Origin: Mobula hypostoma
Lineage: Eukaryota
Assembly (NCBI RefSeq): GCF_963921235.1
Contig: NC_086097.1
Coordinates: 77,688,001 to 77,752,000, forward strand
Direction of reading: 5' to 3'
Length of the DNA stretch: 64,000 nt
In this document: positions 1 through 64,000 of the stretch, in pieces
Position numbering within the stretch: the stretch's first letter is position 1
Layout: each line of letters begins with the position of its first letter
Position numbers and translations under genes: made by a program
The notes under the pieces: generated by a model
What the model was told of the DNA's origin: nothing
Databases searched by the model: none
Seen by the model: the letters and a program-made list of their open reading frames with translations, nothing else

Positions 1-62
1 TTTCAGTGATTTTTATATCCTGAAAAATTAATTGAAACATAGCTCCATCTTTGAATTACTGC

Positions 63-185
63 AAATCACTCTTCCGGACTTCTGAAATGATGGCATTTAA
101 TATTTTATATGAGAGTTGAATGCATTTCCAAAAGTATTTCTGGCTAATATCAACTACTAATCTGGGCTGACATTCAGAGGAGCAG
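63..185 (+). pseudogene. Pseudo-exon: RGS22-type domain end followed by next domain start
   Basis: 63-143 reads KSLFRTSEMMAFNILYES*MHFQKYFW, with TGA at 117-119 where Trp is expected. A shifted frame at 151-180 reads QLLIWADIQR. Confidence 0.6.
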
Positions 186-265
186 CAAGCAAATGCTGCA
201 ATAGGATGGAAAAATGTAGCCAAGACTGATCCTTCTTGGTTGAAAGCAAATGATCACATAGCACA

Positions 266-960
266 ATTCAAAGATTCAAAAGCTCATTTATTATCAAAGT
301 ATACAACTCTGAAATCCTTTTTCTCCAGATAGCCACAAAACTAATAAAGAAAAGAATAATAGTATGCTCATTAACCTCCAAATCCCTTCTTCCTGCACAA
401 AAAAGTAAACAAGAACAGAACAGGCACATTGATCCCCAAATCCTCCTCCCCTGCACACAAAAAAAATGAGAAAGATCGGGTGAAAAACACAGAATACAAA
501 AAAACCCCATAAGACTGAAAAAAAATTCCACAGTCCAAGTCCACATCCAAAACGTAGAAAACCTGAGCAACGTTCTCCCTGTCCGTAGCAGAGTGATCTC
601 ACCAGCGGTAAAAAAGCAGTCTGCCAAACCTGTAGGAAAGCAATCTCACCAGCGATAAAAAGACAGACAGGTGACATTTCAATCTCCCTCGTCACTTTAA
701 TCAGTGAAAAATGGAAAGCTTTAATCAGCAAAATGGAGTCAAGCATCGGCTCACAGCTTTCTCACCACAAGGTTTCCACACACTGCCTTTGCCTCCTGGA
801 ATCTACTCAGAGACTGCAGAACACTGAAACAACTAAATATTCTCCAAACTGCAAATCACGGGCTCCAACCATTCCAGGATCACATTCAAGATTTTAAAAA
901 ATGTAAAAGACATAAAGGAAGTGAAACATATGGTTTCATGATCTATCCAAAAGATGTCAA
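266..960 (-). repeat. Interspersed repeat, probably a non-LTR element 3' region
   Basis: Starts with an (ATTCAAAG)2-like unit plus tttatt (AATAAA on the minus strand). Strongly A/C-skewed and interrupts pseudo-exonic sequence. Confidence 0.4.
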
Positions 961-1039
961 TTCAAAAAGTTTGGAAGTTCTTCTGATGTCTCATATTGAT
1001 TCTGCAAATGGAATCACAAAAAAAAACACTAATGGCAAT

Positions 1040-1145
1040 TTTTCTCACTGGTCCTATGAACATTGCCAATGCATTTCCTATGATAGTACAAGATGAATTT
1101 ATGCCTCAATTCGGCTATCCTAAAGTCGTGAAATTCAGTATAAGA
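1040..1145 (+). pseudogene. Possible pseudo-exon, RGS C-terminal helix
   Basis: NAFPMIVQDEFMPQF, then LKS in a shifted frame; resembles the RGS D-x-x-P-x-F-L-K-S motif. Confidence 0.35.
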
Positions 1146-1457
1146 GTGCAAGTTGGTGCTTTACTTATCATTCCATGGAGGCATCAGTCTTATAATTACA
1201 TATATGATTATAATATAATTACATAGTTAACATAATTACATACTTGTTAAAATATGTCACAATAAAAATTCTAAATATTTCAATATTTAACAGTTCCACA
1301 TTAATTAGTAGGAAAGTTGCACAATGGCTTCACTGATTTGCATTGCAGTGATCATCATGGCATTTACAATATTTGAGCACTGCAAGTATATTGTTATATT
1401 AAGAGAACAAACACCTTTGTTCTTTTAAAAACATTGATAAGATTATTAATTTTCCAG

Positions 1458-1590
1458 ATATGCATGTGCACATTAACCATTTGGAAGCATGGATCAGGAT
1501 GAGCTTCTGCAAAAAGGATTTTCAAACTTGTTTTCACAACACTGAATAAATTCCCCATCTGCCATTCGGCATAGCAAATGATACAGATCT
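1458..1590 (+). pseudogene. Pseudo-exon, RGS helices 4-5
   Basis: Acceptor attaattttccAG ending at 1457 and donor GTATGT at 1591. NHLEAWI in one frame, SAKRIFKLVF in another. Confidence 0.45.
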
Positions 1591-2040
1591 GTATGTAAAA
1601 AGATACGTTGGCCTTTAGGAGGGAATAGATTTACCAAACTGATGCCTTGACTAAAGACTGAATTGCAAAGTGATATTGCAGATTAGGACTGTATTCTCTG
1701 GTTTTTATATAGAAGTTTAACAAGTAATTTGAATACAGTTTTCATTTTCTAGAGGGTATAGTTTCAAAACTAAACTCTGAGGAGTGAAATGAGAAAATCA
1801 ACACATAGGAAATGGTGATCATTAGGAACTATTTTATGCAAATAATAGCAGATAATAGGTCAACTGTTAATTTTAAATCTGGCAGCTGATAGATTCATGA
1901 AATGAGGAAAAGTTGGTGAGTAGGATTCATGGCTATTTATCCTATATTATTTAACCTTTATTATGCATATAGTTCTTGCTACTAACTAAATGACCATTTA
2001 GAAAATAGAACTCTGAACCCACCAATAAAACTGTCTAAAA

Positions 2041-5000
2041 CAGTGGTTCCCAAACACTTTTGGATTACTGTCCCTTGGTTCCTAGATCACATCCTCTGTG
2101 CCCCCTCTCCCTTTCCAGCCATTACATTAGAACTATAAAGAATTTTGATTTACAATGCACAGCGAAAGAAAATAGGAACTGCTAACTCAAAGCAGTGGCA
2201 AATATTTTCCAAAATTTTAAAATCTATTTAAAATACAAATAAAATGATTTCTTTATTTAATTTCAGTTAAAAAATCATCAACAATTTTAGAGTGTATATT
2301 GGTAGTCCAACTATTCACTGCTTCATTGCTTTTTCACTTTTCAATGAGATAGATGGACTTGGTGCAGTGATATCAGTTTCTCAACATCAGGCTGAACATC
2401 ACTCAGAAGGAGTCTCAGATCCCCACGTTCGGTAATTTGCTCTTTGTTTAGTTGCTTTGAAAAAAGTTGGGCGACTGCACCGAAACAATGCACCACTACA
2501 TATGATATTGGATAGGCAAAAAAGAACACCTTGACTTTTTTCCACATTACAGGACAGCATTTAGAGATTTCTTTCTGTTGTTAATAATTTTGATATGATT
2601 TTTTGAACTTCATCTACAACTCAAAGTCATTTTGCAGCGAGATCAATTCTTCCCCCATCCTTCCTGTTAATTCCTCATTTCAAGTGTTCAGGAATGGATT
2701 TATTACCCAATCTGGAATTTGCATCGAGAGGAGGTCCTGAAATCTCTCTGACACATCTTTATGCAGCTCACGCAGCATATCTGAAGATCATCATCTGGTT
2801 TTCTTTCTTTCTCTTCTGACTCTCTGAACTTGGAAATTGGAAAATTGGAAAAGGTCATGACAACTAATCTTGCATTTAAATAGGGTTAACTTAGACAAGT
2901 TTAGACAAACTGATTTTGGTAAGATTCACATCATTTTCTTGCAATTGAAGATTCATTTAATAAATCTTTGTGAATAATTCTGACAATAAGCAATGTCATT
3001 CCCTATATTTTCAACACACACAAAATGCTGGAGGAACTCAGCAGGCCAAGCGCCATCTATGGAAAAGAGTGAACAGTCGACATTTCCGACCAAGACCCTT
3101 AAATTCCTAATTTTCTTGAATTGATTACTGAATGAAGCATTCAAATCTTCACAGAATTTTATCACAATTTCAAAAAGTGCATGAAGCATCTCAGGCAGTT
3201 TCCTTTTGACCCATCTGACTTTCATGTGCAACAGCAAGCGTTCAAACTGTTCATCATTCTCAATACAAAGTTCTCGAAATAGTCAAGAATTGAGAGCATG
3301 GGACTTGATTTTATTTACTGCTGCGATAACAGTATTTAAAGATTTGTACAGCTGATCACTTAGGCTTTTTTTGTGACAAGGTGTTGTCTGTGAATTGCAC
3401 AGTGAATGGTAAATAGGCTGGACACATGTTTTTCCAAAAAAGTAATAATCCACGAGGGTGTCCTGTCCATGAGCTAGTCCTCATCAGAGGATCAGAGGTG
3501 GAGAAGGTCAGCAAATTTAAATTCCTCAGTATCATCATTTCAGAGGACTTGTCCTGGGCCCAGCATGTAAGTCCAATTACAAAGAAATCCTGCCAAGCGC
3601 ACCTACCTCATTAGGAATTTTCAAAGACTCGGCATGACAGCTAAAACTTTGAAAAACTTCTACAGATGTGTGGTGGAGAGCATATAGACTGGCTGCATCA
3701 CAGCCTGGTATGGAAACATCAATGGATTTGAACGGAAAATCCAACAAAAAGTAGTGGATGCAGCCCAGTCCATCACAGGTGAGCATACCATTGAGCATAT
3801 CTACGTGGAGCATTGTTGCAGGAAAGCAGCATCCATCATCAGAGACCCCCACCACCAAATCCATGCTGTCTTCTCACTTCTGACATCAGGGACAAGGTGC
3901 AGGAGCCTCAGGACTCACACCATGAAGTTCAGGAAGAGGTATTACCCCTCAACCATCAGGCTCTTGAACCGAAGGGGGAAACTTCACTCAACTTCACTTG
4001 CCCCATCACTGAAATGTTCCCACAACCTATGGACTCACTTTCAAGGAATCTTCATCTCATGTTCTCAATAATTATTGCTTATTTATTTATTATTGTTTCT
4101 TTCTTTTTGTATTCCCGCAATTTGTTGCCTTTTGCATACTGGTTGAACACCCAATTTGTTGGGTCTTTCATTGATTATATTATCAATTGATAGAGTATTC
4201 CCACTAGAAAATGAATCTCAGGGTTGTATATGGTGACATATTTGTACTTTGATAACAAATTTACTTTTAACTTTGAACTTTTGATGGTGCACAAACTATT
4301 GCACAAGTAAGAATGTTGTAAGTGGAATGTCCTTCTCTTTGAAAATTTTGCTCAGCGACCTGAAATATTGACTCCCCCCATATCTATTTCTAGTCCTTTT
4401 GCAAATTATAACCCTTGAACCATACTTTCATCATTTATCAAGTGAACATAACCATGAAGCAAAGATTCGTTGCCTGGCAAAATTGCAGAGCAATTTATGC
4501 CATCACAAGTATATTGCACAATGTGTCTTCCACATTCTTAGACAGTTCATCTATTCATCCTTGAATGGAATCATTTTCATTATTTGGTTTGGTGACTTAC
4601 GCAAATCCATACTCAGAACCTCCCTTTTATTGCGTGCAAAGTTATCTCTTCCCTAATTGTATGTGGCTTTCCAGATTTGCAGACACACTTCTCAGACGTG
4701 TTTTCTTTTTCTGAAATTTTATACAAAGTGACTGAAAATAAGCCAAGTTCTTGTTTACTTTATCAGGGTGTATTCTCTTCAAATGTTCAAACAGCCTGGA
4801 CGGTTTTTTTGCCCCATTTGGAAAAACTTTTTCACACCACAGGCACACTGGCACTGCTGGTTACTTGATCTTAATATAAATTCATTTTCAGATACACCAT
4901 ATACTCTATACTTCTTTTGGTTTGCTTCTGCCATTTTTGTAATAGATTAATGAACATAGTCAATCATCCGTTGTTTAAGTCTGACCTCAAGTTCTGTGAT

Positions 5001-5613
5001 CAATAAAGGGGAAAATTATGAAGTCATCATAGCTCAGGCAAATCCTGACTCTCTGCCTGAAGGTACAGAAATGAGGGCAGCGATATCTTGGTTGGGCTGT
5101 GGGCTGGAGTGGTCAAAACCATTCGAAAGGGCAGATTCTGACCTTTACCTCACAGAACGTCATACCCTATTTCACAGGAACTGTGTCACTGTGTGACTAG
5201 ATTATATGAATCATATTAGCTAACACTATACTACCGTGCAGAATGGCAATAATGTGCAGGCAAGGCCCAAAAATATCATGATGTCTTCAGTCCAGGTCTC
5301 TCAGGATGTGCCAAATACAGAGGTTTCACATTGCTTTTCAACAACTATAATGAGCTTCCAGCAAAATGTAACAGAACGGTGAGTTAGCAAGTGATGAGGT
5401 GATTATGTGATCATTGTAATCAATTATGAAGCACTGAGGACCAAATGCTTATAATAAAGAATTCATTTCTTAAATTAAGCCTGTAATCCCTCAGCTGTTT
5501 CCCTCGCTACTGAGCACTGCTTCCCCCCCCCCCACCTCTATTTAACTTTATCACCCTGTTAGCAACTCCCACCATCCCCGGGGAGGTGATATTGCCCACT
5601 TTGGGAACGACTG
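2041..5613 (-). mobile_element. hAT-Charlie/Buster DNA transposon, full-length but decayed
   Basis: TIRs cagtggttcccaa / ttgggaacgactg; 8-bp TSD gtctaaaa (2033-2040) / atctaaaa (5614-5621). Transposase relics: BED-finger region CLWCEKVF...KPSRLFEHLKRIH (4642-4854) and C-terminus RGDLRLLL...HQVHLSH (2341-2547). Confidence 0.92.
3430..4285 (+). mobile_element. Rex1/Babar LINE 3' fragment nested in the hAT element
   Basis: VEKVSKFKFLSIIISEDLSW...CCRKAASIIRDPHH...YYPSTIRLLN; (TTGAACT)-like tail. Confidence 0.85.
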
Positions 5614-6145
5614 ATCTAAAATTTGCAAAAGGCTGCATTGATGAATACGGCATTGTTCCCTTTCTGCTCTTTCCTGTAGTCTGATATCCGCAATCTTGCA
5701 TATATGACAATATTTAAGCCATTCCTCGTGAATTTTTCATCTCTTGGCAAACAACAGCATTATTGTCTTACTGTAGACCACAGGGGAAAGTACACTGCTT
5801 AATAATTGCAACAAATACCAACCACCAGTTCAACCTCAACTAAAAATGCATCTAAATTCACGTTGTTCGATTGATCTGTGAATCACAATTGTTAGCAGTG
5901 TAGGAAAATACCCTTTTGAAGCACACATTTGTTATTCGATCATGTAGCTTGTTTAAAAGAGTTAGAAAGGGAAAGATGTAGTAAACCTATAATATCACTC
6001 CAGCCTCTTATTGCTGCAAGAAAGAAATACCAAGTAAAGGTCATTCAGAGGCCTGAAAAAAAATCTAATCCTAACCCAAATGATTTATTACTGGGAGTAG
6101 TGACCTAGTCACCTGTAATACAAATGGAAAGTAGGTAGCAATTCA

Positions 6146-7025
6146 TCTCCTCCATCCCTCCCCAATGATCTCTTTCCTGGCACTTATCCTTGTAAACGGA
6201 ACAAGTGCTACACATGCCCTTACACTTCCTCCCTTACCACCATTCAGGGCCCCAAACAGTCCTTCCAGGTGAGGCGACACTTCACCTGTGAATCAGCTGG
6301 GATGATATACTGCGTCCGGTGCTCCCAATGTGGCCTTCTATATATTGGCGAGATCCAACGCAGACTGGGAGATTGTTTTGCTGAACACCTACACTCTGTC
6401 TGCCAGAGAAAACAGGATCTCCCAGTGGCCACACATTTTAATTCCACATCCCATTCCCATTCTGATATGTCTAACCACTGCCTCCTCTACTGTAAAGATG
6501 AAGCCACACTCAGGTTGAAGGAACAACACCTTATATTCCGTCTGGGTAGCCTCCAACCTGATGGCATGAACATTGACTTCTCTAACTTCTGCTAATGCCC
6601 CACCTCCCCCTCGTACCCCATCCGTTATTTATTTATATACACACATTCTTTCTCTCTCTCCTTTTTCTCCCTCTGTCCCTCTGACTATACCCCTTGCCCA
6701 CCCTCTGGATTTTCTCCCCCCTCCCCCTTTTCCTTCTCCCTGGGCCTCCTGTCCCATGATTCTCTCATATCCTTTTTGTCTATCACCTGTCCAGCTCTTG
6801 GCTCCATCCCTCCCCCTCCTATCTTCTCCTATCGTTCCGGATCTCCCCCTCCCCCTCCCACTTTCAAATCTCTTACTAGCTCTTCCTTCAGTTAGTCCTG
6901 ACGAAGGGTCTCAGCCCGAAACGTCGACTGTACCTCTTCCTAGAGATGCTGCCTGGCCTGCTGCGTTCACCAGCAACTTTGATGTGTGTTGCTTGAATTT
7001 CCAGCATCTGCAGAATTCCTCGTGT
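6146..7025 (+). mobile_element. Penelope-like (Poseidon-type) 3' fragment with GIY-YIG endonuclease
   Basis: ORF 6269-6595 FTCESAGMIYCVRCSQCGLLYIGEIQRRL...LQPDGMN; 10-bp TSD tagcaattca (6136-6145 / 7026-7035). Confidence 0.92.
6894..6929 (+). ncRNA. Minimal type I hammerhead ribozyme motif
   Basis: agtc-CTGACGA-aggg...ccc-GAAA-cGTC-gact: stem I agtc/gact, stem II ggg/ccc, palindromic ACGT stem III, GUC cleavage triplet. Confidence 0.75.
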
Positions 7026-7187
7026 TAGCAATTCACTACAATACTTACTTAACACCAATTATGCCACTAGTGTTTAGGGCAGCAATGTAGGTCCTCCATC
7101 TCTGAGTTCACAATGGTGCCTTGGATCAATTCAACAATGATTCTGGTCAAGCTAACAAACTCCACTGATAAACATTATTTTTTTCAG

Positions 7188-7409
7188 GTTATTGAGTCTG
7201 ATCAGCTCATCGGGCAGTGGGAGGAATGATTCGAGTATCTCAAGTATTTTTGTAAGGAAGTATGCTGTCTATCTGATTAAAGTATATCTTGATTTATAAC
7301 TGGTGACAGACTACAAGCTGTTCTGGAGATCACTTTGAGGAGAAGCTCAGCAATATTTCACAGACTAAATGGATACAGGGAAATAGAGAAGAAAAACAAA
7401 CTGCTGGTA
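7188..7409 (+). pseudogene. Exon-like segment with stops in all frames
   Basis: Acceptor attatttttttcAG and donor GTAAGT at 7410. One frame reads SIFVRKYAVYLIKVYL. Confidence 0.4.
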
Positions 7410-7734
7410 GTAAGTCTAGTTCAAAAAAGAGAGATGGATGGCAGAGGGGTGAGACTGGACAAATGTAAAAAAAGAAACAGAGGAGATATTCAATTTTATA
7501 TTAAAATTAAATTGGCTATAATCTCAAATTTCAGGGTTATCTATTAGAATAAGAACAGCTGGCAGCTGTTACTTTTAATTTGGCTATAGCTCACTCAGAC
7601 TGGGACAGAATCAGGCATTCTTTTTTAAAATGTTTACAACCATTCTGGAAAAAATACCAAATGTGAGTTTCTTTTTTCTATGACTTCAACGGACTTCTTC
7701 AAAAAAAGTAATTTACAACGGCAACAGAAGACAA

Positions 7735-7960
7735 AATGTAATGCTGCTGACTCCATTATATTGTCATTACTTGCCACAATATCTGAAAATATCTTTTGTT
7801 GGTGCATGGAATTCCATATCTAACAAAGGTGAATGTTTTGGCAGTTTTAATTGACTTTGTCAATGGATCTTTGGATTACATTCTGAGGCCGGTGTAAGTG
7901 GTGGTGGAGAAGTTCAATTGTCACCTAATATCAGGCAAGCAAAACTACAAGCTTCCTGGA
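7735..7960 (+). pseudogene. Pseudo-exon, RGS-like
   Basis: MLLTPLYCHYLPQYLK from 7741, a frameshifted FWQ, and later EVQLSPNIRQ (EVN[IL]-like). Confidence 0.45.
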
Positions 7961-8395
7961 GATTAAAAAAAAACTTAATATGATGTCCTAAGGAAATTGA
8001 AAAAAAATTGCTAATAGGCCTTCAGTTTTTCTTAAACATATTTTAATCTCCCAAGAGACTGCTACTGATGGATAGAGATGTCAAACCTTAATGTTTGTGC
8101 TATGATGATTGAGTGGGGCACATGCGTTAAATGACATGGATTTTTCCGATATGTCACTTTCATATGTTGTATGAGAGCTACTTTCATTATGAAAGTTACG
8201 TAGGGAATGGACTGGAAAATATTGAAATGGTATTATTATGGTAACATTCATCGTCATAAATATTTTGTCATATTTCATTTAGATCCTTTCTACCAGCTCA
8301 ATTACATCTGTTGGTTAAGCTCAGTTCAGGTTGGTATGGTGATGAACAAATTCTGCCAATGCAGACAGACGGTAAGGGACAAAGCTGGATTATCA

Positions 8396-8497
8396 ACACA
8401 AGAGGAATCTTGAGCAACTCAAAAGGTCAGGCTGCGTCTATGGAAATGAATAAACGGGTGACGTTTCAGGCTGAGAGCCTTCATCAGGATTGGCAAG
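8396..8497 (-). mobile_element. Short Penelope-derived insert with hammerhead core
   Basis: Minus strand CTGATGA...GAAAcgtc; 13-bp TSD agctggattatca (8383-8395 / 8498-8510). Confidence 0.75.
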
Positions 8498-8597
8498 AGC
8501 TGGATTATCATCATTATTATGCATAAACCAATTCCAGAATGAACGCCCAGCTTGAAAATAAAAAAAAACTGCAAATGTCTTAAATAAGGAATGAAGA

Positions 8598-8750
8598 AGC
8601 AAAGAGAGAGAGAGAGAGAGAGACAGAGGGACAAAAGGGGAGAGACTGACAATGTCAAAGGCAGTAACAGTGACTGAAAGACACATGCAGAGAGGCAGAA
8701 AGAGAGGGACAGTGGGCAGGGGGAAGAGAGAGAGCATGAGAGGAACATGA
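8598..8750. repeat. (GA)n / purine-rich simple repeat
   Basis: agagagagagagagagagagac and degenerate GA-rich copies. Confidence 0.8.
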
Positions 8751-9259
8751 CTGTCAATTTATGTTAGAGAGAAAAGGGAGGAGGAAAGGTGGTGGCAGGT
8801 ATGTAGAGAGATAAAGGTGTAGGTGGAAATTTCTTCTCAGAAAGGGTAATAAATCTCTGGCATTCACTATGTTGGAAGTTCGTAGAGGCTGGATGATGGT
8901 TAAAGTATCTAAAGTGAAGTTAGAATTCTTTTTGAAAAATCAGGGTATTGAGGGCTATGCCGGGCTGGTTTAAAAGAGCAATTGAGGCTGAGAAATGATC
9001 AATCAAGATCATATGGAATGGCAGGACAGACCTAAAGGCCCACACCTACTCCCATTTACTTGCGTTTTTGGGAAACAAATAATCCGTTTAGGTCAAGCCA
9101 TACGTTCGGCAAAGGTTATTGCATTGTAATTTGAAATGTTGTATAAGTCTAGCACTAGAGGCAAATGGAATCTGGAGCCGAATGGTGAGATATCTGCTGG
9201 AAGAAAGAATATCACATTGCTCTTGGATAAAGTATCTCAGAATTAATTTAGTCATAGAT

Positions 9260-9905
9260 TTAGTTATATAGCATGGACATGGGACCTTCAGCCAAACTTG
9301 TCCATTGCCAACACAGGTGCCTTGTTAAACTAATCCCATCTGTTTACATTTAGCCCATAATCCCTTTTACCTTTCCATGAATCTGTCCAAGTATTTTGCA
9401 AACGCTGTATTTGTACTTGCCTCTACCACTTCCTCTGGCAACTCGTAAACCCACCACTCTCCAGAACTCAGAACAGTACAGCACAGGAACATGCCTTCAA
9501 CCCATGATGTTCTGCCAACTAGTTAAACTAGCAATTATATGTCTAACAAAATGAATCCTTTCTGGGTACACTATGTCCATATCCTTCCATTCTCTGCACA
9601 TGTACTGTATACTTCTCAGAAAGTCTTAAATGACTCTGTTGTATATACGCCTCCACTGCCACCCGCAGTGGTGCAACAACACTGTCTATGCAAAAGATCT
9701 GTCCTGCACATTATCTTTAAACTTATCCCTTCTCACCTCAAATGCATGCCCTCCGATATTAGATATTTCAACTCTGGGAAAAAAAGATGCCAGCTGTCTG
9801 CTCAGTCTATGCCTCTCATTATTTTGATAACTTCTCTCAGGTCCAGTTGTTCTCTTAGCGCTGCTCTGGAGAAAACAACTACATTTGTTCAAACCTCTCC
9901 TTATA
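9260..9905 (-). mobile_element. CR1 3'-end fragments
   Basis: Reverse of the CR1 RT tail (GGHAFEVRRDKFK...) and 3' UTR. Confidence 0.65.
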
Positions 9906-11930
9906 TATCCTGGGGGATTTCAATGTGTTGGTGCTGGAGCCAAGAGAAGGAATTTGCTGAATGCCTACAAGATGTTTCTTTTAGAGCAGCTTGTGGATGA
10001 ACTCATTAGGGTAAACGTAATTCTGGATTGGGCGTTGCATAATGAACCAGATTTGATTTGGGAGCTTAAGGTAAAGGAACCCTTAGGAGACAGTAATCAT
10101 AATATGATAGAATTCAACCTGCAGTTTGAGATGGAGAAGCTAAAACTGAATGTATAGGTTTTGCACTTGAGTAAAGGTTACCTAGAAATACGAGAAAGGA
10201 GATTGGCAAACTTGATTGGAAGGGGACTGTAGCAGGGATGATGATACAGCAGCAATGACTGAAGTTTCTAGGAATAATTTGGAAGATGCAGGATCAGTTC
10301 ATCCCAAATAAAAAGAAACATTCTAAAAGGAGGATGAGGCAACCATGGCTGACAAGGAAAGTTAAAGACAGAACTACAGCAAAAGAGATGGTATACGATA
10401 TTGCAAAAATTAGTGGGAAGCTAGAGGATGGGGAGCTTTTAAAAACCAACAAATGGCAACTAAAAAGCAAAAAGGAGACAAAAGATGAGATATGAAGGTA
10501 AGCTAGCAAATAATATATAAGTAGATACCAAGAGCGTTTTCAGACATATAAAGAGTAAAAGAAAGGCAAGATTGGACATCGGACCAGTGGAAAATGATGC
10601 TGGAGAGGTGGTAAGGGGGAACAAATATGGTGGAAGAATTGAATGAGTACTTTGCGTTCATCTTTACTGTGGAAGGCACCAAAAGCATGCCAGAAATTTG
10701 AGAACGTCAGGGGTCAGGAGTGAGTGTGTCGTTATTACTAAGGAGACTCTGCTTGGGAAGCTGAAAGGTGCGAAGGTAAATAAGTCACCTGGACCAGATG
10801 AACCACGCGCCAGGTTATGAAGGAGGCCGACGAAGAGATTATGGAGGCATTAGTCATGATCTTTCATGAATCAGTAGAACCTGGAGTGGCTCAGGAGGAC
10901 TGGAAAATCACATGTGTCACTCCAATCTTTCAGAAGGGAGGGAGGCAAAAAGAAAATTATGGGGCAGTAGCCTGAATTCAGTAGTTGACAAGATGCTAGA
11001 GTCCATTATTAAGGACGAGGTTTTGGGATACGTGGAGGTTCATCATAAAATAGGTCAACATCAGCATTGCTTCCTTCAGGGGAGATCTTCCCTGACAACT
11101 CTTTGAGAAAATATCAGGCAGGATAGAGAAAGGAGAGTTAGTAAATGTTGCTTATTTGGATTTTCACAAGGCCTTTGATAAGATGCTAACATGAGACTTC
11201 TAAACAAGATAAGAGCCCAGGGTATTACAGGAAATATACTAGCATGGATAGTAGATTGGCTGACTAGCAAAGAGTGGAAATAAAGGGAGCCTTGTCTGGT
11301 TGATTGTCAGTGACTAGTGATGTTCTGCAGGGGTCAATGTTGGGACTGCTTCTTTTCATGTTATAGGTTAATAACCCAGATGATGGATTTGCTGTCTTTG
11401 TAGCTAAATTTGCAGATGATACAAAGATAGGTTGAGAGATAGCTAGTGTTGAGGGAGTTGAGAATCTGAATAATTGAGGAGCTGAATAATTGGGAGAATG
11501 GAAAAAGATGTGACACTTTGAATACAGTGTAGGGAGGCTTATGGTCATGCACTTTGGTAGAAGGAATAAAAGCATTGACTATTTTCTAAGTGGGGAGAGA
11601 ATTCAGAAATCAGAAGTGCAAAGGGACTTGGAAGGCCTAGAGCAGGATTTCCTAAAAGCTAACTTGCATTTTGAGTCGGTAGTAAGGAAGGGAAGTGCAA
11701 TGTTTATATTCATTTCAAAATAACTAATATATAAAAGCAGATATATTCTGACACTTCTTAAGGTATTGAACAGACTGCATTTGGAGTACTGCAAGCAGTT
11801 TTGGGCCCCATGGCATTGGAACAAATTCAGAGGAACCGGTTCAGAGGATGTTTATGAAAATAATCTCGGGATTGAATGGATTAACATATGAGGAGCATTG
11901 GATGGCTCTGTGTCTGTGTTTTCTGGAAGT
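9905..11930 (+). mobile_element. CR1 LINE ORF2 (EN end plus RT), decayed
   Basis: VKEPLGDSNHNMIEF, QPWLTRKVKD, KMLESIIKD, KFADDTK, MHFGRRNK, with stops and frameshifts. Confidence 0.92.
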
Positions 11931-12460
11931 TAATTCAATTCTCTCTGCACCATCTTCTGTGACAGAGGGTATTTCACCAGACCCTTTGCAAAACGCATGA
12001 GATCCCATGGGTAAACTATATCCGGTATAGTGATCAATTTTAGCAATGTTTTTCTTGTGTGAATTTGAAGCGTCAATTCAGTAAACTGAGTGTGTAATGT
12101 GAATGTATTATGTATCGAATACTTTTTCAGAGTTTGCTGGATGGCTGATGGATGTGACCTCTTATGTGGCAATACAGTTTAAGAATTTTGCTTAAATGAA
12201 GATTGAAGGTACTTAACTTGAGATATGGAGTCAAAAAATAATCATTTAAATGAAAAATGCAATGGAAACCTGCCTTATCCTTATCCCATTTCAACAGAAA
12301 CAAAAATTCTGATGTTTATAGTCTAAAGATAATGAAATTCTGTCTGTTCCCATTTCCTTTCCATATATTAAGACCACAGAAGCAGGTTAGGTGTCAGACA
12401 TTTTTGACAGGCAATCACCTTTGACATAAAACTAATTATGCTTCTGAACTTCTCTGGCAG

Positions 12461-12620
12461 AGGACCTCCTGACTTCAACAGAACTTTGTCAAGCATTTTT
12501 AATGGAAAACAGCAACTACCAAAGGCTTTATTCAGAAGGTTTGCTGCATTCAAGATGCAGCACAATACTAAAGTCCACCATATTCAAGCAAAATACTTTA
12601 CAAATGGCCATACATAAAAT
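12461..12620 (+). pseudogene. Pseudo-exon, RGS-like
   Basis: Acceptor cttctctggcAG ending at 12460. DLLTSTELCQAFLMEN in one frame, KVHHIQAKYFTNG in another. Confidence 0.4.
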
Positions 12621-13714
12621 TAGACAGAAGTTCTCAGACATAACTTTGCATGCAAACCAGCACACACACTATGCTCAATTACCAGAAGTGTTGTGATGTC
12701 TTGACCGTTAAAAGCTTCTGGCTGATTCTAGTCCCAAGAGGAGGGGTGAAGACCCTATCACTCTTAATTCTCACAATGAAATGCACTCTTAACTTCTCTA
12801 TTTCATGTCACTGAGCACAAGGTCAGACCATAATGAGTCTGGAACTTAGTGCACAGAAATATGCTTTTTGAAAAGCAAAAAGAAGCCACATTATCGGTAA
12901 AGCAACAGAGATGCTTGGCACTGCTTAGAGTACATACTGCATCTGGTGCTCTAGGGAGAAAAAACACATTGAAACAGAAATGAGATGGAAGATTCTCAAT
13001 GGGAATGAATCTTCTTATTTATCCAAAAAATGCTATGTTTCATAGAGAAGGAGACATTATTAGTCTGGGGCAAAGAAGTAAGACCCGAACCTCGTTGTCC
13101 ATTTCCCTCCACAGGTGCTGCCTGACTCATTGAGTTCCTCCAGAAGTTTGTGTTTTTGCTTCAGATTCCAGCATTCGTAGACTCTGATGTCTCCATTTAT
13201 TAGTTTAGGTATCATGCTCAATGTATTTTGTGGATTTTAGAGTAAACCTTGTACATTTCTTTTCCCTTGTTATGACGGATGGCATTGGACTATTGCACAT
13301 TGCAAGTGCACTGTTATGCATGATGATTCATTGACTTTGTAAACATCTACAAGAAGTTCTAAAATCATTTGACATGAATACCTAATCCAAAGTACACGTG
13401 CAAGCCAGTAAATGCTGAATACTCTGTTTCCAAGGAACAGTGTGGTATTTTAGATTACTCAGTAAAATCACTACACAGGAAGTTGAAGAAATCATACGAA
13501 CATGGCTGTAACAATGAGCCTATAGAGTAAAGCTCACAATACAATAATAGAGTGGTTCCTGGAAAAAGTCATGAACTTTCGTGTGATTGGTGTGTCTGAT
13601 GTAGGCAAACACATTAAATTAAATGAGACAAGCATTAATTAATTTGTTTGGAGATACAACATGGATTAGGCCATTCTGGTTCTTTGAGTCACACCGCCTA
13701 GTACTTCCTGACAA

Positions 13715-13977
13715 GCAACACACATCAAAGTTGCTGGTGAACACAGCAGGCCAAGCAGCATCTATAGGAAGCGGTACAGTCGACGTTTCGGGTTCTTACC
13801 AGATCACGAGATTTCAAATCTCTTACTAGCTCTTCTTTCAGTTATTCCGGACGAGGGTCTCGGCCGAAACGTCGACTGTACCTCTTCCTATAGATGCTGC
13901 CTGGCCTGCTGCGTTCACCAGCAACTTTGATGTGTATTGCTTGAATTTCCAGCATCTGCAGAATTCCTGGTGTTTGC
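13715..13977. mobile_element. Penelope-derived inverted-repeat (fold-back) insert
   Basis: 13715-13792 is the reverse complement of about 13862-13943; 12-bp TSD acttcctgacaa (13703-13714 / 13978-13989); hammerhead core mutated (CGGACGA). Confidence 0.8.
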
Positions 13978-13989
13978 ACTTCCTGACAA

Positions 13990-14200
13990 CCCCATTTTAT
14001 CTCTAATCTAGTCATGGGGCACTTTACAATGACCAATGAACCTACCTGGTACATTTTTGGACTGTGGGAGGAAACCAGAGGACCTGGAGAAACCTTGAAC
14101 ATTCCACAGGGGGAACGTACAGAGTGTCCACACAGAGGATGCTGTGATGGATCTCCGAACTCCAAAGCCCCAAGCTGTAATAGTGTCATGCTAACCGTTA
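13990..14200 (-). mobile_element. V-SINE-like tRNA-derived SINE fragment
   Basis: Reverse of the V-domain-like gtttcctcccacagtccaaa segment and a tRNA-like head (gttcggagatcc). Confidence 0.55.
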
Positions 14201-14474
14201 TGAGAAATAACTCTTCTATTTATTAAGCTTCTATTATTAAAATTATTATACAATAATAATCAGGTTATAACTGATTCATTTGGGCTTCATTATTGATTCA
14301 TATTAACTTGGCACCAAAGACTGCTCCAATTTGATCAAGTTCTCTGAATCCAGCATGATTTTGTTATACAGCTATAAGCATCAACTCATACATTCACCAA
14401 AGTCATCTGCCTGTATCACATTATCCTGATGTTTTCTTGCTGTAGTGGAGATGAGCCAAGGCACATTTGTTTCC

Positions 14475-15055
14475 AGATCAGTCTCTATTCTCTGAGGAGA
14501 CTGAGGTCCTTTAACATCTGCCAGACGATGCTGAGGATGTTCTACGAGTCTGTGGTGGCCAGTGCTATCATGTTTGCTGTTGTGTGCTGGGGCAGCAGGC
14601 TGAGGGTAGCAGACACCAACAGAATCAACATATTCATTTGTAAGGCCAGTGATGTTGTGGGGATGGAACTGGACTCTCTGACGGTGGTGTCTGAAAAGGG
14701 GATGCTGTCCAAGTTGCATGCCATTTTGGACAATGTCTCCCATCCACTACATAATGTACTGGTTGGGCGCAGGAGTACATTCAGCCAGAGACTCATTCCA
14801 CCGAGATGCAACACAAAGCGTCATAGGAAGTCATTCCTGCCTGTGGCCATCAAACTTTACAACTCCTCCCTCGGAGGGTCAGACACCCTCAGACACCCTG
14901 AGCCAATAGGCTGGTCCTGGACTTATTTGCTAGCATAATTTACATATTACTATTTAACTATTTATGGTTTTATTACTATTTAATTATTTATGGTGCAACT
15001 GTAACGAAAACCAGTTTCCCCCGGGATCAATAAAGTATGACTATGACTATGTAAC
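14475..15055 (+). mobile_element. Rex1/Babar LINE 3' end
   Basis: LYSLRRLRSFNICQTMLRMFYESVVASAI...SFLPVAIKLYN; AATAAA plus (GACTAT)n tail. Confidence 0.9.
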
Positions 15056-15074
15056 TATCAAGGAAACAACATCT

Positions 15075-15420
15075 TGAGAGGCATTGATCATGTGGATAGT
15101 CAGAGGCTTTTTCCCAGGGCTAGAATGGCTAACACGAAAGGGCACAGTTTTAAGATGCCTGGAAGTTGGTACAGATGAGATGTCAAGGGTGAAGTTTTTT
15201 ATGCAGAGAGTGGTGAGTGTGTGGAACGGGCTTCCGGCGATGGTGGTGGAGGCAGATACGATAGGGTCTTTTAAGAGACTCCTGCACAGGTACTTGGAGG
15301 TCAGAAAAATAGAGGGCTGTGGGTAACCCTAGGTAATTTCTAAGGTAAGGACTGGTTCGGCACAGCTTTGTGGGCCGAAGGGCCTGTATTGTGCTGCAGG
15401 TTTTCTATGTCTCTATGCTT
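15075..15420 (+). mobile_element. CR1 3' end
   Basis: FFMQRVVSVWNGLP...; (TTCTATG)-type tail; near-identical to 46200-46525. Confidence 0.85.
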
Positions 15421-15449
15421 CTATCTGATTCTATACATTCAAGTAGGAT

Positions 15450-15680
15450 TTCACACACAACCATTCTGGATCAACTAAACTTGTTATTCATACAAAAGAT
15501 TTATAAAAGGGACTTGCCATCAAACTCAGAGGAAATCAGGAATCTCTGTAGCATACACTTGATAACTTCCCATTTCTGTGTAACATCTGAAAATCTGAAA
15601 TCTATACCAGTGATCAATTTAGTGTTATCCCAGTTATTCCAGTTTTTCAAAACTAGCATTTTTTTCAGCCTTGTTGTTGG
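15450..15680 (+). pseudogene. Pseudo-exon, RGSL1-like
   Basis: Within ORF 15370-15792: LNLLFIQKIYKRDLPSNSEEIRNLCSIHL...LFQFFKTSIF. Confidence 0.4.
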
Positions 15681-16129
15681 GTTCAGCATGAAGGCAATTT
15701 TATTGAAAATAGTTAATATAGACATAGGTTTGGCTGAAGTGAAGGAAGTTAGCAATCCAGTTGGAATTCTGAATAATTTTCTCTTCAATTGAAGCAGAAC
15801 ATGGGCACTCCCAGGGTCATTAGGATGCACAGTATGTGTATTATATAAATGTGATGCATTTGTTAAATAACAGTGCATTCTCCTACACAGAAATAATTTA
15901 CCAGGAGTTCCTACAACCTATTGATAATATATAAAAAGTCCAGAAATGTTAAAGCTGGTAATCCATATATTCAAACAAACTCAGATTGGGCTCAATGGGC
16001 AATTTGAACCATGGTTTCTGTACCATTTATTAATCTTTGAGTACATCATAATAAAGTTCTCTGAAAATGAATTTCAGCTATTCCTTGACAATTAACTGTT
16101 CTGATAAAATTAAAATAGCAGCACAAAGT

Positions 16130-16900
16130 GCAGCAGTCTGTAGTAAATGGTTACCTCCCTGACTGGTGGCTTGTGAACAGTGGAGTGCCACAGCGATTGT
16201 GCTGGGTCCATTGTCGTTTGTCATGACTTGGATAATAATGTGATAAACCAGAATAGCAAATTTGCACATGACACCAAGTTCCGCGGCGTAGTGGACAGCG
16301 AGGGAGGCTATCAAAACTTGCAGTGGGATCTGGACCTGCTGGAAAAATGGGCGAAAAATAGTAGATGGAATTTAATACAGACAAGTGTGAGGCATTGCAG
16401 TTTGGGAGGACAAACCAGGGTTTAATACATTGTGTGGTAGATGCCGAGAAGTGCGCTAGAACAGAGGGATCTGGGAATACAGATCCATAATTCCTTGAAA
16501 GTGTGTCACAGGTAGACAGAGTCGTAAAGAGAACTTAAGGCACATTGACCTTCATAAATCAGAGTATTGACTGCAGGAGCTGAGAGATTCTGTTGAAGTA
16601 GTATGAGACAACTAGTTGTAGGACAGTTAACAATAAGGTTGAATGAGTACAGAGAAAATTTACAAGGATGTTGCCAGGACTTGGGAACCTGAGTTGTAGG
16701 GAAACTTGAATAGATTTGGTCTTTTTTATCTACTGGAGCATTGAAGAACGAGGGGAGAATTGATAGAAGAATAAAAATTATTAGGGGTGTAGCTAGAGTA
16801 ATTGCAAGCATGCTTTTACCACTGAAGTTGGGTGAGACTATAGAACTTGAGGTCATAGGCTAAGAGTGAAAGGTGAAATATTAAAGGGGAATCCGAGACA
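16130..16900 (+). mobile_element. CR1 RT fragment
   Basis: SKFAHDTK...LQWDLDLLEKWA, followed by downstream RT relics. Confidence 0.85.
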
Positions 16901-16929
16901 ACTATCTGACTCTTGGAGCGCAGGGAGAC

Positions 16930-18372
16930 ATACAAGTTTTTGAAAAGCACGATACATTTTCTTTGCAAGAGAAGATGTTTTGAGTTTTTTTTAAAAAGCA
17001 GGTAATGGACAAAATTCATGGATTTATAAACAGTGTGTACTGAGAGATAATAAAAAAATTTAAAAATTCAGAAATGGCTTGCTACATTGGAACTATAGAA
17101 GCGTTTGATTACCCAAGAGATAACTGAGTGAATTAAGGAATATTTTGAAGCAAATGAAATAGCCAATGAGAAGTGACTACCAGTTTTGTTGAATGTAGTA
17201 GGTGGGAAAGTATACAGTTTTCTTAGAGGTTTGACTGCTCCAACTAAACCAGCCAAATGAGGTTGTGGATATCATGAAAATATGCAGGAACATTTGGAAC
17301 TGAAACCTTTGTTGATTGTAGAACGCTTTAAGTTTCATAAGAGGAATCAAAAAGAAGGGGAGTCCATTGCAGGGTACATGGCTGAATTGAAGAGATTGTC
17401 TGAGCATTGTTATTTCAGTAATGGGCTTAATGATGCACTGAGAGATTGTTTAGTTTGTGGAATCTTAAAAGAAAACATTCAAAAACAGCTCCTAACTGAA
17501 GTACAACTTACTTTTAAAAGAACAATTTAAATAGCTGTTGACTTGCAGTCAGGAATGAAAGTGAATGTGAATAAAACAGCAGAATCCAGAACAGGGGTTC
17601 CCAAACTAAGTCCACAGACCGCTCGGTTAATGGTAAGGATCAGTGGCATAAAATAGGTTGGGAAACCCTGGTCTAAAAGGAGGTCTGCCTGACCGATCAA
17701 ATTGTGTTACTATTGTGGCAGGGGCTCACAAACACCAAACCAATGCACATTTAAAGATGAAACTTGCAGAAAATGCAATAAAATAGGACATACAAAGAGC
17801 ACATGGGGCAGACAAAACTAAAGGGACTGCACAAGGAAGTGAAAAAGATAAAAAGTCGAATTGTATTTTTGAAAAGAACACTAATCTGCATGCTTTTCAT
17901 AAAAAATCTGATAATAATGAGACTGACATAAGACTGAGTGGCCTTGAGATTTACAATGTGAAAACTAACAAGAAACAAGAAATATGGCTCATACCAGATG
18001 TAAACAACAACTTAATTAAAATGGAATTTGACACTGGCTTGGCTGTTTCAGTCATTCCACAACATGAGACTGAATGACAGTTCAAAGATACTGAACTGAA
18101 GTCGCAAATATCCAACTAAGAACTTATACTGGAGAAAATATCACTCATGTGGGAATGACACTCATTACAGTGCAATACAATAACCAACAAGCCACATTGG
18201 ACTTTGATGTAATAAAAAACAGGAGGGCCAGCATTGTGGGTGTATGAGTGGCTGAGCCAACTACAGCTTGATGGGAGATCCATCCACCATTTGGATGCCA
18301 CATCCCGTACAACAGAGTTAACTGAAAGTGAATTAATAAAGGTATTGGATGATGCCACAGCGGTGTTCAAAT
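16930..18372 (+). mobile_element. Ty3/Gypsy (Mag-like) gag-protease relic
   Basis: ERFKFHKRNQKEGESIAGYMAELKRL...LRDCLVCGI; tandem Zn-knuckle relics CYYCG...C...CRKCNKIGH; protease IKMEFDTGLAVSVI near 18015-18055. Confidence 0.88.
17592..17670. mobile_element. 79-bp hAT-Charlie MITE inside Gypsy gag
   Basis: TIRs caggggttcccaa / ttgggaaaccctg; degenerate 8-bp TSD atccagaa / gtctaaaa. Confidence 0.8.
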
Positions 18373-19860
18373 TTAAAACAACTGAACCTCGGAATATTAA
18401 GCTGCCAGTCTTTCCCCTCCTGCAACCAAGTCTCACTAACGGCTACAGTATCATTATTCCAGGTGTTGATCCATGCCCTGAGCTCATCCTCCTTTCCTAT
18501 GATACCTCTTGCATTGAAATATACGCAGGTCAGGGCACTAGTTGCACTATGCTCAACCTTGATTCCTGACTTTGTCTGAGGTTTTAACAACAACTGTCTC
18601 CACAACCTCTCCTCTATCTGTTCTGGCACTCTGGTTCCCATCCCTCTGCAACTCTAGTTTAAACCTCACTGTGCAGCACAAGCAAACCTTCCCACTAGGA
18701 TATTAGCTCCCTCCAGTTCAGATGCAAATCATCCCTTCTGTACAGGTCCCACCTTCCCTAGAAGAGAGCCCAATGTTACAAAAGTCTTATGCCTTCCCTC
18801 TTACACCAACTCCTTAGCCACATATTAAACTGGATAATCTTCCTATTTCTGGCCTCACTAGCATGTGGCACAGGTAGCAATCCTGAGATCACAACCTTGG
18901 AGGTCCTTCCCTCTAATATAGCCCCTAACTCTCTAAACTCCCTTTGCAGGATCTCATCACTCTTCCTACAGAAGTCATTGGTACCTAGCTGGACCATGAC
19001 CTCTGGCTTTTCACCCTCCCACTTAAGAAGGCTGAGGACTCAATCTGAGATATTCCGGACCCTGGCATCAGGGAGGCAACATACCTTCCAGGAATCTCGT
19101 TCTCGTCCACAGAACCTCCTTTCTGTTCTTCTAACTAACAGATCACCTATCACCACAGCTCCCGCTTCTCTCCCCTTTCCTTCTGAGTCACAGGGCCTAA
19201 CACAGTGCCAGAGACATGACTGCTTTGACTTTCATCTGCTCGGTCATCCCCCAACTGTATCCAAAGTGATGTATGCGTTGTTGGGGGGAAGGCCACAGGG
19301 GTACTCTGCACTGGCTGTTTAACACCTTTCCCTTTCCTGACTGTCTCCTAACTTCCTGTGTCCTGCACTTTGGGTGCAACTACCTCTCTATATCACCCCC
19401 TCAAGTCTCCCAAATGATCAGGAGTTCATCCATTTCTAGCCCCAACTCCTTGACGCGGAGTGGTAGAAGCTGCAGCTGGATGCACCTCACGGGTGTGGTC
19501 ATCAGGAGCACTGGAGGTCACCCTGCTTTCCTATATCCCACAAGAGGAACATTCCACTATTCTGCCTGGCATCTCAACTGTTCTCACTGAGCAAATGTAA
19601 AGAAAGAAGAACAAAAACTGTTGGGGGGGGGGAGAAATTCTACCTACACCTTTTTTGCCTTCTCTTGCTGAAGCCTCGAAGACCTAAAGCCTCCCCACTC
19701 TAACTCTGTCCACTGCTACAATGATGGCTGCTCTGCTTGCCCCTGCCTTACTTTAATTTGTTCTTGCCAATCAATCCCAAACACTGATTGGGCACTGCTC
19801 AAAGCTCGAAACTGCTGCGAGTCGCTGCCTTTTCTACTCAATTGGCGAACCTGAGTGAAC
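18373..19860 (-). mobile_element. CR1 5' portion: 5' UTR, ORF1 with SGNH/GDSL esterase-like domain, start of ORF2 endonuclease
   Basis: 18776-18997 VQLGTND...SKVVISGLLPVP...N; 18333-18641 CVYFNARGI...VAVSETWL. Confidence 0.88.
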
Positions 19861-19869
19861 TACGTCTTA

Positions 19870-21060
19870 CACCATAGACCATTAAATATAGGAGCAGAAT
19901 TAGGCCATTTGGCCCATCGGGTCTGTCTACCCCAATAATCTGCCTTCTCCCAGTATCCCTTCATGCCCTGACCAGTCAAGAATCTATCGACATCTGCCTT
20001 GAATATATAGAAAGACTTGGGCTCCACAGTTGCCTGTGGCAAAGAATTCCACAGATTCACCACTCTCTTACAAAAGAAATTCCTCTTCATCTCCATTCTA
20101 AAAGGACTCCCCTCTATTTTGAGGCTGTGTCCTTGGTCTTAGATTCTCCCACCTTAGGAAATAAAGGCATCCGTTAGTCTTGTGAGACCATGGATCTGCG
20201 CCTGGAAAATCTTCACTCTCCAGGGCGCTGGCCTGCGCAAGGTTGTATGGAAGACCAGCAGTTGCCCATGCTGCAAGTCTCCCCTCTCCACGACTCCAAT
20301 GTTGTCCAAGGGAAGGGCATTAGGACCCATACAGCTTGGCACCAGTGTCGTTGCAGAGCAATGTGTGATTAAGTGCCTTGCTCAAGGACACAACACAGGT
20401 TGCCTCGGCTGGGACTCGAACTCACGACCTTCAGGTCGCTAGTCCAATGCCTTAACCACTTGGCAATATGCCCACAACCTTAGGAAATATTCTCTCCACA
20501 TCAACTCTATCAAGGCCTTTCACCTTAGGTTTCAATGAGGGTACCCCTGATTCTTCTGAATTCCAGCGAGTGCAGGCCCAAAGCCATCAAATGCTCTTCG
20601 AATGACAAGCCTTTCAATCCCGGAATCTTTTTGTAATCCTCCTTTGAACCTTCTCCAGTTTCAGCAAATCCTTTCCAAGATAAGAGCCCCAAAACCATTC
20701 ACAATACTCCATGAGGCCTCACTAGTGCTTTATAAAGTCTCAACATTACATCCTTGTTTTTATATTCTAGTCCTCTTGAAACGAATGCTAACATTGCATT
20801 TGCCTTCCTCACCACAATTCAACCAGCAAATTTTCCTTTAGGGAATCCTGCACAAGGACTCCCAAGTCCCTTTGCACCTCAGATTTGTGCATTTAGGGAA
20901 TAGTCAACCTTTTCATTGCTTTTACCAAAGTGCATAACTATACACTTCCCAACACTGTATTCCATCTGTCACTTCTTTGGCCAATCTCCTAATCTGTCTA
21001 AGTCCTTCTGTAGCCTTTCAAATTCCTCAAAACTACCTGCCCTGCACCTATCTTCATGAT
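19870..21060 (-). mobile_element. CR1 3' fragment
   Basis: NFFCKRVVNLWNSLPQ and upstream RT relics; interrupted by a SINE. Confidence 0.88.
20164..20476 (-). mobile_element. tRNA-derived SINE
   Basis: Minus-strand A box (tgccaagtgg) and B box (gttcgagtcc); 13-bp TSD accttaggaaata (20151-20163 / 20477-20489). Confidence 0.88.
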
Positions 21061-21260
21061 CTCCCAGATTGATAGTTGTTATTTAAGATTCCTGTAATGA
21101 GATTGCTAGTGGATTGACTCATTTGACCTGACTTCTCCATCTACTTCTCTATGGTCAGCAATACTGAACACTCATTTGTATTTTATGAGACACACACTGT
21201 GACCATGTCTCAACTTTGTAAAGATCGTTCCAAAAGTGCATTGATAATACTCAGTATATA

Positions 21261-21853
21261 CAGTTAATTGGGCCATCAGTTAACCAGGGCAGCTGCTTTT
21301 TTTGGGACAACTCTTAACAAGCAAAAACTAACTGAGAAAATAGCTGAGATGCTCTTTGTTTATTTGGGACATGATGCCACTTAATTGGAACAGGAGACTG
21401 TTGCCAAAGTTTCTCACCAGCGTCAGTCACATGTACTTGTGTGGCTGTTAAACATTGTCCTGTGCTTTGAGTGAACAGTTTTTAAATACCATCAGTTGCC
21501 TGTGCTTGTGTTCAAAGAGCAGTAATTTTTGTCACTGATACTTGGTGAGAAATAAGCAGAGAAACACTTCTGACCTATTTTGCTCAATGTGGTTTCAAGC
21601 ATTCAAGCTTTGAGATGCCTGAAATGGTCAGGAGTAAAAATGAAATGTTGTTACTATTTCAACAAGTCAGGAACTACAATGAATTTGAAAGTATTGACAA
21701 TCACCTTGACTTTTACTCAATTTGCCTGTTTACTAGTTTGTCTGTTTTCTACATTTTTATCTATTTTCATGAAACTTTGGCAAATTGAGGCAGCCACTAA
21801 ATTGGGCCAAAATATATTGGTCCCAATACGTCCCATAAAACTGGAATCAACTG
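21261..21853. mobile_element. Tigger/pogo-like non-autonomous DNA element
   Basis: TA|cagttaatt...aatcaactg|TA ends; repeated aattgggcca/tttgggaca subterminal motifs. Confidence 0.65.
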
Positions 21854-22933
21854 TACATATTTTAAGATTATGAACATTCTTATTGAGAAAAACAATGCTT
21901 CAGTTAACTCCCCAAGTGTTCCAATTTCTCTCCAACAACATAAATTTCAAATTCCCAAATTGAGTATACACAAATCACCAATTTCCCAAAATGCCAATTT
22001 CCTTCTAGAATGAGGGAATCTCATATCTGGAATAGAGACATTCACACATTCACATTCATCATCTTAACCTGGAATTCACATGGCCAGTGTGGAACCTGGG
22101 TCTCTGTCTTTCCAATACCTATTCCAAAGAAAACAAATAAATGGACAGAAACTAAAAACACAGATAAGACAGAACAAAAATCCATGCTTGGACTTTTCCT
22201 ATTTCTGAAGCTATACAAATAAACTGAAAATAGATGGAACAAACAATTTATTACATAATAAACATATTCCAAAGAACAGAGGAAATGAAAAGACAAATGG
22301 ATGGACCTGCCTCACATGCACATTCACACAATTTCTCAGAGACTTCTCCTTAAGTCAAGAAGCCTGCCTTACTAAGTGCATCTATCCCCAGGACAGTACC
22401 TTCATTGTTCAGATATACACTGAAATCCACTGGAAAGCACATTCCCTCCTCTCATGTATCTGCACCTCATTTTTTTCTACCCTCATAGTTTTCCCAACTG
22501 TAAGAGAAATAGCCTCCCCAGTCATGGACAAGGGCATGTCAGTTATGGATACTGAAGTTCCTGTGTTCCCTGACACATCACATTGCTGGTCTCTTGTATA
22601 CATTCATGGGTGACTAGTACTGACAATGGATGCTACCGGTGGTTGTTTGTCTGATTAGGATGCTGTTTTTACTAGTTCTATCACTACTCACTACCTTAGA
22701 CTGCTGAAGCCACTAGCCAGACAGTGGGTCACGGGCATCTCCCAGGCAAGCCCTGAAATGTGACTGTGATCAGAATCACCAGAGAGATACTGGAGTTGTG
22801 AATATGAAAGTCTTTATTCACCATAGCAAGCAGACATTGTCTGGAGGCACCCTGTTAGAGGGTCTCTAATTCAAAAGTACATCACATTCTTTACACCCTT
22901 AAGATCTATGATAACAGTTGATGATTCAGTACA

Positions 22934-25900
22934 TTATAAGAGAAAAGCTGTAGATGCTGGAAATCCGAGCAACACATACAAAATGCTGGAGGAACTCAGC
23001 AGGCCAGGTAGAGTCCATGGAAAAGAGTACAGTCGATGTTTCAGGCTGAGACCCTTCACCAGAACCGGAGAAAAAGATAAGGGGTCAGAGTAAGAACATG
23101 GGGGGAAGGGAGGAAGGAACACAAGGTGATAGGTGAAACTAGGGGGGAGGGGTGAAGTAAAGAGCTGGGAAGTCAATTGATGAAAGAGATACAGGGCTGG
23201 CAAAAGAGGACTCTGATAGGAGAGGACAGCAGGCCATGGAAGGAAGAAAAATGGGAGGAGCTCCAAAGGGAGGTGATAGGCAGGTAAGGAGATAAGGTGA
23301 GAGAGGGAAATGGGAATGGGGAATGGAGAAGTGGGGGACATTACCGGAAGTTTGAGAAATTGATGCTCATGCCTTCAAGCTGGGGGCTACCCGGATGGAA
23401 TATAAGGTGTTGCTCCTCCAATATGAATGTGGCCACATTGTGATAGTAGAGGAGGCCAAAGACTGACATGTCAGAATGGGAAGTGGAATTAAAATGGGTG
23501 GCCACTGGGAGATTCCGCTTTTTCCGGCGGATTGAATGTAGGTCCTTAGCGAAGCAGTCTTCCAATCTGTGTTGGGTCTCACAGACATACAGGAGGCCAC
23601 ACCAGGAGCACCAGGAACAGTAGATGACACAAACAGATTCACAGGTGAAGTGTCGCCTCACCTGGAAGGACTGTTTGAAGCCCTGAATAGTAGTGAGGGA
23701 GGAGATGTAGGGGCAGGTGTAATACTTGTTCCGCTTACAAGGTTAAGTGCCAGGAGGGAGATCAACGGGGAGGGAAGAATGGGCACGGGAGTCGCGTAGG
23801 GAGCGATCCCTGCGGAAAGCAGAAAGTGAGGGGAGGGAAAGATTTGCTTGGTGGTGGGATCCTGTTGGTGATCGTAGAAGTTACGGAGAATTATGTGCTG
23901 GACGTGGAGGTTGGTGAGATGGTAGCGGAGGACAAGAGTAACCTCTTTCAGGTGGGGTGGCGTAAGGATGGGGTGAGGGCAGACGTGCATGAAATGGAAG
24001 AGACGTGTTTGAGGGTAGCATTGATATTGGAGAGAGTGAAGCCCCTTTCATTGAAGAAGGAGGATATCTCCTTTGTTCTAGAATGAGAAGCCTCAACCTG
24101 AGAGCAGGTGCAGTGGAGAAGGAGGAATTGAGAGAAGGGGATGGAATGTTTACAAGTACTAAGGTGGGAAGAGGTATAGTCCAGGTAGCTGTAAGAATCA
24201 GTGGGTTTATAATAGGTATCAGCAGATAAGCTGTATCCAGAGATACCAGTGTAGGTTTGCAACATAGACTGTCCCACATAGCTGACAAACAGGCAGGCAT
24301 AGCTGGGACCCATGCAAGTGCCCATGACTACATCTTTTGTTTGAAGGAAGTGAAGGAAGGAGAAATTATTAAGCCTGAGGGCAAGTTCTGACAGACGGAG
24401 GAGAGTGGTGGTGGAGGGGAACTGGTTAGGTCTTGTGTTCAGAAAGAAATAGAGACCGTTGAGGCCTTCCTGGTAGGGATGGAGGTGTAGAAGGACTGGA
24501 CATCCACAGTGAAAATAAGATTATCAGGGCCAGAGAACTTGAAACCTTTGAAAAGATCAAGAGCGTATGAAGTGTTATGGATGTAGGTAGTGTAGCCCCC
24601 CCCCCCCCCGGCCACTCTCAGGGTCGCTCGGCTCGCTGTCGTCTAGGGAAATAGTCCTCAGCCCCGCCAAACTGGGTAATTAGTTCATGTGGATGCTGTG
24701 TGATGTACCCCACCCCGCCCAAATAACAGACAATACACCAGATACGATTAAATGATTTACAGTTTATAGATATTACTGGAACTATATAATTAATAGAGAA
24801 TAAAACATAAAAGGAAAATAAAAGGCGCCACACTTACCAAAGTTCAATCTCTTCGTGCACAAACAGTTGGAGCTCAGGACCCTTCTTCTTCACCCTGCGA
24901 CCTTTTGGACCACCTCGACTGGCCATCTGGGACCAACAACAGTGGTCGACCAGACGCTCCACACGAGTCTCTCTCCGTCTCCTCACCGAATGCCCTCCGC
25001 GGGGTCCGATCCCATTAGCGGACATCAGAGCACCTGGTCCATCCTCTGTCTATCTCTCCCGCCTTCTGCCCCCAAAACCTCGCGCATACAGTATCTTCAA
25101 ATACACCAAAAACATAACAACTATCCCAATTGGTTCATAACATATCTTATCACACTCTAAACAAAAACAAGCTGCTAGCGCAAAAACTTCCTCAGCGTTT
25201 AACATAACAAAGAAGCATTCCCAAGTATAACATAACAAAGAAGCCATTTTAATGAGCCTACGCAGTAACATAAAAGACGAAACCCCCTTACACTCAACCA
25301 GGAGGATAAAACTGAGTTCAGATATGCAGATATAAGTTCAATGGGGTAGGAGCAAGCAAAAACAATGGGTCTACCTGGACAGGCAAGTGTGTCGATCTTG
25401 GGTAGGAGGTAGAAACAGGAAGTGCAGTGTAAGGGAACTATGAGGTTGATGGCAGTGGATGGGAGATCCTCAGAGTTAATAAGGTCTGTGATGGTGTGGG
25501 AGACAATGGCCTGGTGCTCCTTCGTAGGGTCCTCTTCAAGGGGTAAGTAAGAGAAGGTGTCTGACAGCTGTCGCTGGGTCTCAGAAAGATAGAAGTCAGT
25601 CTGCCAAACTGCTACAGCACCCCCTTATCTGTGGGTTTGATGGTGAGTTTAGGATTAGTGCAGAGAGTGTGGAGAGCAGCACGTTTGGAAGGAGTGAGGT
25701 TGGAATTGGATTCAGGAGTGGTGAAGTCGAGATAGTTGATGTCCCATCAGCAGCTAGCAATGAAAAGATCCAGAACAGGTGAAAGACCAGAGCGGGGTGT
25801 CGAGGAAGAAGAGGAGGGTTGAAGACGGAAGAAGAGCTCATCGGAGCAGGGTGGAGAGTCCTTGCTGAAGGAGTAGGCCTGGAGACAGAGGCAGAGGAAG

Positions 25901-26078
25901 AAGAGTTCAGCGTCATGTGGGCACAAAACTCACAGAGGTGAGGGCGCAGGGGAACAAAGGTGAGGCCCTTACTGGGGACAGAACACTCTGCCTCAGAGAG
26001 GGGAAGGTCGAAGGGGATGAGAGCTGGTATCAGAGAAGGGAAGGGGGTTGGTAGTGTTAGAAGAGAGGGGAGGGTTGA
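22934..26078 (-). mobile_element. Long Penelope-like element (RT plus GIY-YIG), decayed
   Basis: PGRPIV (about 25370), MGTCMGPSYACLFV, YYKPTDSYSYLDYTSSH, GIY-YIG at 23341-23661; TSD gatgattcagtaca (22920-22933) / gatgattcaataca (26079-26092). Confidence 0.92.
24591..25292 (-). mobile_element. Solo LTR-like insertion in Penelope RT
   Basis: TGTA...TACA termini; CpG-rich compared with its flanks; the RT reading resumes on both sides; no TSD seen. Confidence 0.7.
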
Positions 26079-26149
26079 GATGATTCAATACAATTTCAAC
26101 AGTTACAATGACATTGTTTACTACTATACTTTGTAGTTCTTTTGAAGTA

Positions 26150-26345
26150 TATATTTATAATGAAAATACATTGTAGTTGATAGGACGCCTCTGAAGGTTC
26201 AAATACCTTTGCTGATTGAAAGCATCCCTGACTTTATTTACAATGGTGCTCACAGTTGCCTGCATTACTGCAGGGCAATTAATGTTGTCTTAACGTTTGC
26301 TCATGCATATGCAAACCATTTTGCAAACCGTATCTATTCGTCTTT
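26150..26345 (+). pseudogene. Pseudo-exon, RGS helices 5-7
   Basis: 26164-26208 reads KYIVVDRTPLKVQIP, in frame with ORF 26209 (LIESIPDFIYNG...). Matches the RGS KYI...AP.EVNI motif; preceded by stops and a frameshift. Confidence 0.6.
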
Positions 26346-26859
26346 GGGCCAGTTTAAGTTCAATTTACTGCTTACAACTTACAATAAAAACTGAGGGCTG
26401 GTTCTTGTTTGAATTAATGTCGTCTATATTCAAATAATGCTAGGGTACTCCCTAATGGATATGCCAATAAATTCAACTTTGACTTTGGTTTGGTTTTTTG
26501 CATCTGGGATAGCTCTTGAAGGTCCTCAACATCCCACTCACCCTCCTCTGAACTCTGAACTCTGAACTCTTCCTGGCACGTTCACCTCCTTCCTTTGGAG
26601 CAGCAGTTACAAATGCATGCAGTTACTGCTGTCAACTATATTTGTTACAAACTTAAAAACAATTCAGACTCTCCTTTTCACGGATCATTTCCAAGTCTGC
26701 TTTCCTTCTAAGTAATCCCTTTTGCAAAAAGGCAAATTTTTCTCACATAAAATTCCTGCACTGCTCTCCGAAAGACTCATTCAGAGAAACAAATTCAGGT
26801 TTTCCAATGGCCTTTTTAAGAATAATGCTGATTTCATAACAACATTTCTTTGACTAATT

Positions 26860-26945
26860 TGTTGCATATTTTCTTAACCATTTCCTGTACAGACAAAATC
26901 AGCATTCCTTAATCTAATATGGAGGCTAAGTGAAGAGCAGTTTTA
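26860..26945 (+). pseudogene. Possible pseudo-exon, RGS start
   Basis: AYFLNHFLYRQ, then FLNLIWRLSEEQF in a shifted frame; followed directly by a PLE-derived insert. Confidence 0.35.
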
Positions 26946-26958
26946 GTATATGCTTCAA

Positions 26959-27111
26959 TCACAAACAGGAGAAAATCTACAGAGGCTGGAAATCAAAGCA
27001 ACACACACAACATGTTGGAGGAACTTAGGAGTCAACCCAAAACGTCGACTCCACTCTTTTCGATAGATGCTGCCTGGCTTGCTCAGTTCCTCCAGCATTT
27101 TGTGTGTGTTG
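26959..27111. mobile_element. Penelope-derived fold-back insert
   Basis: Arms caacacacacaacatgttggaggaact / agttcctccagcattttgtgtgtgttg; 17-bp TSD with 15/17 identity (26942-26958 / 27112-27128). Confidence 0.75.
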
Positions 27112-27671
27112 TTTAGTATGTGCTTGAACATCTTTTCTGTGAAAGGCAATGCACATTAAGCTGAGTATCGATTACAATTTAGCCCAAGTGTGGTTTCACC
27201 TTGAGCCTTTCCAGTCTTTCTTGTTTAAAGACATTGATAAGGGAGTTTAACTCATAGGCCTGCAATTTTTCTGATTTCTTAACCAAGTGACTATCCTTTA
27301 AACATGAGCTCATATACTGAGGCTTCTAAATTGCTTGGCCTTTCACATCGTAGCTTGGTTGGCTAGGGGAATAGTAATTTAACATTTCCATGTGTAATAG
27401 CAGTGATCACCAAAATATTTGTTGTCGTACCGTACTTGGTTCTCATGTATAACAAAAGGACTGGTCAAGTAAAGTTATACCTTCTATGATTGCCCAGAGA
27501 ACAGGCTGCTCCTGTCCTCTATATGTTGGTCCACATTATCGTCTGTTTCTTTGGCTTCTACTGTAATAAGTAATATTAGCCTACTCTTCATTGCAAAATT
27601 ATGAAGAAAACAACATGCTGGTCTAATTCAGAGACAATGATAGGCTCTTCCAAAAAGGCACAAAGAGACTG

Positions 27672-28250
27672 GTGGTCCAGAGAGCGGGAATAAAGGGATC
27701 CCATTCTGACTGGCTGCCAGTTACCAGTGGTGTTCCACAGGGGTCCGTGTTGGGGCCACTTCTTTTTACGTTGTACATCAACGATTTGAATTATGGAATA
27801 GATGGCTTTGTGGCTAAGTTTGCTGATGATACAAAGATAAGTGGAGAGGCCGGTAGTGCTAAGGAAACAGAGAGTCTGCAGAGAGACTTGGATAGAGTGG
27901 GAGAATGGCAAAGAAGTGGAAAATGAAATACAATGTTGGAAAGTATATGGTTATGCACTTTGATAGAAGAAATAAACGGGCAGACTATTATTTAAATGGG
28001 GAGAAAATTCAAGGTTCTGAGATGCAATGGCATTTGAGAGTCCTCATGCAGCAGTGGAGGTCAGGTCATTGGGTGTATTTAAGGCAGAGATTGATAGGTA
28101 TCTGAGTAGCCAGGGCATCAAAGGTTATGGTGAGAAGGCGGGGGAGTGGGACTAAATGGGAGAATGGATCAGCTCATGATAAAATGGCGGAGCAGACTCA
28201 ATGGGCCGAATGGCCGACTTCTTCTTCTGCTCCTTTGTCTTATGGTCTTA
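27672..28250 (+). mobile_element. CR1 RT-3' fragment with internal deletion
   Basis: [21 protein letters not shown]...KFADDTK; jumps near 28050 to the terminal region and the (TCTTATGG) tail. Confidence 0.92.
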
Positions 28251-28279
28251 CGGTCTAACAAGCAGAACAGAGGCACGGA

Positions 28280-28650
28280 ATTGGCAGCACCCAGCATCCC
28301 ATCAATTTCTGTAAAAGCAGATGCACTTATTATTGCAAATGAATTGTGCTTTTTGGAAGTGGAAGTGTTTTTTTTTAAGCCATTTAGTGAGAGCTTTTGA
28401 AAAATCACAAGAGTGCAATAAGCAGTTCCCCATAACTGGGAAATCCAATAATCTTTTATTGATGGAAGTTGCAATCATCTGTACAACATATTAAGACTAC
28501 GAACTGGGCTAACTTGGCCAAGTCAGCTCTGTTAACCCTTCTCACTGAAAATCATCAGACTAGCTCAAAGAAACTAATTGGAATGATTTTTCATGTGAAA
28601 GTGCTAAGAAGTTTGTTTGCAAATCTGACTGAACCACTTCAAAAGTTGCA
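28280..28650 (+). pseudogene. Pseudo-exon(s), most complete RGSL1/RGS22-like domain relic
   Basis: HQFL*KQ, then IIANELCFLEVEVF (ANE at 28335), NLLLMEVAIICTTY*DYE and VLRSLFANL, in RGS helix order across frameshifts. Confidence 0.6.
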
Positions 28651-28924
28651 AGGCCAAAACAGATCCTCTGGAAACATCAGTTGATCAACCATTATAGGAT
28701 GGTTTAGATCTCCTTGGGTTCTAAACTCCCAAACATCCTTCTTTCCTTTTTCTAGTGGACACATTGTATTGAATGAGCAATCTTCAGTATAACTGCACTG
28801 TGGACTCTCTTTAAATGCATTTAAATGTGTTCCAAAGGTAATGCAGCGGTTATGTGAAGGATTTCAAGAGATGGCAGTGAAAATTAATCTCAAAGAAAGC
28901 CAGAATATAACCAGAAATCTCACA

Positions 28925-29040
28925 ACTAATATCATTTCAGCAATTTCTTTTAATTTTGAGATTATGACAAACAACCCTTTCTTTTAACCAACAGAAGTTA
29001 TTCTCAAGGATATCACAAAATTTGCAAGTCAGATCATCCA
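28925..29040 (+). pseudogene. Pseudo-exon, RGS start
   Basis: LISFQQFLL, then TNNPFF*PTEVILKD in a shifted frame; possible donor CAG|GTCAGA near 29041. Confidence 0.4.
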
Positions 29041-29334
29041 GGTCAGACGTATGCATGGGTGGATGTTTATTTATACCTGTTCTTGAGAACATGGGCAATA
29101 TCTGTAAGGGTGTGCCTATTTCCCTAGGATGGAAGTGGAGGAGAATACTCCAGACTTTGGTAGATTTACAGAGGTGTGATACTCCCACAATAGCAAATGT
29201 TAACGATTCAGATCCGGTGATGACAATGGAATGGCAATAGGTGTCCAAGTCAGGATGATATAGAACTTGATGATGATGCTCCTTCCACTAATATTAAGTC
29301 TTATCAAGACTGCTGATATAGCTATGATTACATG

Positions 29335-29665
29335 TTAATCCTCAGAGTCTTGAATGATGAATCTGTCAAGGGAAGAAATTCTAACCAATAGCTGGTTCAA
29401 TCCAGATTGTAAGATCCACAAGGAAGCAAAATTAGCCCCAAAATTTGGAAGTCAAGATGTCAGCAAGTATATGCACACTCAGGACATCTGTGTATAATCT
29501 AGAACCAAATCCAAGAATCCAAACAATTTTCATTAGCTTCCCCTCACTGAGAATAAGTAACAATGGTTTTATTGCCCTTGCTATAATAACAATCCAGAGC
29601 AAGTAACTGAGAAACTGGGAATCAGAATAAGTACCTTCCTGATGTTCATGCATCTGAAAGTATAC
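29335..29665 (+). pseudogene. Pseudo-exon, RGS22-like domain
   Basis: RVLNDE..., KIWKSRCQQVY, and a frameshift-broken end IQ/VTEKL/NKYLP/ASE resembling the RGS22 IQxxVxxxLExxWLPxFLxS pattern. Confidence 0.45.
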
Positions 29666-29874
29666 TCACCACTGGATAAGTTATTCATTTACAATTTCTT
29701 CTGTCTTTTATATAAATGTTAACTGTCATGTTGAAAACGCCCTTCTATAAATCACGTTGGAACATAAGAATGAGGAGAAGTATTCAGTCAAAGTCCCCTC
29801 AAACCACCTTAGCTGATCTTCTGCCTCAGTTCAGTTTCCCCTTTAAACTTACATCAAAAGGTTACTCGTCTGAG

Positions 29875-31275
29875 TGCTACTGGTACCGTGTAACCCAGTG
29901 CTACCTGTCGCATGGTCGGGTGGTCGGCGACTAAACCAGCTCCCCCACCAGGCTTGCCTGGAGAGGAGAGTGGCTAGACACCCTGCAGGATGAAAAACAA
30001 GACCTGTCAAAGGGCGGGTGAGCCCTCTCATAGGGTCAACGGCCATCTAGCACAGGGGTCCCCAACTTTTTTTGCACCGCGGACTGGTTTATTATTGACA
30101 ATATTCTTGCACACCGGCCAACCGGGGGGTGGGTAGGATTGCCAATGGACAAGAGTAGCAGTCAAATACGTTGTGTTTACCCCGAGAGAGACTACCATGA
30201 CCATGAAGCCTTGCGTGGGCACCAGTGCACATGCGTGACTTGCACATGCGTGTACGTGCCGATTTTTTTCTACAAATTGTTTTTGGTGATTCTGTTCGGA
30301 GGGGGGTGTTAATCACGACCGGAATATCGGTGATAAGTGGCTAATATACTCAATTTCATTTCTAAAAGGGTTTATCTAACGAGTTTAATATTAAACACAC
30401 AGCGCATATTTTCCTCGCATGAATATCGTGATAAGTCAATTATAAGTCACTTATAAGTCAATAGCATCATAACATTTTAAGTAATGTTTGGATATTAAAC
30501 ACACAGTGCATATTTTCCCCGTATGAACATATAAAATCATTACACACACCAATATCGCTGAATCAGTGTGAGCCCTGGGCTTGTTTCCCTGCAACAAGAT
30601 GGTGCCATTGAGAGGTGATGGGAGACAGCAATACTCGAAGGGGGTTCCTAATGTCCAGTCTATTCCACAATTTAGTTTTCGTTGCATTCATCGCAGAGAT
30701 ATGTTGGAAATGGAAGCAACGTTTTCAGTGCTTTCATGGCTAACTCAGGATATTCAGCCTTGACTTTGATCCAGAATGTCGGCAGAGATGTTATGTCAAA
30801 CATACTTTTCAGCCCGCCGTCATTTGCAAGCTTGAGGAGTTGATCTTCTTCCTGCGCTGACATGGATGACGCGCGGGTAATGACCTCGCATGCGTTCAAG
30901 TTCAACAGTGCGTGACAGGGAATGAGGAAAGGTGCAGCTGACTCATATCATTTCCTCGCAGCCTGGTAGCACATGCTTTGTGGCCCGGTACCGGTCCACA
31001 GCCCAGTGGTTGGGACCGCTGATCTAGCAAACACGTGCCGTGAAGCGCGGAAAGGGCATCCCTTGCATCGAAGATTGGTCTGGACATTCACTGCAACAGA
31101 ACTTCCCCCAGCCGTCTTGGACCCCACCATGTTGCTGGATCCGGGAGGGGATGTCGAGAGGGTGGGTCTAGACTTGTGCAACCCCCTACTCACCTAAAAT
31201 CCACTCACACACATGCTGTTCCTTTCTGAGGAGTGGGGTACCACCCCACTAACTGACTGAAAGGATTCATCATCA
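29875..31275. repeat. GC-richer interspersed repeat of uncertain class, split by a hAT insertion
   Basis: Sequence of similar composition continues on both sides of the ATCTAGCA TSD. Confidence 0.4.
30053..31021 (-). mobile_element. Non-autonomous hAT-Charlie element
   Basis: TIRs caggggtcccca / tgggaccgctg; perfect 8-bp TSD atctagca (30045-30052 / 31022-31029); hAT dimerisation relic FWIKVKAEYPELAMKALKTLLPFPTYLC. Confidence 0.93.
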
Positions 31276-31491
31276 TCCTATGGGATGGATAGCCAGAGAG
31301 ACAGACGTCAAAAGGAAGATCTGTGTTTTCCATCAGATGAGCACAGAAGAGTTGTTATTCATGACCAATATAAAGCAATTTGAAAAGAAAATACCAGCAT
31401 CATATTAAAATAAAGTCATGCTGTAAAATTTCTCTTAAATGGCTTATTTTTCACATTATTTCTTTCACGTTTTCATCTGTGACCATTTCAG

Positions 31492-31641
31492 GATATAAAA
31501 AATACTTTTTAAAAGATCAATCTCTTCAGTTTCCCAATGGGATTAGTTAAAAAGAGTAAAGAGATGAGTATTTAGAATATTTTGGCTGGAATTGAATTTC
31601 AGCATTAGTTGCATACCTATGCATTACTACCACTTCCTGAG
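31492..31641 (+). pseudogene. 150-bp pseudo-exon
   Basis: Long pyrimidine tract with catttcAG acceptor and GAG|GTAAGT donor. YKKYFLKDQSLQFP...LHTYALLPL with internal stops. Confidence 0.5.
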
Positions 31642-33597
31642 GTAAGTCCTTTTTAAAGCACTCAAAATATGAATGATCACAATCAGTGCACTTATGTTAC
31701 TGTAATTATATATATTTTTATTAAACTATTTGGACAGCTATGTATTTACTGATGGAAAATAGAATGCATGCAGTGTATACCTTTGCACATTGTGGTGATG
31801 CAAATGATATAAAATGTGGGCTTGAAAGCAGAACCAAGGAAACGAGAGACCAATTGTAAAAGCAGACTAGGGCTGTGTTGTTTTCAATATCAGTCTGCCC
31901 TAGGCTAGTGATGTACTTGAATAAATTCAGCACTAACAAATTTCTCATGCAGAACTGTGGTTTCTCAATGGAGTAGAGAGACTATTAACTCTATAGACAG
32001 GGACAAACAATGTACTTGAAATTCTTGGGATTTTTAGAAAAACAGAAGGCTAATAATATTTCACATGTGGAAAATTCTTCCCATGTCCCGAATACAAAGA
32101 TCAGAGGCTTCAAACCACATACTGAATGATGTTTAGTCATTTCCACTAAGTAACATAAGAACATGTGGAAAATAACAGTAAGTGCAGATCCTGGAAATCT
32201 GAAAATAAAACAGAAGCCATAGAAACATTGGTATTTATTCTCCCTCCACTGAAGCCGCCTGGCCTATCGATTGTTCGCAGTAATTACTGTTTTTTATTTC
32301 AGAATGCTTTTATTTCTCCTGCTGCAGCAAATACTCAGCTATGTATTTACTTTGGAATTTAGAACATAGAGCATGGAACATAGAGCACTACATAAAAGTA
32401 TGGGCCCTTCGGCCCACAATATTGTGCTGACCTTTTAACCTACTACATAATTAATCTAACTCTTCCTTCCTTCATAGCCCACAACCCTCCATTTTTCTTT
32501 CACCCGTATGTCTATCTATGAGTCTCTTAAATATTCTTCATTCTTAGGCAGTCCCATGGAATCGAGGACAATTTGTTTCTGCTCTAGCTGGTGTTGAAGT
32601 GATCTGTCTGCAGTTTCCTGGGCAAGCCATTGCACAACAACTACTACATGGGTTGCTTTAAATATCAAATTGGTTAAATTACATCACACCTAGGCCTCTG
32701 TTATAAACCTTTTGAAAACAGATAAACAGCATGCATCTGATATGCACTGCTCATCCTTGAAACATGTAATGCTGCAAGGTTAGTATGAATTGCCATCCCT
32801 AATTACCCGGGATGACTTGTAAGCTGCCTCTTTGAATGGCTGCAGTCCAAGTGGTGGAAGACGACCAATGTCCTAATAGATATGGAGCTTCGGAATCTTG
32901 ACCAATGATGACAAAGGAACAGTGATATATGGGTTGGTGGTATAGAAGGGAACCTCAGAGATGTGAGTGTTCTCATGTGCCTTCTTCCCTTGTCTTGATG
33001 AGAGAGGCCACAGGTTTTGGTGCTGCTGGCTGTGTTGTCTCCTTGAGGAAATGTGTACACCACAAATAGTTCACAATGCAGCCACTATTCACTGGAAGTG
33101 TAGGAAATGAATGCTTACAGAAAGTGGACAGAGTGCCAGTCAAAAGACTTCAGATGTTACTGGAACTTCACTCGCTCAAGAAAAGGGAAGCTATTTCATC
33201 ACACTCCTGACTTGTACCACCCGGACAATGAAAGATCTTTTGTTTTTTTTTTCTATTGTGTTTAATATGCTTATTGTGTTTTTTCATGCTGCATCAAATC
33301 TAGAGTTACAATCAGTTTGTTCGCCTTTACACTCATGTACTGAAGAATAACAATAAACAACCTTGAATCTTGAATCTTTGGGATGTTAGGGGTGAGTCAA
33401 TTGTCACAGGGTACCAAGCCTCTGAACTTACCTTATAGCCACAATATTTATATAATTGGCACAGTTAAGTTTTTCTGTCAAGGGTGATCCCAGGATGTTA
33501 ATGGTGAAGGACATGACATAAAAATGCCAATGGACATATTCCAATGACCATAATTAGACTGTCCCTTGTCAAAGGTGGTGACTGACTAGTATTTGTA

Positions 33598-33915
33598 TGG
33601 ATGGGGTGGAGATACGTCTCCACCAAAGGAGGTATAGGCGCTTCTTCTCTCCGCTAGCTTGCAGGTCACCATTGGGCAAGGTGTAGCACCTGCTTAGTCC
33701 TCCGATCAGGGTCAGGTGGGATCAGGTGGTGGATAGTTGTATGAGCAGCTGGTGCACATCTCAAATCCTGGTTATGAAATCACGGATGCCTGGCAGACAA
33801 TCTTTGAAGAGTATTGATATGTCTGGACTCACCCATCTTGTTGATACTGCCCAGAAGAAGGCAATAATAAACCACTTCAGCAGAAGATTTGCCAAGAGTA
33901 ATCATGGTCATGTCA
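33598..33915 (+). mobile_element. RTE-related non-autonomous repeat
   Basis: ggggtggagatacgtctccaccaaaggagg...gaaggcaataataaaccac; an inverted copy lies at 52670-53020. Confidence 0.6.
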
Positions 33916-34599
33916 TTCCATATTGCACATAACGACAAACAAATTATAATTGCCACTTTACGAGTCTGGGTCTGAACATCTGAACGTTGCCCAGGTTTTG
34001 TTGCATGTGCACCTGGATTGTTTTATTAATGGAATCAATCATTGGCCCAGTTATGATCTTATGATGGAGCAGCTGATTGTGGCTGGGTCTAATGAAATGC
34101 CTTCATACTTCCAACAACTGTGCTCTGGGCTGAGATGATTGAACTATAGCTGCTGTCCCTTTTAACTCCAGCTAATCAACAATTCCCCTTGAACCCCATT
34201 GATTCAAGGGTTCTTTGATTGATTCATTGATTCTATTATGGTTATTATTCTATTATGGATTTATTGAGTATGCCCACGAGAAAATGAATCTCAGGGTTGT
34301 ATATGGTGACATCTATGTACTTTGATAATAAATTTAATGTGAACTGAGACACCACACACAGTTAAGCACTGCCTTGATATAATATGGCGTTACCGTGTGA
34401 TGGCGATGAATCTCTAATAATTTTACTGGATGTTGATAATACGTAAATAATTCTTTCCAAACAGGTTTCAACAGGCATGTGCTAGCTCCATGCTGTAACA
34501 AAGGCTGGCAGCCTCTTCCTATAAGATAAAACTTGGAATTTAGCTTTAACATTTCCTGTGCTGTGCTCTCCGAGTCCAACAAATGGAGACTAGGAAGAA

Positions 34600-34715
34600 T
34601 ATTCCAGTTTCAATGCCAAATTATATGTTTTATAACATGGTTAATGATCAAAGAAATTGTTCTCCATTTTCTCAGAGGCTTCTACTGGCTTAAGAAACAT
34701 GTTTCCATTCTGTAA
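34600..34715 (+). pseudogene. Possible pseudo-exon, RGSL1-like domain end
   Basis: KEIVLHFLRGFYWLKKH resembles the LxxLxxYWLPxF motif. Confidence 0.35.
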
Positions 34716-34849
34716 GAGACACATCCAAGACAAATTTGCAGCATTCTCATTCATCAAGATAATTATATTTTTTTATGAAGTACTATCAAGATCATTATGA
34801 GAGGTAGCAATATTTTCTTACTAATTTTGTTCAATATTCCATAACTCTA

Positions 34850-35370
34850 TCACCTCATTATAGGAAGGGTGTGGAAACAATGGAGAGGGTGCAGAGGAGA
34901 TTTACCAGGATGTTGCCTGGATTGGAAAACAAGTCTTATGAGGCAAGGTTTAGCAAAGCTGGGACTTTTCTCTTTGGAGCGTAGAAGGATGAGAGGGGAC
35001 TTGATAGAGATCTACAAGATTATGAGAGGCATAGGTAAGGTTGGTAGCCAGCACCTGTTTCCCAGGGCACAAATAGCAAACACCAGAGGGCATATGTACA
35101 AAGTTAAGGGAGGAAAGTTTAGGGGAGACATCAGGGGTAAGTTTTTTACACAGAGGGTTGTGGGTGCCTGGAATGTCTTACCAGGGATGGTGGTGGAGGC
35201 TAAAACATTAGGGATATTTAAGAACCTCTTGGACAAGCACATGGATGGAAGAAAAATAGAGGGTTATGGGGGTAGTGTGGGTTTAGTACTTTTTCTTAGG
35301 AATAAATGGGTTGGCACAACATCGAGGGCCGAAGCGCCTGTCCTGTGCTGTAGTATTCTAGTGTCTAGTG
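34850..35370 (+). mobile_element. CR1 3' end
   Basis: LGLFSLERRRMRGDLIEIYKIM...TRGH...FFTQRVVGAWN. Confidence 0.93.
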
Positions 35371-35671
35371 TCCAGCAACTCTCTAAGTGGGAGGGAAAGA
35401 CCTAGTTTTGTTTTGTTTATTATCTCATTTTGGATTTAAACATGGATAATGAAAATACTTAGATACACAGAGTGAAATAAAATTATTTACAAAACATTTA
35501 TTTGGGTCATGTAACCAAACTGAAATGGCTAAATCATAAACAGTGCTACAAGTAATTTATAATAAATATCTGAACACTTACACTGAGTCTATATGCCAAA
35601 AGGTTTTACAAGTATGGTTTACAATTGGATCTCACTTCAGTTCTCCTGCTAAGCCCATAAAACCCCAAAAT

Positions 35672-36420
35672 TATAAGACACAGCAGCAGAATTGGGCCAT
35701 TTGGCCCCTTGAGTCTGCTCCACTATTTCATCATAACTGATTTATTTTCTCCCTCAGCCCCAATCTCCTGCCTTCTCCCTGTATCCCTTCATGCTCTGAT
35801 GAATCAAGAATCTATCAACCTCAATCTCTACCTTAAATGATTTGGCCTCCACAGCCTTCTGTGCCAAAGAATTTCACTGATTCACCATTCTCTGGCTAAA
35901 GAAATTCCTTTTCACCTCTGTTCTAGAAGGAAACCTCTCTTTTATGAGGCCGTGTCCTTTGGTCTTAGACTTTCCCGCCAAAGGCAACATCCTCTCCACA
36001 TTCACTCTTTTAACGTTTGATAGGTTTCAGTGAGTTCACCCCTCATTCTTCTGAATTCCAGTGAGTAGTCAAACACTCCTCATATGACAAGCTTTTCAAT
36101 CCTAAAATCATTTTCCTGAACCTCTTTTAAACCCTTTCCAATGTCAGCTCATATTTTCTTAGATAAGGACTCAAAACTGCTCACATAACTCTAAGTGAGG
36201 CCTCATTAGTGCTTTATAAAGCCTCAACATTACATTCTTGCTTTTATATTCTAGTCCTCTCAAAATGAATGCTAACTTGCCTTCCTCACTATTGACTCAA
36301 CTTGCAAATATACCCTGAGGGAATCCTGCACTAGGACTCCCAAGTCTCTTTGCACCTCAGATTTCTACATTTTCTCTCCAGTTAGAAAATAGTCTGTGCT
36401 TCTTTTCCTTCTACCAAAGA
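35672..36420 (-). mobile_element. CR1 3' fragment
   Basis: Colinear with and similar to 19870-21000. Confidence 0.85.
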
Positions 36421-36959
36421 AGTAGAATGCCCATGGTGAATTACTGAATCAGAATCAAACAGTGATTTGATTCTGTGGCCCACTGACTCTACACCAGCCA
36501 AGAAGCACCAATATAACATACCCTACACTAATTCCATCTTATTCTCCCACATTCCCATCGACTCCTCCCACATTCTCATTGCCTGCAGATTCCAGCATTT
36601 GCCTACAATGCGAAGGTCAATTTACAAAGACCAATCAACTTACAGTACGGAACATGCATGGATGCAGGAGGAAGCTAGAGCACTAGGAGGAAATAGATGG
36701 TTCCATGCAAACAGCACCTGAACCCAGAATACTGGGGCTGTGAGACAGCAGCATTACCCACTGCACCACTCCATCACACTGCTTCCCGGTGCTTCACAGC
36801 GGGTCTCCTAACCTGGGAGAGGGAATTGACTGATACCAGACAGAAATCAGCTTATGCTGTTTTTACATGAGGGCTTGCTTGTTGTATTAGCTGCTGACAA
36901 TTAGTATTTGGCTTGGAATATACTCATTATGTTTTCCTCCTTTCCCCATGACCTCACTT

Positions 36960-37246
36960 TCGTTCCCTCCTATCTTGCCTCATTTTGGAGATGGGATCGA
37001 TATTCAAAAACTGTTCAAGGTTTGTGGATCAAGCAGTGCAGACTGAGCAATCCCATCTCCAGCATTGGCAATGAAGATTCCTGGCCGAAAGGCAGAGCAG
37101 GGATGTATCAGAACCGGGAACTTCTTCAGCTCACCAGCGTAAAATATATGGGGAATTTATTTTCTCGTCTACTTGAGGACAGAGATGACACTGAAGATGA
37201 ATGGATTATTGACTTTACAATTTTAGGCTCTAATGCAAACAGATAA
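36960..37246 (+). pseudogene. Possible pseudo-exon
   Basis: LASFWRWDRYSK and GNLFSRLLEDR...IIDF within ORF 36908-37246. Confidence 0.3.
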
Positions 37247-37465
37247 AATGTTGAATATTTTTGTTTCACGAAAGCAGCATCCTTTGGTATGTCAGAAGCT
37301 CACCAGGAGTTGAAAGAACGAAGTCGGCCCACTCTTGATGAACATGGGATGGGAGGGCAATGGACTATATTGGTTTCTGCAGGTTACACCAGGAGCCTCA
37401 ATGTCTCGAGCTTTATATTTTAGATTGGCTCTATATTTATACCCAATTGCCTCTGTACAGAGGAG

Positions 37466-37795
37466 AGGCACAGTAGCACAGTTCATAGTGCTAACACTGC
37501 CTCACAGCGTCAGAGACCCAGGTTCGACCCTGACTTTATATACAGTCTACGTGGAGCTTGCACATTCTCCTTCTGACTCTGTGGGTTTCCCCTGGGTGCT
37601 TAGGTTGCATTCCACATACCAACGTTGTGCAGGTAGATTAACTGGCCACCATAAATTGCCCCCGGTGTGCAGTTTAAATAGTTAAAATGTGGAGAGAATA
37701 AAAGAATAACAAAGGATTAGTATAAATGAATAGTTGATGGTCAGCATCAACTTAATGGGCCAAAGGGCCTGTTTGCACGCTGCATAACTCTGTGA
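37466..37795 (+). mobile_element. V-SINE (HE1-like)
   Basis: tRNA-like head with B box ggttcgaccc, V-domain-like gtggagcttgcacattctcc...gtgggtttcc, CR1-like tail. Confidence 0.7.
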
Positions 37796-38069
37796 CTTTG
37801 TAACTCTTTAGTCAGACTTACAATGAAGGACAGTTAAGCTTTTCCTTGAAGGCTCTCTCAAATAAGTCAGTTACATCCAGCAGAGAGCAGTCTGCATTAT
37901 GTCTGCGACTGCAAACCACTAGACCATAACCCCAAGCCAACAAAGCAGGCTTGGACACTCAGATGAGCACATACAATAATCTCTATGTGCAGCAAATCTA
38001 CAAAAAAAAGCTGTATTATGTTCAATATAATTATGTGGATTAGGTGGGAATTTCAGTAGTAAAGAGGTT

Positions 38070-38265
38070 AAAGATCACTTTTCACATGAATCTCCACAGT
38101 ACATTTCACACTTATCAACAGATTCATACCGAAGCTTCAGTTTCCTAACATTCACAAATTCGTACAGGTCTCTTTCAAATACAGGTTGTAGTTCTTACAG
38201 CAGCCTTATGAAAAAGGAAGAACAGAGCTATTTTGTTGAAGCAAGTATGTAAAGCTAACAAAAAC
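38070..38265 (+). pseudogene. Pseudo-exon, RGS helices 5-8
   Basis: DHFSHESPQYISHLSTD, then GLFQIQVVVLTAAL* in a shifted frame; a GTATGT donor-like site follows. Confidence 0.45.
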
Positions 38266-38386
38266 AAATTAGCATATCCTGTCCAGGATAAAGTTATACT
38301 TCAATAGACAACACTAAAATCAAGCAACACACATCAAAGTTGCTGGTAAACGCAGCAGGCCAAGCAGCATCTGTAGGAAGAGGTGC

Positions 38387-38422
38387 AGTCGACGTTTCAG
38401 GCCGAGACCCTTCGTCAGGACT
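38387..38422 (-). ncRNA. Minimal hammerhead ribozyme motif in a short Penelope-derived insert (about 38320-38438)
   Basis: Minus strand: agtc-CTGACGA-agggtctcggcct-GAAA-cGTC-gact. Confidence 0.72.
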
Positions 38423-39239
38423 AACTGAAGGAAGAGTGATCAACATCACATTATCTTTTGTGGAGATCTGATTTGGATAAAAATATTTCTGTACTTCCTA
38501 CGCTATCACAGTGACCAGATTCAGAAAGTAATTTATTTGCTATCAAGAGCTTTATGATATTGTGAAGTTTTTATTTCCATTGATTTCAGTCTTTCTGCTA
38601 CCACTCATATTATGCTGGTACAAGTCAAAATTAATACAAACATATGTTTGGTTCAGAGACCTTTAATGGAATGGCTCACCACTCTTTTCAAACTTTCTAA
38701 TCATTACAAAGATCCGTGACTTTAATAACATGACTGTCTTTATCTCAAAAACATCTTACAAAGGGTTCACATCGAAGGGTTCACACTTATTCTCCTTGCA
38801 CAAATTAAATGTTTAACCCATTACAATTTTATTCGTATTTTCAGTAGCTACAATTTTTTAAAAATTTGCTTTATACTGTATCTTCCAAAATCAATTTTTT
38901 TTGAATAATTGTATTGCTTGTAAATGTATGATGTTTCTGTGTGTGCATATGTATGTATATATACACATATGCACAAGTAGTTGTAGAGATTGGAATAAAC
39001 AAGTGTTAACTACTTTGAACATTTATTTCTGATTTATTGCACTATACAGTATTTTTTTTAGAATAGGATCACACAAATGCATTACAATTGGTTTAAAGGA
39101 TGGAAAGAATACTTCTTCAATGGAAGGGAAAACATAATCAGCATTGTGACCATTACAGCAGTTTGAAACAGCATTGCAGAGCAGAGCTGTGAGTAACCCT
39201 GAGTGAATATGACAAGTGTGGGTATGGGCGAGAGTATCA

Positions 39240-39310
39240 GTCAAAATTCTGTAGAATAAAGGAGGAACATACTGGTTTGTGAAATTCTGGGATACATAAA
39301 TTTGCCAAGG
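39240..39310 (+). pseudogene. Pseudo-exon fragment, RGS start
   Basis: KIL*NKGGTYWFVKFWDT* resembles the FL...GG..LVxFW motif. Confidence 0.4.
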
Positions 39311-39730
39311 GGCATCACAACTTTTGCAGAGAAGAATGAGACTAACCAGAAGTTGTGTGGGCAGTGGAGTCAATGTGGGTAAATGGTCAGTCCAGGATAC
39401 ATACGAAAACTCTTGAGATGTCCCACAGTGTGTGAGTCATATTAAGAAAATCACACCCTTTTAGGTAAATTAAAACATTAGTGTTATTAAAACACAGGGG
39501 GAAAAAACACCTACTGTATGTGAAACTGAATTCCAAATGGCCATATGAGATTATTCTGACCCACAATGTTGGTCGTAGTTTGGATCTGAGAACTGAAACC
39601 AGAATGGAAATAAGCATCTAGCATGAATGCTTCAAAATCATACTGAGACTTAGTATTGGAAGAGTAAGAAGAAATATTAAATGACATCGTGACAGATAAA
39701 GTAGGACATAATGCCCCTATTCATATTCAG

Positions 39731-39808
39731 CCAGTCTTCTATATCCAACAGCCTGCCCTGTTTGCATTGAGGGACTAGGTGGAGAATGAGTTACAGCTCC
39801 TACTTAAG
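39731..39808 (+). pseudogene. 78-bp phase-0 pseudo-exon
   Basis: Acceptor ttcatattcAG and donor AAG|GTATGT. PVFYIQQPALFALRD*VENELQLLLK with one TAG. Confidence 0.45.
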
Positions 39809-40400
39809 GTATGTACGGCTGAATTATGTGCGGCCTGTACATACAAACAAGCATTTAGAAGACCAGTTGGATGGATTTGCTGGCTGCTCTGGAGCTGCAG
39901 ATATCTTCTGCCACCTGGAGCTCGATTCACAGCTACGTTTCCAGGTTACAAAAAGATCACAGAGGACTGACACCCTGCTATGTCCTGGGAAGGACCTGTA
40001 GATAAATCAGAATGAAATGGGAAGCTAGTAAAGATGATTCAGAGTGATAGGGCAACACCAGTTGCAGAACTGTGAACAGATAGAACTATGATGGACAGTG
40101 CCCATGTCTCACCTTGCATAATTCACGTGCAAAATCGGCAGCAGCCAAAGTTTAACCCAAACCAGATGTGTCACCTGCAGATGCTCAGATGAATGTGGAT
40201 ATTTCATAATTAATATGCTTAAGGGCATGTGTCCTTGCACAAAACTGCCTCATAGTGAGAAATCATCAACAAAAATTGGTAAGGCTCCCATGGGAAAAAT
40301 ACTACAAGGTATAGACAAGTGTCAGGCAATCAGAGTTAAGTCGTAACAGCCATAAATCCAGGAGAAGAAAAAAGTTTGAAGATTAGATGTGGTCTGATGG

Positions 40401-40897
40401 TACAAGGGATGATTGATAAGTTTGTGTCCTAAGATAGAAGGAGTCAATTTTAGAAAACCTAGCACATTTATTTTTCCTACATTTACACACTTAGTCCAGC
40501 AGTTGTGGAGCATACGTATCCCTTCTTTGTAGAAGTCGGCATCTTGGACCTCCAGAGGTGGTCCACAGCAGGAGTGATTAATAAATTCATGGCCTAAGGT
40601 AGATGGAGATGAGGAGAAACTTCAAACTTTCTGCATTTTCACTCAAAGGGTTGAACAGCACGTGCATGTAACGAGAGCTGTATAATTCATCTCCTTCTCC
40701 CTTAGGCCATGAACTTATCAATCACCCCTGCTGTGGACCACTTCTACAAAGAAGGGATCCGTATGCTCCACAACGCTGGACTAAGTGTGTACATGTAGCG
40801 GGGGGAGGGGGGGACTATGTTGAAAAATAGATGTGCTAAGTTTTCTAAAATTGACTCCTTCTACCTTAGGCCACGAACTTATCATTCACCCCTCGTT
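40401..40897. mobile_element. Tc1/mariner-type palindromic MITE
   Basis: TA-caagggatgattgataag...cttatcattcacccctcg; arms of about 210 bp, each with an inner repeat of the TIR. Confidence 0.8.
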
Positions 40898-41234
40898 TAT
40901 AAACCAGTGTGCTTTTATAAGAAAGTTTATCTTGGGTTGAAGCAGCATCAAGTGACTTGCAACCATCAAAGGAAAAGTTGAAGCAAGTGTGAAGGTAAAG
41001 GAAGCTGAAGTTATTCAATTACAGAGATCAACTAGGGATGACCACTTTACAGATTCGGAAATGGCTGTAAGATCTTTATAAACGAAAGATATTGTTATAA
41101 TGAAAAAGGGACCGGTAACTCCTTACACAAAATGGATCAAGACGCTTACAACATGATGCACTATTGAAGAATCAAAATCCATTTTCCTAAATTATGTCTT
41201 ACTGGACGTTGTAGTTGGAGCTAAAATAGTCATA

Positions 41235-41770
41235 CAGTTGCATAGCATAGAAACAGGCCCTGTGCTCCACCACATCTATGCTGCTCATCATGTCAGTCTA
41301 TGCATATCCCATTTGTCTTCATTAATTCCATATCCTGTTATGTTTTGCTCATTCGAATACTTGTCCAGATGCCTCTTACCTGTTGTTGCTATTTCTGCCT
41401 CAACTATCTTCTCCAGCAGTTCATTCCAGATTTTAACTACCCTTTCTGTGAAAAAAAATCTCCTTTAAATGTCCCCCCTCTCATCTTAAACTTATGCTAT
41501 TTAGTTTTGGACACCTCTTTTATGAGAAACAGATGCTGGCTATTTATCCTGTCTCTGTCTCTCATGATTTTATATACTTCCATCTTGTCACCTCTTATCC
41601 TCCTTTGCTCCAGGGACAACAGAAACAGATTAACCAGTATCTCCTTACAACTCAAGCCCTTCTAACCAGGCAACATCCTTGTAAATCTTTTCTGCATCCT
41701 TAATCACATCTTTCCTGTGACGCAGAAACTGGAACTGCACAGTGCAGGCCAGCCAATGTTTTGTACAATT
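41235..41770 (-). mobile_element. CR1 3' fragment
   Basis: Reverse of the CR1 terminal region (ccaggcaacatccttgtaaatct). Confidence 0.7.
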
Positions 41771-42802
41771 GTACAACAATTAATTTTTTAAAATTTGTAT
41801 TTGAACACTATGAAGGAAGACAGCTTTTGGCACATATCACATTGACTACAACATCCAACGTCAAAATGTGTGGCAGAGACACTGGAGAAAATTAGCAAAG
41901 TGGTACTGAAGATGCCAGTAAAGCATAAATGCAATTGAGTTTAAGAATTAAACAATAATTCACAATCTTCTTGCTAAAACATGAATGACATCGTATTCTA
42001 CAATGGGTTAATCTTGTTGAGTTACGAATGTGCGTAAGACACAGAACGAAGCTGAGCTCAGTTCAGCTAAGTTTTCAAGGGACCATAGAGAGAGGTATTC
42101 AAGACAGGAACAAAGAATGAACTCAGACCTAGAAAGATTTGACAAAGCTTTTGTGTCAGTATCACTTCCACTGCTAAATTCTCTTTTCTTTTTTTTTTGG
42201 GGAATTTATTTTTTATTGCAGTTCATTATCAAACAAACAATTCCAGAAGATATAAGCGCAGAATTAGGCCATTTGGCTCATCATTTCCTCCTGCATTCCG
42301 TCATGGTTGATTTATTATTCCTTTCAACCCCATTCTCCTGCCTTCTCCTATAACTTTTGTTACCATTAATAATCAAGAACCTATTAATCTCCATTTTAAA
42401 TATACCAAATGGCTTGGCCATTTCTGACGATGAATTTCACAAATTCACTACTCTGTGGCTAAAGAAATTCCTGCTCTTCTCTCTTCTTAAGGAGCATCCT
42501 TCTTCCTGAGACTGCTCTCTGGTCCTAGACTCCTCTACTCTATCTATCTGGGCCTTTCAATATTTGATAAGTTTCATTTTTATATCCCAAATGTCAATTC
42601 AACTGAAAAAGACAACTATATTATTCATTTCAAAACTATGCCAATTTACTGTATACTCTGGCATACAAGCTTTGCAATCAAACTTTAATTCTGTCCTGAC
42701 AGAAGACTGCCGTTCCTTAGTATTCAAATTTTGCCTGTGCCTTAAGGGAATGGTAAATATTTCAATTGCTAACAAAAAGAAGTGCTGCTTGATTTTCTTT
42801 AG

Positions 42803-43480
42803 CTAAAGCCAAGCATTTATTTATTATTTCAAACATACTTTGAAAGTAGTTTTCTCTTTTATTCAAATTTTTACAATGGAGCGGCCAAATATTTGCTGTG
42901 ATCTCATCAGGAAACTGCCATCCAAAGCAGAGATCATTAACTGAATAGACATATAAACCAGATTGCAAGCAGTTCAGTTTTGCTGAATGTCTGTCACTCA
43001 TGTGAGTGATGGCAAGGATGAGGAATATTTCATTGAGCATCTGACAAGCAATTCCATTTTGAATGCGACCTTGACATCTAAGCATCAGCCTCACTTCCCC
43101 TACAGAGCAGAGCAGAAATGCAAAAGCATTAGTACGTTGGAAAATAGTTGAGGTCCCACTGACTTTAACAGAAGGGAGCCAGTAATTCTGCATGAAAGAG
43201 ATATTCAGTTCCAGTGATGCGTGGTGAAAAATATGCAGACAATCAGTGTCTCACCATGAAAGAAATGCAGATATCTCATGGCCAACTATGAAAGCGATGC
43301 AGGTAAACATTGACTCACCGTGGTGGAGGCACACACTCCAATGCGGAAGCCTGGAAGAGACATTTCAACCACTGCTTCAGGGAAGAAATGCAGAGAAAGA
43401 ACTTCTTTATGTACGGTACAGCTAAAGGCCAACATTTCCACACCTGTTTGGTTGTAGTGGGTAGCTGGACAAATCATGAA
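42803..43480 (+). pseudogene. Pseudo-exon region resembling the RGS22 N-terminal part
   Basis: Acceptor gattttctttAG. YFESSFLFYSNFY...AKYLL*, a linker, then FREEMQRKNFFMYGTAKGQHFH and a frameshifted VWL (RGS22-type FKxFxxGTxGExxxxLWxDIE). Confidence 0.55.
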
Positions 43481-43849
43481 AGTGTAATTTATTCGAGTGG
43501 TTGTCACCAGCTACTGGTAAACCCCAATTTCCCCAAGAGCATCTAGAGGGAAAAAAGCTGCTGTGTGTTTAATTTAATATAAAATATGATCTTATCGTCA
43601 GCAACAACAAAGTGCAGCCAAGTTTCTACATTCCAGTATGATTTTATTGCTGCAAATGAACTTTGCTGAATAAATCAACTGAGACAAGGAGAAATTAATA
43701 CTTTAGAAGCAGAACATGTCTAATTGAACAGCTGTTTGCAATATTAGCATGTTTATTCAGAACAACTAGAATACTGTATGCAAATTACCAATGAAATACA
43801 TGAAACTGAAGACTTCTGTCTCACATTATCGCTGTGTACGTGTCCTCAG

Positions 43850-44425
43850 AAGTCTGCCGAAATTCGGCATACCATCAAAAACCTTCTATAGATGTGTGGT
43901 GGAAGTATACTGACCGAGGCATTACAGCCTGGTACGGGAACACCAATGCCTTGAACAGAAAATTCTACAAAAGTTGGTGGATTCAACCCAGTACATCACC
44001 GGTAAAACCCACCCAACCACTGAGGCAGCATCCATCATCAAAGATCTTCACCATCCAGGCCATGCTCTTTTCTCCCTGCTGCCATCAAGTAGAAGGTACA
44101 ATGTGCCTCAGGACTTGCACCACCAGGTCCAAGAACAGTTACTACCCCTGAACCATCAGGCTCGAACAAAAGGGGATAATAACATTCATTCTATTTCTGG
44201 TGTTCCCACAGCCAATGGTCTCACTTTAAGGACTCTTTATCTTGTTATTTCATACTCATTATTTATTGCTATTTATTTATATTTACACTTGGATGGTTTG
44301 TTGTTCATTGATTCTGTTTAACAATTGCCGTTCTATAGATTTGCTGAGCATGCTCACAGGAAACAAAATCTCAGGGTTATATGTGGTGACATGTATGTAC
44401 TCTGATAATAAATTTTACTTCCACT
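43850..44425 (+). mobile_element. Rex1/Babar 3' fragment
   Basis: ITAWYGN...AASIIKDLHHPGHALFSLLPS...YYP; same 3' UTR as 3430-4285. Confidence 0.85.
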
Positions 44426-44497
44426 TTAATTAAGTATTTGGAAATATTCCTCCCAACTACAGAGTAAAAAAAAAATCTATGCTTTTAACTAACAAAT

Positions 44498-44746
44498 GGT
44501 CGGCTGATGGTGCAGTGACATCAATGCCAGACCCCAGTGTGAAGGTTCCCGAGTTCAAACCCAGTCGGACCGCTCCCGGGCACGCTTTCCATCCGTGCCG
44601 GGTTGAGTACCGAACTCGCAACTTGGCCTCGTAAAAAAAATCTGTGCTGTGAGAAGGACGTGGGGGACAACTCACAGAATCTTTCCTCCAAGACAACCGC
44701 CTGAAAAGTGGTCGCCGAGGCTCTGGCAGAGTATGGCACACAAAAA
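44498..44746 (+). mobile_element. tRNA-derived SINE
   Basis: A box tggtgcagtg, B box gagttcaaaccc, A-rich tail; 11-bp TSD aactaacaaat (44487-44497 / 44747-44757). Confidence 0.85.
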
Positions 44747-45014
44747 AACTAACAAATAATTGCAAATGCGTCATACTCTTCTGCTCATTTATTGTTTTAC
44801 TCTTTGATGATTTGACAAAACCAGCATTTAATGTCCATCCCTAACTTCCCCCAAACTAAAAGTCAAAAAAAAAGCTGCAGATACTGGAAAGTTGAAATAA
44901 AAATAGAAGATACTGGAAACATTCAGGAGGTCAGGAAGTACTTATGGAACCAGAAACACAATTAATGCTTCAGGTAGAAGACATTGATTCAGAATCAGGA
45001 AGGAAAGGTAACAA

Positions 45015-45154
45015 AAACAACAGGAATTCTGCAGATGCTGGAAATTCAAGCAACATACATCAAAGTTGCTGGTGAACGCAGCAGGCCAAGCAGCATCTAT
45101 AGGAAGAGGCGCAGTCGACGTTTCAGGCCGAGACCCTTCGTCAGGACTAACGTC
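45015..45154 (-). mobile_element. Short Penelope-derived insert with intact hammerhead core (45113-45148)
   Basis: Minus strand agtcCTGACGAagggtctcggcctGAAAcgtcgact; TSD aggaaaggtaacaa / aggaaagctaacaa. Confidence 0.8.
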
Positions 45155-46199
45155 AGGAAAGCTAACAATTTCATTTTAAGTTGCAACAGGACAGAGGAAG
45201 AGATGCTTAGGACAAGGGAAAAGGAAAGAAGTGTTTCAGAGTGGCAACACAGGAACAAGATCAACATATCTACTATTCATTAAGCAGACAATCAGTTTGT
45301 AATGGCCCATGTGACATCACCATAACCCACTAGGTAGTGAAAGGGTAATCAGGTGCTCTTTTCTGGAGATGATACTTAGAGTAAAATAATATGTCTTTTG
45401 GGACCTGTGTTTAAAATCAGTGCAGACTGAGTAGTGAAACAAGTCTTTCCCCAAAGAAGAACCAATGGTCTCTAAGCTCAGACCCTGAGCTTAAACTGAG
45501 CTAACCAGATGGTGTGCACATCTGGTGTCCAAGGTCCACAAGCTCACGAGAGACACTAAACACCTAACAGCTTGTAAATGATGCCTAACAATTAACTTGC
45601 TTTTTTTCTTTTCCATTTCTGATGATCTGCAATGTTAGGTCTGTTTCTCTTGCCATGGAAACTGACTCAACAGAACAGTGTTTCCATCACGTTCTGTTTT
45701 TATTTTCCCTAAAGTGATCAATTTGTTAGACAGTAACTGAGGGAAGTTAAGAGTCAGGGACATTGGTGGGTCTGAAATCAAACATGGGCTAGTCAGGAAA
45801 GAACAGTTTTCCTACCCCTTAAAGATATTGATGATTCAAATCGGTCTTTGCAATAATTTGAGAGTTTCATAGGCAAAAATGTTAAATATATTTACATATA
45901 AGGGCAGAGAAAAAATTGAAGAGAACAGTAAAAATGATTATTTACAATAAAAAGATCAATCCAGTTTATGTCCCCTGAGAGAAAACATATATATACATTA
46001 GGAAATTGAGAAAAAAAATGCTCCAATACAATATAAATAGAAACCAATTTAAATATAAAATAAGTTAACAAATTCAAAACGATAATGATTCTGCAAAACA
46101 CAATAGAATAGAATCTTTTCAGAACCTGAACTTATATGATAATAAATTATTACTTGCACTAACCTCTCATTTCTTCTACTTAATATGAAGTTGTTCACT

Positions 46200-46525
46200 A
46201 GGTGTATAAGATGATGAGAGGCATTGATCCTGTGGATAGTCAGAGGCTTTTTCCCAGGGCTGAAATGGCTAACACAAGACGGCACAGTTTTAGGGTGCTT
46301 GGAAGTAGGTACAGAGGAGATATCAGGGGACGGTCTTTACGCAGAGAATGGGCTGCCGGCAATGGTGGTGGAGGCAGATACAATAGGGTTTTTTAAGAGA
46401 CTCTTGGAACTTAGAAAAATAGAGGGCTATGTGTATCCCTAGGTAATTTCTAAAGTATGTATATGTTCGGCACAGCATTGTAGGCCGAAGGGCCTTTATT
46501 GTGCTGTAGGTTTTCTATGTTTCTG
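46200..46525 (+). mobile_element. CR1 3' end
   Basis: YKMMRGIDPVDSQRLFPRAEMANTRRHSF plus tail. Confidence 0.85.
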
Positions 46526-46859
46526 ATGTTCTGTGTAACTTGGTGAGTTGTCTTTACTGAACCATTGCGTCTCTTCATTGCTGTTGGGAAGGAAATTCCA
46601 GGATTCAGATGTAGCAAAGATCAGTGATGTACTTCCAAGACAGGACGCTGTACAACTTTGAGGAGAAACTTGTGTGTTCACATTCATCAGTTGCTCTTGT
46701 GCCTCTTAGTGGCAGAGTTAGCGGATTCAGGGCCCTGGTGAGCAAAAGCAGTAAGTTCTGTAGATTGCAGTAAGCGTGTGCTGGTAGTGAAGGAAATAAA
46801 TGTTTCAGGTGGTAATGGGGTACTAATCTAGCAGGCCATTGTATCACTGATGGAGTGAT

Positions 46860-48700
46860 ACTGTACAGATCCCAGCCCTTTGGCCCAACAAGTCCGTACT
46901 GATCATGTTGTCTACCTGCATTGGACCCATATCTCTTCAGGCCTCCCTGCTCCATGCATCAATTCAAATGCTTTTTAACTAATATTTTTGTACCTCTCCA
47001 AAGCATTTCCTTGACAGCTCATTTCACTTTCTCAAAACTTCCACAGGCTGCATGTTTATCTTTCTCCTCTCACATTAAATCTTTGGCCCCCGGTTTTGGA
47101 CATCCTTACATTAGGGAAAAGATTGTTACTACCCATCTTACCTATGCTTTTCATTATTTCAAACACATCTATAAGGCTACCTCTTATTCGTCGACTTTCC
47201 AAGGAATAAAGACCCAGCCTGGTCAACCTCTCCCTATAACTCTATCCCGTTCAACACCTTCATAAATGCTTTCTGCACTCTTTCCAGTTTAACCACAGCT
47301 TTCCCATAAGATGATGACCAAAACTCCAAGTGCAGCCTCACCAGTGACTTAAAACATAATGTCCCAACTGCTATAGTCAATGCTCTGACTGATGAATGCC
47401 ATTTTCACCACCCTGTCTACCTGTGATGCTGCTTTCAATGAACTATGCACCTCTATTCCTATGTCCTTCTGTTCCATTATGCTATCAGTAACACCTGCTA
47501 CTTTTGTTTATTCTCCAAACTTGCTGATCAAGCCTTATGCGTTCACATCCAAATCATTTATATGAATAACAAATAAAAAGAATCCCAACACTGAACCCTA
47601 CAGGCCTACCACTAGTCACTGGTCTCTATTCTGAGAAAGAACCTTCAACTACCATCTTCTGCTTTCTAATTTGAGATCAGTTTTCATTCTACCTAATTAA
47701 CTCTTGCTGGATATTGTGGGATCTAACTTTTCAGACCTTGTCAAAGGAACTGTTAAAATCCAAATAGATAACCTCCACTACTGTACCCTCATCTACCCTT
47801 CTGATTACTTCTTCAAAAACTTTAGAAGTTATGTGTGACTTCCCACACACAAAGCTATGCTGATTCCTCCTAATCAGGTGTTGTCTATCCAAATGCCGAT
47901 AGATCCAAGCCGACAGAGTTCCCTCCAGTAACTTCCCCACTACTGATTTCAGGCTGACCGGCCTGTTGTTCCTTGGCTTGTTCTTTCTACCCTTCTTAAG
48001 CAACCAATTGAAATTAGCACCTTCCAGTCTTCAGAAATTTCAACAGCGATGCAAATATCTCGACAAGAAATTTCACAAATTCATCTACAGCCTCCCACAA
48101 AGTCGAAAGATGTACTCGTTCAGGGCCTTGGAATTTATCCATCTTGATGCACTGTAATGTTGCAAATTCCTCCACTTTGGGAATATGAATGTTCTCTAAA
48201 ACATCTCCACTTGTTTCCAATATTTCTTGAGCAACTACGATTTGCTCATCAGTAAACACTGAGGAGAAACATTTGTTAAAGTTCCCACCCATCTCCTGAG
48301 GCTTGAATTACAGGAAGCCTTGACGATCTCTAATGACCTATTCTCTTCCTAGCCACCCTCTTACTCTTAATATACAGTAGCTGTAGAACATCTTGGGGTT
48401 TTCCTTATCCTTATTTGCCAGATTGATCTCATAGCCTGTCTTTTCCCTCCTGATTTCTCTCTTAAATATATTCTTAACCTTTTTTTTATTTAATAAGGGA
48501 TTCTGGTGTCTCCACCATTGTACTGCTGCTGTAAAGTTAACAAATTTCACTACATATGCCGGTGATACTAAACCTCATTCTGATTCAGATTTTGATTTCC
48601 TAAACCCAATATGTGTTTCTTACATTTTCTTGACCAGAGCTTCAATACTTTTCATTAGCCAAGGTTCTCTAAACTTGCCAGGTTTATTCTTCACACTATC
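46860..48700 (-). mobile_element. Old CR1 ORF2, resuming at about 51540-52000
   Basis: KKGRKNKPRNNRPVSLKSVVGKLLE...VIYLDFNSSFDKV; FNKCFSSVFT. Confidence 0.85.
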
Positions 48701-49590
48701 AGAGTCAGGTTTAATATCACTGACATAAAGTATGTCATAAAATTAAATAAGTAGTTCAAAAAGAGAGGAATAAAAATGCTGAGCTGGTGTTCATAGGTTC
48801 ATTGTCCATTCAGAAATCTGACGGATGAGAAAAAGAAACTGTTCCTGAACCATTAAGTGTGTATCTTCACGCCTCTGTGCATCTTCCTTGATGGTAGCAA
48901 TGAGAAGAGGGCAAGAGATGCGGATCATTAATGATGGATGCTTTCTTTTGAGGCATCACCTTCTGAAAGTGCCCTTGATGCTGGCGAGGCTAGGGCTCCT
49001 GATGAAACTGGCTGAGTTTACAACCTCCTGCAGTTTTTTTCCATTCCTGTGCAGTGGCCCCTACATATCAAACTGTACTGCAATCAGTTAGAGTGCTCTC
49101 CATGGTACACCGGCGGAAATTTGCAAGTGTCTTTGGTGACGTACCAATTCTCCTCAAACTCCTAATGAAATATAGCTGCTGATATGCTTTCTTTCTAATT
49201 GCTCACCCTTTACCCTTCTGATCCCTGGATGAGGACTGGGGTGTGTTCCCTCAGCTTCCTTTTCCTGATGTCCTTTATCAATTCTTTGGTCCTACTGATG
49301 TTGAGTGCATGGTTGTTGCTGCATCACCATTCAACCCGATGATCTATCTCACTCCTTTCCACCTCCTCATCACCATTTAAAGTCTGCCAACAATAGTTGT
49401 GTCATCAGCAAACGTATGAGCTGTGCCTAGCCACACAGTCATGGGTATGGAGAGTGTAGAGCAGTGGGCTAAGCATACATCCTTGAGGTGTACCAGTGTA
49501 GATTGTCAGCGACAAAGACTGCGGACCTCTGATGAGGAAGTCAAGGATCCATTTCAGAGGGAGGTACACAGACCCAGGATTTGGAGCTTG
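48700..49590 (-). mobile_element. Rex1/Babar 3' fragment
   Basis: Reverse of KFADDTTIVG..., YFIRSLRRIG and the 3' UTR. Confidence 0.8.
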
Positions 49591-49619
49591 CTACCGCTCA
49601 GTATTCAGGGATTCATCTT

Positions 49620-51520
49620 CAACTCTGAATGACTCAACTTAGTTGTCACTGACTTCATTAAAACCTGTGTGGATGAGAATATACCATACATACAGGAATC
49701 AAAAGCCATGGCTGAACCAGGACTAGTCTATTGAGGACTAGAACAGTGGCATTCAAGTCTGGTAACCCAGGACTAAAGAAAAAGGGCAGTTACAACACAC
49801 GAAGGGCTGTCTCAAGAGCAAAAGAACAATTCCAATTGACGTTAGAGGCGGACTCTGATGAATGCCGACTCTGGCAGGGTTTACAGGCCATTACTTCCCA
49901 CAAAGCGAAGCCTAACATCATGAATGGCAGTGATGCTTCCCTCCCAGATGAGGTCAATGCCTTTTATGGACACTTTGAAAGGAAGAATAAGACTACAGCT
50001 ATGAGGATCCCTGCAGTACCCGCTGATCCTGTGATCTCTGTCTCGGAGGCTGATGGCAGTATGTCTTTCAAGAGGGTCAACCCTTGCAAGGCAACAGGCC
50101 CTGATGGTACACATGGTAGGGCTTTTGAAAGCCTGTGCCAACCAAGTGGCGGGTGTGTTCACAGACATTTTGAATCTCTCAATGCCACAGTCAAAAGTTC
50201 CCACCTGCAGCAAAAGGGCAACATTCATATCAGTGCCCAAAAGGAGCACAATGAGCTGCCTTAATGACCATCGTCCAGTGCCACTCATATCTATGGTAAC
50301 AAAGTGCTTTTAGATGTTGGTAATGGCTAGTTTCAACTCCCGCCAAAGCAAGGACCTGGACCCACTGCAATTTGCCTATCAAAACAACAGGTCTACAGTG
50401 GGTGCTATCTCAATGGCTCACCGGGACAATGGTAATACTTAAATCAGGCTGCTGGATACTGTCTACAGCTTAGTGTTTAACACAATCATTCCCACAGTTC
50501 TCATCAAGCTCCAAAACCTGGACCCCTGTACCTTCCTCTGCAACTGGATCCTTGACTTCCTCACCAGAAGACCACAGTATGTGCGAATCAGAAATAAGAT
50601 CTCAGCCCAGCTGATAATTAACACTGGTGCACCTCAGGTTTGAGAACTTTGCCCCTTGCTCTACTCTCTCTACACCCATGACTGTGTGGCTAGACACAGC
50701 TCAAATGCCATCTATAAATTTGCTGATGACACAACTATTGTAGGCAGAATTTCAGGTGGTGTTGAGGAGGCGTACAGGGAGTGAGATAGATCAGCTGGCT
50801 GAGTGGTGTCACAGCAACAACCTTGCACTTGATGCCACTAAGAATGTCGGAAAGGGTTAGATGAGGCAACACACACCAGTCCATATCGAGGGACCAGAGG
50901 TGGAAATGGTGAGCAATTTCAAGTTCCTGGGTGTTAACATCCCTGAGAATCTATCCTGGGTCCAGAATATCGACACAGTTACAAAGAAGGCACAGCAGTG
51001 GCTATATTTCATTAGGAAGTTGAGGAGATTTGGTATGTCATCGAAGACATTCACAAATGTCTACAGATGTACCATGGAGAGGATTCTAATGGGCTGCATC
51101 ATCGTCTGGTATGGTGGTGGGCACTGCTCAGGATCGAAATATGTTGCAGAAAGTTGTAAACTCAGTTAGCTCCACCACGGGTACCAGCCTCCCCAGCATC
51201 CAGGAGATCTTCAAGGAGCAATGCCTCAAAAATGTGGCATCCATCATTAAGTACCCCCATCACCCAGGACATGCCCTATTCTCATTTCTACCATCAGGGA
51301 GGAGGTGCAGGAGTTCAAAAGCACATACTCAATGATTCAGGAATAGCTTCTTGCCCTCTGCATTCAGATTTCTGAATGTACATTGTATGCATGAACACTA
51401 CTACCACACTACTTTTATCCTGTTTTTGTACTATTTATTTAATTTAACTTCTTAAATATACACATAACAACTGAATTCATGACATATGTCAGCAATATTA
51501 AACTTAATTCTGATTCTGAT
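49620..51520 (+). mobile_element. Rex1/Babar RT region to 3' end
   Basis: LWQGLQAIT...KATGPDG...CLNDHRPVPL, LDPLQFAY, KFADDTT, FKFLGVNI; (ATTCTG)n tail. Confidence 0.92.
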
Positions 51521-52669
51521 ATATTTCCTGAAATCATTTCACAAATTTCAACCCATCCCAGTCTCCAACACATTGGACAGTCCAGTCAATACTGGGGAAA
51601 TTAAAATCTCCGACTGATACAACCCTATTATTCTTAAAACTATAAGCCTGCTTAAATTTTTATGTACATCTGCTCCTTAAGTTCCCAGTGACTATTGTGA
51701 GGGGTGATCTGTAATACAGCTCCACCAGAGAGACCATCCCCTTCTCCCATATTGGCTTACAGGATGATCCCCCAAGAAAGTCATCTTTAAGTACTGCAAT
51801 TATGCCTTGCCTTATCAAAGAGGCAATGCCCTCTCCTTGGTTACGTGTACCTCTGTCCCACCTGTAGCATCTGTATCCTGGAATATTGAGTTGCCAGTCT
51901 TGCCCTTATCTCAGCCATGTTTCTGCTATGGCTATAACATCCCAGTCCCCAGAGCCAATCTGATGTTACCTAACATCGCTATGCTATCATGGCACCCCTT
52001 CTTGAATTTCACAATTCACCTGCTGCTTCTCTCCCTGCTTCCCTTTTGAAGCTTTAACTACCAGATGCCATCCTGCTTCCTTTCTGGAAATCTTGCCTTT
52101 AATTAGTTCTTGCCTTCGTCAAAGTAATTCTCAGTTAGTTTTTGTTATTCTTAAGTCAAGGTATATTAACAGCAATTGTGGCTCCAATGAGTCAGTCCTC
52201 CCCAATAGCCTCAAAATAAATGTTTAGCTTCAGTTTTGATCCCAGTTTTCCCGTGAACTATGTGTACTCAACCTGGAACTTTGAGAATAACCAAATATTG
52301 GGTAGTTATGGTGAAAAATCTAAAAAAACAGGCTCCACAATCCATTTTATCTTTAGGCTTCCCTTGATCCATTAATGCTTTTTTCTTGCTTTCACAGCAC
52401 TAGTCACAAACTTTTCTCATGCTTTACTCCAGAATGTAATCTTATATTTTGATTTTCAGTCCATGGATTTGATTTCTGCTCAGCCATCATGCTGGTTTTA
52501 GATAGTTTTTTTTTCAATCTCTTGTGGTTCCTATCAACTTCTCTGTTTTTGTTTTCTAATTGATGCTGTTCATAAACTAATGGGAGCTTTCCTTGGACTT
52601 CTTTGCATTGTGTATTCATTATTGTATTTGCATTGGGAATTTATTGCATTATCATCACTATGTGCCACG

Positions 52670-53020
52670 TTGTATGATATTGGCGACCATGCTCTATCCA
52701 TGACCAAGATTGATTTTTGTAAATTTTTCTATAGAACTGGTTTGCCATTGCCTTCTTCTGGGCAGTGTCCTTACAAGACAGGTGACCCCCAGCCCCTATC
52801 AATACGTTTCTGAGATCATCTGTTTGACATCAATGGTTACATAACTTGTGATATGCACCAGCTGCTCGTACGACCATCCGCCACCTGCTCCCATGGGTTT
52901 ACGTGACCCTGATCGGGAGTCTAAGCAGGTGCTACACCTTGTACATGGATGACTTGCAGACTAGCAGAGGGAAGAAGCACCTTACACCTCCGTTGGTAGA
53001 AAAGTATCTTCTCCCCGACA
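52670..53020 (-). mobile_element. RTE-related non-autonomous repeat
   Basis: Reverse complement of 33598-33915 (ggtttgccattgccttcttctgggcag). Confidence 0.6.
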
Positions 53021-54270
53021 CCCAAGATTATTATGATATTAGCCTGTACAAATCATTTTCTGTTAAAATGCTTCAGTGTCAATATTATGCCCCATCTTGT
53101 GTCACCTTCACAGGTGGCTTAATGAAATCAATGGCAATCTACCAAAACCTCTGATAAGGATTATATCAGTGTTAGAGCATGCTGACTCAACTATGATCAA
53201 TATTCTCAAACATGCTCATGCTTCCCTATCCTTCATGTTGAATATAGTAATGTTGTCCATACAACAGATAATCATGGACTGACACCCCACTCCCACCCAA
53301 CCCAGATACCACGACTTATATCCTTTTCAGTGTGGATTCTGTGGCCACTTCATTCTGAACATCCAACAAACACAACAATCAAAGAGAGCAAAACATTGTA
53401 ACATCTGCAGCATCCTTGAAGATGTCCTTCAGGTCAGCCACATCGTCTTTTGAGGAGGATCCATGCCAAACAAAGCTCTTCCTTTGTAGTCCTCTCTCTC
53501 TGCCTCAAGCAGCTTCCCTCCAGTCAGCACGGCTTGAATCTTCCCCTTCTCCTTCACCACATTTCCCAAATGCTGGAAAGCTTCAATTGTTGACTTATTG
53601 TTACTTTCTCTGTTGATAATCCTGTTTCTTTTAGCTTTCCCATGTCCCATCTGCTTAACAAGTAGACTAATATTTCCAGTTCCTGGACCTGGAGACACGT
53701 TCCTTTCTTATCATAATTCCCATCAATTCCTGCTTCAAAATGGCTGTGTTACACCTTCACTTTGCACTGCTTGGTCAGTTTTGTCATGACCTCCTTCATT
53801 ACTGCCTGGTCCTAGATGCTACCACTGCCATTTGTGTTACTGCATCTGGTAGCCTAAGACTGTCTTAGCTGCATCATTGGGTTTTCAGAGTCAAAGATGA
53901 AGGCAGTAATCATCAAGGTGAATATGCTACTCTATTTTGAACTGTGATAGTGTTTTCTATTTAACCACATTAGTCTAAGTTTCTTAGCCTAATCAACACT
54001 ATTGGCTTGCAGATATAGGCTGCTGCAATTATCAGCAGTTCTGTTATCACTGGCATGTGCCGGTGCATCTCACTTTCCACTGTGTTTGAAATGTTCTGCC
54101 AGGGTTTATATGTAGCTGTTCAGTATCTCATCACTGTCCCATCCATGAAAGCTCACCACTGCCTCTATTTCTCAGGAGTCTAAAGACGTTTGGTATGTCC
54201 CCTTCGAATCTTTCCAATTTTTATTGATGTACCAAAGTATGTATATGATATGTATCATATCTTGATGCAT

Positions 54271-54460
54271 TCACAAACAAGAGAAAAGCTGCAGATGCTG
54301 GAAATCGAAGCAACACACACAAAATGCTGAAGGAACTCCGCAGGCGAGGCATCATCGATGGAAAGGAGTACAGTGGACATTTTGGCCTGAAAAATCGTCT
54401 GTGCTCCTTTCCTGGATGCTATCTAGCCTGCCGACTTCCTCTAGCATTTTGTGTGTGTCC
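54271..54460. mobile_element. Penelope-derived fold-back insert
   Basis: Inverted arms acacacacaaaatgct... / ...agcattttgtgtgtgt; 12-bp TSD atcttgatgcat (54259-54270 / 54461-54472). Confidence 0.8.
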
Positions 54461-54516
54461 ATCTTGATGCATCACGGTTTTGTAAAAATAGATAGCATGG
54501 AAGAAATATTTACATC

Positions 54517-55010
54517 TGAATCAGAATCAGAATTCTTATCAATAGTACTTTGTGATATTTATTGTTTTGTGGCAGCAGTACAGTGCAAGACATGAAAAAT
54601 ACTATAGGTTACAATAAGAAAATAAATAAGGAATAAATAGCCAGGTAATGTTCACGGACCACTCAGAAATCTGATGGCCGAGGGGAAAATGCTGTTCCTA
54701 AAACATTGAGTGTGAGTCTTTAGGCTCCTATACTATTTTTTTTTCCCTGATGGCAGTAATCAGAAGACATGTCCCAGAGGGTGACAGTCCTTAATGATGG
54801 ATGCCGCCTTTTTGAGGCACCAGCCTTTGAAGATACCCTGGATAGTGGGAAAGCTTGTGCCCATGATAGACCTGGCTGAGGCCTATGAATTGGAGCCTCC
54901 ATGCCATATCGTGATACAACCAGATAGAATGCTCTCCACTATAATTCTGTAGAGATCTATTTGAGTCTTTAGTGACATAACCAAATCTCCTCAAACTCCT
55001 AATGATGTCT
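54517..55010 (-). mobile_element. Rex1/Babar 3' fragment
   Basis: (GAATCA)n reversed tail; IIRSLRRFG. Confidence 0.8.
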
Positions 55011-55859
55011 ATATAGTGATGATTACACATTAGTTCTTACTAGACAAGAGGTGTCAGAATTTTTTCCTATTCTCCAGTAACACAGAAATAGTTGTAGTTT
55101 GATATTAAGACATTATAATCACCTATGATTTTCCGAACATTGTACTTTGCAGTAGAATCATATAGAAAACTCCTAACAAGGTTATCATTAGCAAAGTTTA
55201 GGGAAGGCCATAAGAAGTAGGAACAGACGTTAGGTGTTTCAGGGAACAGTATAGCTCAAATAGATCTCTTGCAAATTAGTCTAATGGGAAAAGCCCTATT
55301 CAAGTACCCATTACATTTGTGAAATCTCACCCTGTCGAGAGACCATAAATCAGTTTGCCTATATTTGAATTAGATGCCTATTTGTAAGATTCATATTGTT
55401 CAATACTCTGGCTGCTGCAGAAGTGTAATGCATGTTTCAGATCAGTCAAGCGACATGTAGAGCAAATTGTTGATGTTTCATTCTGAAGCCTTACATCAAG
55501 ATCAGCACCTCAGCCTGAAATCCTGCCTATGCCTCAACTGATGCTACTTGGTCATTGAGTTCTTCCAACAGATTGTTTTTGTTCCCAGCTCTAGCATCTT
55601 CATTCTCCTGTGTCTTCATCCAAACTTGTTGCTAAGCAATAGCAGAGTTACAGAGGGTGAATTGAACCAAGAATTCTTCTGAAGAGCGCTCCTTTGATCA
55701 TGGTGTCCTGCTCAGTTAGGTCAAATATGACAAAGTACAACTGCATCTTTGGCAGGAGCCACAGATGTAGCGTTAAACCAACCTCTTCCTTCATCTACAA
55801 CAGATGACTGAGAATTTCTCCCTCTGCCCTTGCAAAGTATCAGATCTCCAAATGTTTTG

Positions 55860-56040
55860 GCATTGAATTCAAAGAAACATTTTTCCTTCTTGGAAGATTT
55901 ACAAATCTGTAAAAGTTTTGAAGCTAACAGGAGAAAGCTTTTTGTTTTCTTCTTTGCGGTGCGTTATTGGTTATTCAACAAGACAGAGTTACACACAAAA
56001 CAAAATCACTCTGCTTTACACAACCCAAATCAGTCATACT
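55860..56040 (+). pseudogene. Pseudo-exon, RGS helices 4-5
   Basis: KHFSFLEDLQICKS (TTG where TGG/Trp is expected), then QNKITLLYTTQI in a shifted frame; a CR1 begins immediately after. Confidence 0.45.
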
Positions 56041-56044
56041 GAGT

Positions 56045-58925
56045 GTCAAATTTAGTGGGAAAATGGAGGATTGGGAAGCTTTTAAAAACCTACAGAAAGC
56101 AACTAAAAGAATTATTAGGAGGGGAAAGATGAAATATGAAAGCAAGCTAGCAAACAATATAAAGATGGATAGAAAAAGCTTTCTCAAGTATATAAAAAAT
56201 AAAAGAGAGATGAGAGTGAATATAGGACTGCTAGAAGATGAGGCCGGAGAAATAATAATAAGGGACAAGGAGATGGCAGATGAACTAAATGAGTATCTTG
56301 CATCAGTCTTCACTGTGGAAGACACCAGCAGTGTGTCAGGTGTTGAAGAGTGTAAGGGAAGAGAAGTGATTATACTTACTATTAAAAGGGAGAAGGTGCT
56401 CAAAAAGCTGAAAGACCTAAAGGTGCGTTAGTCAGCTAGAGGAGCTGAACTGCACCTTAGGTTCTGAAAGAAGTAACAGTAGAGATTGTAGAGGCATTGG
56501 TAATGATCTTTCAAGAACCATTGGACTCTGACATGGTTCCAGAGGACTGGAAAATTACAACTATCACTCCACTCTTTAAGAAAGGAGGAAGGCAGCAGAA
56601 AGGAAATCATTGACCGGTTAGCCTGACCTCAGTGGTTGGGAAGATGTTGGAGTCAATTGTTAAGAATGAGGAAATGGAGTACTTGGTAACACAGGACAAG
56701 ATAGGACAAAGTCAGCGTGGATTCCTTAAGGGAATAGCTTGCCTGTCGAGCCTGTTGGAATTCTTTGAGGAGATTACAAGAGGGGCAGATAAAGTGGATG
56801 TAGTGAATGTTGTATATTTTGGGTTTTCAGAAGGCCTTTGACAAGGTGGCACACATAAGGCTGCTTACCAAGTTAAGAGCCCATGGTATTATAGGAAAGT
56901 TACTAGCATGGCTGGAGCATTGGCTGATTGGTAGCAGGCAGCAAGTGGGAATAAGCTGATCCTTTTCTAGTTGGCTGCCAGTGACTAGTGGTGTTCCACA
57001 GGGGTCAGTGTTGGCACCACTTATTATGCTGTGTTACGTACCCCGTAACTGGGTTGCCAAACCAGCAGAAATGGATCACTCAGTTGGAGTCTGGATTACT
57101 GGAACTAAGAAAGTTTTATTAAAGAAATAAGCAACAGAGTACCCTAATAGTAAGGATATAAATGCAACAGTTCAGCAATGATAAACACACATGTACACAG
57201 AATTAGGATAACAGGATCAATCAAGCTCTATCGTCGTCTAGGGGTAAATGACCAGTTTCAAAGTGACGCAAAGTTCAGTTCAATTGAGTTCAGTTCAGTT
57301 CACAGTAATCACTGCCGTGGCGATGGACCGGGGGGTGGGGGGGGGGAAGGAGAGAGAGAGCAAAAGTGAATGAATATTCAAATGGCTTCCACACAGACCT
57401 TCGATATTCTTCGCAGTCAGCTTTCGGGCAAGCCCTTTGTAATGTCTTCTGAGGTCACCGGCTATGACCCCTCCGTTTTCAGATATGATCGCTCCTCTGC
57501 AGTGAACCTGGCACCCAGGCAAGGGTGGACACACACCAGGTTCCCGCCGATCGTACCTTTCCACCCTGTGCGTCTATGGCTTGGTCCCGCGACCAGCCCT
57601 CCAAAAACTCCCACCGACTTGTGGCAGGCGCACCGCTTCCAGGGTCTCATTACCTCGTGGTGTCCTGTGTGTCCTGCCTTAGCGAACCTATCCCTTTTTA
57701 TCCCCCTGCTGGGGTATCGCCTGTCCATCACTTCAAACAGTTCAGGGTTCAAAGAGGAGCCGATCTTGACAGCTCGCAGACCGTGTCTCCTTCCGTTAAA
57801 CTCTCCCGTCCCTTCATTAACATCTCCAAATGCTGCTCCATTGTTTTCCTTATCTCTCTTTCTCCTGAAGACAGGTGGCAGACCAACTGCTGATCCCACT
57901 GGTGCCAGCACAGGACAGTCAGTTAACATCTTAGTCTATGTGTACTTTCGTCACAGCTGCATAACAACAATTTAAGTGATGGAATAGATAGCTTTTTTTC
58001 CAAGTTTCCAGATGATACAAAGATCACTGGAGGGGCAGGTAGTGTTGAGGAAACAGGAAGGCTTCAGAAGGACTTAAGACAGATTGGGTGAATAGGCAAG
58101 AAAGTGGCAAATTAAATACAACGTTTGAAAATGCAGCTTCATACATTTTGGTAGTAGAAATAAATGTGCAGACTACTTTCTAAGTGGGGAGAAAATCCAA
58201 AACTCTGAGATGCAAGGAGACTTGCGAGTTCTTGTGCAGAACACCCTAAGGATGAACTTGCAGATTGAGTCAGTGTTGACAAAGACAAATGTAATGTTAG
58301 CATTCATTTCAAGAGAACTAGGATATAAGGGCAGGGCTGTGATACCGAGGCTTTGTAAGGTACAGGTGAGGCGTCATCTTGAGTACTGTCAACAGTTTTG
58401 GGCTCCTTAACTAAGAAAAGATGTTCCGGCATTGGAGAATGTTCAGAGGAGGTTCACAAAGATGATTCCAGAAATGAAAGGGTTATCATATGAGGAACGT
58501 TGAAGGCTCTGGGCCTGCACTCACTGGAATTTAGAAGGATGAGAGAGAATCTCATTGAAACCTTTCAAATGTTGAAAGGCCTAGATAGAGAAGATATGAA
58601 AAGGATGTTTCCCATGGTGGGGGAGCCTAGGACAGGCGGGAACAGCCTCAGGATAAAGGAACATCTATGTAAAACAGAGATGTAGAGAAATTTGTTTAGC
58701 CAGAGGGTGGTGAGTTTGTTACCACAGGTAGCTGTGGAGGCCAGGTCGTTGGCTGTATTTAAGTTGAAGATTGTTAGGTTTTTGATTGGTCACGGCATGA
58801 AAGATATGGGGAGAAGACCAGGAAGTGAGATTGAGGAGGGGAAAAATTTATCAGCCATGATTGAATGGCAAAGCAGACTCGATGGACCAAATACCTTTAT
58901 TCAACTCCTGTCTTATGTCCTATTG
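56045..58925 (+). mobile_element. CR1 ORF2 to 3' end, interrupted by a solo LTR
   Basis: EDWEAFKN...ELNEYLASVFTVED, VGKMLESIVK, VPQGSVL, HLEYCQQFWAP, FSQRVV. Confidence 0.93.
57032..57955 (-). mobile_element. Gypsy-type solo LTR (924 bp)
   Basis: TGTTACG...CGTCACA termini; 4-bp TSD gctg (57028-57031 / 57956-57959); minus-strand AATAAA near 57115. Confidence 0.9.
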
Positions 58926-59035
58926 TCTCATGTACTCTCTTCAACACAACAACTTCCTTTCTATAGTGTGGTGTCCAGAACTGCACACAATACTCTAAGC
59001 ACAGTCTATAATCAGTGTTGTATAAAGTTGTAAAG

Positions 59036-59857
59036 TAGATTAGATTAGATTCAACTTTATTGTCATTGCGCCAAGTACAGATACAAAGCCAATGAAATGC
59101 GGATAGCATCTGACCAGAAATGCAAATAGTGTTATTTACAAAATAACTGTGAATAAAAAGTAAGTGCTACAGCACACAAATAAAAAAGTACTGAGACAGT
59201 ACAATACGGATGCAATACTGCTTAGCGCTGTGATGTGAGGTTCAGCAGGTACACAGCCTCAGGGAAGAAGCCCTTCCTGTGCCTGCTGGTGCAGGAGTAG
59301 AGGCTCCTGTAGCACCTACCAGATTGGGGGAGAGTAAAAAGTCCATGGTTAAGGTGAGATGCATCCTTGATAATGCTTTTCGCCCTGCCCAGGCAGTGTT
59401 TTTGGTAGATGTTCTCAATGGTGGGCATTTGGGTGCTGATAATTCGCTGGGCAGTTTTCACCACGCGCTGGAGTGCTTTGCGGTCCGATACAGAACAATT
59501 GCCATACCACACTGAGATGCAGTTAGTGAGTATGCTCTCAATGGTACAGCGGTAAAAGTTCGTCAATATCCTGGGACAGAGGTGAGCTTTCTTGGTGCTC
59601 CGCAGAAAATAAAGGTGCTGTTGCACCTTTTTGATCAGGATGGAGGAGTTCAGGGACCAGGTGAGATCCTCGGAAATGTGGACACCAAGGAATTTGAAGC
59701 TTGATACATGCTCCACTACAGCTCTGTTGGTGTAGATGGGGAAGTGAGTGTGGCTCCTAGCATGCTTGAAGTCCACAATGATCTCCTTGGTCCTCTGGGT
59801 GTTAAGGGCTAGGTTGTTGTTGGCACACCATGCGGCCAGGTGCTGGACCTTGTCCCT
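59036..59857 (-). mobile_element. Rex1/Babar 3' fragment, still an open reading frame
   Basis: ORF 59222-59914 LAAWCANNNLALN..KTKEIIVDF..FKFLGVHISEDLTW..FYRCTIESIL; (TAGAT)n reversed tail. Confidence 0.92.
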
Positions 59858-59926
59858 GTAGTAACATACTAACTTTAAATTCTGTGCCCCAACCAATGAA
59901 AGCAAGACAGTCATATGCCTTTTTCA

Positions 59927-60330
59927 TATAACCATATAACCATATAACAATTACAGCACGGAAACGGGCCATCTCGGCCCTTCTGGTCTGTGCCAAACTC
60001 TTACTCCCATCTAGTCCCACCGCCCTTCACTCAGCCCATAACCCTCCATTCCTTTCCTGTCCATATATCTATCCAATTTAACTTTAAACGACAACATCAA
60101 ACCTGCTTCAACCACTTCTGCTGGAAGCTCGTTCCACGCAGCTACCACTCTCTGAGTAAAGAAGTTCCCCCTCATATTACCCCTAAACTTTTTGCCCTTT
60201 AACTCTCAACTTATGTCCTCTTGTTTGAATCTCCCCCATTCTCAATGGAAAAAGCCTATCCACATCAACTCTATCAATCCCCCTCATAATTTTAAACACC
60301 TCTATCAAGTCCCCCCTTAACCTTCTACGC
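59927..60330 (-). mobile_element. CR1 3' end
   Basis: (ATAACCAT)n reversed tail plus CR1 terminal RT sequence. Confidence 0.85.
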
Positions 60331-60434
60331 TATTTTTCACTATTCTATCTACCTGTCTTGATTGAATCCCAAGATTCCTCTGTTGGCCAACATTCCTAAG
60401 TGTCCTACTAATGCCAATAGCCTACTCAAATTTC

Positions 60435-60740
60435 CATCTGATCTGGCTGGGAGAAAGGTGGGTGGTGGTTCGCCAGGGACTGAAAACTTGAGGAATTTTG
60501 GTACTCAGAAGCTAAAATCGCTTTCACTTGTTTGGGAAATAGCAATGGTGGAGAGAGTTGGGTGCCCTCAGGAGATAGAATGAAGGAAATAATTTCAAGT
60601 GGACTTGATATCGTGTTCTCAGCATCCTAATATAACCCGCTTAGTGATATCATCTTCAGGTCATGCAAAAGCAGAATTCATATGGTTATACATGTATCAG
60701 TATCCTACAGAGTCCAGATGTATGGTTGTATATTGACAGG
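60435..60740 (+). pseudogene. Pseudo-exon, RGS ENL-x-FW motif
   Basis: SDLAG...GTENL, then frameshifted EFWYSE near 60480-60510; later EIISSGLDIVFSAS* and VWLYID. Confidence 0.45.
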
Positions 60741-61789
60741 TGCTGCTGTGCATACCAGATATGTGCTATTCATCATCAGATGTCACTGCACATGTCAGGA
60801 TGTGTGTTATGCATCCAAATTCCACTCTGTACGTCATGGCCACAAATCAGACAGTCCACTCCTGCATGACATTTCTCCACGCTGCAGCTTTATCTGGATT
60901 TTATCTGCTCAAATAATACTGTTCTTTTGCTCCAAAATGAGCAACTTCACAATTTCCTCTCGGCAGCATCCTGGTAAACCTCTCCAAAGCCTCCACATCC
61001 AACTAAATTTAAGGGGAGCGGAGCCAAATTCTTCATTTGTCATCTAACTGCCCACTTGTCTAATCAGTTTTAAGTATAGAAACTCACAGTGCTGGAACGT
61101 GAATTTTAACCCAAGATGTTGTGTGAATTAATCAAGTGAGTTCTTAAAAGTCTAAACAATATTTTCTGCCTACACAGTGTCCATATCCCTCCATTCTCAG
61201 CACTTTAATGTGCCAATGTGTCTAAGAGTTTCAGCTAAGCCTATCATATTTGCCCTTCATGGCAGGCCATTGCAGACACCCACCACTCTCTATGTAAAAT
61301 ACAGACATTTCAACTCTGAGAAAAAGACACCAACTGTCTATCTATGCTTCTCATTCGATCTCCTTTTGGACTCCATCACTCCAAAGAAAACAACACCAAC
61401 TTTGCCCAACCTCTCCTTATAGCACATGTCCTCTAATCCAGGCAGCTTCCTGGTAAACCTCTCCTGCACCTTCTCCAAAGCCTCCATATCCATCCTATAA
61501 TGAGGCAACCAGAGCTGAGTACTCCAGAAGTGATATAACTATAGTTTTACAAAGCTGCAAAATAACTTCCCTATTCTTGAATTCAGTTCCTCAACTAATA
61601 AAGGAGAGTATGCCATACATTTTCTATACCACTCTAATTACTTTTGCAGATGCGTTCAGCGAGCTATGGACTTGGACCTCAAGATCCCTCTGTACATCAA
61701 AACCGTTTAGAGTCTTGCCATTAACACTACATTGTCCCTTTATATTTGATCTCCCAAAGTGCAACAGCTCATCTTGGTCAGTTTTTTTT

Positions 61790-62440
61790 AGTGCTGGAAA
61801 TGGTTACATCCCGACATGTGGGACAGAAGCAAGGTTGATTGTGTATTCCAGCTAATGCCGGCCGGTTTAGCGAGCAGAGCAGCGGACACCCCTGCTGAAA
61901 TCTGGAGGAAAACACACAGAGGATGCAGAGGGGGATCACAAAATCGAGGAAGGAAGACTGGGTCGAGACAACAGAGACTTATGGAGAAGAGGAGTTCGGT
62001 GGGTAATACCGTTCCGGCTGACCGGAGGTGCACTGAGAGCGGTAAGCGTAAAGGAGTTGGGTGCTTACTGATCTGGTTAACAACAGATGGTGCAATCCGG
62101 GTCATATTATGATCGAGGAACATGTTTGCAGACTGGATATTGAACTTTTTACTATTGGACTTCGGCCACATTCCACCGTGATACGACACTTGGCGGCATG
62201 GGAGGTCGTTCCTTCCTGTGGCCATCGAACGTGCAGCTCCTCCCGTGGAGGGTCAGACACCCTGAGCCAATAGACTGGTCCTGGACTTATTTTCCGTCTG
62301 GCATAGTTTGCATTTTGCTGTTTGATTGTTGGTGGTTTTTGTATTGCTATAGTTACGCTCTATTCTTGGTTGGTGCGGCTGTAACGAAACCAAATTTCCC
62401 CTCAGGATTAATAAAGTATATCTATCTATCTATTTATCTA
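61790..62440 (+). mobile_element. Internally deleted Rex1/Babar derivative
   Basis: 5'-like segment (EIWRKTHRGCRGG), endonuclease scrap (LVNNRWC...DIELFTIGLRP), and a 3' end shared with 14830-14930; (TATC)n tail. Confidence 0.7.
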
Positions 62441-62782
62441 TCATATTCCATCTGCCATTTCCCTACGCATATCTGCAATTGACCTCTACCCTCTGTATCC
62501 TTTGCCAGTCTTCTACACTATTTTTCACACCACCAATATATAGGCCAGCCAGATTTGAATCAAAACAGACAATTAACTGTGGATCCCAAACAGTTTAATC
62601 TCCTGTATGAACCTGCTATAAAGGTCAAATGGCTTACTAATAAACTCCATGTAGACAACATCCACGGCTCCATCTGTATCAATCACCTTTAATCGGGTTA
62701 GAAAGATATGATTTATCCCACAAACGCCACGCTGACTGTCCCAAACCAGGCCATGATTTTCACCAAATGCCCATAAATCCCG

Positions 62783-63625
62783 TGTCACGGTTCCGACCAT
62801 TAATTTCCCATTTCCTCCTAATTCCCTCTGATGGTGGCACACCTGGTTCTCATCAAGATCTGCAGCATAAAAACCCCAGCTTTGCACCCACTAGTTGCCA
62901 GATTGTTGTTTTAGCCAGTGTGGTGATTAACATTCCCGGCCGCTTAGGATTGTGTATTCTAAGTTTTACTTCAGTACCGAGGTTTACCTGTGTTACTCTG
63001 TTTCTCCATGTCAAGATAAAGATTTTAAGATTTATACTTTATACTTTATTGTCGTCAAACAATTGATGCTAGAGCATACAATCATCACAGCGATATTTGG
63101 TTCTCTCTTTGTGTTCCCTGGAGTACAAATCGATAGTAAGTATTAAACATTTAAATTATAAATCATAAATAGAAAGTAGAAAAGGGAAAGTTAGGTAGTA
63201 CAAAAAAACCAAGAGGCAGGTCCGGATATTTGGAGGGTACGGCTCAGATCCGGGTCAGGATCCGTTCAGCAGTCTTATTACAGTTGGAAAGGAGCTGTTC
63301 CCAAACCTGGCCGTATGAGTCTTCAAGCTCCTGAGCCTTCTCCCAGAGGGAAGAGGGACGAAAAGTGTGTTGGCTGAAGTGAGAAGTGAGATTTACTTCA
63401 GTACCGAGGTTACCTGTGTAACTCTGTCTCTCCGTGTCAAGAAAAGTATTGTCCTCCACTTGCCTTTCTATGCTTCATGTCAAGATAAGTTCTGCCTGCC
63501 TTCTGCTTTCCTGTTCACCCTCCTATTTGCCGTTCAGTTCCAGCCACTCCCATACCCTCATCTGAATCCTAACTCAATCTCCGTGCCAATGTCCTGCGTT
63601 TGGATTCGCCCCATTCCTTGCAACA
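62783..63625 (+). mobile_element. Solo LTR with nested Rex1 3' fragment (about 63030-63376, minus strand)
   Basis: TGTCAC...GCAACA termini; degenerate 5-bp TSD tcccg / tcgca; CR1 resumes on both sides. Confidence 0.65.
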
Positions 63626-64000
63626 TCGCATCCCTAAAAATCCTCTCCAGTAGCTTCCCCAACACGGTGTGAGACTCACCTGCAGCTTCCAAGTTTATTT
63701 TGTTTTCCCACTTGAATTATGGAGCATCATTAGCTTCTTCCAGGACCAAGCCTGTGTCTAGAGAGGACACAAAGGTCAGGGCCTCAGTATATTGTGATTT
63801 TATAAAAATTCGTGGGTCCTCATCACAACAGCCCTCCTTTTTGTAGCACTTGCAAAGTTGTTTGCTATACGTGTGTGTTCTACATCCAAGTCAATAATCT
63901 ACATTGAAGGGAGTTGGAGTCCTAGCAGTGACCCCTGTGAAATGCTACTGGTTAGAGACTGCCAAGATGAAAATTACCTCCCTATGTTACTCATTGCTTC

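Follow-up and report, generated by a model that had tools for sequence, protein, structure and literature searches.

The stretch of DNA analysed here (the window) comprises 64,000 nucleotides of Mobula hypostoma contig NC_086097.1, positions 77,688,001 to 77,752,000; its G+C content is about 40%, no intact gene was seen in it, and it has no Rfam match (0 matches). Mobile-element relics fill most of the window and crowd the DNA between 27 repeat-free islands, which amount to about 20.5 kb under a mask drawn by hand; self-BLAST hits within the window cover 15.8 kb. We take the sequences at 16900-18370 (+), 6119-6595 (+), 22930-26084 (-), 2040-5620, 21250-21860, and 40402-40896 to be mobile-element relics, presumably including a broken Gypsy-like gag region, Penelope-like elements, a hAT-like relic, a Tigger-like element, and an inverted-repeat MITE; the three pieces run against Pfam returned no hit in support of these names. 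SINE-derived frames at 37460-37670 and 38310-38470 have matches among the isoform proteins annotated in Mobula hypostoma (Tim8 A isoforms, LOC134345377), and these proteins therefore contain exonised or mis-annotated SINE sequence.

The islands of interest are read on the plus strand, where the original prediction had placed a large multi-RGS pseudogene of the RGS22/RGSL1 type, naming four segments between good splice sites. At the left end, a candidate relic at 69-137 (+) looks like the final helices of RGS22 domain 4: it matches the region around residues 1095-1117 of the RGS22 protein P0010 (see below) without gaps, with a profile score of 43 where profile controls reach 43.7-43.9, and it is the best plus-strand hit of hmmsearch at 3.0 bits where controls reach 4.0 bits. 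A repeat-like insert separates positions 1-335 from the candidate relic at 808-1093 (+), a stop-free frame within ORF 725-1096 whose spacing by eye resembles that of helices 4 to 9; it is the top glocal peak for helices 3 to 5 (34, compared with a mean null top of 30) and found no match in Pfam, the PDB, the ESM Atlas, or the protein database. The first segment of the original prediction, 1458-1590 (+), has AG/GT ends that are weak sites, and no profile support. The candidate relic at 5680-6110 (+), absent from that prediction, has one frame like RGS22 domain 2 and a strong acceptor (7.8), holds the top plus-strand peak of the general profile (44.9), is cut at 6119 by a Penelope-like end, and has no Pfam or PDB match. 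Within the second named segment, 7188-7409 (+), a candidate stretch at 7343-7390 resembles the linker between RGS22 domains 3 and 4 (6 of 16 residues identical), with a tblastn E of 15 and a score of 42 against control maxima of 51-61. The candidate relic at 12408-12730 (+), with a frame like helices 3 to 5, gives profile scores of 34-38 and no ESM Atlas match; 35 of 55 positions are identical between 12455-12509 and 43145-43199 (26.4 bits, control maxima 25.8-26.5). Further candidate islands were picked by eye only at 15440-16100 (+), which overlaps ORF 15349-15792 and has no Pfam or PDB match, and at 26480-26900 (+), which has no Pfam match.

To the right lie i) a candidate relic at 28285-28564 (+), like helices 3 and 4 (profile 36.8), of which 28285-28350 resembles 43602-43667 with a pair score of 44 against control maxima of 47-55; ii) a candidate relic at 31331-31641 (+) that includes the third named segment (31492-31641), scores 42-46 on the profile, gives the top full-length glocal peak (30, mean null top 29.6), and has no Pfam or PDB match, its RGS-like frame extending upstream of the acceptor at 31492 and the best donor site in all repeat-free DNA following just after its top profile peak; iii) a candidate relic at 36994-37400 (+), like the end of RGS22 domain 3, with a profile score of 45.8 against control maxima of 44.8-48.9; iv) a candidate relic at 37981-38136 (+), like helices 5 to 9, which is the best-scoring partner of 941-1093 (pair score 50, control maxima 47-55); v) the fourth named segment, 39731-39808 (+), with a good donor and no profile support; vi) a candidate island at 40890-41230 (+), scoring 44.9-56.9 on a profile of domains 3 and 4 with several frameshifts and having no Pfam match; vii) candidate islands at 42860-43830 (+), picked by eye and by weak internal repeats; and viii) a candidate island at 60450-60760 (+), where the original prediction ended, picked by eye only and without a Pfam match.

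Read by eye, the next island after the linker match at 7343-7390 holds a frame like the start of domain 4 (12408-12614), 36994-37089 resembles the end of RGS22 domain 3, and both 5680-6100 and 31331-31594 resemble RGS22 domain 2 with spacing about right. All such resemblances were primed by the original prediction and lack a blind control. Mammalian RGSL1 (RGS-like 1), a relative of RGS22 biased to testis, also has several RGS domains, and some pieces of the window may be like its last domain. The helix-like spacing seen by eye at 808-1093 and 37981-38136 likewise recalls a canonical RGS domain, whereas none of 62 window frames matches the Pfam model for that domain (PF00615).

The comparators were RGS22 proteins and loci. 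A short motif pattern matched 14 metagenome loci, and 12 of these are RGS22 exons or ORFs. One 3.8-kb metagenome contig carries an intron-free RGS22 frame of 1233 codons (L002:21-3719, minus strand), probably from an invertebrate transcript or retrocopy; its 1233-aa product, P0010, has three Pfam RGS stretches, matches bovine RGS22 with an E of 5e-152, and was not found as an exact protein in the protein collection. The general RGS profile was built from the fetched RGS22 domains and 8 bacterial RGS domains, these two sources making up all the comparators. RGS domains are usually taken as eukaryotic. A stand-alone gene for a 174-aa RGS-domain protein (PF00615, 61-67 bits, over the cut-off) lies in a Ramlibacter metagenome-assembled genome (G001, L019:606-1130, plus strand), and in two related genomes (L022, G329; L028, G1194), among bacterial-looking genes; an RGS hit was present in 3 of 401 genomes from the searched family and in 4 of 400 from a class sample, and L023-L027 (G161, G847, G1097, G1104) hold bacterial RGS-domain proteins of 171-408 aa at 22-41 bits. 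No RGS22 was found in viral and prokaryote contigs.

The splice sites and motifs on which the original prediction was based proved largely commonplace. All four named segments do have AG before and GT after on the plus strand, as claimed, and only in 31492-31641 are these signals unusual: splice pairs as good occur once on the plus strand (the segment itself) and never on the minus strand, compared with 333, 14, and 4 pairs on the plus strand and 437, 29, and 2 on the minus strand for 1458-1590, 7188-7409, and 39731-39808, respectively, as scored with splice frequency tables. Disabling stops are present in all three frames of each segment (2/3/1 in 1458-1590, 3/4/5 in 7188-7409, 3/3/4 in 31492-31641, and 1/1/2 in 39731-39808), and non-coding DNA looks likewise. 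The short motifs of the RGS pattern, said to run along the plus strand, are not enriched there relative to minus, reversed, complemented, or shuffled sequence: F..FL-type motifs number 48 on the plus strand and 50, 45, and 52 on the minus, reversed, and complemented sequences, x.FW-type motifs 21 versus 24, 23, and 16, and FW occurs 19 times on each strand of the repeat-free DNA. Since the counts are equal on all strands, the motif count by itself carries no weight; the three long RGS patterns had 0 matches on any strand of the repeat-free DNA, even with TAG and TGA read as W. Nor does the figure of about ten FW-type helix-4 motifs or domains allow an objective count, which leaves ten domains, and with them the size of the parent gene, unsupported.

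These observations are what one would expect if the islands were ordinary old non-coding DNA (intronic or intergenic, with unrecognisable repeats) in which RGS-like words arise by chance across three frames, stops, and shifts, an explanation to which we give somewhat less than an even chance. The nearly equal base composition of candidate islands and other repeat-free DNA agrees with it, as do the blank database searches. PF00615 was listed, at any E-value, for 0 of 24, 0 of 25, and 0 of 13 window frames (cut-off 23.9 bits; single frames, part of all frames), a failure that is weak evidence because on Pfam the pieces of intact RGS22 domains themselves reach no more than 19-36 bits. A phmmer search of the PDB with six window queries listed no RGS chain up to an E of 5-10, though bovine RGS22 is in that library; word-based protein searches gave 0 of 466 candidates of 336-2000 aa for query P0002, whose frame may be wrong, and 0 of 13 candidates of 1760-5600 aa for the 725-1093 frame; one frame of 36903-39482, run by phmmer against 1.84 billion representatives, had 6 hits, every one of them to a stretch derived from a SINE; and two stop-free window frames met no RGS cluster in the ESM Atlas. 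All of these searches read one frame at a time and are therefore weak for a frameshifted relic.

Against chance stands a small but repeated plus-strand excess in the frameshift-tolerant profile scans. With the general profile, the six top peaks of the repeat-free DNA sum to 224 on the plus strand versus 190, 206, and 192 in the strand controls; Markov nulls attain this sum in 5 of 150 and 4 of 150 cases (best p about 0.03, for one of more than 10 tests), and five plus-strand peaks reach at least 34 versus 1 in each strand control, with as many in 16 of 150 and 10 of 150 nulls. With a generic profile from RGS22 only, the island sum is 934 on the plus strand versus 911, 917, and 862, and none of 12 shuffles reaches it (825-898). 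At a lower frameshift cost the island test drops to Z 0.7. The plus strand is highest in whole-window top-peak sums in 8 of 10, 4 of 4, and 3 of 3 settings, which are correlated rather than independent, and the top peaks at 5935-6090 and 31331-31427 had not been picked beforehand by eye. The candidate islands also show 3-base periodicity at 240 nt (Z 2.0, versus -0.1 in other repeat-free DNA), and none at 90 and 150 nt.

Most of the controlled tests were nonetheless null, as the chance explanation would have it. No single window piece beats the best control peak, and profiles of domain 2 and domain 3 show no plus-strand excess; the HHalign top-10 sum is 139 on the plus strand versus 138, 150, and 135; leave-one-out enrichment gives Z 0.9 on the plus strand versus 1.3 on the minus strand and 2.0 reversed, in a series in whose base test one pure null reached Z 2.4; and the glocal scans are reached by 17 of 60 (whole-domain), 6 of 60, and 50 of 60 nulls. 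The colinear plus-strand similarity above background that the original prediction led one to expect did not appear: a spliced, frameshift-aware alignment to RGS22 domains 2, 3, and 4 in order scored 65, compared with 61, 71, and 52 in controls and 57-71 in 10 nulls, using a scorer without a positive control. DNA and protein self-comparisons (gapped, translated, motif-clique, and ungapped repeats) were mostly null against controls, the translated self-alignment and motif-clique search leaving out 12 of the 27 islands; the internal repeats of the candidate islands lie at the noise ceiling, and a MAFFT alignment of seven window pieces has no invariant column. The exception is the island pair 15420-16140 and 26080-26950, whose translated self-alignment reaches 69 when frameshifts are penalised less (control maxima in that setting up to 58) and 46 when they are penalised more.

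How much these null results count against a distant paralogue depends on power, which is poor. Held-out divergent RGS domains rose above the background maximum in 4, 15, 4, 18, 15, and 7 of 20 trials after 15% decay, and in 3, 9, 1, 8, 14, and 2 of 20 after 20% decay, and the null tests therefore do not refute a distant paralogue; peaks of 34-45, as seen in the window, are expected from 15-20% decay and also from the null tail. A relic of an old RGS22/RGSL1-type paralogue, narrowly our leading reading, and chance motifs stand at about even odds.

Much less probably, the islands come from a gene, on either strand, for a helical protein outside the RGS family. Three stop-free minus-strand frames of 137-162 codons in repeat-free DNA (15501-15917, 39023-39436, and 42762-43250) overlap candidate islands where 0.6 +/- 0.6 would be expected, although the ORF list was consulted when some of the islands were selected; against such a gene, the plus-strand frames tried have no Pfam, PDB, or protein-database match.

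That the islands are the decayed RGS22 orthologue of this lineage is very improbable. The best by-eye matches are indeed to RGS22 domains 2-4 and the domain 3-4 linker (compared with mouse and bovine RGS22, PDB 9fqr_Ha, and with the invertebrate P0010), but they do not rise above noise, whereas an orthologue would stand out plainly: a genuine RGS22 locus, kept out of the profile and given in silico 30% substitutions and 2% indels, scored at least 72 in 8 of 8 runs, whereas the window reaches 52.6, in a repeat, with controls at 46-52; at 35% decay the RGS22 control has a mean score of 64 and a minimum of 36. The best tblastn E of P0010 against the window is 0.17-0.36, on the minus strand, and, unlike fetched RGS22 loci, the window has different candidate exon ends, broken frames throughout, and candidate pieces that repeat out of RGS22 order.

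An intact gene that assembly errors make look broken can be virtually dismissed, no evidence having been found in its favour: the stops are substitutions and occur in all frames, a 0.98 share of 421 sampled 31-mers of 36420-40400 is present in read-derived contigs (four runs, possibly of the source sample), leaving room for about three sequence errors only, and 0.55 of the words of the same interval are present in runs under a second species label (about 98% identity by arithmetic), so that the breaks in this interval look real. No sequencing run containing these words is listed as RNA; runs guessed to be RNA contain 0.08-0.18 of the sampled words, which counts as no evidence of expression.

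We return to the distant paralogue, in which the plus-strand islands would be heavily decayed exons of one dead multi-RGS gene of the RGS22/RGSL1 type, not RGS22 itself, and to which we give close to an even chance. Such a gene would have died long ago and then gathered stops, indels, and insertions, the latter perhaps including the repeat-like insert at about 335-760 and the Penelope-like end at 6119, and no protein would be made from the islands today. RGS22 belongs to radial spokes RS1/2, and its four RGS domains lack the residues for G-alpha contact (PMC13443885; PMC11779644); by analogy, the parent protein may have served motile cilia or sperm flagella as a helical scaffold without catalytic activity. 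RGSL1 is named as a gene in a further paper (PMC6213947), and a term search of the main text of a manta and devil ray genome preprint gives 0 occurrences of RGS, pseudogene, gene loss, or radial spoke (10.64898/2026.10.27.761883).

A broader proposal, which we consider doubtful, is that the RGS22/RGSL1 family has or had in cartilaginous fishes a third, undescribed member, exceeding 2000 aa and with at least 8 tandem RGS-like domains, which would be a candidate for a long scaffold in cilia or sperm flagella and would have disappeared from this ray lineage. When residues 815-1125 of P0010 were used to look for RGS22-like proteins of 2159-5000 aa, 0 of 506 candidates qualified, weak evidence given the search tool, and literature searches, judged by their listings, turned up no paper describing such a long multi-RGS protein.

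At present the locus is either dead or non-coding, the proposed gene is unproven, and its value is that of a lead; if the RGS-like words arose by chance, no feature exists here at all. If instead the distant-paralogue reading is true, the relic is a pointer to a multi-RGS protein that has escaped annotation and could be sought in intact form in sharks, skates, and chimaera, and, RGS22 being a part of the radial spoke and not a G-protein switch, its lineage-specific loss may touch the structure of sperm or cilia.
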